A DNA stretch of 64,000 nucleotides from Eledone cirrhosa (Eukaryota), in contig OZ024742.1 in the NCBI GenBank assembly GCA_964016885.1, forward strand, positions 69,378,001 through 69,442,000, given 5' to 3'. The notes under the pieces were generated by a model, which did not search any database, had not been told where the DNA came from, and saw only the letters and a program-made list of their open reading frames with translations. This document shows positions 1-64,000 of this stretch, piece by piece (position 1 is the stretch's first letter; the number at the start of each line of letters is the position of its first letter). The position numbers and the translations under genes are program-made.

Positions 1-107
1 TTCCGCCAAGGCTAACTTTACCTTTCATCCTTACTGAGTCGATAAAATAAAGCACCAGTAATACACTGGGATAATTGCTGGCCTTATGCCAAAAGTAGAA
101 ACAATTA
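1..107 (+). mobile_element. tRNA-derived SINE, 3' part (cut by window edge)
   Basis: Near-identical to the 3' half of the complete copy at 1600-1785 (ctttcatccttact..gtcgataaaataaagcaccag...gccaaaagtagaaacaatt). Confidence 0.85.
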
Positions 108-519
108 CTTTTGATGTATTTATCGAACCATGAACAATAAAGATAAATATAATATTGCTATTTATTGCTACAAGAAGTACAGATGTGGTAACATTACTAC
201 ATTATACTATACGTGGTGAAATGTGAATAGATTGTGATGAGAAAACAACAAATGAAACCTATTTCGGAAACATTCAGAAGGAGAGTGTAACCGATAAAAT
301 CAACTCCTTAGTAATTTTATCGAGCCCTAAATATCGAAGTTGAAGATTAAAAAAATGTTTTAAATAAATTTCACAAATAATTTACTTTCTTCTGAACGCC
401 GTTAATGTGATGATTGGACGAGAGGGATGTGACTAATTATTTTTGAAATGTAAATTTTGATGAAGCATTTTCTTATTTCCATGGATTGTTTCTATGAATA
501 CTTTTTTTTTCATTTTCAG

Positions 520-663
520 AAGAAAAATTATACGATGTATTTATTTCCTATAAATCTTCACCCAAAGACGAATTTTGGGTGAAAAACATTCTTTTTCCGA
601 AGATTGAAAATGACATGAGATTGAAAGCCTGTATCCACTTTCGCGATTTCATCCCTGGTGAGA
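520..663 (+). CDS. TIR-domain protein (Toll-like/IL-1 receptor-like), penultimate coding exon
   Basis: Acceptor ttttttttcattttcAG at 518-519; translates EKLYDVFISYKSSPKDEFWVKNILFPKIENDMRLKACIHFRDFIPGE (TIR box 1 YDVFISY, box 2 RDFIPG); phase-1 donor GTATGT at 664. Not in the ORF track because it has no start codon. Confidence 0.9.
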
Positions 664-1267
664 GTATGTATCCATCGTGTATTCCTTTCTCTGACAATCG
701 AATAGTGTTACCTTGGTGTAAGTAGAGAATATCCAGTATAATTGTATCATTGATGAACAACTTCTCTATGGATATGCTATCTAGAGGGCGTACTACATCT
801 TGACAACAATGAGTGACTGATTAAATGTCGAAACGACTGGTTATTAAGACATGATTTTCTAGACTATCATCCACATCTTATAGTAAGTAGTCTACACAAA
901 ATTTAGATCAGTTTGATATTTGACTGTCATCAAATGATTGTAAATAGTATAAATATACACTATTAAGATGGGTTTAACACTCAGAACAGATATAGCTTTA
1001 TTGTGCATGGGCGGTGTTTGCTTTGGAACGGTACATACAGTGAATTTGTCATCAGTCAGAACGTCTGTGTGTGAAATAGTTTTGACGATTAGATTAATGT
1101 CATAAGCATAACAGGTGTACAGAGGTATGCCTGGTACTGCTATATTTAGTTATCTATTATACATTAAGAAATTACTGCAATCCAATAAAGCATTATGTAA
1201 TTGTTCAGACAAATCTAGAAACCTATATAAAATCAATAAAATAATACTGAAACAAATATGACATAAT

Positions 1268-1370
1268 TGTTTCTACCCTCGGCGGGATTTGAACTCAGAA
1301 TGGAAAGGGCCGGAACTCTATGCGTCAAAGTATGGCGTCCGACCCTCTACCGATACTGCCAATCCACCGC
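1268..1370 (-). mobile_element. tRNA-derived SINE, internally deleted, with 20-bp TSD
   Basis: tRNA-like head joined directly to the last ~12 nt of the tail; TSD tgaaacaaatatgacataat at 1248-1267 and 1371-1390. Confidence 0.85.
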
Positions 1371-1599
1371 TGAAACAAATATGACATAATGCGAATCAAA
1401 CACTAGCACATGATATTAATAACGAAGTAAGATACATGACAAATGAAAGTAAAAGTATATAAACAAATAGATTACTGAGAATATTAGCTAGACGCTTAAC
1501 GTTTATAAATATTACTACTTGTATGTTAAACTTTGTATTTAATCTTAAATGCAGGTTAATTAACTCAGCTAAATCCCACATATTATTAGTCGGAAACGA

Positions 1600-1785
1600 G
1601 CGGTGGATTGGCAGTATAGGTAGAGGGACGGACGCCATGCTTTGCAACATAGAGTTACTGCCCTTTCCAATCTGATTTCAAATCCCGCCAAGGTTAACTT
1701 TGCCTTTCATCCTTACTGGGTCGATAAAATAAAGCACCAGTAATACACTGGGATAATTGCTGGCCTTGTGCCAAAAGTAGAAACA
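1600..1785 (+). mobile_element. tRNA-derived SINE, full length (~190 bp)
   Basis: A-box-like tggcagtataggt, B-box-like gatttcaaatcc (gagttcaaatcc in sister copies), central gcctttcatccttactgggtcgataaaat, tail gtagaaacaattatt; TSD attattagtc(g/a)gaaac at 1582-1597 and 1786-1801. Confidence 0.9.
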
Positions 1786-2000
1786 ATTATTAGTCAGAAA
1801 CATTTAGATAATATTAACGATAATATTAGTAAAGTCAGCAAATAATAATAGTGATGATGTTATCAGCTGGTTCTATAGTATCGATAATTAGTACATTTAG
1901 AGATTTACTAAATTCAATATTGTTGAGTTTAACTGTTAGTTATTCAAGTCACTACTATGCAGCGCACTAGAATTTGCTAAGAGGGTAGCGATATAAAAAT

Positions 2001-2178
2001 AATTGTTTCTACTTTAGGCACAAGGCCAGCAAATACCCAGTGCATTACTGGTACTTTATTTTATCGACCCCGTAAGGATGACAGGCAAAGTCAACCTCGG
2101 CGGGATTTGAACTCAGATCGTAAAGGGATGTAACTATGCTGGAAAGCATGGCGTCCGACCCTCTGCCGATACTGCCAA
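2001..2178 (-). mobile_element. tRNA-derived SINE, near full length
   Basis: Reverse complement of the 1600-1785 family sequence. Confidence 0.9.
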
Positions 2179-2724
2179 AAAAATAATAATGCCTGCTAGA
2201 AAACCCGGATTTTTTATACGAACTCTACCCGGATAACAAAATATAACCCCAAACTTTATTTTGACATTAACATGGGTTCATTTGACAGTGTAGATATAGG
2301 CAATCTTGTTGGACAATGTTTTAGATGAACTCACTAATAAATTTATAACTACACAATCCGGTTATCTGTAACAAAAACACTAAAGATCGCTCTATATATA
2401 AATTAAGAAAGGAAATTGTCCACACTTTTATCACTCTCAGCCTTAAAATAAATATAGGTATTCGCTTAAGTCTAGTTAACTTCGTTTCTGTTTCACAAAA
2501 TAAAAAGGTCCCATAAAATATCTCATATTAGAGTAGGATCAACATAATCAAGAGAAAGTTTTCCAGTCTCTTTTCTAGATAGGATATACTCGATACGGCA
2601 CCTCCCTACAAGCAAACGAATTCATATAGAAAATTACCTAAATTTTCATAAACAAGTACTTCTGTACCAACCAAATATAGTACTGGTTTAGTAAATATAG
2701 ACAATATCTTGCTATCAATATATG

Positions 2725-2896
2725 GTTGGTAGAGAAGCATTTGTTTAGGAGATTTAGAGCATATCTGTTAGCATAGATTTAACGCTAAGTTAAAATATTG
2801 TGTTAGATTAGTTTAAGGATGCACGAACTAAAGCGAGTAGCTAATTTTCTATTTGAATTTCGTTGGAAAATTCGTATTTTCTGGTATTTTAGATAT
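2725..2896. repeat. Left arm of ~170-bp inverted repeat (partner 3903-4072)
   Basis: tttaaggatgcacgaactaaagcgagtagctaattttctatttgaatt is matched in reverse complement at ~3940-3987; similarity extends ~170 bp with scattered mismatches. Confidence 0.9.
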
Positions 2897-2941
2897 GTGT
2901 ATATTTATCTACACATCATATATATATGTATACATATACAC

Positions 2942-2944
<3 letters not shown>

Positions 2945-3021
<77 letters not shown>
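2945..3021. repeat. (TA)n microsatellite
   Basis: Direct reading. Confidence 0.95.
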
Positions 3022-3024
<3 letters not shown>

Positions 3025-3094
3025 AAACAGCCCGAATTACGCCGTACAGTGTTTAGGCAACCACGTCACCTTTTTGTTCGACACTGACACAGAA

Positions 3095-3137
3095 ACGATG
3101 TACTAGTTTCAAGCTTATTAGCTATCGTCAGCATCGT
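3095..3137 (-). ncRNA. Minimal type-I hammerhead ribozyme motif (Penelope-like type)
   Basis: Minus strand reads acgaug-CUGACGA-u agcu aaua agcu u-GAAA-cuag-UA-caucgu: perfect 6-bp stem I, 4-bp stem II, palindromic ACUAGU stem III, GUA cleavage triplet. Confidence 0.75.
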
Positions 3138-3600
3138 ATACCTTCCTGCCAGATGGTTGAACGTCTGAAAGTATATACTTTCCTTATGCATATTAACGGC
3201 TGAGCAGCCTAATTTGCATATCGAGTGAGTTTAGACGGCCGGGCGCACCGAAAACGATAAATGGAATAGAATGAAACGAAATTTCATTTCTCACTCTTAG
3301 TACGGCAGTTACTTAAATGTAAGTATGCATGTATGTATATATATGCATGTAAGTATGCATGTATGTATATATATCCATGTATGTATACGTACATACATAT
3401 ATGTATACAGACGTACGTACGCTGAACATTTTTTCTCTTCGATTTATATGAAATTTGATATATTACAAAAAATAATGTTTTCCAATTGTTCATGCATTAC
3501 ATTTTACATTGAGTAATATTGAAATGCAGAGTTTTTCTCCATAAATTATTTCATTGATTTATAATCAATCATCATTTTCTTACAAAAAAAAATGTGTGAA

Positions 3601-3628
3601 ACGCAGCAAGGCGCGGGTAATTCGGCTA

Positions 3629-3629
<1 letters not shown>
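3601..3629 (+). mobile_element. Probable Helitron 3' terminus
   Basis: GC-rich cgcagcaaggcgcgggta followed ~8 nt later by CTAG and then T; 5' end not located. Confidence 0.55.
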
Positions 3630-3667
<38 letters not shown>

Positions 3668-3838
3668 AGAAATATTCCTGTACCAAAGCACAGCCACTAT
3701 TCTTACAACTAACTAAGATGTGTGCACTCTGAACTACGGGTTCCAGTATCATTACAGAAATTTCTCAGATTTATTGACTGGGTGAGGCGTGGACCGGAAG
3801 AGACCGTTAAGTTAATATCAACGATTTTCGTAAACCTT

Positions 3839-3880
<42 letters not shown>

Positions 3881-3902
3881 TTGTGTGTGTGTGTGTGTAT
3901 AT

Positions 3903-4068
3903 ATATCTAAAGTGCCAGAAAATATGAATTTCCCAAGCAAATTCAAATAGAAAATTAGCTACTCGCTTTAGTTCGTGCATCCTTAAACTAATCTAACAAT
4001 ATTTTAACTTAGCGTTAAATCTATGTTAGCAGATATTCTCTAAATTTCCTAAACAAATGCGTCTCTAC

Positions 4069-4072
<4 letters not shown>
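3903..4072. repeat. Right arm of ~170-bp inverted repeat (partner 2725-2896)
   Basis: Reverse complement of 2725-2896. Confidence 0.9.

Positions 4073-4143
<71 letters not shown>
4073..4143. repeat. (TA)n microsatellite
   Basis: Direct reading. Confidence 0.95.
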
Positions 4144-4144
<1 letters not shown>

Positions 4145-4454
4145 CAGTAAATTTATAATTTATAATAAACGAAGCCAAATTTTACATATTTAACTTAATT
4201 ATTTTATTTTACATTACTCCGGAGTAAAGAAACCAGCCTGCCTACTTCGTCGAGTGTTCCAATCTGCATACTGAGGTGTCGGTAAACAACCAACATATAC
4301 TAAATATATATATATATATATATATATATGCAAAAGTTTTATTTAAATTGTTGGGATACAACAAGCAAATATTTTTATAACTGATATAAAGCACTCGCCA
4401 AATATTTGGAGTAGATATACGATATTAATAAATGGAAACTATATTTATAAAACC

Positions 4455-4530
4455 ATATTTATTTCATTATATATATTTCAAGGATACCAAGTTACATTAT
4501 GGTATGCCTTCATCAGACAAAATACAATAT
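4455..4530 (-). ncRNA. Minimal hammerhead ribozyme motif (left palindrome arm)
   Basis: Exact mirror copy of 4671-4746. Confidence 0.6.
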
Positions 4531-4670
4531 ATAACAGTTTTATAAATAGACATTGACGTATCCCTTTAAAAATTGACCGTTGCTTTTGGCGGCCATCAGG
4601 ATAGATGGCCTCCAAAAGCAACGGTCAATTTTTAAAGGGATACGTCAATGTCTATTTATAAAACTGTTAT

Positions 4671-4746
4671 ATATTGTATTTTGTCTGATGAAGGCATACC
4701 ATAATGTAACTTGGTATCCTTGAAATATATATAATGAAATAAATAT
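4671..4746 (+). ncRNA. Minimal hammerhead ribozyme motif (right palindrome arm)
   Basis: auauuguauuuugu-CUGAUGA(4685-4691)-agg c auacca..loop..ugguau ccu u-GAAA(4722-4725)-uauaua-UA-augaaauaaauau; stem I 13 bp with two G-U pairs and one bulge, palindromic stem III, AUA triplet. Confidence 0.6.
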
Positions 4747-4781
4747 GGTTTTATAAATATAGTTTCCATTTATTAATATCG

Positions 4782-4838
<57 letters not shown>

Positions 4839-5244
4839 GAAGATATATATAAAGATACAAAGCTTAGCGTTGTTTTGAAAATTAGATAGTGAAATAGAGC
4901 TTCTGCCGTATTTTCGACTAAGTAAATTAGCCTAATAGTTGGAGTTATAAAAAAACCACAGAATGGAAAAAGGATGAGCATTGATGTACATGGGACACAA
5001 AACCACAAAATTAGCTTTTCAAAATGGCTGACTGAATACATATGTTTTTTCTCAATTTTTTTTTTCGTTCCTTTTTCTTCTCACTCTTAATCTTTCTATT
5101 TCATCTTTATTTACCATTCTATCTTTTGATCTATCATTTCAAGTCATTTAATAATATATTCCTTCACTGTACCCTTTCGTTTGCTGTTATTTCTATTTAC
5201 ATTTTACACACACACACACACACACGCATATATACATATATATA

Positions 5245-6551
5245 CAGGGTGTTCGGGATAAATTTGACAGTTTCATCAGGAAAAAGAAAAAGTGCTTGGT
5301 ATCTACAAAATTTATTTGATTTTAAAAAAATTCAATGGACAAGGAAATTACACTATTGTCAAAGAGTTTTACTCAAAATAACCGCCATTAGCGTCTATTA
5401 CAGCCTCAATCCGGGCCCAGAACCTGGAGCAAGCTGATTTTACACTTTCCCTGGGAAGGCCCTCAAAAACTACTTTAATTCTGTCGATTAACTGGGCTTT
5501 TGTAGTACTGGCACGGCAATTGGTGTCTTTCTCTACAGCGCCCCATACATAATAGTCCATCGGGTTAAGATCAGGGGAGTTCGGAGGCCAAACATTGGGA
5601 CTGGTGTAGTCGTAAAAATTGGCTGACAACCATTTTTGACTTTTCCCCGAGGTGTGGCAGGGGGCCGAATCCTGCTGCCATACATACGGCCTATTATTGG
5701 CTACCCTTGTTATCCAGGGCTTAACTACAGTAGTTAGCAATTCCACGTAGGCATCTGAATTCAACCTGAGACCTTGTTTGAAAAAATGCGGAGGCATCAC
5801 ATCACCCTCGGAGGACACACATCCCAAAACCATGACAGTTTGGGAAAATTTAGTCTGCATGACTCGAGGAGTGTTCTTTGGACTGTATGCAAGTCATCTG
5901 TTATTCTGCATGTTGTGTTTTTGATCTTGGCAAAACTTTTTCTCATCGGAAAAGAACCAGATTGTTTGTGCTTCAGCAGGATGTTTCACTTTGCTCAGAA
6001 GTTTCTTCGCCTTTGTCAGACGATTTTCGCGGGCCTTTTCTGTGAGAAGTTGACCTCTGCGACGCTTGTATGAGTAGTAGCGAAGGTCTTCATTGAGTGC
6101 AACTTTCATAGTAGAGGCTGAAACATTCAATTCACGCGACAAAGACCGAATTCCGATGCCAGGGTCCTCCAACACTTTTTTCTGCAGATTTTCGATGAAT
6201 TCTGCTGTGCGAGAGCAATCAGATCTTCTGTTATGTTTCTTTCTTCTAGCCACAGCCTCGTAGTCTCCATTGCAATTCTCCAGTTCATGCCGGATTGTTT
6301 TTTATAGTGTTCAGGGAGCATTGAGCAGCGACCATAATCTCCTTATTTTGATGGCCGGCGCGAATCATCATGATACAAGTTATTCTCTTCCATGATTCAG
6401 GTGGCTCCCAGTCATCCATTCTCGTTGTCATCACATATATGAATGAAGGAGGGTTTAAACTTTCAAATAAAGCCGAGTGGGCATGAATGAATTTAAAACA
6501 TCTGAAAAAACAATCAAATATTATTCTGTCAAATTTATCCCGAACACCCTG
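5245..6551 (-). mobile_element. Tc1/mariner DNA transposon, DD37D (maT-type), 1307 bp
   Basis: Perfect 26-bp TIRs cagggtgttcgggataaatttgacag (5245-5270, 6526-6551); TA on both flanks; internal transposase. Confidence 0.95.
5369..6431 (-). pseudogene. DD37D transposase, disrupted
   Basis: Motifs FSDEKKF, QQDSAPCH, SPDLNPMD with 37 residues between the 2nd and 3rd Asp; +1 frameshift in an A-run near 6300 and in-frame stop at 5894-5896. Confidence 0.9.
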
Positions 6552-6679
6552 TATATACTAAGTAAAGGTATCAACACACATTAAATATGTGTGATGATCA
6601 TATATATTATATACATATATATGTGTGTGTGTGTGTATATATGGAAATATGGGAATCTCATTTTCTTGTATATTTACAG

Positions 6680-6999
6680 CAATTTCCAACAACATCATCG
6701 AAAGTATCCAAAACAGCAGGAGGACGCTACTGGTACTCACCAATGACTATATACAAAGCGAATGGACGCGGATGGAGTACCAAGTCGCCCAGCAGGAAAT
6801 GTTAAAATTTCGTCACAGAATTATCCCAGTTATTTTCGATGATGTTAAAAATTTAGAAATCAAGGACAAAAATTTGAAATTTATCATCGAATCGGTGACC
6901 TATCTTGAGTGGCCATCCAATTCAAATTGCTTTCAGCGTCAGGCTATTTTTTGGGAGAATCTGAAGAAGATTTTACCTAAAAATGCCAAATGCATCTAA
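6680..6999 (+). CDS. TIR-domain protein, last coding exon
   Basis: ISNNIIESIQNSRRTLLVLTNDYIQSEWTRMEYQVA...YLEWP...FWENLKKILP (TIR C-terminal half, box 3 FW); stop TAA 6997-6999. Confidence 0.92.
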
Positions 7000-7679
7000 G
7001 TTCCATCCAACTTTCTCTAAACTAACTTCATTCAAACATTTCAAACCAGGGGCAGAGCAAGTGCGTCCGTGACATGTCTCTACGATTTTGATAGGGCCTA
7101 CACACTTCATGTTCTACTTCTGTTATTCTCATATTTGGCGTCAAGTATATCATGTACACAACATGTACACATATATACTCATAACCCATACACAAATCTA
7201 CTGCTTATAGCATTAAATGCTTTGTGAGCAATTTGAAATGTAGCCCACAGTTCACACGTATCCTATTGTCAGATATACGTGGGCAGCACTATTTCTCTTT
7301 TGCTTCGTGTAACTGCATGTGTGTTAGTGTGGAGGTTTACGTACGTGTGTGAATCTTTCTAAATATGTAGAAATATGTGTATGAGTTTATGTGTCTATGT
7401 GTGTTACGTGTGTGCGTATATAAAAGTGTATGTATATTTGAAAATACTTCTTTTCTTAAGCATGGCTTTTACTAATTTAGTGCAAGTGTGTATGGGTGAG
7501 TGTATGTGTGGTGGAATGGTGGTGGTGTGTGGAGGATATTGAGTTGGAATGTATTTTATTGTGCGTGTCATTTGACAAGTTTATACTTGTCACATTTTAC
7601 ATCCTGGTTAAAAAGCCTAGTTAAAAATACGCGTCAAGTCAAAGGTGATTATAAAACAACAGCTGCTGTTGCTGCTTCT

Positions 7680-7680
7680 G

Positions 7681-7767
<87 letters not shown>

Positions 7768-7781
7768 TTAATAATAATAAT
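7680..7781. repeat. (TAC)n-(TAA)n compound microsatellite; left edge of the retrotransposon array
   Basis: Direct reading. Confidence 0.95.
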
Positions 7782-10700
7782 ACTTTCTTTATTAACCACA
7801 AGGGTTGACACAAAATAGACATTAAGGACAGTACATGACGGTACAAATGGGTATTTCTGCGTGTAAAAAAAAAAGAACAGAGGATTTAACTAAAAAAGAA
7901 ACAATGAAAAATTCCCCAATAGGGGGGAGATTCCGAGGGACATTCGTGGAGAAAGCCCATTAAAGAAGCCACGGTGACCCTGACCACCAGGGCAAGTGCC
8001 CTCTCCCAGTTTTCCACCTTCAATTTACAGGAAAATACTCAGAGTAGGCCCATTCACACGGGCCATTCTTGCCTCTCTCACCCATCTTTCAACAAAATTC
8101 TGGGAAGAAAGCACTTCCCTCTCTACCCTGATTTTCCTTTTCAAATGAAATTTGAAAAAGTTAATCAGGCCATCACCTAAGAGGTAAGTGCTCGTCTTCA
8201 GCCCTTTCAAACGTGTCCATTATACTATCTCTTTCGCCATGGCCCCCAGACAGATAAAAACTGCACGCGACAGCAGGTGTTCGACATAAACCCACAAGTC
8301 AGCAATGCTCGGACACTGGACGAGTGCGTGCAGGACGGTTTCGTCGCCCTGCGCGCATCTCGGACATGCCCGGCTGACGGCACCTCCATGCCTGTAGAGT
8401 TTGTCCCGAACTGGCAAAGCTCCTCGGTAGGCCAGGGATTTCAGGAAATTGTCCATAGGCCCCGGCCCGAAAGTTCTTCCGAAGAGATTGGCTAGTTGAT
8501 TTTCGTCGACGCGTAGAGTTTCCCCAACTATGTCGTCGCTCTTCCCCTCCACCAATCCTCTATAGAACTCCAAAGTGGAGTCCACCGATCACATAGCCCG
8601 ATTGGTCGAGGGCTGTGAACGCCTGAAGACATTCCAGTCTCTAAGCGCTCTATCTCGGTCTTCGGTTGACCCGGGACTGCAGCTCCGTGAAGGAGACGAA
8701 CTGGGGAAAGACGCCTCTAGCAAACGGCGACCACACCTGATCACCGTCGAGGAAGAGGTGGAGATGTCGTAGCCTGAGCGCGTGTCTGCGCATCATCAGC
8801 CACGGCATTCCCAGCCCTCCACGTAGCGGGGGTTGACAGCAGATGGACCCCCTGACAATTGAAGCGCGTCCCTTAAACAAAATGCGAAATGCAAACGCTC
8901 CAGCGCAGTCAGGCGAAGCTTAGGACAAGACACGACGGTCAGGCGGTAGTAGATGACGGACGAGATGTACGCATTCGCCACCTCCGCTCGACCTTTCTCA
9001 TTTCTGGGTGAGAGAAGCCACTCTGCTCGTCAGCTCGTCCCAGTTTTTGTCCGTCTAGAGGTCCGGACCGAACCAGACGCCTAGTAATTTAACCGGTCCG
9101 TCCGTCCAGCGCCCGACGACGCTGTTGGACGGCATGGACATGCCTTTCCAGATGCCGAGCTGCAGGCCCACCGACTTTTCCTGGTTGATCATTGCTCCTG
9201 TCACCGCTTCGTATTCTCTTAGTGTAGTGACCATCGCCTCGATGTGTTTGGCGTTCGACACGACTAAGGTGACTTCGTCTGCATATGCTGACACGGATCT
9301 TCCGCATCCTAGTTTGCGCGGGACTCCCTCAACGTCTCCAGTTTGTGCAGTAATGGCTCGAGAGTCAATACGTACAAGAGGGACGAGAGGGGACTTCCTT
9401 GGCGGACCGAGCACATGATGTTGAACGGTTCCGAAAGGTGACCGTTCACTCTCACCACAGAGCAGATGTCGCTGTGCATGGCAGCGATCAAGCCTCTGAA
9501 GACGGGCCCGAAGCCAGCCGCCCTCAGGATTGCCGCCAGATAATGATAGTCGACCCTATCGAAAGTTTTCGATTGATCTAAATTGATCAAGGACCCACCC
9601 GTGCCAGGTTCCCTAGCTACCCTCTCCACGATGTATCGCATAAGATGGAGGTTGTCGTGGATGGATCTATCTGGAATGGCGCATGTCTGCGCCTCTCCCA
9701 CCAGACCACCAACGACAAGCGCCAACCTCTTTGGTAGCACCTTGGCCAAAATCTTGAACACTGTGTTTAGCAGAGTTATGGGCCTAAAATTATCTATGTT
9801 ATCCCCCTTATTCGGATCCTTTCTCAGCAGCACCACCGATTCTCGGCTCACAGAGCTGGGAATTCTCCCGTTCTGTTGCCAGTTGCAGTTGACGTCCGCC
9901 AAGAGGCCTCCGTCAAGTCTGGTATCTGTACGTAAAGTTTATAGGGCAGAGCATCTAAAACAGGCGATTTACAGCGGCTGTTATCGGATTTTCGCAACAC
10001 TCCGCCTCAGTGGCCGAGAGCCGCGGCAGTCCGTCGAGGTAGACACTAAAGTCCATCCCTCGATCCGGCCCGCCGCTGTGCCCGAACAACTGTGCGAAGT
10101 GTCGCTGAAAAGCTTCACACATTTGCCTGGGATCGAGTATCATGCGCCCGTCGTGGTCCACCAAAGACCGGATCGTGGCTTTGTTGCCACGACGCGCCTC
10201 CGCCACTCAGGCCCATTGAACGGCTTTCGTCCCCTCGTGTCTGAGAGCACGCACCCTAGCTCTGACAATGCAGCCTTCGTTCTTTGCATTGAAGTATTGG
10301 TCAAGGGCCAATTTCGCTGCAAGTACGTCGGTCGCGATGCCTTAGCTAAGCACTTCGTCTAATTCTCTAACTAGTTCTCCCTCTGCTCTATTTTTCTCTA
10401 TTGCTAAAGCCTTACTAAACCTAATGGTCTTTATTCTAATCGCTGTTTTCAGAGCAAACCACCACTTGTTGTTGACGATGGCCCTATCAACGCCCGCTTA
10501 ACTAGTTCGCTAATCCGGTCTTTTTATAGGCCTTGTGCGCTGGTAATGATGCCTTTAGCTTCCAGTAGCCGGGTCCTTGTCTATGAAGCCTATCTAAGTC
10601 AACTACACAGATCAGGAATTTGTGGTCCGTGTAGCTGACTATCTTGAATTGTGGACAGCCTATGCTAGACCTATCTATTTCCCTACAAAATACTCTATCT

Positions 10701-11333
10701 AGATATGATCTGGATGACCCGATACGGTTTGTCCAAGTCTACATTGGCAAATTCGGGAAATCGAATCGGTACCTGTCAGACAGCTCAAAACGCCTGAGCA
10801 GGTTGGTGAGGCTCTTGCACCCTCCTCCCCTATCTGCTAATCCCACAAAGTCACAGCGTGCATCTAAGATCCCGTTCCAGTTGCTCACTAACACTAAAGA
10901 GCGGGACGTTCCAAGAAAGGTCTCCAGATGCCGGAAGAAATCAGGTCGCCCTGCTCCTGTCGGGGCATAGACGGCCACTATCCTGAAAGCTTGTCCGTCT
11001 CCGCTGGTCACGTCCAGCACCACCAACTTACCTTCTGGGTCCAGGAAGATGGCCCGTATGGCAAGATCCAAACCTCTCCGAAAAAGCACAGCAACTCCAC
11101 CCTCTGATCCAGGACGGCTGGAAGATGCGTACACATCGTAGCCGCCGAAGATCGGTGCGAGGGCCCGTGCTTCAGAGATTCTGGTCTCGCTGATGGCCAC
11201 CACATCTATGTTTAGTGACCTGAATTCGTTGAGCAGGTGGCCCTGCTTCCATGACGAGCCCAAGCCACGCGAATTTATGCCGCCTATTCTGAGTGAGGTC
11301 GTGTTGAAAAGGAGTGCAAAAGATGGGAAAGAC
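7782..11333 (-). mobile_element. Tx1-like LINE family A, ORF2 + 3'UTR, degenerate
   Basis: APE (AISETR, VYAP), RT (FRPITLLN, LDQSK.FDRV, SAYADE), CPRC..H..C; 3' end aataaagaaagt abuts the (TAA)n tract; many frameshifts and deletions. Confidence 0.9.
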
Positions 11334-11334
11334 T

Positions 11335-11573
11335 AAAATAACAATAATAATAATAACAACAACAACACCACCATCACCACTACAACTACTACTAACACCA
11401 CCACCATCACCACTACTACTACTAACACCGCCACCAACACCACTACTACTACTACAACAACAATAACAACAACAACTACTACTACGCCACCACCACACCA
11501 CCACTAGTACTACTACTACTACTACTACCATCACACCACCACTAGTACTACTACTACTAACACCACCACCACA

Positions 11574-11622
<49 letters not shown>

Positions 11623-11705
11623 TTACTGCTAACACCACCCCTACTACTGCTACTTCTAATACTACTAATAATACTACTACCACCACTACCACCACCACCA
11701 CCACC

Positions 11706-11742
<37 letters not shown>

Positions 11743-11794
11743 TTACTGCTAACACCACCACTACTACGACTACTGCTACTTCTAATACTACTAA

Positions 11795-11832
<38 letters not shown>

Positions 11833-11873
11833 TTACTGCTAACACCACCACCACCACCACCACCACCACCACT

Positions 11874-11956
<83 letters not shown>

Positions 11957-12040
11957 CATCATCACCTCCACATCCACCACCACTACTCCTACACTCATTT
12001 TGAGTGACACTCCTTCCTGTTCTCAATAACACACCACTCA
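11335..12040. repeat. Low-complexity (CAC/TAC/AAC)n tract
   Basis: Direct reading; source of the spurious poly-S/G and poly-V ORFs. Confidence 0.95.
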
Positions 12041-12313
12041 ATTCATAGAAATTCTAATTTTTTTCAAAATGTCAATGCTAAAAGCTTTCTCATTGTTAAG
12101 CTGGTGTTTGGAACAGTATAATAAAGGTGTTTTTATAACGTTATGATTGAGAATATTTAGATAAAATTAAACACTGAAAAACAATTTTGTATTGGAATTT
12201 CGTATTTCTAAAGAAATGCGGTATGTTTATAAATATACATTTAGAAAGCCATAGTTATGAAAAACATTGGCAGATAACGCCACCAAGTGGTGTTTGGCAG
12301 AAGCAAGGGGGAC

Positions 12314-12359
12314 AATTGTTGATGCATTTCGAACTTAACTGGTTCTCGTCAGGACGATC
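12314..12359 (-). ncRNA. Minimal hammerhead ribozyme motif with degenerate stem I
   Basis: Minus strand gaucguc-CUGACGA-gaac caguuaa guuc-GAAA-ugca-UC-aacaauu: intact core, perfect stem II, palindromic AUGCAU; two C-A mismatches in stem I. Confidence 0.65.
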
Positions 12360-12630
12360 CCTCCCGCTCTTGCAACTGCCGGACTTTGAAAACAAGCGAA
12401 CATATATATAGTTTTTTCGTCTGTGTAAATGAGGTGATTAATCTCATTTGCATATGAAGCTGTATAAGTTGGCTCAACTTAAAATAGAATAGAATTAGTA
12501 TTCTAATTCTATTCCATTTTGTATTGTAGAACCAGTTTCGGGTGGTTTAGTATCAAAACCTATTTCACTGGAAAAGTTAGATTTTAAAATTTAACAAGCG
12601 TAGACTCCGAGCATGATGGATGGATAACAT

Positions 12631-15600
12631 CCATTGAAAGGCTTTCGTCCCCTCGTGTCTGAGAGCACGCACCCTTGCTCTGACAACGCAGCCTTTGTGC
12701 TTTGCATTGAAGAATTGGTCAAGGGCCAATTTCGCCGCAAGTACGTCGGTCGCGATGCCTTTACTAAGCGCCTCTGCTCTATTTTTCTCTATTGCTAAAG
12801 CCTTACTAAACCTGATGGACTCTATTCTAATAGGTATTTTCAGAGAAAACCACCATTTGTTGTTGACGATGGCTCCCGTCAACACCCGCTTAACTAGATC
12901 ACTAATCCCGTCTCTGTAGGCCTTGCGCGCTGTTAATGACACGTTTAGCTTCCAGTAGCCGGGTTCCTGTCTATGGAACCTATCTAAGTCACAGATCACG
13001 AATTTGTGGTCCGTGTATATTGAAATGTGTACAGTCTATACTAGACCTATCTATTTCCCTGCAAGATACCCTATCTAGATATGATCTGGATGACCCGATG
13101 CGCTTTGTCCATGTCCACATTGGCATATGCGGGAAATCCAGATGGTACCTGTCAGACAGTTGAAACCCCATTCCGCTAATCCCGCACAGTCCCAGCGTGC
13201 ATCTAAGATCTCGTTCCATGTTCTATGCTCCTGTCAGGGCATAGACGGCCACTAGCCTCAAAGCTTGCCCGTCTCCGCTGGTCACGTCCAGCACCACCAA
13301 CTTACCTTCTGGGTCCAGGAAAATGACCCGTATGGCGAGATCCAAACCTCTCCGAAAAGCACAGCAACTCTTCCACCCGATCCAGGACGGCTGGGAGATG
13401 CGTACACATCGTAGCCGCCGAAGATCGATGCTAAGGCCCGTGCTTCGCAGATTTGGTCTCGCTGATGGCCACCACATCTATGTTTAGTGACCTGAGGTCG
13501 TTGGGCAGGTGGCCCTGCTTCCATGACGACCCCAGGCCACGCGCATTTATGCTGCCTATTCTGAGTGAGGTCGTGTTGAAAAGGAGTGGACAAAGATGAG
13601 AAAGATCACTTACCTCACTCCTCGTAGGGGAAGTTGGTTTTTACATCTTTCTCACCGCTCGTGGCCTCCTCCGGAAGGATGTCCTTATAAATCCTCCTGG
13701 AGAGTGTTTGTCGGAAGTCTCCGATGTCCTTGGGGAATTTTTGTTGCTAGTGTCGTGTAGGTTTTCTGTGTGATGCGAGTGATTTGTATGTGTGTGGGTA
13801 GTGTGAATTTTTGGGGTGTTGTGTAGGTTTTCTGTGATGCTGGTGTTGTGTTGGATGTATTGCAATAATTGGTTGTTGTTCAAATTTAATTGTTTCTACT
13901 TTTGGTACCAGGCCAGCAATTATCCCAGTGCATTACTGGTATTTTATTTTATCGACCCCGTAAGGATGAAAGTCAAAGTTAACCTCGGCAGGATTTGAAC
14001 TCAGATCATAAAGGGAGTTCATTCTATGCTTCAAAGCATGGAGCCCGACCGTCTACCGATACTGCCAATCCACCGGTTCAAATTTAATGCTGTTTAGTGT
14101 GTATCATTTTGGTTGTTTTGTTTTGTTTGCGTTTGTTGTGGGTTTGTTTCTGCTTCGCTTTTTGGTGACTTTGTGGTGTTGGTGATTATGGTATTGGGGT
14201 TAATGATGGTGATGGTGTTGGTGTTTGTGGTGATGGGGTTGGTGATGCTGGTGTGGATGGTAGCATAGCTGTCCTAACTTTTTTGTTTATTTGTTTATTT
14301 GTTTCCCCCTGCATTTTGTTTTTGGAGAGCGAAGGAAGAGGATTTTTTCTTTTTGGGGTTCTCTTTCTTTTTTTCTTTTTTCCTGATACAGTTTCCCACT
14401 CCTCGTCGTCACAATCTGTCTCCAGTTGCGATATGTAGGGGAGTGGAAAAACCTCCACGGGCGTTGGTTTTGGTTGTGGCGTGGTGGATGGTGATGGCGC
14501 TGGTGCTAATTCTGGCGCGGTGGGTTGTGGTAGTGTTGGTTTTGCTACTGTTGCTGGGGTTGTTGCTGCTACAGTTGTTTTGTTGTCGCTAGTACAGTTG
14601 TTGCTGCCATTTCTGCTGCTGGTTGTGTTGATGGTTGAGTCACTGAGGTGGGTAAGAGAGGTGGCCTCAACTTTTTAGCATGAGGGCAGAAAGCCTTTAG
14701 GTGGGTTCCTTCACCACAGACGACACACCTTCTACCCTCGACGATTACGGTGAGGTGGCCGCCGTCAGTGAGGTCTATCACTACTGGAATTTCCTCAATG
14801 TTTTTTTGGTCAGCTTGGATCAGGGACTCCATCTTAAAACCGGACCAGTTCTCCTGCTTTTCTTTTGTTACTTCAATTATTTTCGTGTTTGCCTCGATGC
14901 CGGCGAGCACGACAGCCATTAGCCAGGGAATTTCGATGGCCGGTGGAACGTGGGTCACCCTGATCTTCACGAGTCTCTGACCACAATAGCTTGGGACGAG
15001 TGTGAAGTCGTCACTTCTTAATGGGGCCATGGAGTGCTTTCTGGCTTCCTGTGGTGTTCCAAAGAACACGTCCACAGTTCCATATTTCTGCCTACGTCTG
15101 ATGTGGGTATTTCTTGCTCACACATGTCCCAAAGCTTTTTCTATCTGGGACTCGGATGCCTGTTCCACTCGGTGTGATTTTGTGTTTATTGTCCGATATG
15201 ACACGGTGCATAGGCGCCGACGCTCCATTTTAAAAGATGGCGGGGTTAGGCTGACCCTGTACCCATCTTTTTTTACCATTCTCTTGGCTTCATTTAATTC
15301 TTCCTGGCTTACCTTGATTGTTTCGCTTTTCTTGGCTGCTTTGGCAAACGACACATTTTGTTTCTGTTGTCGCTGTGGTGGTGGTGTAGGTGACGGCTTT
15401 AACACCTGTAGTTATTGGTAATGGCGGGAAATGAATGCCTGCATGAGACAAATTTAAATTATTGCCACTGCTAATATTTTTAGTGTTGGCAACTGTAGTA
15501 ATATTTACAATGGTGGTGTTGGTGTAAGGTGTTAGTTTGTGAGGAAGGCTGTCGGCTTCGTGTGGCTGTGAGGCGTCCATGTGTTTTTCAAAGAGAATTT

Positions 15601-15768
15601 TTGTTTGATAATTATAAAAGTTTAAATTTTGGGCTCAAGGCCCCAATCTTTTTGAGTGTCCTTTTCAGAAAGCAATATATGTGAACTTATAAACACTAAA
15701 TAACAAACATTTTCCATAACTGGCAATTTGAAACAACTGAAAACAACAAACCTTTGCGGAGCTGACGA
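12631..15768 (-). mobile_element. Tx1-like LINE family A, 5'UTR + ORF1 + APE part of ORF2, 3' end lost
   Basis: Matches 32232-35540 in reverse; ORF1 zinc knuckle CVVCGEGTHLKAFC; GYWKLN; lacks the first ~25 nt. Confidence 0.9.
13891..14075 (-). mobile_element. tRNA-derived SINE inserted in Tx1 ORF1
   Basis: Full-length family sequence; 13-bp TSD gttcaaatttaat at 13878-13890 and 14076-14088. Confidence 0.92.
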
Positions 15769-15793
15769 TAATAATAATAATAATAATAATAAT

Positions 15794-18485
15794 GAAAGAA
15801 TCTGACATGGGGCAACGAGACACCCTCCCTAAGATCCAGAACTCCAAACAGAACCAAAAGATAATACACAAGACTAACATAATTCTCAAAAACATTATCA
15901 TCACAAACAAACTAAACATTACTGATTTAAATCATCTCTATTATGCATCGGCTAAAGTCACCACTCACTTATGTGGAGTGAAGATGAAAAAACAAAGGAA
16001 TTCCCACAAGAAATCTACTTGGCAAGAGAACATCAATCGCCAAATAAACATTCTCCGATCTAACATGGAAATTTTAACAAACTATAAAGTAGGTGAACAT
16101 GTTAAACAAACTAAACTTAGAAAATTGAAAAGAAAGTACAGTATAAAATCAACAAGTGACATAGACATGCTGATAGAAATAATCAAGCAAAAAGTGTCGG
16201 CCAAAGCTGCTCGTATAAGGCGCTTTGAAAAACGATCTAGATTCTATAAGGACAATAATATGTTCAAAAACAACCAAAGAAACTTCTACAGAAAAATTGG
16301 TAAGTCAACAATAACTGCTAAATCAATACCACCCAAGGAGGAAGTGCAAGAATTCTGGGAAAAGATCTGGGCTAAGAAAAAGTTCATAACATACATGCCC
16401 CATGGATAGACAGACAAATGAAAGATACAGCTCACCTTGAGGAACAAATATGGGAAAATATAACAGTTGAACAGTTGCGCTTGGCTCTAAGAAAAACCAG
16501 CAAATGGAAATCCCCAGGAAAAGACAAAATACAAAACTTTTGGATAAATGCCTTCACAGAGTCTCATGAGCTGTTAGCCCAACTTTACAATGAAATAGTT
16601 AAGGAGCCAGAAAAGATACCATCATGGCTAGTTAACGGCATTACATTCCTGCTTCCGAAGAATGATGAGACAAACAATCCCCAAAATTACAGACCGATAA
16701 CTTGCTTGACCACAATGTATAAAATTTTAACATCTGTCCTAACTGAATACACATATGACCACCTGATAACAAATGATCTATTTCCTATTGAGCAGAAAGG
16801 GTGTAAATGAGGCTCATATGGCTGTAAGGATCAGCTTTTGGTTAACAAAATGATACTGGAAGATTGTCATAATAGACACAAAAATCTATCGATTGCTTGG
16901 ATAGATTATAAAAAAGCATTCGATAGTTTGCCACACAGTTGGATTGAAACATGTTTAGAGATTTTCAAAATATCCCCCGTTGTCAGGAGGTTTTTGTCAT
17001 TCAGTATGAAGACATGGAAAACGACACTCCTTTTGAATAGTGAAACAAAATCACTGGAAGCTGGAGAAGTTAATATTAATTGTGGAATTTTTCAGGGTGA
17101 CTCTTTATCACCGCTTTTATTCTGCATCGCACTTATACCATTAAGTAAAATGCTCAATGAAACAAAACATGGATATAAAGTCTATGACAAAACCATTAAT
17201 CACTTGTTCTACATGGATGACCTGAAACTATTTGCAAAAAATGATGAACAATTGCAAGGGCTATTATCCACTGTGGAGCAGTTCAGTGATGACATTAAAA
17301 TGGAGTTTGGACTAGATAAATGCGCCAAAGCAACGTTGAAAACTGCAACAATTGGATTATCTACATATTTAAGGGAATCACATGATTGGATGATCAAACT
17401 CGTTTTGAAACACGAAAGCATCAGAAGATCATATTCCATTACAAAAGATGCACAAAGATACAGTAATGGACTACAAATTTCAGAAGTCCCATTTACTGCT
17501 GAAATGGAAAACACAGAAAAGGCAAAGCAGGTAAAAGTAACTGCAAAGAAAGAACTGCTACAGAAACTGGCTAAGAAATGGCAAGAAAAGCCTCTGTATG
17601 GAAAATACCCAGAGCGAGCTAACAATCCTGATGTTGACAAAACTTTAACCAATCAGTGGTTGGCATCCTCTGGACTGAAATCGGAGACTGAAGGACTGAT
17701 TATATCAGCACAAGATCAGTGTCTGCCAACAAAAAATTACCAAGCCAACATAATAAAAAATGGATGCAGCCCATTATGCCGTGTATGCAAAAAACAACCA
17801 GAGACCATTGACCATATAATTTCAATGTGCAGTCCTATAGCTCCAACCGAATACCTAAACAAGCATGACAGAGCTGCACAATACATACATTGGATAATGT
17901 GTAAGCATTTTGACCTGTCCCATCAAAAGAATTGGTGGGAGCATCAACCACCTCCCATACTTGAAAAAGACCACATCTCAATCTTGTGGAACTTTAGCAT
18001 CCAAACAGACCGAAAAATAGATGCAAATAGACCTGATATAATATTGAAGGACTTTAAAAAGAGGGTATGCCTGCTAATTGATATGTCTGTACCAATAGAC
18101 AAGAATGTATCTATAAAAACATTTGAAAAATTGAGCAAGTATAAGGATCTGGAGATAGAAATTGGAAAAATGTGGAAATTGAGAACTAAAACAATACCAG
18201 TGGTTGTAGGCGCTCTGGGAATGATACCTAAGGGGCTAATGATTACTTATCGCAAATCCCAGGAAACCCGCGTATAGGAGAAATACAAAAGATAGTACTA
18301 ATGGGAACTGCCCATATACTAAGGAAGATTCTGTCAATATAAGTACATCACAAGTCTAAACACTAAAGATGCATGTGTGAGTATGTATGTTCTTTCTTGA
18401 ACATGGCGGACCTTGTTGTCTCTTGAGGTCACTGGTTGTGACTTGGTGATAACTCGTATGAACATAAAGCAAGATAAATGCAACT

Positions 18486-18486
<1 letters not shown>
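15794..18486 (+). mobile_element. R4/Dong-like LINE family A (RT + CCHC + RLE), 5'-truncated, disrupted
   Basis: YRPITCL, FQGDSLSP, FYMDD, CRVC..ETIDHIISMC, (R/K)HD, RPDII..D..EK; (TAA)n on both sides; frameshifts ~16400 and ~18235, stop 16808-16810, in-frame deletion at ~17335. Confidence 0.92.
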
Positions 18487-18516
<30 letters not shown>

Positions 18517-19363
18517 GGAGGAAGAGCAGCCTTAAGGGAAAATCCCTTCATAGTACCTTCTTTGAGAAAACTGAATTTAGAGATCCACAGACATGGAACT
18601 GGTTGAGAAGAGGAGACATCAAAAAGGCTACAGAAGGAATGCTAATGGCTGCGCAGGAGCAGGCCCTCAAAACGAAGTGGTTGAAGCACCATATTTACAA
18701 GGAGGAGGCTAGCCCACTGTGCAGGATCTGTGGAGAGAGAGAGGAGACTGGCTCACATTGTATCCGAGTGTAAACACCTAGCCCAGACCCACTATAAGGG
18801 CTGGAGACATGATGTGATGGGTAGGTTGATCCACTGGCACCTGTGCAAAGTAAACAATTTACCACATTCTGAGAAATGGTATGAGCATAGGCCAGAGGCG
18901 GTGATGGAGAACGATCAGGTGAAGGTGCTGTGGGATTTTAGGATACAGACGGACAAAAAACTGGAACACAATAGACCTGACCTGGTGGTTGTGGATAAAG
19001 AAAAAAGAGCGTGTCTGATTGTGGATGTGGCCTGCCCATTCGACACGAGAGTGCAAGAGAAGGAGAGGGAGAAAATTAACCGATACCAGGACCTAAAGTG
19101 GGAGGTAAAAAGGATTTGGAACTGCCATGAAGTCAAAGTGATCCCGATTGTCATAGGCGCACTGGGGACTATCTCCAAAAGTTTCCAGGGATGGTTAAAG
19201 AAAATCGGCCCCTTCACGCTTTTTGGAACGCTTCAAAAGGCATGCTTGCTGGGAACAGCAAGAGCCCTCCGATACGTCCTGAATATCTGAGGCTGCAGGT
19301 AGTGGCTTGATATTCATTCCAACGGACTTTCCAGTTAACCAACATCAATGACTGAGATTCAAG

Positions 19364-19364
<1 letters not shown>
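18517..19364 (+). mobile_element. R4/Dong-like LINE family B, 3' fragment
   Basis: HIVSEC, RHD, RPDLVVVD..VDVACP..EK and 3'UTR; (TAA)n on both sides. Confidence 0.92.
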
Positions 19365-19430
<66 letters not shown>

Positions 19431-19436
<6 letters not shown>

Positions 19437-22048
19437 CATAGGCACTAAAAATAGACTGGAAATAAAATACAAAACTAGGAGTAAAAAGCTAAACATTATC
19501 ATAGAGGAATTGAAGCAACGCATTGTAGCAAAGAGTGCCAAAATCAGGCGATACGAGAACAGAGTCAGTCAGTATAAACAGAACCGCATGTTCGACAACA
19601 ACCAGAAGATGCTGTTTGGACAGCTTGAGGGGAAAGAAAGAGGCACCGACTTGATCCCTGGGGCGGAACAAGCTAAAACATTCTGGAGAGGAATATGGGA
19701 GCAGGATGTTAGACACAATGCCCAGGCAGGGTGGATTGAGACAGTACAGAGGGAGATCGGTGAGCAGGCACAGCAACAGACTGATTTGAGTATCACAGTT
19801 GAAACTCTTAAGGGGCAAGCCAAAAAACTAACCAACTGGAAATCACCAGGCCCAGATGGTGTGCAGGGGTATTGGATTAAACATTTAACATCCCTCCACC
19901 CGAAGCTGACGGCCATGTTCAATGACTGCTTGGTGTCGGGTGAGGTGCCAGAGTGGTTGACAAAAGGTACCACAGTTCTGATAATGAAAGACCGAATCAA
20001 GGGTAATGATGTTACCAACTATAGACCTATCACATGTCTGCCCGTAATGTGGAAACTGTTGACGAGCATTGTGTCTGAGGAAATCTACCATCACCTCCAC
20101 ACAAACAACTTGTTGCCGGACGAACAGAAAGGATGCCGAAAGAAGTCACGTGGTACAAAGGACCAGTTGCTTATTGATAAGATGGTAATGGGGAATTGCA
20201 GGAGGAGACACACTGATCTTGCCATGGGATGGATAGACTACAGAAAGGCATTTGACATGGTGCCTCATTCCTGGATCACCAAAAGCCTGGAGATCTTCAG
20301 GGTGGCAGATAACATCAGACAGTTGCTAGGCAGGAGTATGGGGTCCTGGGAGACAGAGTTGACATCAACTGGAGTATCCTTGGGAAGCGTGAAAATCAAG
20401 AGAGGTATCTTCCAGGGAGATAGCCTGTCGCCTCTGTTGTTTGTCCTTGCCCTGATGCCCTTGACCATTATGCTGCGAAAAGTGAGAGCAGGATACAAGT
20501 TGGGAAGGGGAGAGCTTACCATCAATCACCTCCTCTTCATGGACGATCTTAAGCTCTTCGGGAAAAGTGAGAAGGAGTTGGATGTGCTTGTTGACACTGT
20601 CCGTATTTTCAGCAGTGATATATGTATGCAGTTTGGTATTGGTAAATGTGGAGTCATTGTGATGAGGAGGGGTAGGTTGAGCAGAAGTAACGGGATCCAG
20701 ATACCAACAGGTGAGATGATAAAGGAAATTGACTCTGAGGAAGGATACAAGTATTTGGGCGTTCTGGAGGCTGATGGCATAAAGAACAAAAAAATGAAGG
20801 AATTGTTAAGAACTGAATACATTCGGAGAGTAAGGAGCGTATTGAAGTCACATCTGAACAGCAGAAATGCCATAAGCGCAGTAAATTCCCGAGCTGTGTC
20901 TATTATTAGGTACAGTGCGGGAATTCTGAGATGGAATGTTGCTGAACAAAAAGAAATGGATAGGAAGACTAGGAAGCTATTGACTATCTACAACATGTTC
21001 CACAAGAGGAGTGATGTCGATAGACTCTACCTAAGGAGATCTGAGGGTGGAAGAGGTCTTATCAGCATAGAGGACTGTGTTCAGATGGAGAAAAACAACC
21101 TATACAAATACGTGACCTATAGTAAGGAGCCAATGCTCAGAGCTGTACTGAAGGAGGGGACAGTAGGCCAGGGGATACCCAAGGAGGAAATAACATCAAG
21201 GAGGAAGAGCAGCCTTAAGGGAAAATCCCTTCATAGTACCTTCTTTGAGAAAACTGAATTTAGAGATCCACAGACATGGAACTGGTTGAGAAGAGGAGAC
21301 CTCAAAAAGGCTACAGAAGGAATGCTAATGGCTGCGCAGGAGCAGGCCCTCAAAACGAAGTGGTTGAAGCACCATATCTACAAGGAGGAGGCTAGCCCAC
21401 TGTGCAGGATCTGTGGAGAGAGAGAGGAGACTGTGGCTCACATTGTGTCCGAGTGTAAACACCTAGCCCAGACCCACTATAAGGGCTGGAGACACGATGT
21501 GATGGGCAGGGTGATCCACTGGCACCTGTGCAAAGTAAACAATCTACCACATTCTGAGAAATGGTATGAGCATAGGCCAGAGGCGGTGATGGAGAACAGT
21601 CAGGTGAAGGTGCTGTGGGATTTTAGGATACAGACGGACAAAAAACTGGAACACAATAGACCTGACCTGGTGGTTGTGGACAAAGAAAAAAGATCGTGCC
21701 TGATTGTGGATGTGGCCTGCCCGTTCGACACGAGAGTGCAAGAGAAGGAGAGGGAGAAAATTAACCGATACCAGGACCTAAAGTGGGAGGTGAAAAGGAT
21801 TTGGAACTGCCATGAAGTCAAAGTGATCCCGATTGTGATAGGCGCACTGGGGACTATCTCCAAAGGTTTCCAGAGATGGTTAAAGAAAATCGGCCCCTTC
21901 ACGCTTTTTGGAACGCTTCAAAAGCATGCTTGCTTGGAACGGCAAGAACCCTCCGATACGTCCTGAATATCTGAGGCTGCAGGTAGTGGCTTGATATTCA
22001 ATCCAACGGACTTTCCAGTTAACCAACATCAATGACTGAGATTCAAGG
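19431..22048 (+). mobile_element. R4/Dong-like LINE family B, 5'-truncated, near-intact RT-RLE ORF
   Basis: About 830 uninterrupted codons: SPGPDG, YRPITCL, FQGDSLSP, FMDD, YKYLG, CRIC..H..C, RPD..D..K; only a 1-nt deletion near 21923 alters the C-terminus. Confidence 0.95.
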
Positions 22049-22075
22049 AATAACAATAACAATAATAATAATAAT

Positions 22076-23490
22076 GATTTCTATATTGGCCACAAGGGCT
22101 GACATCAAGAAAAACATTACAGGCGGCACAGGACGGTACGATGTGGGTTTTGTGCGTGTAAAGATTTTTATTATTTATATAAGAAAAGAAAAAAAAAGAC
22201 AGAAACATATATATATATATATATAAACAATAAAAATGAAAATTGAAACAATTAAAAATTCCCCAATAGGGGGGAAACCTCCGAGGGTTACTCGTGGTGA
22301 AAACCACACAAAAGACGACGGCCACCCTGACCATCAGGGAAAGCGCCTACTCTCAATTTTTCAATTTCTCAAACTACAGGGGTATACTCAGAGCGGTCCC
22401 GTTCACTCGGACCATTCTCGCTACATTCACCCTCCTTTCAACTAACTTGCTAGAAGGCAGCACTTGCCTCTCCACCCTGGTTTTCCTCTTCAAGTGAAAC
22501 TTGAAAAAGTTAATTAGGGATTCGCCGAAGAGTAAAGTGTCTGTCTTTAACCCTTTCAACATTGTCCACCACATAATCTCTTTCGCCATGGCCCACCAGG
22601 CAGATGAAAACCGCCTGTCCTTCTTCCTCGAAGGAGAACGGCGAGAACATCTACACAATGGACTCAGTCGATAACCGGATCAGTCCTACACGCGACAGCA
22701 ACTGTTCGACATAGCTCCACAAGTCAGCAATGCTCGGGCACTGAACGAGTGCGTGCACGACGGTTTCGTCGCTCTGCGCGCATCTCGAACAGACTCGGCT
22801 GACGGTACTTCCGTGCCTGTAGAGATTATCCCGAACCGGCAACACTCCCTGGTAGCACTGCCAGGCCAGGGATTTTCGGAAGTTATCCATAGGCCCTGGG
22901 CTGAAAGTTCTCCGGAAGAGAACTAACAGCTGATCTTCGACGCCCAGGATCTCCCCGAGAACATCGTCGCTCTTCCCCTCTACTACTCCTCTATAGAACG
23001 CCGAGGTGGATGTTCCACCGATACTGATGCACAGCTGGCAGAGGTCGGTGAGCGCCTGGAGACATTCCAGTTTCCAAGCGCTATCCCTCGGTCTTTTCCT
23101 GACGCAGGACTGCAGCTCCGTCAAAGAGACGAGCTGTGGGAAAACGTGCCTGGCGAACCGCGACCACACCTGTTCACCGTCAAGGAAGCACCAGAGATGT
23201 CGCAGCCTCAGCGCATTTTTGCGGATCATCAGCCATGGCATGTCCAGTCCTCCACGCAATGGGTGTTGACAGCAGATGGATCGTCTGACAATGGGAGCGC
23301 GTCCCTTCCACAAAAAGGGGAAGCGGAGGTGCTCCATTTTGGTGAGAGTTGGGCCGAGGCAAGGGACGACGGTGAGGCGGTAGCAGATGACGGATGCGAT
23401 GTACGCATTCGCCACCTCCGTCCGGCCTTTAAAGGACAGCTTCTTCTCGGCCCATTTCTGGGTGAGGGAGGCCACTCTGCTCGTCACCTT
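22076..23490 (-). mobile_element. Tx1-like LINE family B, 3' fragment
   Basis: ORF 22651-23487 (RGGLDMPW, C..C..H..C); 3'UTR ending cccttgtggccaatatagaaatc + (ATT)n, tail-to-tail with the Dong copy. Confidence 0.9.
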
Positions 23491-23494
23491 GCTC

Positions 23495-23940
23495 GGTCAG
23501 AAGCAACGGAATCCGTGTACCAACGGGTGTGATGATAAAAGAGATCGACACCGAAGAGAGATACAGGTATTTGTATGTTCTGGAAGTAGATGGCATCAAG
23601 AACAATAAAACGAAGGAGGTGATAACATCTGAATAGGAGAGTAAGGAACATACTAAAATCACATCTAAATAGTAGGAATGTCATAAGTGCAATAAATTCC
23701 CGAGCCGTGTCTATTATTAGGTACAGTGTGGGAATTCTCAAATGGAATGTTACTGAACAAAAAGAAATGGATAGAAAGACTAGGAAGATAATGACTACCG
23801 GCAGCATGTTCCACAAGAGGAGTGATGTTGATAGACTCTACTTAAAGAGATCTGAAGTAGGAAGAAGTCTTATCAGCGTAGAGGACTGTGTTCAGATGGA
23901 GAAGAGCAGTCTACACAAATATGTGTCTGAGTGTAAGGAG
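23495..23940 (+). mobile_element. Dong-like family B-related internal fragment (diverged)
   Basis: SIIRYSVGILKWNVTEQKEMDRKTRK..HKRSDVDRLYL, homologous to ~20690-21130. Confidence 0.85.
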
Positions 23941-25208
23941 CACAGATATCAGTAAAATCGAAACGAAAATTAGAAATTTCTTAACCATGCACAAAATGCA
24001 TCACCATAAGGCAGCTACAGATAGAATATATCTCCCTAGGAAAGAAGGAGGACGTGGATTAATCGAGTTAGATATTGCTTTGAAAACTGTAACAATTGGA
24101 TTACCTACATATCTAAGGGAATCACATGATTGGATGATTAAACTCGTTTTGAAACATGAAAGCATCAAAAGATCCTACTCCATTACAAAAGATGCACATA
24201 GATACAATAATGAACTACAAATTTTAGAAGTTCCCTTTACTGCTGAAATGAAAAACAGAAAAGGCAAGGTAGGTAAAAGTAACTGCAAAGAAATAACTAC
24301 TAAATAAACTGGCTAAGAAATGGCAAGAAAAGCCTCTGTATGGAAAATACCCAGAAAGAGCTAACAATCCTGATGTTGACAAAATATTAACCCATCAGTA
24401 GTTGGCATCCTCTGGACTTAAATCGGAAACTGAAGGACTGATTATATCAGCACAAGATCAGTGTCTGCCCCCAAAAATCATCAAGCCAACGTCATAAAAA
24501 ATGGATGCAACCCATTATGCCGTGTATGTAAAAAACAACGAGAGACCATTGATCATATAATTTCAATGTGCAGTCCTATAGCTCCAACCGAATACCTAAA
24601 CAGGCATGACAGAGCTGCACAATACATACATTGGGTAATGTGTAAGCATTTTGACCTGTTCCATCAAAAGAATTGGTGGAAGCATCAACCACCTCCCTTA
24701 CTTGAAAAGGGTCACATCTCGATTTTGTGGAACTTTAGCATCCAAACAGACCGAAAAATAAATGAAAATAGACCTGATGTAATACTGAAGGACTTTAAAA
24801 AGAGGGTATGCCCGTTCTGATAGACAAGAATGTATCTATAAAAACATTTGAAAAATTGAGCAAGTGTAAAGACATGGAGATAGAGATTGGAAAAATGTGG
24901 AAGTTGAGAACTAAAACAATAACAGTGGTTGTAGGTGCTCTAGGAATGATACCTAAGGGGTCTAATGATTACTTATTACAAATCCCAGGAAACCCGCGTA
25001 TAGAAGAAATAAAAAAATAGTATTAATGGGAACTGCCCATATACTAAGGAAGATTCTGTCAATATAAGTACATCACAACATCTAAACAACTAAAAATACA
25101 TGTATATGTGTATGTGTTATTTCTTGAACATGGCGGACCTTGTTGTCTCTTGAGGTCACTGGTTATGACTTGGTGATAACTCGTATGAACATAAAGCAAG
25201 ATAAATGA
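23941..25208 (+). mobile_element. R4/Dong-like LINE family A, 3' part
   Basis: DRIYLPRKEGGRGL, CRVC..HIISMC, RHD, RPD; 3'UTR as at 18343-18486; ends in an A-run rather than (TAA)n. Confidence 0.9.
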
Positions 25209-25220
25209 AAAAAAAAAAAA

Positions 25221-26015
25221 TATCTAGCTCCGGACAGTCGTTACCAAGGAACAGACAATTATGCCAAATTGATTGAATGCCACGAAAGAGCAAACATGGA
25301 AGCAAGTCAAGGAGCAGGACGACGCACGGAGGACATTTGGATGGAGAAGAGCATGTTTGAGAAGTCTGAAAGTAAACTAATGAATCAAATGAGAGTGATT
25401 AGGCTGGTTAACTGGGGTAGACATATCTCGGATAAGTGAACGTTTTAAGGAACCTCTAAATGAACAACAAAGGGAGGTTAGATCAGGAGTTGAAGCCGTC
25501 TCTAAGATTGAAGGCAGAATGAAATGTGGGCAGCAGGAGCTGGGAGATTGTGATTGGACTGTTAGGGCTGCTGATGAGGAATGGTATTCATTGACCCATA
25601 GTATGTTTGAGGATGGGATGGTGATGCAAGAGGAGGGATTCACCTGGATGATGAGTCGCTTGAGTTACGTAGACGGCTTATGGATTTGATGGATGTCCCA
25701 GGAAAACGAATTCTAATGAATATGAGAAGAGAAGATAGGGGGATTATAATTGAAACAAAATAAAATATAAATGCTGTCATACAAAACATCTAGACAAAAG
25801 ACATAGCGCAAACTAGCAACCTCATCCAAGCTGTTGCACTACATGTAGAGGAACAAATGGGACTGACGAGCACTAAACAGAGTAAGGCAAAATAACCATC
25901 GTGGAAAAGACGCATTGAAAATACCGTAAAGCGAGCAAGGCAGGATCTAAGTAGAATTGAGCAATGGTTTAGAGAAAAGTGGAAAAATGGGAAAAAGGCT
26001 AATCGAGAAGCACTA
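25221..26015 (+). mobile_element. Old R4/Dong-like N-terminal fragment (third family)
   Basis: ~25805-25970 translates TSNLIQAVALHVEEQMG..PSWKRRIENTVKRARQDLSRIE, parallel to CNNILKATANAVRKLLG..PWGKKRLNGQIREMRNDIGKLE in the 40771-42183 ORF; left boundary uncertain. Confidence 0.6.
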
Positions 26016-26016
26016 G

Positions 26017-26762
26017 TCAATACATATCTAGAGTAGGTCCATTCATTCGGGCCATACACGCTACATTCACCCATCTTTTAATAAACAAACTGGGATTGGG
26101 GTCGACACTTCCCTCGCCATCCTCACCTTTTTGAAAAAAGGTGAGGATGGCGAGGAAATGTTGACAAAGTCGATGAAGGTGTGACCGAAGAAGAATCTGT
26201 CTGTCTTCAGTCTTTTCAGTCCAATCCACAACAGAATCTCTTTCATCCTTTCAGCCTAATCCACCTCACAAACTGTTTCGTCATAGCAACTTCACAGAAA
26301 CATTGCCTGCCATTCCCGGACGAAGGAAGGCGGTGGGGCGATCTTCACGATGAGTCATCTTATAGCAGGAACCGGCTTACACGTGACAATAACTGTTCGA
26401 TTAAACTTCACAATTAATCAATCTTCAGACACTGGATGAATGCTTACAAAACTGTTTCATCACACTGTGCGCATCTCGGACAGGTCCGTCTGACAGCCAT
26501 TCCATTCCTGCCTGTAGAGGTTGCCTCAAACCAGCATTGCCCCCGTCTCCCCAAAAGCACTGTCAGAGCAGGATTTTCTGGAAATTGTACATAGTCCCCG
26601 CAATGAAAGTTCTCTGGAACAGACTGGTTTGTTCATTCTGATCAACACCCAGAGTCTGCTCCAGAACGTCATCACTCTTTCCCAACACTATTCCTCTATA
26701 GATCACTCACGAGGAATTTCCACAGTCTGCATTTCCCAACTAGTAGAGGGTTGAGTGCGCCT
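26017..26762 (-). mobile_element. Old Tx1-like ORF2 C-terminal fragment
   Basis: KRWVNVACMARMNGPTL and CPRCAQ coding remnants on the minus strand. Confidence 0.75.
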
Positions 26763-26764
26763 GA

Positions 26765-27102
26765 CAGTAGTGAAGATCGACCTGCTGCCTTCTTTTGGAT
26801 GGGAAGGGTAGACAGTTTTTCTGTCTGGTGGCGATAGCGAAAGAAGTTGTGTGGTGGACTGAAGAGAAGGAGATGGGTGCCCTCCTCGTGTACCCTCGAA
26901 GCGTCGGGTGGTTCAGGATTGGTGGGATACCCGAATCGCTCGAGTGTGGTTCTCCCCTCTATTGGGGAATTTATTTTGCTATATATTTATTCTTAATTGT
27001 TTTTGTTAATTTGTTTTTTATACGTTGTATATGTAAACTCCCGCTGTGCTTGTCTTTGTATTGTCCCCCCTATATCGGGCCTTTTGGCCAATGAACGAAA
27101 CG
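26765..27102 (+). mobile_element. Old Tx1-like 3' end fragment
   Basis: FCLVAIAKEVVWWT; UTR hairpin cccctctattgggga; ends ccttttggccaatgaacgaaacg + (ATT)n. Confidence 0.75.
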
Positions 27103-27133
27103 ATTATTATTATCATTATTATTATTATGAAGG

Positions 27134-27422
27134 GCGGTGGATTGGCAGTATCGGTAGAGGGTCGGACGCCATGCTATGCAGCAAAGACTTACGACCCTTT
27201 ATGGTCTGAGTTCAAATCCCGCTGAGGTTAACTTTGCCTTTCATCCTTACGGGTTCGATAAAATAAAGTACCAGTAATGCACTGGGTAATTCCTGGCCTT
27301 GTGCCAAAAGTAGAAACAATTATTATTATTATTATTGGGGTCGATAAAATAAAGTACCAGTAATGCACTGGGTAATTGCTGGCCTTGTGCCTAAAGTAGA
27401 AACAATTATTATTATTATTATT
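27134..27422 (+). mobile_element. Tandem SINEs: full copy (27134-27336) plus 5'-truncated copy (27337-27422)
   Basis: Family sequence with B-box gagttcaaatcc; each copy ends in (ATT)n. Confidence 0.92.
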
Positions 27423-28689
27423 GGCTACTCGGACCACAGATTTGTGATCTGTGAAGTCGACTTGGATAGACTACATAGGCAAGGACCCGGTTACTGGAAG
27501 CTGAACGCGTCTTTACCGGCGCGCAAAGTTTTTACAGAGACCGAATAAGCGAATTAGTTAAGCGTCCGTTGACGGTTTACCCTGAAAAGGGCAATTAGAG
27601 TAGAATCAATAAGGTTTAGCAAAGGAGTAAAGATAGAGGAAAATGGAGTAGGAGAGCTTGTTAGAAATCTAGAAGAGGCGTTTAGGACAGGCATCGCAAC
27701 CAACGTGCTTGCGGCAAGATTGGCACTCGACCAATTCTTCAATGCAAAGCACGAAGGCTGCGTTGTCAGAGCTAGAGCGCGTGCTCTGAGACAAGAGGGG
27801 GAAAAAGCTGTCCAATGGGCCCAGGTGGTGGAGGCGCGACGTGGCAACAAAGCCACAATTCAATCCTTGCCTGACCAAAACGGGCACATGTTACTCGAAC
27901 CCGAGCAGTGTGAGGCTTTTCAGCAGCACTTTGCTTGACTGTTTTGGAGCGGCGGTGGAGTAGATGGGAGTAGGAACTTCAGTGCATACCTCGAGGAACT
28001 GCCGCAGCTCTCTATGACCGCAGTGCAGTATTGCAAAAAGCCGATAACAGCAGGTGAAATACGGGAAGCGATGTCTGACTGCCCGAGGGGTAAATTGCCT
28101 GGTTTGGATGGTCTGCCCTACGAGATTTATGCTTTCATGCCAGACTTTTTCGGTGACCTCTTGGCAGATGTCTACTGCAACTTGCAACAGAACGGGAGCA
28201 TTTGCAGTTTTGTGAGCCGGGGAGCGGTGGCACTGTTGAGAAAAGACCCGAACAAATGGGACGTTATAGACAACTTCAGGCCCATAACTCTGTTAAACCC
28301 TGATTTCAAGATTTTGGTCAAGGTGTTAACAACGAGATTGGCGCTTGTCGTCGGTAATCTGGTAGGAGAGGCGCAGACATGTGCCATTCTAGACAGATCC
28401 ATCCAGGACAACCTCCACCTCATGCGGTACATCATAGAGAGGGTGGTTAAAGAACCTGCCACGGGTGGGGCCCTGATCAACTTAGATCAATCTAAGGCAT
28501 TTGATAGGGTCGACCATCAGTACCTGGCTGCGGTCCTCGAGGCGGCTGGTTTCGGGCCCATTTTCAGGGGTTAGATCGCTGCGGTGCACAGCGACATCTG
28601 CTCACTTGTGAAGGTGAACGGTCATCTGTCACAGCTGTTCAGCATCAAGCACTAGGTCCGTCAGGGTTATCCCTTCTCGTCACTCTTGT
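27423..28689 (+). mobile_element. Tx1-like LINE (family B-related) internal ORF2 fragment
   Basis: YSDH..GPGYWKLN..PGLDG..FRPITLLN..LDQSKAFDRVDH; breaks at the RQG motif. Confidence 0.88.
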
Positions 28690-31600
28690 ACTACACAACA
28701 CCCCAACAATTCACACCACCTCCACACATACAAATCACTCGCATCACACAGAAAACGTACACGACACTAAAACAAAAGTTCCCCAAAGACATTGGAGACT
28801 TCCGACAAGCACTCTCCAGGAGGATTTATAAGGACATCCTTCCGGAGGAGGCCACGGGCAGTGAAAAGGATGGAGAAACCATCCTTCCTCTACGACAAGT
28901 AAGGTAAGTGGTCTTTCCCATCTTTTCCACTCCATTTCAACATGACCTCACTCAGAATAGGCAGCATAAATGCGCGTGGCTTGGGGTCGCCATGGAAGCA
29001 GGGCCACCTGCTCAACGACCTCAGGTCACTAAACATAGATGTGGTGGCCATCAGCGAGACCAGAATCTCCGAAGCACGAGCCCTCGCACCGATCTTCGGC
29101 GGCTACGATGTGTACGCATCTACCAGCCGTCCTGGATCGGCGGGAGGAGTTTCTGTGCTTTTTCGGAAAGGTTTGGATCTCGCTATACGGGCCATCTTCC
29201 TGGACCCAGAAGGTAAGTTGGTGGTGCTGGACGTAACCAGCGGAGACGGGCAAGATTTCAGGCTAGTGGCCGTCTATGCCCCGACAGGTGCAGGGCGGCC
29301 TGATTTCTTCTGGCGTCTGGAGACCTTTCTTGGAACGTCCCGCTCTTTAGTGTTAGTGGGCGACTGGAACGGGATCTTAGATGCACACTGGGACTGTGTG
29401 GGATTAGCGGATAGGGGAGGAGGGTGCAAGAGCCTCACCAACCTGCTCAGGCGTTTTGAACTGTCTGACAGGTACCGATTGGCTTTCCCGAATGTGCCAG
29501 TGTGGACTTGGACAAATCGCGTAGGGTCATCCAGATCATATCTAGATAGAGTATTTTGTAGGGAAATAGAGAGGTCTAGCATAGGCTGTCCACAATTCAA
29601 GATAGTCAGCTACACGGACCACAAATTCGTGATCTGTGTGCTTGACTTAGATAGGCTTCATAGACGAGGACCCGGCTACTGGAAGCAAAACGCGTCCTTA
29701 CAGGGCGCAAGGCCTACAGAGACCGGATTAGCGAACTAGTTAAGCGGGCGTTGACGGGGGCCATCGTCAATAACAAGTGGTGGTTTGCTCTGAAAACAGC
29801 GATTAGAATAGAGTTCATTAGGTTTAGTAAGGCTTTAGCAATAGAGAAAAATAGAGCAGAGGGAGAACTAGTTAGAAAATTAGACGAGGCGCTTAGCAAA
29901 GGCATCGCGACTTACGTACTTGCGGCGAAATTGGCCCTTCACCAATTCTCCAACAAAGGCTGCGTTGTCAGAGCTAGGGTTCGTGCTCTCAGACACGAGG
30001 GGACGAAAGCCGTTCAATGGGCCCGAGTGGCGGAGGCGCGTCGTGGCAACAAAGCCACGATCCGGTCTTTGGTGGACCACGACGGGCGCATGCTATTCGA
30101 TCCCGGGCAAATTTGTGAATCTTTTCAGCGACACTTCGCTCAGCTGTTCGGGGGGCAGCGGCGGGCCAGGTCAAGGGATGAACTTTAGTGTCTATCTCGA
30201 AGGACTGCCGTGGCTCTCGGCCACTGAGGCGGAGTGTTGCGAAAAGCCGATAACAACCGCTGAAATACGGGAGACAATGACTGGCTGCACAATGGGTCAA
30301 TCGCTTGGTTTGGATTGTCTGCCTTATGAACTTTACGTACAAATATCAGAATTGTTCGGAGGCCTCTTGGCGGACGTCTACTGCAACTGGCAACAGAACG
30401 GGAGAATTCCCTGCTCTGTGAGCCGAGGAGCGGTGGCGCTGCTGAGAAAGGATCCGAACAAGGGGGATAACAGATAATTTCAGGCCCATAACTCTGCTAA
30501 ACACAGAGTTCAAGATTTTGGCCAAGGTGCTAGCAAAGAGGTTGGCGCTTGTCGTTGGTGGTCTGGTGGGAGAGGCACAGACATGCGCCATTCCCGACAG
30601 ATCCATCCACGACAACCTCCACCTCATGCGATACATCGTAGAGAGGGTAGCTAGGGAACCTGGCACCGGTGTGTCCTTGATCAATTTATATCAATCGAAA
30701 GCTTTCGATAAGGTCGACCATCGTTACCTAACGGCAGTCCTGAGGGTGGCTGGCTTTGGGCCCGTCTTCAGAGGCTGGATCGCTGCCATGCACAGCGACA
30801 TCTGCTCTGTGGTAAGAGTAAACGGTCACATTTCGGAACCGTTCAATATCATGCGCTCGGTCTGCCAAGGATGACCCCTCTCGTCCCGCTTGTACGTATT
30901 GACTCTCGAGCCATTACTGCACAACTGGAGACGTTGAGGGGGAATCGACGCGAACTAGGATGCGGAAGATTCGTGTCAGCTTATGCGGACGATGTCACCG
31001 TAGTGGTGTCGAACGCCAAACACATCGAGGCGATCGGCACTACACTAAGAGAATACGAAGCGGTGACAGGAGCAATGATCAACTAGGTAAAGTCAGAGTG
31101 CCTGCAGCTCAGCACCTGGACAAAAGCTGGGACGAGGTGACGAGCAGGGTGGCTTCTCTCACCAAGAAATGGGTGGAGAGGAAGCTATCCCTGAAAGGTC
31201 GAGCCTAGGTGGCTAACGCGTACATCGCGTCCGTCATCTACTACCTTGCCCTAAGCCCCGCCTGACTGCGCTGGAGCGTTTGCTCTTTCGCTTTTTGTGG
31301 AAGGGACGCGCTCCGATGGTCAGGCGGTCCATCTGCTGTCAGCCGGGCATGTCCGAGATGCGCGCAGGGCGACGTAACCGTCCTGTACGCACTCGTCCAG
31401 TGTCCGAGCATTGCTGACTTGTGGGTTTATGTCGAACACCTGCTGTCGCGTGTAGAAAGGATCCAGCTATCAGCTGAGTCCATCGTGAGGATTGGCCCGC
31501 CCTCTTACTTTAGCCGGGAAGGGCAGGCAGTTTTCATCTCTCTGGTGGCCATGGCGAAAGAGATAGTATGGTGGACACGTTTGAAAGGGCTGAAGACGAG

Positions 31601-32019
31601 CACTTACCTCTTCGGTGATGCCCTGATTAACCTTTTCAAATTTCATTTGAAAAGGAAAATCAGGGTAGAGTGGGAAGTGCTCTCTTCCCAGCATTTTGTT
31701 GAAAGATGGGTGAGAGAGGCAAGAATGGCCCGAGTGAATGGGCCTACTCTGAGTATGTGTCTGTAAATTAAAGGTGGAAAACTGGGAGAGGGCACTTGCC
31801 CTGGTGGTCAGTGTCAGTGTGGCTTTTTAATGGGCTTTCTCCACGAATGTCCCTCGGAAGTCTCCCCTCTATTGGGGAAATTTTTCATTGTTGTATTATT
31901 ACATCCTCTGTTTTTTTATTTTTTTACACGCAGAAATGCCCTTTTGTACCGTCTTGTATTGTCCTGTGCTGTCCTTAATGTCGACTTTGTGTAAACCCTT
32001 GTGGTTAATAAAGAAAGCA
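28690..32019 (+). mobile_element. Tx1-like LINE family A, ORF1 tail + ORF2 + 3'UTR with deletions
   Basis: MTSLRIGSINARGL APE ORF 28942-29739, RT pieces, deletions near 31115, 31245, 31340; tail aataaagaaagca + (TTA)n. Confidence 0.92.
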
Positions 32020-32049
32020 ATATTATTATTATTATTATTATTATTATTA

Positions 32050-32193
32050 CAGTTGCATTTATCTTGCTTTATGTTCATACGAGTTATCACCAAGTCACAA
32101 CCAGTGACCTCAAGAGACAACAAGGTCCGCCATGTTCAAGGAAGAACATACATAGTCACACATGCATCTTTAGTGTTTAGACTTGTGATGTAC

Positions 32194-32196
<3 letters not shown>
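32050..32196 (-). mobile_element. Dong-like family A solo 3'UTR
   Basis: Reverse complement of 18340-18486; (TTA)n on both sides. Confidence 0.9.
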
Positions 32197-32231
<35 letters not shown>

Positions 32232-32439
32232 GGCGACCTACGTAGTAAATCGTATCATCGTGAGCTCCGCAAAGATTTGTTATTTCCATTTGTTAAAAAT
32301 TGCCATTTATGGAAAATTTTTATTGTTAACCATATATAAGCGCACATACATTGTTTTCCGAAAAGGACACCCAAAAAGATTGGGGCCTTGTGCCCAGAAT
32401 TTAAACTTTTATTATTATCAAAAATTTCTTTGAAAAAAA

Positions 32440-34412
32440 ATGGCTAATTCACCTTTGCACCAAGCAGCTGAAAGCCTTCCTCACAAATTAACACCTCACA
32501 CCGACACCACCATTGTAAATGTTACTACGTTTGCCAACACTAAAAAAAATATAAGCACTAGCAATATTTTAAATTTGTCTCAGGCAGACATTCATTTCCC
32601 GCCATTACCAATGACTGCAGGTGTTAAAGCCTCCACCACCACCACCGCCGCGACAACCCCCACCCCCACCACCACCGCGACAACAGAAACAAAAGAAGAA
32701 AAAAATAAATTAACTCGTGATGTCGAAATGAAATGAAGTAAAATGGACTCTTCCCCACCAAAGACGACTGACGTCACCACCACCACAACTGATACTAAAA
32801 TTAATATTAACACAAATAACGATAGCAACAACAACAACAATGACATTATAAAAACCACCCACAGTTTCGCCAGAGTAGCAAAACAGTTCGAAGCATTTAC
32901 GGTAACTCAGGAGGATTTAGAAAATGCCAAACAAATGGTAAAGAAAGATGGGTACAGGGTCAGCCTCACCCCCCCCCCCCCCCCCACCTAATAAAATGGA
33001 GCATCGGCGCCTATGCACCGTGTCGTATCGAACAATAAATGTAAAATCGCGCCGAGTGGAACGGGCATCCGAGTCCCAAATCCAAAAAGCTTTGGGACAT
33101 GTGTGGGCAAGAAAAATCCACATCAGACGTGGGCAAAAGTATGGAACCGTGGACGTGTTCTTTGAAACACCAGAGGAGGCTAGAGAACACTCCATGGCCC
33201 CATTAAGAAATGACGACTTCACACTCGTCCCAAGCTATTGTGGCCAGAGACTCGTAAAGATCAGGGTGACCCACGTTCCACCGGCCATCGAAATTCCCTG
33301 GCTAATAGCGGCCGTCCTCGCCTGCATCGAAGCCAACACAAAAATAATAACAATAGCAAAAGAAAAGCAGGAGAACTGGTCTGGATCTGGGATGGAGCTC
33401 CTGATCCAAGCGGACCAAAAAAGCATTGAGGAGATCCCAGAGGTAATAGACCTCACTGACGGCAGCCACCTCACGGTAATTGTCGAGGGCAGAAGACCTA
33501 GGTTTGTCGTTTGAGGTGAAGGAACCCACCTAAGGGCTTTCTGCCCTCAGGCTAAAAGGTTGAGGCCACCTCTCCTACCCACCCCAGTGACACAACCATC
33601 AACACCACCAGTAGCAGAGATGGCAGCAACAACTGTAGCTGCAACAACAGAAGCAACTATAACAGCAAGAACCCCAGCAACAGTAGCAAAACCACCACCA
33701 CCACCACCAGCAAAACCACCACCACCACCACCCAACGCTTCAGAACTAGCACCAGCGCCTGCACCATCCACCACGCCACAACCAAAACTAACGCCTGTGG
33801 AGGATTTTCCCCTCCCCGGCCTATCACAACTGGAGACAGATTGTGACGACGAGGAGTGGGAAACGATATCCGGAAAAAAAAAGAAACCAAAAAAGAAAAA
33901 ATTCTCTTCCTTCCCCCTCCAAAAACAAAATACAGAGGGAAACAAATAAACTAAGAAACAAAAAAGTTAGGACAGATATGCCACCATCCACACCAGCATC
34001 ACCAACCCCATCAACCCAAACACCAACACCATCACCTACACCACAAAAGTCACCAAAATGCGAAACAGAAACAAACCCACAACAAACGCAAACAAAACAA
34101 AACAACCAAAACGATACACACTACACAGCATTAAATTTGAACAACAAGCAATTATTACACTACATCCAACACAACACCAGCATCACAGAAAAAGACTACA
34201 CAACAACCCCAAAATTCACACCACCTCCACACATACAAATCACTCGCATCACACAGAAAACGTACATGACACTAAAACAAAAATTCCCCAAAGACATCGG
34301 AGACTTCCGACAAGCACTCTCCAGGAGGATTTATAAGGACATCCTTCCTGAGGAGGCCACAAGCAGTGAAAAGGATGGAAAAGCCGTCCTTCCCCTACGA
34401 GAAGTAAGGTAA
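32440..34412 (+). pseudogene. Tx1-A ORF1 (zinc-knuckle nucleic-acid-binding protein), disrupted
   Basis: Stitched from ORFs 32440-32736, 32743-32991, 32948-33514, 33560-33949, 33843-34412; CX2CX4HX4C intact in sister copies (CVVCGEGTHIRAFC at ~57190). Confidence 0.8.
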
Positions 34413-34446
34413 GTGGTCTTTCCCATCTTTTCCACTCCTTTTCAAC

Positions 34447-37400
34447 ATGACCTCACTCAGAATAGGCAGCATAAATGCGCGTGGCTTGGGGTCGTCATGG
34501 AAGCAGGGCCACCTGCTCAACGACCTCAGGTCACTAAACATAGATGTGGTGGCCATCAGCGAGACCAGAATCTCCGAAGCACAGGCTTTCGCACCGATCT
34601 TCGGCGGCTACGATGTGTACGCATCTCCCAACCGTCCGGGATCGGGGGGGGGGGAGGAGTTGCTGTGCTTTTTCGGAGAGGTTTGGATCTTGCCATACGG
34701 GCCATCTTCCTGGACCCAGAAGGTAAGTTGGTGGTGCTGGACGTGACTAGCGGAGACGGGCAAGCTTTCAGGTTAGTGGCCGTCTATGCCGCGACAGGAG
34801 TAGGGCGGCCTGATTTCTTCCGGCGTCTGGAGACCTTTCTTGGAACGTCCCGCTCTTTAGTGTTAGTGGGCGACTGGAACGGGATCTTAGATGCACGCTG
34901 GGTTTGTGTGGGATTAGTAGATAGGGACGGAGGGTGCAAGAGTCTCACCAACCTGCTCAGATGTTTTGAACTGTCTGACAGGTACCGAATGGATTTCACG
35001 AATGTACCAATGTGGACTTGGACAAATCGCATAGGGTCATCCAGATCATATCTAGATAGAGTATTTTGTAGGGAAATAGATAGGTCTAGCATAGGCTGTC
35101 CACTATTCAAGATAGTCAGCTACACGGACCACAAATTCGTGATCTGTGTGCTTGACTTAGATAGGCTTCATAGACGAGGACCCGGCTACTGGAAGCTAAA
35201 CGCGTCCTTACCAGCGCGCAAGGCCTACAGAGACCGGATTAGCGAACTAGTTAAGCGGGCGTTGACGGGGGCCATCGTCAACAACAAGTGGTGGTTTGCT
35301 CTGAAAAGAGCAATTAGAATAGAGTCCATTAGGTTTAGTAAGACTTTAGCAATAGAGAAAAATAGAGCAGAGGGAGAATTAGTTAGAAAATTAGATGAGG
35401 CGCTTAGCAAAGGCATCGCGACCGACGTACTTGCGGCGAAATTGGCCCTTGACCAATTCTTCAATGCAAAGCACGAAGACTGCGTTGTCAGAGCTAGGGT
35501 GCGTGCTCTCAGACACGAGGGGACGAAAGCCGTTCAATGGGCCCGAGTGGCGGAGGCGCGTCGTGGCAACAAAGCCACGATCCGGTCTTTGGTGGACCAC
35601 GACGGGCGCATGCTACTCGATCCCGGGAAAATGTGTGAAGCTTTTCAGCGACACTTCGCTCAACTGTTCGGGGGCAGTGGCGGGCCGGATCGAGGGATGG
35701 ACTTTAGTGTCTACCTCGACGGACTGCCGCGGCTTTCGGCCACTGACGCGGAGTGTTGCGAAAAGCCGATAACAACCGCTGAAGTACGGGATGCAATGAC
35801 TAGTTGCACAAGGGGTAAATCGCCTGGTTTGGATGGTCTGCCCTATGAACTTTACGTACAAATTCCAAACTTGTTCGGAGGTCTCTTGGCGGACGTCTAC
35901 TGCAACTGGCAACAGAACGGGAGAATTCCCAGCTCTGTGAGCCGAGGAGCAGTGGCGCTGCTGAGAAAGGATCCGAACAAGGGGGATAACACAGATAATT
36001 TTAGGCCCATAACTCTGCTAAACACAGAGTTCAAGATTTTGGCCAAGGCGCTAGCAAAGAGGTTGGCGCTTGTCGTTGGTGGTGTGGTGGGAGAGGCACA
36101 GACATGCGCCATTCCCGACAGATCCAGCCACGACAACCTCCACCTCATGCGATACATCGTAGAGAGGGTAGCTAGGGAACCTGGCACGGGTGGGTCTTTG
36201 ATCAATTTAGATCAGTGGAAAGCCTTCGATAGGGTCGACCATCGTTACCTAGAGGCAGTCCTGAGGGCGGCTGGCTTTGGGCCCGTCTTCAGAGGCTAGA
36301 TCGCTGCCATGCACAGCGACATCTGCTCTGTAGTGAGAGTGAACGGTGACCTTTCGGAACCGTTCAACATCATGCGCTCGGTCCGCCAAGGATGTCCCCT
36401 CTCGTCCCTATTGTACGTATTGACTTTCGAGCCATTACTGCACAAACTGGAGACGTTGAGGGGGGTCCCGCGCGAACTAGGATGCGGAAGATCCGTGTCA
36501 GCATATGCCGACGATGTCACCGTAGTGGTGTCGAACGCCAAACACATCGAGGCGATCGGCACTACACTAAGAGAATACGAAGCGGTGACAGGAGCAATGA
36601 TCAACCAGGAAAAGTCAGTGGGCCTGCAGCTCGGCACCTGGAGAGGTAGGTCCATGCCGTCCAACAGCGTCGTCGGGCCCTGGACGGACGGACCGGTTAA
36701 ATTGCTAGGGGTCTGGTTCGGTCCAGACCTCCAGACGGACAAAAACTGGGACTAGGTGACGAGCAGGGTGGCTTCTCTCACACAGAAATGGGCCGAGAGG
36801 AAGCTATCCCTGAAAGGTCGAGCGGAGGTGGCTAACGCGTACATCGCGTCCGTCATCTGCTACCGCCTGACCGTCGTACCTTGTCCTAAACCCCGCCTGA
36901 CTGCGCTGGAGCGTTTGCTCTTTCGCTTCTTGTGGAAGGGACGCGCTCCGATGGTCAGGCGGTCCATCTGCTGTTAACACCCGCTACGTGGAGGGCTGGG
37001 CATGCCGTGGCTGATGATGCGCAGACGCGCGCTCAGGCTACGATATCTCCACCTCTTCCTCGACGGTGATCAGGTGTGGTTGCCGTTTGCTAGACACGTT
37101 TTTCCCCAGCTCGTCTCCTTGACGGAGCTGCAGTCCTGGGTCAAGCGAAGACCGAGAGGGAGCGCTTGGAGACTGGAATGTCTTCAGGCGCTCACAGCCC
37201 TCGACCAATCGGGCAATCTGATCGGTGGAAACTCCACCTTGGCGTTCTATAGGGGATTAGTGGAGGGGAAGAGCGACGACGTACTTGGAGAAACTCTAGG
37301 CGTCGACGAAAATCAACTAGCCAATCTCTTCGGAAGGACTTTCGGGCCGGGGCCTATGGACAACTTCCAGAAATCCCTTGCCTGGCAGTGCTACCGGGGT

Positions 37401-37864
37401 GCTTTGCCAGTTCGGGATAAACTTTACAGGCATGGAGGTGCCGTCAGCCGGGCATGTCCGAGATGCGCACAGGGCGACGAAACCGTCCTGCACGCACTCG
37501 TCCGAGCATTGCTGACTTGTGGGTTTATGTCGAACACCTGCTGTCACGTGTAGGACGGATCCAGCTATCAGCTGAGTCCATCGTGAGGATTGCCCCGCCC
37601 TCTTTTTTTAGCCGGGAAGGGCAGGCAGTTTTTATCTGTCTGGTGGCCATGTCGAAAGAGATAGTATGGTGGACACGTTTGAAAGGGTTGAAGACGAGCA
37701 CTTACCTCTTCGGTGATGCCCTGATTAACTTTTTCAAATTTCATCTGAAAAGGAAAATCAGGGTAGAGAGGGAAGTGCTCTCTTCCCAGCATTTTGTTGA
37801 AAGATGGGTGAGAGAAGCAAGTATGGCCCGAATGAATGGGCCTTCTCTGAGTATGTGTCTGTAA
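34447..37864 (+). pseudogene. Tx1-A ORF2 (APE endonuclease + reverse transcriptase + C-terminal Zn finger), disrupted
   Basis: SINARGL, SETR, VYA, GDWN, YLDR, TDH; PGLDG, FRPITLLN, KAFDRVDH, RQGCPLS, YADD; CPRC..H; frameshift in the G-run ~34650, stops at 36297, 36753, 36975. Confidence 0.92.
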
Positions 37865-38105
37865 ATTAAAGGTGGAAAACTGGGAGAGGAACTTGCCCTT
37901 ATGGTCAGGGCCACTGTGGTCTTTTAATGGGCTTTCTCCACAAATGTCCCTCGGAAGTCTCCCCCCTATTGGGGAATTTTTCTTTGTTATTTTATTTCAT
38001 CCTCTGTTTTTTTACACGCAGAAATGCCCATTTGTACCGTCCTGTATTGTCCTGTACTGTCCTTAATGTCTACTTTATGTAAACCCTTGTGGTTAATAAA
38101 GAAAA

Positions 38106-38151
<46 letters not shown>

Positions 38152-39219
38152 GTTCTTTGAGTCTCAGTCATTGATGTTAGTTAACTGGAAAGTTTGTTGA
38201 AAGGAATATCAAGCCACTACCTGCAGCCTCAGATATTCAGGACGTATCGGAAGGTTCTTGCTGTTCCCAGCAAGCATGCCTTTTGAAGTGTTCCAAAAAG
38301 CGGGACGGGACCAATTTTCTTTAACCATCCTTGGAAACTCTTTGAGATAGTACCTAGTGCGCTTATGACAATCCGGACCACTTTGACTTCATGGCAGTTC
38401 CAAATCCTTTTTACCTCCCACTTTAAGTCCTGGTATCGGTTAATTTTCTCCCTCTCCTCTTGCACTCTTGTGTCGAATGGGCAGACTACAACCACAATCA
38501 GGCACGATCTTTTTTCTTTGTCCACAACCACCAGGTCAGGTCTATTGTGTTCCAGTTTTTTGTCCGTCTGTATCCTAAAATCCCACAGCACCTTCACCTG
38601 ACTGTTCTCCATCACCGCCTCTGGCCTATGCTCATACCATTTCTCAGAATGTGGTAGATTGTTTACTTTGCACAGGTGCCAGTGGATCACCCTGCCCATC
38701 ACATCGTGTCTCCAGCCCTTATAGTGGGTCTGGGCTAGGTGTTTACACTCGGACACAATGTGAGCCACAGTCTCCTCTCTCTCTCCACAGATCCTGCACA
38801 GTGGGCTAGCCTCCTCCTTGTAGATATGGTGCTTCAACCACTTCGTTTTGAGGGCCTGCTCCTGCGCATTCCTTCTGTAGCCTTTTTGAGGTCTCCTCTT
38901 CTCAACCAGTTCCATGTCTGTGGATCTCTAAATTCAGTTTTCTCAAAGAAGGTACTATGAAGGGATTTTCCCTTAAGGCTGCTCTTCCTCCTTGATGTTA
39001 TTTCCTCCTTGGACATCCCCTGGCCTACTGTCCCCTCCTTCAGTACAGTTTTGAGCATTGGCTCCTTACTATAGGTCACGTATTTGTATAGGTTGTTTTT
39101 CTCCATCTGAACACAGTCCTCTATGCTGATAAGACCTCTTCCACCCTCAGATCTCCTCAGGTAGAGTCTATCGACATCACTCCTCTTGTGGAACATGTTG
39201 TAGATAGTCAATAGCTTCC
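38152..39219 (-). mobile_element. R4/Dong-like LINE family B, 3' part
   Basis: ORF 38229-38915 with CRIC, RHD, RPD; 3'UTR abuts (TTA)n 38107-38151. Confidence 0.92.
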
Positions 39220-42200
39220 TTGTCCAAAACCACCAGGTCAGGTCTATTGTGTTCCAGTTTCTTGTCCGTCTGTATCCTAAAATCCCACAGCACCTTCACC
39301 TGATCGTTTTCTATCACCGACTCTGGTTTATGCTCTCCGAATGTGGTAAATTGTTTACTTTGCATAGGTGCCAGTGGATCACCCTGCCCATCACATCATG
39401 TCTCCAGCCCTTATAGTGAGTCTGGGCTAGGTGTTTACACTCGGATACAATGTGAGCCACAGTCTCCTCTCTCTACACAGATCCTACACAGTAGGGTACT
39501 ATGAAGGGATATTTCATGAAGATTGCTCTTTCTCCTTGTTATTTCCTCCCTGGACATCCTCTGGTCTATTGTCCTTTCCTTCAGTACAGTTCTGAGCATT
39601 GGCTCCCTACTATCAGTCACGTATTTGTGTAGGTTGTTTTTCTCCATCTGAACACAGTCCTCTATGCTGATAAGACCTCTTCCACCTTCAGATCTCCTTA
39701 AGTAGAGTCTATCGACATCACTCCTCTTGTGGAACATGTTGTAGTTAATCAATAGCTTCCTAGTCTACCTATCCATTTCTTTTTGTTCAGCAACATTCTA
39801 TCTCAGAATTCCCGCACTGTACCTAATAATAGACACAGCCTGGGAATTTACTGCACTTATGGCATTCCTACTGTTCAGATGTGACTTTAATACGCTCCTT
39901 TCTCTCCGAATGTATTCAGATCTTATCAATTCCTTCATTTTTTTGTTCTTGATGTCATCAGCCTCCAGAATACTCAAATACTTGTATCCTTCTTCAGTGT
40001 CAATTTCCTTTATCATCTCACATGTTGGTACCTGGATTCCGTTGCTTCTGCTCTATTTACCCCCTCTTCATCACAAGGACTCCACACTTACTAATACCAA
40101 ATTGTATACATATATCATTGCTGAAAATACGGACAATGTCAACAAGCACATCCAACTCCTTCTCACTCTTGCCGAAGAGCTTAAGATCGTCCATGAAGAG
40201 GAGGTGATTGATGGTAAGCTCTCCCTTTCCCAACTTGTATCCTGCTCTCAGTTTTCGCAGTATAATGGTCAGGGGTATCAGGACAAGGACAAACAACAGA
40301 GGAGACAAATTATCTCCCTGGAAGATACCTCTCTTGATCCTCACGCCTCCCAAGGATTCTTCAGCCGATGTTAACTCTGTTTTCCAGGACTTCATACTTT
40401 TGCTTAACAACTGTCTGATGTTATCTGCCACCCTGAAGATTTCTAGGCTTTTGGTGATCCAAGAATGAGGCACCATGTCAAATGCCTTTTTGTAGTCTAT
40501 CCATCCCATGGCAAGACCAGTGTGTCTCCTCTTGCAATTCCTCATTATCATTATCAATAAGTAACTGGTCCTTTGTACCACGGGACTTCTTTCGGTATCC
40601 TTTCTGTTCGTCCGGTAACAAGTTGTTTATGTGGAGGTGATGGTAGATTTCCTCAGACACAATGCTTGTTAAGAGTTTCCACATTACGGACAGACATGTG
40701 ATAGGTCTATAGTTGGTAACATCATTACCCTTGATTCGGTCTTTCATTACCAGAACTGTGCTACCTTTTGTCAACCACTCCACTCTGGTACCTCACCTGA
40801 CATCAAGCAGTCATTGAACATGGTTGTCAGTTTCGGGTGGAGGGATGTAATTTTTTTAATCCAATACCCCTGCACACCATCTGGGCCTGGTGATTTCCAG
40901 TTTGTTAGTTTTTTGGCCTGCCCCTTAAGAGTTTCAACTGTGATACTCAAATCAGTTTGTTGGTGGGCACTAATCTCCTTTTGTATTGTCTCAATCCACA
41001 CTGCCTGATCATTATGTTTAACATCCTGCTCCCATATTCCTCTCCAGAATGTCTTAGTTTGTTCCGCTTCTGAGATCAAGTCGTTGCCTCTTTCTTTCCC
41101 TTCAAGCTGTCCAAACAACATCTTCTGGTTGTTGTCAAACATGCGGTTCTGTCTATACTGACTGACTCTGCTCTTGTATCGCCTAATCTTTGCACTCTTT
41201 GCTACAATGCATTGCTTCAGTTCCTCTATGATAATATTTAGCTTTTTCCTCCTAGTTTTGTACTTTATTTCCGGTCTATTATTAGTGTCTATGTTTTTTA
41301 GTGTCCCATTCAGTAGGGACTCAAGTTTTCCAATGTCATTTCTCATTTCCCTGATTTGACCATTCAGTCGTTTCTTTCCCCAAGGTTCTGATCTTTCTTG
41401 CTTGTTGTTTTCTCTCGCTTTTATGCCAAGTAATTTCCTCACCGCATTTGCTGTTGCTTTGAGGATATTGTTGCACTGGTGAAGGCTCCTCGCCTCAAGG
41501 TATGGGATGACTTTGTTTACCTTAGCTGTTGTTTCTTTTAACTTTTTCCTGTCTACAAATCTTAAGTTCTGTCTACAAATCTTAGGTTTCCCACTATCAA
41601 TGTTCATTTCATCTACCACTAAGTTTAGGATATCAACCAAATCTTGTCCTAGCCCGTCAGCATTCATTTCCTCAATGACCGTATCTTTGTCCCAGGTATT
41701 ATTTATTTCAGCCTTCAGATCATTGTCTGCTTCGGATGCTTCCTCCGTTCTCTCAACCTCTTCACCTTCATTTCCCACTGGCTCGTTTGCCAGGCATACT
41801 CCACTCTCCATTTCCAACCTAATCTCTCTGCTCAGTTCCTCCAGTTCCAACTCGCTTATCCACCCATTAGCTCTTATTACCCAAGCCTGCCCGGCCAATT
41901 TTTGTTCATCTAATTTAAATTGACCAATCTCGTTCCAGATGTTATGCATCCGTTTCCTATAGCCTTTTTCCTTGGGGTTACTCTTCAGGTAACATTGCAT
42001 AACAGTTCTATTCAATTCTTTCGTCCAGTTGATTCTGGTCCCTTTCCTTCTTCTTCTTCCTCCAACACCAGCAGTATTTGGATGACAGCCAGGTCCCTGC
42101 TGCTGGGCCAGGGAGCACCTGCTGGGCCAGGGAGCACCTGCTGGGTGAGAGTCTGTCACATGACATTCCAGTCTCCTCTTCACCGTTATTCGAACTTTTT

Positions 42201-42310
42201 AGGTTCGACATTTAAACACTCATATTGAGGATTGGTGAATGTATGGTTACATAACCACCGGTGATTTCATCACCCCGGTGATTTTAGCGTGGCACTATCA
42301 CGCTGTAGAC
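39220..42310 (-). mobile_element. R4/Dong-like LINE family B, near-complete 5' end through RT, RLE C-terminus lost
   Basis: 470-aa N-terminal ORF 40771-42183 (WTKELNRTVMQCY..GYRKRMHNIW..EQKLAGQ), RT fragments 39798-40783; 5' boundary approximate. Confidence 0.88.
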
Positions 42311-42616
42311 GAACATAAATAAATAAACAAATAAATAGATAAAAACTTTAAAAAATAAAAATAAACATAAGTTTCATTGTAATGTTTGAATGTATGACTT
42401 AGTTTTTTTGTTTGTTTGTTTGTTTTTTTCCTTTGCGTTTTTCGTTTTACAAAGCCAGTAACATCGGTTACTAGTGTTGTTGCTGCTGCTGCTAAGGGAA
42501 GTAGGGTTGTTGTGTTCAAAACTTTTGAAATTTGTGTTTGTTGTTGCGTTTGCTTCTGTCTGTGTTCTGTTCTATAATTTTTCGACTTGTTGCTTATCAT
42601 TATTATTTTTTTTTTT

Positions 42617-42710
42617 CTTTCATTTCTACGGAGCCGACACAACAAAGCACCTGCAATACACCGGGACAATTGCTGGCCCCGTGCCAAAAGCAGAAACAAT
42701 TATTATTATT
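42617..42710 (+). mobile_element. SINE 3' half, T>C hypermutated
   Basis: Aligns gap-free to 1704-1791 with mostly T>C changes. Confidence 0.8.
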
Positions 42711-43136
42711 ATATTATAGTTTAGATTTGACATCGTTTAAACCAAACATTTTGAGAGAGTTTAGAGATACAACATAATTATTTTGGTGTTGTTGTTGTTG
42801 TTGTTGTTGTTAGCTGTTTGACCGAGTCACTAAGCCAGTCTATTTATATCTTTTGATACCTTCCTCACTTCTTTTCATGTGTAGCGGTACCACCGCCCCT
42901 CTCTTAAGTAGCGAGGGAATAGTGGCGGTAGCGATGATGCAGTGGTGGCGGTGGTGATGGGGCAGGAGTACTAGAGGGATGGTGTTGGTTTGTATTTGGC
43001 TAGATTTTTTGTGGTAGTGGTGATGGTGACGGTGGCGGCGGCGGTGGTGGTGGTGCTGGTGGTGAAGTTATTTGGCTGTTGTTTTCTAGCCATTTTCTTT
43101 TCTGACTATAAAAACAATTATTATTATTATATTATA

Positions 43137-43223
43137 GCGGTGGATTGGCAGTATCGGTAGAGGGTCGGACACCATGCTTTCCAGCATAGTTACGTCCCTT
43201 TACGATCTGAGTTCAAATCCCGC
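43137..43223 (+). mobile_element. SINE tRNA-like head only (A and B boxes), fused to a Tx1 body
   Basis: gcggtggattggcagtatcggtagaggg...gagttcaaatcccgc, then Tx1-B ORF1 sequence with no spacer. Confidence 0.88.
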
Positions 43224-46200
43224 TTCCGAAACCGTCTCCACTGCTACCAGCAACAGGACAGGCGGCAAGCAGGAAGGATAGGTCCGTGGCACCCATACCC
43301 ACGCCACGGAAAACAAGAACAGCAGCAGCAGTGGAAGTATTAACTACAACAACAGCAGCAGCAGTGGAAGTATTAACAACAACAACAGTAATACCAACTG
43401 CAGCTGCAACAGAGACTCCACTGCAACCATCACCAACAAGAACAAGTGAAAGAGTGGAGCTGGTAACCCTCCCCGACTTCACAGAATCGGACATGGAGTG
43501 AGGTGGGAGAGGGATGGCAAAAGGTCGAAAGAAGGTACAAACGCAGAAGCAGCGCATCGTCGCCTTCGAAAATGGAAGGAAGAAATGAAAAAAGGGTAAA
43601 GGCTACTGCAAAGAGATTAACAGCAGCAACACCACCAACACCATCACCACCCACACTAGCACTACCATCACCACCGGCGGCAACCACACCGCCAACAACA
43701 CCTTCAACACCACCACCACAAGCACCAACATCGCAAACACAACAACAAAACACACAAGGCCAGCAACAACGACAAGAAAATAGCAGAACCACACCCCACC
43801 CCCAGCAAAAGAAATGCACAGCAAGAAATACACACAACAAGAAACTAATGACTTACATAATTGAACACAGACATTTCACAGCACGACTACATAATACCAG
43901 CACCAATCAAAACACCAACGAACATAAGACTGGTAAGAATATCACCGAAACAATACACACACATTAAAATGAAATTCCCCAACGCAGTTGGTGATTTCAG
44001 AGACCAAGGAGGGACAATCAACCGGAGAGTATATTCGGATATATTCATAGAAGAGCTGACGACCAGCCGAAGGGACGATTCAACGGTCCCTTCACCAGAC
44101 AATCAAGGTAAGTGATCCTTTCTCACTTGCCCCGTTCCTCGCCCAACCTGGCCGTACTCAGAATAGGCAGTAAAAATGCACGTGGCCTGGGGTCATCTTG
44201 GAAGCAGGGTCAACTGCTCAACGACCTCAGGTCACTAAACATAAATGTGGTGGCCATCAGTGAGACCAGAATCTCCGAAGCACAAGCCTTCGCACCGATC
44301 TTTGGCGGCTACGATGTATACGCATCTCCCAGCCGTCCAGGATCGGAGGAGGGGTTGCCGTCCCTTTCCGGAGAGGCTTGGATCTCGCCATACGGGCCAT
44401 CTTCCTAGACCCAGAAGGTAAGTTGGTGGTGCTGGACGTGACCGGCAGCGAAGGCAATGCTTTTAGGCTAATAGCCGTCTACGCCCCAACAGGGGCAGGA
44501 CGGCCAGATTTCTTCAGACGTCTAGAGACCTTTCTTGGAACGTCCCGCTCTTTAGTGTTAGTGGGCGACTGGAACGGTATCTTGGATGCACGCTGGAATT
44601 GTGTGGGGCTAGTGGATAGGAGAGGAGGGTGCAAGAGTCTCACCAACCTGCTCAGACGTTTTGAACTGTCTGACAGGTATCGACTGGATCACCCGAATGT
44701 GCCAATGTCGACATGGACAAACCGCATCGGGTCATCCAGATCGTATCTCGATAGGGTATTCTGCAGAGAACTAGATAAGGCTAGTATAAGTTGTCCACAA
44801 TTTAAAATATCGACTACACAGACCACAAATTTGTGATCTGTGAGATCGACATAGACAGATTTCATAGACAAGGGCCTGGTTACTGGAAGCTGAAGGCGTC
44901 TTTCTCGGCGCGCAAAGCCTACAGAGACCGGATTAGCGTATTAGTTAAGCGGGCGTTGACGGGAGCGGCCGTCAACAACAGGTAGTGGTTCGCCCTGAAA
45001 AGGGCAATTAAAGTAGAGTCGATTAGGTTTAGCAAAGGAGTAGTGATAGAGGACAATAGAGTAGAGGGAGAGCTAGTTAGAAAGCTAGAAGAGGCGTTTA
45101 GGACAGGCATCGCAACCGACGTGCTTGCGGCGAGATTGGCACTCGACCAATTCTTCAACGCAAAACACGAAGGCTGCGTTGTCAGAGCTAGAGCGCGTGC
45201 TCTGAAACACGAGGGGACAAAAGCCGTCCAATGGGCCCGGGTGGCAGAGGCGCGACGTGGCAACAAAGCCACAATTCGGTCTTTGTCTGACCAAAACGGG
45301 TGCGTGATGCTCGAACCCGAGCGGATGTGTGAAGCTTTTTAGCAGCACTTTGCTGAACTTTTCGGGAGCAGCGGCGGCCCGGATTAGGGCATGGACTTCA
45401 GTGCATACCTCGACGACTGCCTCGGCTCTCGACGACCGCAGCAAAGTGTTGCGAATAGCCAATAACAGCCGGTGAAATACGGGAAGCGATGGCTAGCTGC
45501 ACAAGGGGTAAATCGCCAGGTTTGGATGGTCTGCCCTACGAGCTTTATGCATTTATGCCAGACTTGTTCGGTGACCTCTTGGCAGACGTCTACTGCAACT
45601 GGCAGCAGAATGGGAGCATTCCCAGTTTTGTGAGCCGGGGAGCAGTGGCGCTGCTGAGAAAAGACCCGAACAAGGGGGATGTTATCGATAACTTCAGGCT
45701 TATAACCCGCCTAAACGCAGAGTTCAAGATTTTAGCCAAGGTGTTAGCAACGAGGTTGGCGCTTGTCGTCAAGGGTCTGGTTGGAGAGGCACAGACATGC
45801 GCCATTCCGGACAGATCCATACACGACAACCTCCTCCTCATGCGATTCATCATATAGAGGGTGGTTAAGGAACCTGGCACGGGTGGGGCCTGATCAACAT
45901 GGATCAATCCAAAGCATTCGATAGGGTCGACCATCGGTCCCTGGCGGCGGTCATCGAGGCAGCCGGTTTCTGGCCCGTTTTCAGGGTTGGATGGATGCGA
46001 TGTACAGAGACATCTGCTCAGTTGTGAGGGTGAACGGTCACCTGTCGCAGCCGTTCAGCATCATGCGCTCAGTCCGCCAGGGTTGGCCCTCTCGTCCCTC
46101 TTGTACGTATTGGCTCTCGAGCCGTTACTGCACAAACTGAGTGCGATGAGGGGCGTCCCACGCGAACTAGGATACGGCAAATCCGAGTCGGATTACGCCG

Positions 46201-47556
46201 ACGACATCACCAAGTGGTGTCGAGAACCAGACACGTACTGATGCTCGGCACCGCTCTCAAGGAATACGAAGCGGTGACAGGAGCAAAGATAAACCAGGAA
46301 AAGTCGGTGGTCTTGCAGTTTGGCACCTGGAGATGCAAGTCCATGCCGTCCGACAGGGCCGTGGGGCGTTGGACGGACGGACCGGTTAAATTGCTCGGGG
46401 TCTGGTCGGAGCGGACCTCCAGATGGAGAAAAACTGGAACGAGGTGACGAGCAAGGTGGCCTCCCTCACCCAGAAATGGGCCGAAAGGTGGCCGAAAGGT
46501 GGCGAATGCGTACATCGCATTCGTCATCTGCTACCGCCTCACCGTCGTCCCTTGCTCCATCCCAACTCTCACCAAAATGGAGCGCCTCCTCTTCCGCTTT
46601 TGGTGAAAGGGACGCGCTCCCATGGTCAGACAATCCATCTGCTGTCAACACTCGTTGCGTGGAGGACTTGACATGCCATGGCTGATGATGCGCAAACATA
46701 TGCTGAGGCTGCGACATCTCTGGTGCTTCCTTGACGGTGAACAGGTGTGGTCGCGGTTCGCCAGGCACGTTTTCCCACAGCTCGTCTCCTTGACGGAGCT
46801 GCAATCCTGGGTCAGGAAAACACCGAGGAATAGCGCTTGGAAACTGGAATGTCTCCAGGCGCTCACTGCCCTCTGCCAGCTGGGCACCAGTATCGGTGGA
46901 ACATCCACCTCGGCGTTTTATAGAGGACTAGTGGAGGGGAAGAGCGACGACGTTCTCAGAGAGATCTTGGGCGTCGAAGAGGATCAGTTGTTTGCTCTCT
47001 TCCGGTGAACCTTCAGTCCGGGGCCTATGGATAACTTCCAAAAATTCCTGGCCTGTCAGTACTACCGGGGTGTGCTGACGGTTCGAAATAACCTCTACAG
47101 GCATGAAAGGGTTGAAGACAGATACTTTACTCTTCAGCGAATCCATAATTAACTTTTTCAAGTTTCACTTGAAGAGGAAAATCAGGGTGGAGAGGCAAGT
47201 GCTGCCTTCTAGCAAGTTTGTTGGTTGAAAGGTGGGTGAATGTAGCCTGAATGGTCCGAGTGAACGGGACCGCTCTGAATATACGCCTGTAGGTCAGGGT
47301 GGCCGTGGTCTTTTGTGTGGTTTTCGCCACTAGTACCCCTCGGAGGTTTCCCCACTATTGGGGATATTATTCATTGTTTCAATTTTGATTTTTATTGTTT
47401 ATATATATATATATGTTTCTATTTCTTTTTATTCCTTTCTGATATAAATAATAAAAATCTCTACACGCACAAAACCCACATCGTACCATCCTGTACCGTC
47501 CTATGCCGTCTGTAATGTTTTTCTTGATGTCAGCCTTTGTGGCCAATAAAGAAATC
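43224..47556 (+). mobile_element. Tx1-like LINE family B, 5'-truncated in ORF1, degenerate
   Basis: ORF1 tail KFPNAVGDFR..DNQGK, APE, RT, family-B 3'UTR ending ggccaataaagaaatc + (ATT)n; deletions near 47104 and 47291. Confidence 0.92.
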
Positions 47557-47567
47557 ATTATTATTAT

Positions 47568-49387
47568 TCTTTGAGTCTCAGTCATTGATGTTATTTAAAT
47601 GGAAAGTTTGTTGAAATGAATATCAAGCCACTACCTGCAGCCTCAGATATTCAGGACGTATCGGATGGTTCTTGCTGTCCCAGCAAGCATGCCTTTTGAA
47701 GTGTTCCAAAAAGCGGGACGGGACCAATTTTCTTTAACCATCCTTGGAAACTCTTTGAGATAGTACCTAGTGCACCTATGACAATCGGAACCACTTTGAC
47801 TTCATGGCAGTTCCAAATTCTTTTTACCTCCCACTTTAAGTCCTGGTATCGGTTAATTTTCTCCCTCTCCTTCTCTTGCACTCTTGTGTCGAATAGGCAG
47901 GCTACATCCACAATCAGGCACGATCTTTTTTCCTTGTCCAAAACGACCAGGTCAGGTCTATTGTGTTCCAGTTTCTTGTCCGTCTGTATCCTAAAATCCC
48001 ACAGCACCCTCACCTGATCGTTTTCTATCACCGCCTCTGGCTTATGCTCATACCACTTCTCAGAATGTGGTAAATTGTTTACTTTGCATAGGTGCCAGGG
48101 GATCACCTTGCCCATCGCATCATATCTGCAGCCTTTATAGTGAGTCTGGGCTAGGTGTTTTCACTCGGATACAATGTGAGCCACAGTCTCCTCTCTCTCT
48201 CCACAGATCCTACACAGTGGGCTAGCGTCCTCTTCCTTGTAAATATGGTGTTTCAGCCACATCGTTTTGAGGGCCTGCTCTTGCGTAGCCATTAGCATTC
48301 CTTCTGTAGCCTTTTTAAGGTCTTCTCTTTTCAACCATTTCCATATCTGTGGATCTCTGAATTCAGTTTTCTCAAAGATGGTACTATGAAGGGATTTTTC
48401 ATGAAGGTTGCTCTTTCTCCTCGTTGTTATTTCTTCCTTGGACTTCCCCTGGTCTATTGTCCTCTCCTTCAGTACAATACTGAGCATTGGCTCCCTACTA
48501 TCAGTCACGTATTTTTGTAGGTTGCTTTTCTCCATCTGAACACAGTCCTCTATGCTGATAAGACCTCTTCCACCTTCAGATCTCCTTAAGTAGAGTCTAT
48601 CGATATCACTCCTCTTGTGGAACATGTTGTAGATAGTCAATAGCTTCCTAGTCTTCCTATATATTTATTTTTGTTCAGCAACATTCCATCTCAGAATTTT
48701 CGCACTGTACCTAATAATAGACACAGCCTGGGAATTTACTGCACTTATGGCATTCCTACTGTTCGGATGTGATTTTAATACTCTCCTTTCTCTCCGAATG
48801 TATTCAGATCTTATCAATTCATTCATTTTTTTGTTCTTGATGTCATCAGCCTCCAGAATACCCAAATATTTGTATCCTTCTTCAGGGTCAATTTCCTTTA
48901 TCATCTCACATGTTGGTACCTGGATTCCGTTGCTTCTGCTCTATTTACCCCTCTTCATCACAAGGACTCCACACTTACTAATACCAAATTGTATACATAT
49001 ATCATTGTTGAAAATACGGACAGTGTCAACAAGCACATCCAACTCCTTCTCACTCTTGCCGAAGAGCTTAAGATCGTCCATGAAGAGGAGGTGATTGATG
49101 GTAAGCTCTCCCTTTCCCAACTTGTATCCTGCTCTCAGTTTTCGCAGTATAATGGTCAGGGGCATTAGGGCAAGGACAGACAACAGAGGGGACAGACTAT
49201 CTCCCTGGAAGATACCTCTCTTGATCTTCACGCCTCCCAAGGATTGTCCAGCCGATGTTAACTCTGTTGTCCAGGACTTCATACTTTTGCCCAACAACTG
49301 TCTGATGTTATCTGCCACCTTGAAGATCTCTAGGCTTTTGGTGATCCAAGAATGAGGCACCATGTCAAATGCCTTTTTGTAGTCTAA
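47568..49387 (-). mobile_element. R4/Dong-like LINE family B, RT to 3' end
   Basis: FQGDSLSP, FMDD, YKYLG, CRIC, RPD ORF pieces; tail-to-tail with the Tx1-B copy across (TTA)n. Confidence 0.92.
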
Positions 49388-49470
49388 ACCCACATCGTAC
49401 CGTCCTGTACCGTCCTCTGCCGTCTGTAATGTTTTTCTTGATGTCAGCCCTTCTGGCCAATCAAGAAATC
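49388..49470 (+). mobile_element. Tx1-B terminal 3'UTR fragment
   Basis: Matches 47473-47556; followed by (ATT)n. Confidence 0.85.
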
Positions 49471-49488
49471 ATTATTATTATTATTATT

Positions 49489-52400
49489 AATAACAACAGT
49501 AAAAACAAAAATAACAGCGGTAGAGTCGAGAACGACAATAACAATGACAATAACAACAGCCACCACAACAATAGTAGGAACAGTATCAACAAAAACAACA
49601 ATAGTAACAACAGCCACAATAACAGTAACAACGGCAACAACGAAAACAACAACAACAACACCAACAACTGTACCAACGAAAACATCAACAATGACATCGA
49701 TACATGTAACAGCGATCTCAATACCACCAGTAAGACCAGTAACGGCAGCAATAGTGGTGCTGCTGAAAAAGGGACCACTTCTTTTGCAGGTGTCGCCCGA
49801 AATATCGACACAGTGTAAGTCACAGAGGAGGAAATGGCAGTCGCAAGGGCCATGGTGGCAAGAAGCGCCAATAGAGTCTCCCTGAAACCTCCACCCTATT
49901 TTTTCCAGGACCAGCAGCAACGGACGGTGACTTACCGCACCGTAAGCAAAATCTCACATCGGGTGGAGAGAGCCACGGAGGCTCAAATCCCAAAGGCCTT
50001 GGGGTGCATCTGGGCACGCAAAACACACATCACCCGAGGCAAAAAGTACGCCACAGTAGACGTACTTTTCGCCACCCCCCAGGAAGCAAAGTCTCACTCT
50101 TTGGAAACCCTAAAGAGTGAGGAGATAGTCTTGGTACCCTACTACTGCGGGCAGAAAATTGTGAGGGTCAAAGTGACCCAGGTCCCACCCGACGTGCCCA
50201 TACCTTGGCTGGCCGCGTCTGTCCTTGCTGGAATCGAGGACAGGACGACCATGCTGCAAGTAGAGAAAATAGGGAGAGAGAACTGGTCAGGTATAGTCAT
50301 GCAAATGCTTATACAAACTGACCAGGAATGTATCGACGCTATCCCCGATATTATAGACATCGAGGAAGCACTCCAACTCCCTATAAGCGTAGAAGGAAGA
50401 CGGCCAAAATGTTATCTCTGTGGGTCGAAGGGTCACCTTAGGATCTTTTGCCAGCAGAAAACAGCGAAGAAGAAGGCCCCCCTCCTTCCAATACCTGGTC
50501 CGCTGCTACCAAGAGCAGGGCAGGCAACAAACGTAGAAGCCCCTTCCACGGCGAGTAGGAGGGCAACGTCCGTGGCACCCGTACCAAGGCCACGGACAAC
50601 TAAAGCAGCAGCATCAGTGGCGGCAACACCAATAGCTACATTTGAAGTAGCTACACCAGCAACAAAATTGCCGAAGAGGGCTCCACTACCACCACCAACA
50701 GCCGTGGAGCACATACCCCTACCAGACGCCACGGAATCCGACAGGGAGTTTGAGGCGGGAGTGAAGTGGCAAACGGTCTGCCACAAAAAACAAAAAACAA
50801 AAAACCCTTAGATTCACACTCCAAAAGCGAAGGCACACAAAGAGGGGTAAAGGCAGCAAGGAAACTTGCAGCAACACCACCACCATCATCATCACCACCA
50901 CAAACACCACCGCCAACAACAACCACACCACCACCAGCATCACCAAAAACATCAACAACCCAAACAAAACAAAACACACACACCAAACAGCAACAAGAAG
51001 AAAACAGCGACAAAATCACCCCTTCCCACATAAAAAGCACACAGCCATAAACATGGCAAAAAAAGAATCAATAAAATATATAAAGCAGCACACAGACATC
51101 ACATAAACAAACTACTACACACCACCAACACCAAGAACTCTCCCGACAAACATAAGCATCATTGAAATCTCAATAGAACAGTACAAACCTTTAAAACAAA
51201 AATTCCCCAACGCAGTTGGAGACTTCAGAGGGTCGGTTACCAAAGGATATACACTGACATCCTCTTGGAAATACCCATGACCAGCGAAAGGGACGGTTCT
51301 ACTGTCCCTTCACCACACGATCAAGGTAAGTGACCCTTTCTCACTTGCCCGTTTCTCATCCAACATGGCCGTACTCAGAATAAGCAGTATAAATGCGCGT
51401 GGCCTGGGGTCATCTTGGAAGCAGGGTCACCTGCTCAACGACCTCAGGTCACTAAACATAAATGTGGTGGCCATCAGTGAGACCAGAATCTCCGAAGCAC
51501 AAGCCTTCGCACCGATATTTGGCGGCTACGATGTATACGCATCTCCCAGCCGTCCAGGATCGGAGGGTAGGGTTGCCGTCCTTTTTTAGAGAGGCTTGGA
51601 TCTCGCCATACGGGCCATCTTCCTAAACCCAGAAGGTAAGTCGGTGGTGCTGAACGTGACCGGCAGCGAAGGCAATGCTTTCAGGCTAGTAGCCGTCTAC
51701 GCCCCAACAGGGGCAGGACGGCCAGATTTCTTTAGACGTCTAGAAACCTTTTTTGGAACGTCCTGCTCTTTAGTGTTAGTGGGCGACTGGAACGGTATCT
51801 TGGATGCACGCTGGGATTGTATAGGGATAGTGGATAGGAGAGGAGAGTGAAAGAGCCTCACCAACCTGCTCAGACGTTTTGAACTGTCTGACAGGTATCG
51901 ACTGGATCACCCGAATGTGCCAATGTCGACATGGACAAACCGCATCGGCTCATCCAGATCGTATCTCGATAGGGTATTCTGCAGAGAACTAGATAAGGCT
52001 AGTATAAGTTGTCCACAATTTAAAATAGTCGACTATACAGACCACAAATTTGTGATCTGTGAGATTGACATAGACAGACTTCATAGACAAGGGCCCAGTT
52101 ACTGGAAGCTGAAGGCGTCTTTCTCGGCGCGCAAAGCCTACAGAGACCGGATTAGCGTATTAGTTAAGCGGGCGTTGACGGGAGCGGCCATCAACAACAG
52201 GTAGTGGTTCGCCCTGAAAAGGGCAATTAAAGTAGAGTCGATTAGGTTTAGCAAAGGAGTAGTGATAGAGGAAAATAGGGTAGAGGGAGAGCTAGTTAGA
52301 AAGCTAGAAGAGGCGTTTAGGACGGGCATCGCAACCGGCGTGCTTGCGGCGAGATTGGCACTCGACCAATTCTTCAACGCAAAACCCGAAGGCTGCGTTG

Positions 52401-54924
52401 TCAGAGCTAGAGCGCGTGCTCTGAAACATGAAGGGACAAAAGCCGTCCAATGGGCCCGGGTGGCAGAGGCGCGACGTGGCAACAAAGCCACAATTCGGTC
52501 TTTGTCTGACCAAAACGGGTGCGTGATGCTCGAACCCGAGCGGATGTGTGAAGCTTTTCAGCAGCACTTTGCTGAAATGTTCGGGAGAAGCGGCGGTCTG
52601 GATCAGGGCATGGACTTCAGTGCATACCTCAACGGACTGCCTCGGCTTTCGAGGACCGTAGCACAGTGTTGCGAAAAGACAATAACAGCCGGTGAAATAC
52701 GGGAAGCGAGGGCTAGCTGCACAAGGGGTAAATCGCCAGGTTTGGATGGTCTGCCCTACGAGCTTTATGCATTTATGCCAGACTTGTTAGGTGACCTCTT
52801 GGCAGACGTCTACTGCAACTGGCAGCAGAATGGGAGCATTCCCAGTTTTGTGAGCCGGGGAGCGGTGGCGCTGCTGAGAAAAGACCGAACAAGGGGGATG
52901 TTATCGATAATTTCAGGCCCATAACCTTGCTAAGCGAACAATTCAAGATTTTGGCGAAGGTGTTAGCAACGAGGTTAGCGCTTGTCGTCAAGCGTCTGGT
53001 CGGAGAGGCACAAACATGCGCCATTCCGGACAGATCCATACACGACAACCTCCTCCTCATGCGATACATCATAGAGAGGGTGGTTAAGGAACCTGGCACG
53101 GGTGGGGCCCTGAACAATATGGATCAATCCAAAGCATTCGATAGGGTCGACCATCGGTCCCTGGCGGCGGTCCTCGAGGCAGCCGGTTTCGGGCCCGTTT
53201 TCAGGGGTTGTATCGCAGCGATGTACCGCAACATCTGCTCAGTTGTGAGGGTGAACGGTCACCTGTCGCAGCCGTTCAACATCATGCACTCAGTCTGCCA
53301 GGATTGTCCCCTCTCGCCCCTCTTGTACGTATTGGCTCTCGATCCGTTACTGCACAAACTGGGTGCGACGAGGGGCGTCCCACGCGAACTAGGATGCGAG
53401 AAATCCGAGTCGGCTTGCGCCGACGACGTCACCCTTCTTATGTAGAGCACCAGACACATCCAGATGCTCGGCACCGCTCTCAAGGAATACGAAGCGGTGA
53501 CAGGAGCAAAGATATACCAGGAAAAGTCGGTGGTCTTGCAGCTGGGCACCTGGAGAGGCAAGTCCATGCCGTCCGACAGCGCCGTGGGGCGTTGGACGGA
53601 CGGACCGGTTAAATTGCTCAGGGTCTGGTCGGACCGGACCTCTAGATGGAGAAAAACTGGAACGAGGTGACGAGCAAGGTGGCCTCACTCACCCAGAAAT
53701 GGGCCGAAAGGAAGCTGTCCCTGAAAGGCCGGGTGAAGGTGGCGAATTCGTACATCGCATCCGTCATCTGCTACCGCCTCACCGTCGTCCCTTGCTCCGA
53801 CCCAACTCTCACCAAAATGGAGCGCCTCCTCTTCCGCTTTTTGTGGAAGGGACGCGCTCCCATGGTCAGACAATCCATCTGCTGTCAACACCCGTTGCGT
53901 GGAGGACTGGACATGCCATGGCTGATGATGCGCAAACATATGCTGAGGCTGCGACATCTCTGGTGCTTCCTTGACCGTGAACAGGTGTGGTCGCCGTTAG
54001 CCAGGCACGTTTTCCCACAGCTCGTCTCCTTGACGGAGCTGCAATCCTGGGTCAGGAAAACACCGAGGAATAGCGCTTGGAAACTGGAATGTCTCCAGGC
54101 GCTCACTGCCCTCTGCCAGCTGGGCACCAGTATCGGTGGAACATCCACCTCAGCGTTCTATAGAGGACTAGTGGAGGGGAAGTACGACGACGTTCTCAGA
54201 GAGATCTTGGGCGTCGAAGAAGATCAGCTGTTTGCTCTCTTCCGGTGAACTTTCAGCCCGGGGCCTATGGATAACTTCCAAAAATCCCTGGCCTGGGAGT
54301 ACTACCGGGGTGCGTTGACGGTTCGCGATAAGCTCTACAGGCACGGAAGTGCCGTCAGCCGAGCCTGTCCGAGATGCGCGCTGAACGACGAAACCGTCGT
54401 GCACGCACTGGTTCAGTGCCCGAGCATTACTGACTTGTGGAGCTATGTCGAACAGTTGCTGTCGCGTGTAGAACTGATCCGGTTTTTCGACTGAGTCCAT
54501 TGTGCAAATGGTTTCGCCGTCTTCCTTCGAGGAGGAAGGGCAGGCGGTTTTCATCTGCCTGGTGGCCATGGGGAAAGAGATTGTGTGGTGGACAAGGTTG
54601 AAAGGCTTAAAGACAGACAGTTTCCTCTTCGGTGAATACCTAATCAACTTTTTCAAGTTTCACTTGAAGAGGAAAATTAGGGTGGAGAGGCAAGTGCTTC
54701 TAGCAAGTTTGTTGAAAGGTGTGTGAATGTAGCGAGAATGGTCAGAGTGAACGGGACTGCTCTGAATATACGTCTGTAGTTTGAGAAATGGAAAAATTTT
54801 GTGAGGGCGCTTGCTCTGCTGGTCAGGATGGCCGTGGTCTTTTGTGTGGTTTTCGCCACTAGTAACCCTCGGAGGTATCCTCCCTATTGGGGAATTTTTC
54901 ATTGTTTCAATTTTCATTTTTATT

Positions 54925-54969
<45 letters not shown>

Positions 54970-55108
54970 TCTATATTTTTTTTTATATTTTTATATAAAT
55001 AATAAAAATCTCTACACACACAAAACCATCATCGTACCGCCCTGTACCGTCCTGTGCCATCTGTAATGTTTTTTCTTGATGTCAGCCCTTGTGGCCAATA
55101 AAGAAATC
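49489..55108 (+). mobile_element. Tx1-like LINE family B, near full length, inactivated
   Basis: ORF1 with CYLCGSKGHLRIFC (49834-50811, homologous to family A ORF1), ORF2 from ATG 51365 (MAVLRISSINARGL) to ~54779, 3'UTR + (ATT)n. Confidence 0.93.
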
Positions 55109-55132
55109 ATTATTATTATTATTATTATTATT

Positions 55133-55920
55133 TGCATTTATCTTGCTTTATGTTCATACGAGTTATCACCAAGTCACAACCAGTGACCTCAAGAGACAAC
55201 AAGGTCCGCCATGTTCAAGAAAGAACATACATATTCACACATGCATCCTTAGTGTTTAGACTTGTGATGTACTTATATTGACAGAATCTTCCTTAGTATA
55301 TGGGCAGTTCCCATTAGTACTATCTTTTGTATTTCTCCTATACGCGGGTTTCCTGGGATTTGCGATAAGTAGTCGTTAGACCCCTTAGGTATCATTCCCA
55401 GAGCGCCTACAACCACTGGTATTGTTTTAGTTCTCAATTTCCACATTTTTCCAATTTCTATCTCCAGGTCCTTATACTTGCTCAATTTTTCAAATGTTTT
55501 TATAGATACATTCTTGTCTATTGGAACGGACATATCAATTAGCAGGCATACCCTCCTTTGAAAGTCCTTCAATATTATATCAGGTCTGTTTGCATCTATT
55601 TTTCGGTCTGTTTGGATGCTAAAGTTCCACAAGATTGAGATGTGATCTTTTTCAAGTATGGGAGGTGGTTGATGTTCCCACCAATTCTTTTGATGGGGCA
55701 GGTCAAAATGCTTACACATTATCCAATGTATGTATTGTGCAGCTCTGTCATGCCTGTTTAGGTATTCGGTTGGAGCTATAGGACTGCACATTGAAATTAT
55801 ATGGTCAATGGTCTCTGGTTGTTTTTTGCAAACACGGCATAATGGGCTGCACCCATTTTTTATTATGTTGGCTTGGTAATTTTTTGTTGGCAGACACTGA
55901 TCTTGTGCGGATATAATCAG
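55133..55920 (-). mobile_element. R4/Dong-like LINE family A, 3' fragment with intact RLE
   Basis: ORF 55273-55791 RHD, RPDII, EK..Y.DL, HILRKILSI; (TTA)n on both sides. Confidence 0.92.
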
Positions 55921-55927
55921 TTATTAA

Positions 55928-55976
<49 letters not shown>

Positions 55977-58900
55977 GGCGACCTACGTAGTAAATCGTAT
56001 TATCGTGAGCTCCGCAAAAGTTTGTTATTCTCAGTTGTTTAAAATTGCCATTTATGGAAAATCTTTATTGTTAATTGTATATAAGTGCACATACATTGTT
56101 TTCTGAAAAGGACACTCAAAAAGATTGGGGCCTTGAGCCCAAAATTTAAACTTTTATAATTATCAAACAAAGATTTTTCTTTGAAAATTCATGGACGATC
56201 AGTGTAACACCTTCCTCACAAACTAACACCTCACACCGACACCACCATTGTAAATATTACTACGTTTGCCAACACTAAAAATATAAGCAGTAGCAATATT
56301 TTTAATTTGTCTCAGGCAGACATTCATTTCCCGCCATTACCAATGACGGGAGGTGTTAAAGCCGCCACCCCCACCACCACCACAGCGACAACAGAAACAA
56401 AAGAAAAAATAAATTAACTCGTGATATCGAAATGAATTCAACCAAAATGAACTCTTCCACACCGAACACCACTGACGCCACCACCACCACAACTGAAACT
56501 AAAATTAACAATAACAAAAATAACGATAACAACAACAACAACAACAATGAAATTAAGAAAACCACCCTGAGTTTTGCCAGAGTAGCGAAACAGTGCGAAG
56601 TATTTCAGGTAACTCAGGAGGAATTAGAAGAAGCCAAAACAATGGTAAAGAAAGATGGGTACAGGGTCAGCCCCCCCCCCTAAATAAAATGGAGCATCGG
56701 CGCCTATGCACCGTGTCTTATCGAACAAGTAACATAAAATCGCGCCGAGTGGAACGGGAATCCGAGTCCCAAATCCAAAAAGCTTGGGGACATGTGTGGG
56801 AAAAAAAACCCACATCAGACGTGGGCAGAAATATGGAACCGTGGACGTGTTCTTTGAAACACCACAGGAGGAAAAATCATGGCCCCATTAAGAAGTGACG
56901 ACTTCACACTCGTCCCAAGCTATTGTGGCCAGAGACTCGTAAAGATCAGGGTGACCAACGTTCCACCGGCCATCGAAATTCCCTGGCTAATAGCTGCCGT
57001 CCTCGCCGGCATCGAAGCCAACACCAAGATAATCGAAATAGCGAAAGAAAAGCAGGAGAACTGGTCCAGATCTGGGATGGAGCTCCTGATCCAAGCGGAC
57101 CAAAAAAGCATTGAGGAGATCCCAGAGGTAATAGACCTCACTGACGGCAGCCACCTCACGGTAATTGTCGAGGGCAGAAGACCTAGGTGTGTCGTTTGTG
57201 GTGAAGGAACCCACATAAGGGCTTTCTGCCCTCAGGCTAAAAGGTTGAAGCCACCTCTCTTACCCATCACAGTGACTCAACCATCAACACCACCAGCAGC
57301 AGAGATGGTAGCAACAACTGTAGCAGCAAGAACAGAAGCAACTGTAACAGCAACAACCCCAGCAACAGTAGCAAAACCAACACCATCACCACCCAACGCG
57401 CCAGAACTAGCACCAGCGCCTACACCATCTACCACGACACAACCAAAGCCAACGCCTGTGGAGGATTTTACACTCCCCGGCCTATCACAACTGGAGACAG
57501 ATTGTGACGACGAGGAGTGGGAAACGGTATCAGGAAAAAAAAAAAGAAACCAAAAGAGAAAAAAATTCTCTTCCCTCCCCCTCCAAAAACAAAATACAGA
57601 AGGAAACAAATAAACTATCAAACAAAAAAGTTAGGACAAATATGCCACCATCCACACCAGCATCACCAACCCCATCACCACAAACACCAACACCATCACC
57701 ATCATTAACCACAAACCACCATCACCAACACCACAAAAGTCACCAAAAAGCGAAACAGAAACAAACCCACAACAAACGCAAACAAAACAAAACAACCAAA
57801 ACGATACACACTACACAGCATTAAATTTGAATAACAACTAATTATTACACTACATCCAACACAAAACCAGCATCAGAGAAAAGGACTACACAACAACCGA
57901 AAAGTTCACACACCTCCACACATACAAATCACTCGCATCACACAGAAAACGTACACGACACTAAAACAAAAATTCCCCAAAGACATCGGAGACTTCCGAC
58001 AAGCACTCTCCAGGAGGATTTATAAGGACATCCTTCCTGAGGAGGCCACAAGCAGTGAAAAGGATGGAGAAACCATCCTTCCTCTACGAGTAGTAAGGTA
58101 AGTGGTCTTTCCCATCTTTTCCACTCCATTTCAACATGACCTCACTCAGAATAGGCAGTATAAATGCGCGTGGCTTGGGGTCGTCATGGAAGCAGGGCCA
58201 CCTGCTCAACGACCTCAGGTAACTAAACATAGATCTAGTGGCCATCAGCGAGACCAGAATCTCCGAAGCACGGGCCTTCGCACCGATCTTCGGCGGCTAC
58301 GATGTGTACGCATCTCCCAGCCGTCCTGGATCGGCGGGAGGATGTGCTTTTCCGGAGAGGTTTGGATCTCGCCATACGGGCCATCTTCCTGGACCCAGAA
58401 GGTAAGTTGGTGGTGCTGGACGTGATCAGCGGAGACGGGCAAGCTTTCAGGCTAGTGGCCGTCTATGCCCCGAGAGGAGCAGGGCGGCCTGATTTATTCC
58501 GGCGTCTGGAGACCTTTCTTGGAACGTCCCGCTCTTTAGTGTTAGTGGGCGACTGGAACGGGATCTTAGATGCACGCTGGGACTGTGTGGGAGTAGCGGA
58601 TAGGGGAGGAGGGTGCAAGAGCCTCACCAGCCTGCTCAGGCGTTTTGAACTGTCTGACAGGTACCGATTGGATTTCCCGAACGTGCCAATGTGGATTTGG
58701 ACAAATCGCATACGGTCAACCAGATCATATCTAGATAGAGTATTTTGTAGGGAAATAGATAGGTCTAACATAGACTGTCCACAATACAAGATAGTCAGCT
58801 ACACGGACCACAAATTCGTGATCTGTGTGCTTGACTTAGATAGCCTTCATAGACGAGGACTCGGCTACTGGAAGTTAAACGCGTCCTTACCAGCGCGCAA

Positions 58901-61771
58901 GGCCTACAGAGACCCGATTAGCGAACTAGTTAAGCGGGCGTTGACGGGGCCATCGTCAACAAGAAGTGGTGGTTTGCTCTGAAAAGAGCGATTAGAATAG
59001 AGTCCATTAGATTTATTAAGGCTTTAGCAATAGAGAAAAATAGAGCAGAGGGAGAATTAGTTAGAAAATTAGACGAAGCGCTTAGCAAAGACATCGCAAC
59101 CGAGGTACTTGCGGCGAAATTGGCCCTTGACCATTTCTTCAATGCAAAGCACGAAGGCTGCGTTGTCAGAGCTAGGGTGCGTGCTCTCAGACACGAGGGG
59201 ACGAAAGCCGTTCAATGGGCCCTAGTGGCGGAGGCGCGTCATGGCAACAGAGCCACAATCCGGTCTTTGGTGGACCACGACGGGCGCATGCTACTCGATC
59301 CCGGGCTAAATGTGTGAAGCTTTCCAGCGACACTTCGCCCAGCTGTTCGGGGGCAGCGGCGGGACGAATCGAGGGATGGACTTTAGTGTCTGCCTCGACG
59401 GACTGCCGCGGCTCTCGGCCACTGAGGCGGAGTGTTGCGAAAAGCCGATGAAGTACGGGAGGCAATGACTGGCTGCACAAGGGGTAAATCGCCTGGTTTG
59501 GATGGTCTGCCCCGTATGAACTTTACGTACAGATGCCAGACTTTTTTGGAGGCCTCCTGGCTGACGTCTACTGTAACTGGCACCAGAACGGGAGAATTCC
59601 TAGCTCTGTGACCCGAGGGGATGTGGAGCTGCTGAGAAAGGATCCGAACAAGGGGGATAACATAGATAATTTCATGCCCATAACTCTGCTAAACACAGAG
59701 TTCAAGATTTTGGCCAAGGTGCTAGCAAAGAGGTTGGCGCTTGTCGTTGGTGGTCTAGTGAAAGGGGCGCAGACGTGCGCCATTCCCGACAGATCCATCC
59801 ACGACAGCCTCCACCTCATGCGATACATCGTAGAGAGGGTAGCTAGGGAACCTGGCACGGGTGGGTCCTTGATCAATTTAGATCAGTCGAAAGCTTTCGA
59901 TAGGGTCGTCTAGCGTTATCTGGCGGCAATCCTGAGGGCGGCTGGCTTTGGGCCCGTCTTCAGAGGCTGGATCGCTGCTATGCACAGCGACATCTGCTCT
60001 GTGGTGAGAGTGAACGGTCACCTTTCGGAACCGTTCAACATTATGCGCTCGGTCCGCCAAGGATGTCCCCTCTCGTCCCTCTTGTACGTATTGACTCTCG
60101 AGCCATTACTGCACAAACTGGAGAAGTTGAGGGGAATCCCGCGCGAACAAGGATGCGGAAGATTCGTGTCAGCATATGTGGACGATGTCACCGTAGTGGT
60201 GAGCGAACGCCAAACACATCGAGGCGATCGGCACTACACTAAGAGAATACGAAGCGGTGACAGGAGCAAGGATCAACCAGGAAAAGTCAGTGGGCCTGCA
60301 TCTCGGCACCTGGAGAGGCAGGTCCATGCCGTCCAACAGGGTCGTGGGGTGCTGGACGGACAGTCGTGTAAATTGCTAGGGGTCTGGTTCGGTCCGGACC
60401 TCAGACGGGCAAAAACTGGGACGAGGTGACGAGCAGGGTGGCTTCTCTCACCCAGAAATGGGCGGAGAGGAAGCTATCCCTGAAAGGTCGAGCGGAGGTG
60501 GTTAACGCGTACATCGCGTCCGTCATCTACTACGTTGCCCTAAGCCCCGCCTGACCGTCATACCTTGTCCTAAGCCCCGCCTGACTGCGCTGGAGCGTTT
60601 GTTCTTTCGTTTTTTGTGGAAAGGCCGCGCTTCGATGGTCAGGCGGTCTATCTGCGGTCAACACCCGCTACGTGGAGGGCTGGGCATGCCGTGGCTGATG
60701 ATGCGCAGACACGGGCTCAGGCTACGTCATCTCCACCTCCTCCTTGACGGTGATCAGGTGGTGTCGCCGTTTGCTAGACACGTCTTTCCCCAGCTCGTCT
60801 CCTCTAGGGAGCTGCAGTCCTGGGTCAAGCGAAGACCGAGAGGGAGCGCTTGCAGACTGGAATATCTTCAGGCGCTCACAGCCCTCGACCAATCGGGCAA
60901 TGTGATCGGTGTAAACACCACCTTGGCGTTCTATAGAGGATTAGTGGAGGGGAAGAGCGACGACGTACTTGGAGAAACTCTAGGCGTCGAAGAACTTTCG
61001 GGCCGGGGCCTGTGGACAACTTCCACACATCCCTGGCCTGGCAGTGCTACCGAGGAGCTGTGCCAGTTCGGGATAAAATCTACAGGCATGGAGGTGCCGT
61101 CAGTTGGACATGTCCGAGATGCGCGCAGGGCGACGAAACCGTCCTGCACGCACTCGTCCAGTGTCCGAGCATTGCTGACTTGTGGGCTTATGTCGAACAC
61201 CTGCTGTCGCGTGTAGGACGGAGCCAGCTATCAGCTGAGTCCATCGTGAGGATTGCCCCGCTCACTTCCTTTAGCCGGGAAGGGCAGGCAGTTTTTATCT
61301 GTCTGGTGGCCATGGCGAAAAAGATAGTATGGTGGACACGTTTGAAAGGGCTGAAGACGAGCACTTACCTCTTCGGTGATGCCCTGATTAACTTTTTCAA
61401 ATTTCATTTGAAAAGGAAAATCAGGGTAGAGAGGGAAGTGATCTCTTCCCAGCATTTTGTTGAAAGGTGGGTGAGAGAAGCAAGTATGGTCCGAGTGAAT
61501 GGGCCTACTCTGAGTATGTGTATGTAAATTAAAGGTAGAAAACTGGGAGAGGAACTTGCCCTGGTGATCAGGGTCACTGTGGCCTTTTAATGGGCTTCTC
61601 CACAAATGTCCCTCGGAAGTCTCCCCCCTATTGGGGCATTTTTCATTGTTTCTATTTTTGTTACATCCTCTGTTTTTTTTACACGCAGAAATGCCCATTT
61701 GTACCTCCTCTATTGTCCTATACTGTCCTTAATGTCTACTTTATGTAAACCCTTGTGGTTACTAAAGAAAA

Positions 61772-61772
<1 letters not shown>
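55977..61772 (+). mobile_element. Tx1-like LINE family A, full length, inactivated
   Basis: Colinear with 32232-38106; many frameshifts and stops; (TTA)n flanks. Confidence 0.95.
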
Positions 61773-61823
<51 letters not shown>

Positions 61824-64000
61824 GGCGACCTACGTAGTAAATCGTATCATCGTGAGCTCCGCAAAGGTTTGTTATTTCCGTTTGTTAAAAATTGTCATTT
61901 ATGGAAAATTTTATTGGTAACTTTTTATAAGCGCACATACATTGTTTTCCGAAAAGGACACCCAAAAAGATTGGGGCCTTGTGCCCAAAATTTAAACTTT
62001 TATTATTATCAAAAAAAAATTTTTTTGAAAAAAATGGCTAATTCACCTCTGCACGAAGCAGCTGAAAGCCTTCCTCACAAATTAACACCTCACACCGACA
62101 CCACCATTGTAAATGTTACTACGTTTGCCAACACAAAAAAAAATATAAGCACTAGCAATATTTTAAATTTGTCTCAGGCAGACATTCATTTCCCGCCATT
62201 ACCAATGACTGCAGGTGTTAAAGCCTCCACCACCACCACCACCGCGACAACCACCACCATCACCACCACCACCACCCCGACAACAGAAACAAAAGAAGAA
62301 AAAATAAATTAACTCGTGATGTCGAAATGAAATCAAGCAAAATGGACTCTTCCCCACCAAAGACGACTGACGTCACCACCAACACAACTGAAACTAAAAT
62401 TAACACAAATAACGATAGCAACAACAACAACAATGACATTATAAAAACCCCCCTCAGTTTTGCCAGAGTAGCAAAACAGTTCGAAGCATTTACAGTAACA
62501 CAGGAGGATTTAGAAAATGCCAAACAAATGGTAAAGAAAGATGGGTACAGGGTCAGCCCCCCCACCTAATAAAATGGAGCATCAGCGCCTGTGCACCGTG
62601 TCGTATAGAACAATAAATGTAAAATCGCGCCGAGTGGAACGGGCATCCGAGTCCCAAACCCAAAAAGCTTTGGGACATGTGTGGGCAAGAAAAACCCACA
62701 TCAGACGTGGGCAAAAGTATGGAACCGTGGACGTGTTCTTTGAAACACCAGAGGAGGCTAGAGAACACTCCATGGCCCCATTAAGAAGTGACGACTTCAC
62801 ACTCGTCCCAAGCTATTGTGGCCAGAGACTCGTAAAGATCAGGGTGACCCACGTTCCACCTGCCATCGAAATTCCCTGGCTAATAGCGGCTGTCCTCGCC
62901 GGCATCGAAGCCAACACGAAAATAATAGCAATAGCAAAAGAAAAGCAGGAGAACTGGTCCGGATCTGGGATGGAGCTCCTGATCCAAGCGGACCAAAAAA
63001 GCATTGAGGAGATCCCAGAGATAATAGACCTCACTGACGGCAGCCACCTCACGGTAATTGTCGAGGGCAGAAGACCTAGGTGTGTCGTTTGTGGTGAAGG
63101 AACCCACCTAAGGGCTTTCTGCCCTCAGGCTAAAAGGTTGAGGCCACCTCTCCTACCCACCCCAGTGACACAACCATCAACACCACCAGTAGCAGAGATG
63201 GCAGCAACAACTGTAGCAGCAACAACAGAAGCAACTATAACAGCAACAACCCAAGCAACAGTAGCAAAACCAACACCACCACCACCACCAGCAAAACCAA
63301 CACCACCACCACCCAACGCTTCAGAACTAGCACCAGCGCCTACACCATCCAGCATGCCACAACCAAAACTAACGCCTGTGGAGGATTTTCCACTCCCCGG
63401 CCTATCACACCTGGAGACAGATTGTGACGACGAGGAGTGGGAAACGATATCCGGAAAAAAAAAAGAAACCAAAAAAGAAAAAAATTCTCTTCTTTCCCCC
63501 TCCAAAAACAAAATACAGAAGGAAACAAATAAACTATCAAACAAAAAAGTTAGGACAGATATGCCACCATCCACACCAGCATCACCAACCCCATCAACCC
63601 AAACACCAACACCATCACCATCATTAACCCCAACACCACCATCACCTACACCACAAAAGTCACCAAAATGCGAAACAGAAACAAACCCACAACAAACGCA
63701 AACAAAACAAAACAACCAAAACGATACACACTACACAGCATTAAATTTGAACAACAGGCAATTATTACACTACATCCAACACAACACCAGCATCACAGAA
63801 AAAGACTACACAACAACCCCAAAATTCACACCACCTCCACACATACAAATCACTCGCATCACACAGAAAACGTACATGACACTAAAACAAAAATTCCCCA
63901 AAGACATCGGAGACTTCCGACAAGCACTCTCCAGGAGGATTTATAAGGACATCCTTCCTGAGGAGGCCACAAGCAGTGAAAAGGATGGAAAAACCGTCCT
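61824..64000 (+). mobile_element. Tx1-like LINE family A, 5'UTR + ORF1 (runs off window)
   Basis: Starts GGCGACC after (ATT)n 61773-61823; very similar to 32232-34390. Confidence 0.95.

What the first reader, a model, noticed from the sequence alone, without database searches (positions are those of the whole stretch)
4415..4786. 372-bp palindrome whose arms each carry a hammerhead ribozyme motif
Seen: 183-bp arms with one mismatch and a 6-nt loop. The right arm contains CUGAUGA-stem II-GAAA-palindromic stem III-UA with a 13-bp stem I (4671-4746), and the left arm is the same motif on the other strand. Known: Penelope-like elements carry minimal hammerheads with palindromic stem III, proposed to cleave as dimers, and they often leave inverted terminal arrangements. 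Inference: a recent fold-back insertion or non-autonomous element. In the TIR-gene pre-mRNA the sense ribozyme is preceded by its own antisense, so the 183-bp hairpin would mask cleavage and form a strong ADAR/Dicer substrate inside an innate-immunity gene.
Basis: partly seen in the sequence, partly recalled or inferred. Interest (0 to 1): 0.75.

Follow-up and report, generated by a model that had tools for sequence, protein, structure and literature searches.

The report
Head-to-head Penelope-type stub, octopus intron
The mirror-image stretch with a hammerhead (self-cutting RNA) motif on each strand is really in the sequence, but it is one copy of a very abundant repeat and likely the ordinary back-to-back footprint that Penelope-type jumping genes leave in TA repeats, here in an intron of a likely octopus gene, and its ribozyme is predicted to be locked shut.

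Summary
Observation confirmed: arms 4415-4597 and 4604-4786, 6-nt loop, one mismatch, and a type I hammerhead layout at 4671-4746 mirrored on the minus strand. The unit is larger than reported. Reads show that the left flank (about 4331-4414) belongs to the same high-copy repeat, that many copies end at the 4415/4786 position into (TA)n, and that the loop is family sequence of the left arm. The unit is therefore two 5'-short copies joined head to head, one with a tail, inside a TA repeat. That layout is published for Penelope-like elements (PMC8557442, PMC3846280), as are hammerhead pairs 100-700 bp apart on opposite strands (PMC4209133). It lies in the 6,022-nt intron of an octopod-like TIR-domain gene. 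The hairpin is predicted to mask the ribozyme, but this copy is predicted to misfold even as a single arm. No parent RT/GIY-YIG gene was linked, and expression, editing and cleavage are untested. This scan has reported the same kind of structure at least seven times on other DNA. Verdict: a new copy of a known kind of insertion; low interest.

The parts
4295..4329 (.). (AT)n microsatellite, left half of the likely target site
   Evidence: TRF, 17 copies
4331..4414 (-). One-sided 3' extension ('tail', about 70-84 nt) of the left copy; part of the repeat family, not unique flank. Outer end not fixed exactly because the stretch laid began at 4335
   Evidence: High depth over 4335-4414 in X1, X4 and X13; single contigs run across 4415 (X1 records 3 and 4, X4 record 10, X6 record 16)
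4415..4603 (-). Left copy (left arm plus the 6-nt loop), read outward on the minus strand; 5' end at 4603; carries the private change at 4590
   Evidence: family loose ends before 4603/4604 end in the minus-strand reading of the loop; at 4590, 17 of 17 listed X1 contigs and 52 of 53 X13 reads carry the right arm's letter
4455..4530 (-). Hammerhead layout of the left copy (antisense in the TIR pre-mRNA); predicted cut between 4468 and 4467
   Evidence: Mirror of 4671-4746
4598..4603 (-). Loop: six more 5' bases of the left copy, not foreign or untemplated sequence
   Evidence: Loose ends in X1, X13, X14, X15
4604..4786 (+). Right copy, no tail; ends at a position where many family copies end into (TA)n
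   Evidence: Loose ends before the equivalent position 4415: 5,703 X13 reads with an (AT)n consensus (agreement 0.77), 62 X1 contigs, 1 X4 contig
4671..4746 (+). Type I hammerhead layout, sense to the TIR gene: stem I, CUGAUGA, stem II, GAAA, palindromic stem III, UA; predicted cut after 4733
   Evidence: no Rfam match
4787..4835 (.). (TA)n(TG)n(TA)n microsatellite, right half of the likely target site
   Evidence: Sequence; TRF (TG) 4796-4824
520..657 (+). Host exon: first part of the TIR domain (context)
   Evidence: tblastn of P0001 residues 381-429 to 519-665, 84%; AG before 520 and GT after 657
6680..6999 (+). Host exon: rest of the TIR domain to the stop codon (context); intron 658-6679
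   Evidence: Pfam TIR and TIR_2; in-frame with the first exon; best hit an Octopus sinensis protein at 78%

Best explanation
The palindrome is two 5'-short copies of the hammerhead-bearing end of a high-copy repeat, joined head to head inside a TA repeat, and is likely the footprint of one insertion made by a Penelope-like element (PLE) reverse transcriptase and endonuclease. Shown: the family is high-copy in three organism labels; one copy ends at a recurrent family end, the other runs about 80 nt further (tail); their 5' ends lie 6 nt apart; both outer ends abut (TA)n. Inferred mechanism: the endonuclease cuts both strands in (TA)n, each DNA end primes reverse transcription at one of two fixed internal sites on the element RNA (their distance is the tail), both cDNAs run through the hammerhead to nearly the same 5' point, and repair joins them. 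The palindrome is then a by-product. When the TIR gene is transcribed, the antisense arm comes first and is predicted to pair with the sense arm into a 183-bp hairpin, so the ribozyme would not cut and the intron would carry a likely ADAR substrate of no demonstrated use. The source RNA is inferred to be the pseudo-LTR of a PLE or a short non-autonomous derivative; no coding parent was linked.
For:: 6,146 records laid in X1, 33,523 reads in X13, 74 in X4, 11 in X6; tail continuous with the arm; recurrent end into (AT)n; X1 record 4 (391 nt) shows another head-to-head pair, one arm ending at 4415 and the other running into the tail; recurrent opposite-strand joints near 4534 in X13; the loop is family sequence; of 14 variable positions listed within the hammerhead, 0 fall in the 12 core positions, 6 are unpaired (5 in loop II, plus N7), 6 keep their pair, 2 break it. 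Papers: inverted 5'-truncated copy, one-sided tail and (TA)n bias (PMC8557442, passages); head-to-head inverted pLTRs (PMC3846280, passages); hammerhead pairs 100-700 bp apart on opposite strands (PMC4209133); cleavage and extension on both strands, AT-rich targets and tail equal to the distance between two RT start sites (PMC11167929).
Against: No RT or GIY-YIG sequence was tied to this family: the 41-codon frame in the arm gave only one spurious repetitive hit, and the hammerhead of Hydra-1_Obim is different. The tail (about 70-84 nt) is longer than the published 30-40 bp. Stem II lacks the conserved G10.1-C11.1 pair. Core conservation is weak statistically (P = 0.07) and 28 of 68 variants were not shown. 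In X1 record 4 the two arms differ from the window by 23 and 3 letters, so that pair is not a near-perfect palindrome. The recurrent short end falls on a TATAT stretch, so fold-back synthesis followed by annealing to (TA)n would give the same end; twin priming is not proven over fold-back. Loose ends upstream of the loop differ between runs beyond about 13 nt, with no common continuation into a coding region.
Confidence: 0.65

Rival explanations
1. The family is a non-LTR retrozyme: a short non-coding tandem or circular RNA unit with a type I hammerhead that borrows PLE enzymes. This locus is a two-armed insertion of less than one or about one unit per arm. Same insertion route, different parent.
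For: No coding parent found. The stem I of 13-14 pairs and the palindromic stem III resemble canonical metazoan type I hammerheads more than the 4-5-bp stem I of minimal PLE motifs (PMC4209133). The left copy is about 273 nt, near retrozyme unit sizes (PMC7229834 passages). Shared sequence seems to stop about 13 nt upstream of the loop. Unreviewed scan notes report PLE-mobilised retrozymes in this genome.
Against: None of the 15 joints shown (of 18) links the tail end back to the 5' end. Depth falls more than 100-fold from the hammerhead to the centre (X13: about 8,200 at 4515-4523, about 44 at 4596-4603), which a tandem unit would not give, although diverged subfamilies account for part of the fall (loose ends behind 4531, 4,775 reads).
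Confidence: 0.2
2. Fold-back artefact of sequencing or assembly.
For: No contig of X1 carries the left arm's letter at 4590 and none spans the loop (0 of 23 laid); X14 0 of 8 and X15 0 of 6 reads span it. No genome or long reads were available.
Against: The right arm stops at a recurrent family end and both outer ends sit in TA repeats. The arms differ at one base, and the left arm holds the private letter. The TIR exons on either side are collinear and in frame. The depth columns imply that 1 of 10 X13 reads lies across both arms and the loop (my inference; one read, below the tool's listing threshold).
Confidence: 0.05
3. A co-opted regulatory device: a self-masking ribozyme hairpin that tunes splicing, editing or silencing of the TIR gene.
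For: The geometry is right: antisense arm first, hairpin at -289.9 kcal/mol. Octopus has very high hyper-editing and abundant near-perfect dsRNA (PMC5625713 passages).
Against: The geometry follows from head-to-head insertion in any transcribed region. The insertion looks young. The unit lies about 3.7 kb from the donor and 1.9 kb from the acceptor. The single arm is predicted to misfold (stem I probability 0.005, active stem II register 0.006). The intron holds other inverted pairs.
Confidence: 0.05
4. A palindromic MITE-like non-autonomous DNA transposon that carries a hammerhead-like motif.
For: Long terminal inverted arms and TA flanks; a Tc1/mariner-like transposase remnant lies nearby at 5372-6301.
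Against: One arm runs about 80 nt beyond the other; most family sequence is not in this palindromic form (centre depth more than 100-fold lower; family reads continue past the loop into other sequence); the variation pattern fits selection on a hammerhead fold.
Confidence: 0.03

Closest known systems
Insertion units of endonuclease-positive Penelope-like elements: pLTR with adjacent inverted 5'-truncated copy and one-sided tail (Craig et al. 2021, PMC8557442; Arkhipova et al. 2013, PMC3846280)
   Same: Head-to-head inverted copies, tail on one side only, hammerhead in the repeated end, (TA)n target with no discernible duplication
   Different: No ORF in this stub; tail about 70-84 nt rather than 30-40; arms almost equal, only 6 nt apart at the junction; clade not assigned
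Hammerheads of metazoan PLEs (Cervera and de la Pena 2014, PMC4209133)
   Same: Type I topology, long stem II, small palindromic stem III suited to dimer cleavage; pairs 100-700 bp apart on opposite strands already reported in Schistosoma mansoni
   Different: Stem I of 13-14 pairs rather than 4-5; stem II closes on A-U without the extra base before a G-C pair; internal C-C mismatch
Poseidon PLE of Anolis carolinensis in vitro (Frangieh et al. 2024, PMC11167929)
   Same: Both strands cut and extended, AT-rich targets, two internal RT start sites that define the tail; hammerhead inactive without protein and not needed for insertion
   Different: There the ORF starts at stem II and the tail is coding; in this copy all three frames stop between the hammerhead and the tail end or lack a start
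Metazoan non-LTR retrozymes (PMC7229834; bioRxiv 10.64898/2026.07.22.740005)
   Same: Short, non-coding, low-GC, type I hammerhead, related to PLE pLTRs
   Different: No tandem same-strand copies here and no circular junction among the joints shown
Hydra-1_Obim (PMC8557442 supplement)
   Same: Octopus PLE with a 3' hammerhead and (TA)n preference
   Different: Its hammerhead row differs in core N7, stem II, loop II, stem III and flanks; not this family

Membership tests
Penelope-like element (EN+) | PLE-type reverse transcriptase and GIY-YIG endonuclease ORF attached to this end | tested here: inconclusive
   None in the stub; the 41-codon frame gave one spurious hit; no genome to walk upstream
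Penelope-like element (EN+) | Hammerhead motif within the terminal repeat | tested here: met
   (layout only; no Rfam match)
Penelope-like element (EN+) | Inverted 5'-truncated copy adjacent at the 5' end | tested here: met
   a second locus with this layout in X1 record 4
Penelope-like element (EN+) | Tail on one end only, with two recurrent 3' ends | tested here: met
   recurrent end at 4415 into (AT)n and family sequence to about 4335; length about twice the published 30-40 bp; outer end not mapped exactly
Penelope-like element (Neptune, Hydra, Naiad clades) | Insertion into (TA)n | tested here: met
Hydra-1_Obim family | Sequence identity of the hammerhead and 3' end | tested here: not met
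   Supplement row for its hammerhead differs, compared by eye
Minimal PLE hammerhead (min-HHR) | Core boxes CUGANGA, GAAA and U-H | tested here: met
   4685-4691, 4722-4725, 4732-4733
Minimal PLE hammerhead (min-HHR) | Extra base after A9 and G10.1-C11.1 pair | tested here: not met
   The continuous register is A4692-U4721, G4693-U4720, G4694-C4719
Minimal PLE hammerhead (min-HHR) | Palindromic stem III region allowing a dimer | tested here: met
   4725-4732 is self-complementary; predicted duplex -3.2 kcal/mol
Hammerhead ribozyme | Self-cleavage | not testable with these tools
   Folding predicts the active form 7-10 kcal/mol above the minimum (-3.9 or -6.8 against -14.0); the model omits core tertiary contacts and Mg2+
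Non-LTR retrozyme | Tandem same-strand units, each with a hammerhead | tested here: inconclusive
   Not at this locus; no tail-to-start joint among 15 of 18 joints shown; the unit could be longer than the stretch laid
Non-LTR retrozyme | Circular RNA of unit length | not testable with these tools
   Needs RNA data or a northern blot
MITE | Family-wide symmetric terminal inverted repeats defining both ends | tested here: not met
   Ends are staggered by the tail and family reads continue past the loop into other sequence

The most novel reading that the evidence does not exclude
Head-to-head Penelope-type stubs like this one, written by one enzyme complex copying a single RNA from both ends of a cut, are a main source of the near-perfect intronic hairpins behind the exceptional A-to-I hyper-editing of octopus; each insertion arrives with its own antisense and so silences its ribozyme and feeds ADAR from the start. 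PMC5625713 (passages read) reports octopus as an outlier for dsRNA and editing but left it out of the repeat-class analysis, and names lizard Penelope as heavily edited.
Probability: 0.15. Interest if true: 0.55.

Novelty: new member of a known kind. Interest (0 to 1): 0.18.

Why it matters
For this locus, little: it is one copy of an abundant repeat in a published insertion layout. As a class, such stubs record how PLE enzymes insert (two staggered 3' ends, near-coincident 5' ends), a step that the in vitro paper PMC11167929 leaves open, and they are ready-made long hairpins in an animal group with very high RNA editing. Both questions need a genome-wide count, not this single copy.

Tried and rejected
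No genome is held for this window, so copy counts, upstream walking and covariation on real alignments were not possible. Rfam: no hammerhead at either threshold; the hits are generic hairpin (miRNA) models. No second copy of the arm in the 64 kb (top 80 rows read, all microsatellite apart from the self hits). Sequencing-run search: no RNA holder listed; this says nothing on expression. Pattern scans: 0 hits for an exact family stretch in metagenomes; a general hammerhead pattern gave 2 viral and 1 metagenome hits, read and judged chance because they lack stems I and II or family sequence. Profile search with the 41-codon frame: 1 hit, a 1,449-aa tandem repeat without Pfam family, rejected. 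Six short motifs searched in the PMC8557442 supplement: CTGATGAAGG 0, three single hits in unrelated sequence; the file was cut when stored and line breaks can hide matches. Folding of the tail, the 5' part and the part after the cut site gave no structure above shuffles (z -0.89, 0.88, 0.05); the hammerhead region alone gave z -1.21 and -0.71. The stem I probabilities used a wrong register beyond the bulge and were redone. The stem-filtered motif scan returned nothing, not even this motif, so it is faulty and was not used. Look-ups of earlier scan notes by sequence and by relatives found no look-alike. Four paper searches showed no paper on this particular family; that is a limited search.

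Full report
Observation. The palindrome is as described: arms 4415-4597 and 4604-4786, a 6-nt loop and one mismatch at 4590/4611. It is the only such non-microsatellite palindrome in the window. The right arm has a complete type I hammerhead layout: stem I 4671-4684 with 4734-4746 (13 pairs around a bulged G), CUGAUGA at 4685-4691, stem II 4692-4721 with one C-C mismatch, GAAA at 4722-4725, a self-complementary octamer 4725-4732 and UA at 4732-4733. The core boxes alone arose in 2 of 3000 shuffles of the arm. Rfam does not recognise it: 0 hits at gathering score and no hammerhead among 28 weak hits.

Host context. Exons 520-657 and 6680-6999 join in frame across a GT-AG intron of 6,022 nt. The second exon matches Pfam TIR; the first exon alone matched no Pfam family but aligns to the same homologue. 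The best of 15 hits is an Octopus sinensis protein at 78%, and an O. vulgaris protein is 91% identical over half the exon. The host is therefore inferred to be an octopod. An immune role is inferred from the TIR domain only. The intron also holds a Tc1/mariner-like remnant and at least four other inverted pairs of 77-108 nt.

What reads show. No genome is held. Of 15 runs listed, 11 hold part of the stretch, under 8 organism labels and 7 studies; I laid 6 of them. On 4335-4603, 6,146 contigs of X1, 74 of X4, 11 of X6 and 33,523 raw reads of X13 were laid, so the arm is a high-copy, diverged repeat in three organism labels. Three things follow. First, 4335-4414 is family sequence: depth stays high and single contigs cross 4415. 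Second, many copies stop at 4415 and go into (AT)n (5,703 X13 reads), which is what the right arm does at 4786. Third, at 4590 all 17 listed X1 contigs and 52 of 53 X13 reads carry the right arm's letter, so the mismatch is a private change in the left arm. X1 record 4 is a second head-to-head pair with the same two outer ends, though its arms are not near-identical (23 and 3 differences from the window). On the centre, family reads run past 4604 into the minus-strand reading of the loop, so the loop is six more 5' bases of the left copy. Further upstream the loose ends agree for about 13 nt and then differ between runs. The depth columns imply that 1 of 10 X13 reads lies across both arms and the loop; X1 (0 of 23), X14 (0 of 8) and X15 (0 of 6) have none. 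That is weak support against an artefact; the boundary evidence is stronger.

Is the hammerhead under selection in the family? Of the 40 variants shown (28 more were not shown), 16 at 14 positions fall in the hammerhead. None touches the 12 core positions (P = 0.07), 6 positions are unpaired (5 in loop II, and N7), 6 keep their pair and 2 break one. This fits a maintained fold but is not a covariation test, and the RAD reads are dominated by few loci. This copy has G-U at 4693-4720 where 20,637 of 24,525 X13 reads (42% of X1 depth, 57% of X4) give G-C. It is predicted to slip: the active stem II register has probability 0.004-0.006 and stem I 0.005-0.05 even without the antisense arm; in the whole palindrome (-289.9 kcal/mol) both are about 0. 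These models omit tertiary contacts.

Comparison with what is known. PMC4209133 (parts 1-2 of 4 read, with passages) reports hammerheads in PLE pseudo-LTRs, pairs 100-700 bp apart on opposite strands, palindromic stem III and low activity, none as monomer. PMC8557442 (passages, the Hydra section and supplement passages) describes an inverted 5'-truncated copy next to the pLTR, a 30-40-bp tail at one end and (TA)n bias. PMC3846280 (passages) calls head-to-head the most frequent arrangement and proposes self-priming. PMC11167929 (parts 1-2 of 4) shows a purified PLE protein cutting and extending both strands at AT-rich DNA, starting reverse transcription at two internal sites whose distance is the tail, with a hammerhead that needs protein and is dispensable for insertion. 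The unit at 4331-4786 matches this layout point by point, except that its tail is about twice as long and stem II closes on A-U. It is not Hydra-1_Obim. Retrozyme papers (PMC7229834 passages; bioRxiv 10.64898/2026.07.22.740005 part 1 of 5 and passages; its supplements were not seen) give the main rival for the parent.

Mechanism. Shown: high copy number, two staggered 3' ends, head-to-head junction with a 6-nt offset, TA-repeat flanks. Inferred: a PLE enzyme cut the TA repeat and both DNA ends primed copying of the RNA at two fixed sites, after which the two cDNAs were joined near the same 5' point. The wording 'one RNA copied from both sides of the cut' comes from unreviewed notes of this scan, and I did not test it genome-wide. 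Fold-back of the first cDNA followed by annealing of its TATAT stretch to the target would give the same product and is not excluded. Either way the masking of the ribozyme follows from the geometry and needs no selection. Editing, small RNAs, cleavage and any effect on the gene are untested.

Membership. It works like a PLE insertion. Membership of a named PLE family is not shown, because no RT or endonuclease was linked. It is filed as a new, unnamed member of a known kind of insertion. Seven earlier notes of this scan, in at least three genomes, describe the same kind of structure, and an eighth a cluster of them; they are unreviewed and are not counted as support.

Verdict. Real, likely not an artefact, likely an ordinary PLE-type insertion footprint. 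Interest 0.18. The class-level link to octopus hyper-editing (PMC5625713 passages) is open and could be tested with a genome and RNA data.

Noticed in passing
window 5372-6301 (minus strand): Tc1/mariner-like transposase remnant in two frames (Pfam DDE_3 above cut-off, HTH_Tnp_Tc3_2 below cut-off) in the same TIR intron.
   Followed up: partly
window 2725-2901 and 3898-4072: Inverted pair of about 180 nt (90-94% complementary, about 1 kb apart) whose ends abut microsatellites; a second possible dsRNA source in the intron, unidentified.
   Followed up: no
window 1274-1371, 1599-1752, 2036-2135: Short dispersed repeats (SINE-like by eye) in alternating orientation forming two inverted pairs of about 100 nt at 88-89%.
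   Followed up: no
window 520-657 and 6680-6999: TIR domain split by a 6-kb phase-1 intron; relatives in molluscs, several with Pfam PF07974 (EGF-like, name recalled) ahead of TIR. Upstream exons lie outside the window.
   Followed up: partly
window 8000-64000: Dense cluster of non-LTR retrotransposon fragments: about 6 copies of an APE-RT family (Pfam RVT_1 and Exo_endo_phos on the copy at 9312-11332) at 5.5-9.7-kb spacing, interleaved with a second RT family with a C-terminal region resembling a restriction-like endonuclease (by eye).
   Followed up: no
window 4335-4603 laid on runs: Recurrent opposite-strand joints at 4533-4535 with several different partners in X13, and a large set of loose ends behind 4531 (4,775 reads): a possible subfamily boundary or preferred inversion point just 5' of stem I.
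   Followed up: no
window 4578-4645 laid on runs: Family reads share only about 13 nt upstream of the loop before diverging, which may mark a natural 5' end of the RNA close to the palindrome centre.
   Followed up: partly

Follow-up and report, generated by a model that had tools for sequence, protein, structure and literature searches.

The window is the whole 64,000-nucleotide stretch of the Eledone cirrhosa genome that was analysed (contig OZ024742.1, positions 69,378,001 to 69,442,000). From position 7680 onward it is filled by an array of LINE copies of two types, called Tx and Dong here, within which a SINE is present four times. Mapping against natural copies gave 13 Tx-type and 11 Dong-type segments, in agreement with a preliminary description that had counted about 13 Tx1-like and about 11 R4/Dong-like ones; the eight junction tracts it had named, as well as an A-run at 25208, an exception among Dong 3' ends, were all found at their places and in the orientations described. 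The segments are mostly connected via (TAA)n tracts, and 20 tracts of at least 4 units were counted from 7680 onward, versus 0 to 1 in each of 20 dinucleotide shuffles. The array extends to about 74.6 kb, that is, 10.6 kb beyond the window, and is composed as follows.

7681-7782, no strand: (CTA)18 then (TAA)~16, where the array starts on the left; probably belongs to the seed microsatellite
7784-11333, minus: 3' part of a TxA, internally deleted; 5' truncation at an imperfect tract (11337-11360)
12631-15773, minus: TxA 5' part (ORF1, APE), lacking the first ~21 nt and the 3' end
13891-14075, minus: SINE within TxA, short target duplication starting ATTA
15768-15793, no strand: (TAA)n tract, Tx/Dong head-to-head
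15791-18486, plus: Dong-A, 5'-truncated, ~410 nt deleted internally; an intact natural copy matches at 98.7-98.8%
18487-18516, no strand: (TAA)10 separating two Dong copies
18506-19365, plus: Dong-B, 5'-truncated
19365-19432, no strand: (AAT)22 separating two Dong-B copies
19430-22049, plus: Dong-B, 5'-truncated, open frame with RT, CCHC, RHD and PD motifs
22050-22075, no strand: tract, Dong-B/TxB tail-to-tail
22076-23489, minus: TxB 3' part, 5' break without tract
23498-25210, plus: Dong-B piece (to 23941) fused with a Dong-A 3' part, terminal A-run
25221-26030, plus: older Dong-like N-terminal fragment, weak match
26030-26766 (minus) and 26768-27100 (plus): two old Tx3-like pieces head-to-head, array polarity switch, tract-less joint
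27103-27422, plus: (ATT)n, SINE (27134-27318), (ATT)6, SINE 3' part again, (ATT)6
27425-32016, plus: TxB piece (5'-truncated behind ATT, to 28691) fused with a TxA retaining its 3' end
32021-32231: tract, 148-nt 3' end of a 5'-truncated Dong-A (32050-32197, minus), tract; repeat on both sides
32232-38106, plus: full-length TxA1 with 5' UTR, ORF1 and ORF2 (APE, RT, zf-RVT), broken frames
38107-38151, no strand: (ATT)15, TxA/Dong-B tail-to-tail
38154-43116, minus: two Dong-B copies with their fusion point at 39495, of which the second has most of its 5' UTR and starts at a tract (43117-43128)
43263-47557, plus: TxB, preceded by a SINE 5' half (43137-43224)
47557-49488: tract, Dong-B (47568-49386, minus), last ~85-100 nt of TxB again, (ATT)6
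49501-55108, plus: TxB, 5'-truncated
55109-55976: tract, 5'-truncated Dong-A (55132-55921, minus), tract
55977-61772, plus: full-length TxA1
61773-64000, plus: (ATT)17, then a TxA1 copy reaching 67161, past the window

The weakest Dong segment is 25221-26030 (tblastn 37% over 49 aa, E 4e-6). As had been proposed, every neighbouring Tx/Dong pair in the window is antiparallel. The further idea of an array with inherited polarity holds locally but not beyond, as the polarity switches at 26767 and 9 of 94 multi-element stretches contain such a switch. To the left of the Tx/Tx junction 26766/26768, which has no tract, TAA is on the plus strand and Tx on the minus strand, while to its right both ATT and Tx are on the plus strand, so that the window consists of two opposite blocks. 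Twin priming was considered as the origin of this switch and rejected, since in element coordinates one Tx piece overlaps the other, and their similarity is only about 72%. Arrays of the same type are found at many further loci, and the one in the window is not special.

The Tx elements have the features of L1-group LINEs, with Pfam domains Exo_endo_phos, RVT_1 and zf-RVT in ORF2 and an ORF1 of 531 to 713 codons upstream, and the best solved relative of ORF2 is L1 ORF2p (E 2e-52, versus 1e-20 for R2). No named Tx1 sequence was among the relatives returned, the RT tree was built without named references, and the atlas and cluster entries for these LINEs carried no clade names; from motifs and target specificity, we provisionally place them in the Tx1 clade. 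The Dong elements are organized as RLE-type LINEs: a single ORF, intact at 1,064 aa, encodes an RT followed by CCHC, RH(D/N) and a PD-type endonuclease, its solved relatives are R2 proteins only, and it has no APE match. A named R4 or Dong protein was absent from the 120 matches listed, and the assignment to R4/Dong, made from motifs, is presumptive. They form two deeply split families with thousands of copies, whose RTs are 47% identical. Near-identical Dong-A sequence also occurs in sequencing runs labelled as two other organisms. Intact ORFs were found in both LINE types, which number about 10,000 3' ends per family and make up about 8% of 400 kb sampled without selection.

Junctions were counted genome-wide by sequence patterns, and neighbours and flanks in a sample consisting mostly of exact-motif matches from the first 45-95 Mb of one chromosome, a choice that favours young copies. 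Genome-wide, ATTATTATT precedes 1,532 of 1,642 full-length TxA1 5' ends; this 93% compares with the level of more than 20% of flanks taken in PMC4494074 to denote target preference in the Tx1 clade. In the sample, of 1.0 Mb, ATT precedes all 46 full-length Tx 5' ends, a single register being kept across Tx 5' junctions, and follows 94 of 107 3' ends, with none reversed. Among 47 truncated Tx 5' ends, 17 had ATT, one had TAA and 29 had no scored tract; some of the latter represent imperfect repeats (ATT, ACT or TTC) or were disrupted later. Poly(A) was found at none of 105 Tx 3' ends, despite AATAAA immediately upstream. One clear Tx copy in an imperfect tract has a 17-nt duplication starting ATTA, and at the 3' junction of the rare off-target copies no more than ATTA(T) is seen. 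Metagenomes contain distant relatives of Tx (23-46% identity); behind the matching segment, an ATT/TAA run of at least 14 nt was seen in 0 of 80 loci, many contigs ending early.

For Dong, a TAA tract precedes 28 of 30 full-length 5' ends (scored by eye), and in the 1.0-Mb sample TAA was found at 51 of 70 truncated 5' ends (ATT at none, 19 tract-less) and at 114 of 118 3' ends, none reversed; a few 5' ends stand behind tracts switching from TAA to ATT. PMC3774820 and PMC3812793 describe a like placement for Dong, in (TAA)n whose TAA lies on the sense strand. Solitary copies make up 16 of 92 for Tx and 10 of 69 for Dong.

The microsatellite is a target of these elements, more than a tail. Could the repeats instead be tails made by the elements, the arrays arising by landing in such tails, by tandem duplication or by recombination? 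The 29 truncated Tx 5' ends without a scored tract, most of which have a long 3' tract, would fit this proposal, and the tract-less fusions within the window (joints at 23489/23498, 23941, 26030, 28690, 39495, 43263 and 49386) do indicate recombination or deletion. However, the repeat is present at 5' junctions genome-wide, and tracts occupy 35 of 44 head-to-head Dong-Tx junctions, where tails cannot lie. Tract-less copies also lack the ordinary short duplication in unique flanks around element plus tail (longer duplicated flanks were found in two of the 20 Dong cases and one of the 29 Tx cases), and the copies in the array differ in truncation points, with identities of 76-99%. We consider this explanation very improbable.

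Frequent parallel Tx/Dong neighbours would have spoken against opposite strand choice. Of 95 sampled Dong-Tx neighbour pairs, 94 were antiparallel and one was parallel, and neighbours of the same type were mostly parallel (Dong-Dong 47 of 50, Tx-Tx 28 of 30). Genome-wide, the junction patterns gave 563 + 10 = 573 antiparallel cases and 0 + 0 parallel ones, where about 96 and 59 parallel junctions are expected under random orientation by arithmetic from end counts. These figures also bear on a possible assembly artefact, in which the array would stem from misjoins at microsatellites. Four runs gave no record across a tested 4.4-kb stretch (14900-19300), the reads being cut at repeats, which would fit misjoins; yet misjoins are blind to element orientation, several chromosomes as well as a stretch taken without selection show the pattern, and the copies are non-identical, so that an artefact is scarcely credible.

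Tx and Dong occupy one (TAA/ATT)n microsatellite on opposite strands, in thousands of places, and we think it probable that they came there via opposite-strand target-primed reverse transcription. As to the nicking strands, the RNA pairing, present activity and the order of events, we infer the following. The Tx APE would place its nick at a T-A step of the (AAT)n strand, giving junctions of the form ATT/element/ATT, and that of the Dong RLE would fall on the (TTA)n strand; nicking at T-A is reported for the TRAS1 endonuclease (PMC7265360) and TpA cleavage for that of human L1 (PMC13295347). Each RNA likely carries a few read-through repeat units at its end, and their pairing with the nicked strand would reinforce orientation and account for the absence of poly(A). 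A target duplication of about 13-21 nt, concealed in pure repeat, would provide each insertion with a pad on either side, where later Tx, Dong and SINE copies could stack with common polarity for as long as no deletion, inversion or neighbouring seed interrupts it.

The same SINE illustrates the register in unique DNA. It uses the repeat site of Tx and Dong, and the target duplications visible in 7 of 34 SINEs (13-21 nt) start at the same ATTA in unique DNA. Its 3' similarity to Tx is weak (7-14 of 1000 shuffles for Tx3 and TxB, 123 of 1000 for TxA1); it is likely mobilised by Tx.

Alternatively, orientation could result from RNA-DNA pairing alone, both endonucleases nicking either strand of an AT-rich repeat: (AUU)n Tx RNA would prime on the AAT strand only and (UAA)n Dong RNA on the TTA strand only, and the founder copies would have set the opposite polarities, as a frozen accident. 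The Tx 3' ends devoid of poly(A) are in line with this, as are the off-target Tx junctions and the repeat-like tails of Dong-B, whose variants are co-inherited with subfamily SNPs; for SART1, a repeat-like RNA has been proposed to pair with the nicked strand (PMC7265360). Yet the SINE register and the constant Tx 5' register fit a sequence-specific nick, the orientation of Bombyx mori Dong, to judge from a primer in PMC3774820, is likewise TAA-strand, and an endonuclease swap exchanges TRAS and SART specificity (PMC7265360). Pairing alone appears unlikely, less remote nonetheless than tails or misjoins.

The Tx 5' UTRs resemble the first ~220 nt of both Dong families. The shared module begins with G and contains a GCTC..GTAAG box (+25 to +40), a CAAATATT box, and an A-run with ATGG (+206 to +221); this resemblance suggests that a 5' module may have been exchanged between LINE clades. 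No HDV-like ribozyme family was found at E<=1 with Rfam in four loci with full-length 5' ends, which gave only low-scoring, repeat-driven matches, and a custom descriptor used without positive control had 0 matches. A wider scenario, to which we lean slightly less than to its contrary, would have a guild of APE LINE, RLE LINE and SINE farming one microsatellite on opposite strands, the ribozyme 5' end of the RLE element being replaced by a ~220-nt Tx promoter module that also moved between the two Dong families. If true, regulatory 5' modules cross LINE clades having different endonucleases, and a captured promoter would offer an RLE element a route to abandon ribozyme-dependent co-transcription.

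With opposite-strand insertion as the preferred reading, a microsatellite would serve at genome scale as a renewable landing pad for two unrelated enzymes, one per strand. As intact copies of both types exist, whether the endonuclease or RNA-primer pairing sets insertion orientation, a standing question in target-primed insertion, can be tested directly. The candidate ATT-specific APE and TAA-specific RLE may be of use in targeted-insertion work.

The co-targeting had been put forward as not known to be described. The combination of APE and RLE LINEs in arrays on opposite strands of one microsatellite was not found in our literature search, but its component principles are published (Keno/Utopia, TRAS/SART, B. 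mori Dong). Dong targets TAA microsatellites (PMC3812793), with (TAA)n at the 5' junction on the sense strand (PMC3774820), and the elements described here share the TAA target, single ORF, RT and C-terminal RLE of R4-clade Dong (B. mori, DongAg, DongBg). They differ in being deeply split and abundant and, unlike the self-cleaving B. mori Dong, in having a 5' end that resembles the local Tx 5' UTR in place of a recognizable ribozyme. Microsatellite-specific Tx1 elements include Kibi (TC), Koshi (TTC), crocodilian elements (TTCC/TTTC) and Tx1-1_ACar (telomere repeat) (PMC4494074, PMC10088271); they too are APE-type two-ORF LINEs with one simple repeat as target. (ATT)n is not among the targets listed in the available text of these sources, whose full lists may be longer, and here, unlike there, the target is common to an RLE element. 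SINEU likewise prefers the same target as a Tx1 lineage, Tx1-Mar (PMC4494074), whereas the present SINE has a relaxed specificity (ATTA) and little 3' similarity to Tx. Keno (Tx1, APE) and Utopia (RLE) converge on one site in U2 snRNA genes; their 3' flanks are identical, hence the same orientation, in a low-copy gene, in contrast to the opposite strands, renewable microsatellite and large interleaved arrays seen here. TRAS and SART place two LINE families in opposite directions and in arrays within one repeat, (TTAGG)n of B. mori (PMC7265360, PMC10088271); both, however, are R1-clade APE elements at telomeres, whereas Tx and Dong bring two endonuclease classes to dispersed interstitial tracts.

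The window, which lies on a contig of 379 Mb in an assembly of 3.0 Gb, carries an array of two LINE lineages, Tx (L1/Tx1-type, APE endonuclease) and Dong (R4/Dong-type, restriction-like endonuclease, RLE), mostly joined by (TAA)n/(ATT)n tracts. The preliminary description of this array was borne out by tracts, self-alignment and motif scans: mapping on unchanged natural copies placed 13 Tx-type and 11 Dong-type segments within 7.7-64 kb, together with four SINE pieces, and every Tx/Dong neighbour pair of the window is antiparallel. The array contains 20 tracts of at least four units, versus 0-1 in 20 shuffles, and extends past the window to about 74.6 kb. Two features had been overlooked, namely a polarity flip at 26766/26768, where two old Tx pieces meet head-to-head at a joint without tract, and the existence of at least seven tract-less joints. 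Other features of the window are:

4412-4789, outside the array: MITE-like inverted repeat of 378 nt, near-perfect (97%)
11366-11956: CAC/ACT low-complexity array of 590 nt separating two TxA pieces
26101-26165: short hairpin within an old Tx piece, close to the polarity switch
47462-47568 and 49386-49488: duplicated Tx 3' end pieces of ~100 nt, with a Dong-B copy between them

Near 29.463 Mb of contig 1, another chromosome-scale contig, Dong-B likewise lies between duplicates of the neighbouring Tx 3' end (~220 nt); such duplicates are possibly unusually long target duplications.

TxA encodes an ORF1, for which a sub-threshold MBD match was the sole hit, and an ORF2 of 1,139 aa bearing APE, RT and zf-RVT, to which L1 ORF2p is the closest match among solved structures. 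TxA comes in two versions, TxA1 and TxA2 (loci L143 and L144 versus L141), with unrelated 5' UTR/ORF1 halves and ~95% identical ORF2s; TxB and Tx3 are related at 73-80%. Dong-A has a single intact ORF of 1,064 aa with RT and RLE motifs, matched among solved structures by R2 proteins alone. RT identity is 47% between Dong-A and Dong-B, and 25-26% between Tx and Dong. Architecture, target and sequence motifs are the grounds for using the names Tx1 and R4/Dong, no named reference being among the database matches listed. Sequencing runs X4 and X5, labelled as two other organisms, hold contigs of 1.2-2.6 kb that are ~99% identical to Dong-A (window 15803-18474). The SINE of the array, which we take to resemble octopus SINEs, sits at the same TxA ORF1 position (~nt 1891) in two copies (window 13891-14075, and contig 1 near 37.12 Mb), and another copy is inserted in a TxA 5' UTR; the sites may be insertion hot spots, or an insertion may have been inherited.

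Across 40 stretches of 10 kb taken at even spacing, 6.8% of the sequence is Tx, 1.8% SINE and 1.0% Dong, and 6 of the 12 tracts of at least 15 nt adjoin one of the three; the window is thus a large case of a structure that is common in this genome. Orientation and 5' junctions were tallied in 250 loci merged into 126 stretches (1.0 Mb), mostly exact-motif matches near the start of contig 1 (its first 45-95 Mb), discarding pieces below 45-50 nt and, unless stated, two stretches adjoining the window. Within 200 nt, Dong and Tx are antiparallel in 94 of 95 cases, same-lineage neighbours are mostly parallel (Dong-Dong 47/50, Tx-Tx 28/30), and the SINE is mostly parallel to Tx (21/22) and antiparallel to Dong (18/19). 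Of the 94 stretches having at least two elements (the stretch beside the window counted in), 9 change polarity internally; 16 of 92 Tx and 10 of 69 Dong copies are solitary. Exact patterns genome-wide number 1,642 for TxA1 5' ends, 9,671 for TxA 3' ends, 4,099 for Dong-A 3' ends, 10,057 for Dong-B 3' ends and 1,154 for Dong 5' ends. At gaps of 10-40 nt, Dong-B 3' faces TxA 3' 563 times and Dong 5' faces TxA1 5' 10 times, while the parallel patterns Dong-B 3' then TxA1 5', and TxA 3' then Dong 5', were never found (about 96 and 59 expected by end-count scaling under random orientation). The phenomenon is real and genome-wide, and known chemistry accounts well for it; that the array is an assembly artefact is extremely improbable. 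In L369, L370 and L343, the tract at the Dong 5' junction starts as (TAA)n and turns into (ATT)n; such a fold-back might be the origin of blocks with opposite polarity.

Repeats could also be mere tails, or arrays the product of recombination, which we consider very unlikely. ATTATTATT immediately precedes 1,532 of the 1,642 TxA1 5' ends, and in the 1.0-Mb sample ATT precedes all 46 full-length Tx 5' ends. A TAA tract precedes 28 of 30 Dong 5' ends read by eye in loci centred on them; sampled full-length Dong copies with both ends visible gave TAA 4, ATT 1 and none 1, and truncated ones TAA 51 and no tract 19 (n = 70). Among 47 truncated Tx 5' ends, ATT was found in 17, TAA in 1 and no tract in 29, a low ATT share that counts against strict target specificity; several of these 29 are cases of subsequent breakage or of imperfect repeats (ATT, ACT or TTC). 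Off-target flanks preserve polarity, (GAA)n adjoining Dong and (TTC)n adjoining Tx 5' ends (L085, L054, L058 region, L204); one off-target Tx copy lies within (ACT)n, and a distant Tx relative on a metagenome contig (L318) has an (ATC)n terminus.

At Tx junctions, ATT is flush against the element on both sides, from which we infer that priming starts at a nick placed at a T-A step of the AAT strand, the step reported to be cut by TRAS1 and L1 endonucleases (PMC7265360, PMC13295347). Dong, whose junction register is looser, would be primed from the opposite strand. Target duplications are hidden in pure repeat and visible where the site is imperfect: among 34 SINEs, 7 are flanked by duplications of 13-21 nt with ATTA at the start, and one Tx copy has a duplication of 17 nt. 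In most of the other 11 Tx cases flagged by script, the apparent duplication consisted of pure repeat and a single further base. Poly(A) was found at none of 105 Tx 3' ends, and Dong-B SNP types each have their own CAA-interrupted tail; the RNA therefore likely includes primer-pairing repeat units, which would pair with the nicked-strand primer. Such pairing might set orientation by itself, an unlikely option in our judgement; a strand-specific nick combined with RNA pairing is the probable explanation of opposite-strand insertion. Within 83 Dong-Tx pairs, identity is higher for Dong in 21, higher for Tx in 9 and at most 5 points apart in 53, which suggests that both insertion orders occurred, identity being a weak gauge of order because the yardsticks were single natural copies.

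The first ~370 nt of Dong-A and Dong-B are 77% identical, against 47% in RT, and in the RT tree each groups with different foreign relatives; we therefore infer that the 5' end moved between them. Tx 5' ends also align with Dong-A and Dong-B over the initial 240 nt of the latter two: among 480-564 GC-matched genomic windows, the Dong-Tx global score was reached by 0 for TxA1 and TxA2, 0-1 for Tx3 and 0-5 for TxB, and shuffles agree. An A-run with ATGG occupies +206 to +221 in all six 5' ends; in Tx this is where ORF1 starts, and in Dong it opens only a short frame. One Tx3 subfamily has a 15-nt box identical to that of Dong, a match in which 12 of 15 letters belonged to the query and for which a near-match had been spotted earlier. 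Dong may have captured its 5' end from Tx as a putative promoter module; this reading is tentative, and its main alternative is that Tx and Dong converged, in AT-rich DNA, on promoter motifs of the host. G is the first base of every full-length Tx and Dong 5' end (for example window 32232-32470; L144, L256, L145, L363), and most have, 35-50 nt downstream, a GTAAG(T)-like motif that looks like a splice donor/U1 site or a downstream promoter box. Similarity to the 3' end of the SINE, with a few ATT units behind it, is found within a TxA1 5' UTR (window 32385-32417) and within a Dong-A-type one (42617-42712). Bombyx mori Dong has a ribozyme (PMC3774820), whereas none was found here: four loci holding full-length 5' ends matched no ribozyme family at E<=1, and our own HDV-like descriptor, run without a positive control, gave no hit.

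In the open-access literature consulted (PMC3747384 and PMC4824008 among it), ATT-specific Tx1, Tx1/Dong co-targeting and a shared 5' UTR were not found. Octopus reports (PMC13282606, PMC8967140) describe abundant Dong-R4 and L1-Tx1, and the sections considered give no target. What looks undescribed is the meeting of both principles on a dispersed microsatellite, where a SINE takes part and a 5' module is possibly shared. Each principle has precedents: TAA is the target of Dong (PMC3812793, which also treats Kibi, Koshi, Waldo and Mino), Tx1 targets are covered in PMC4494074, Keno and Utopia have one site in common (PMC4640811), and TRAS and SART are opposite in orientation (PMC7265360, PMC10088271).
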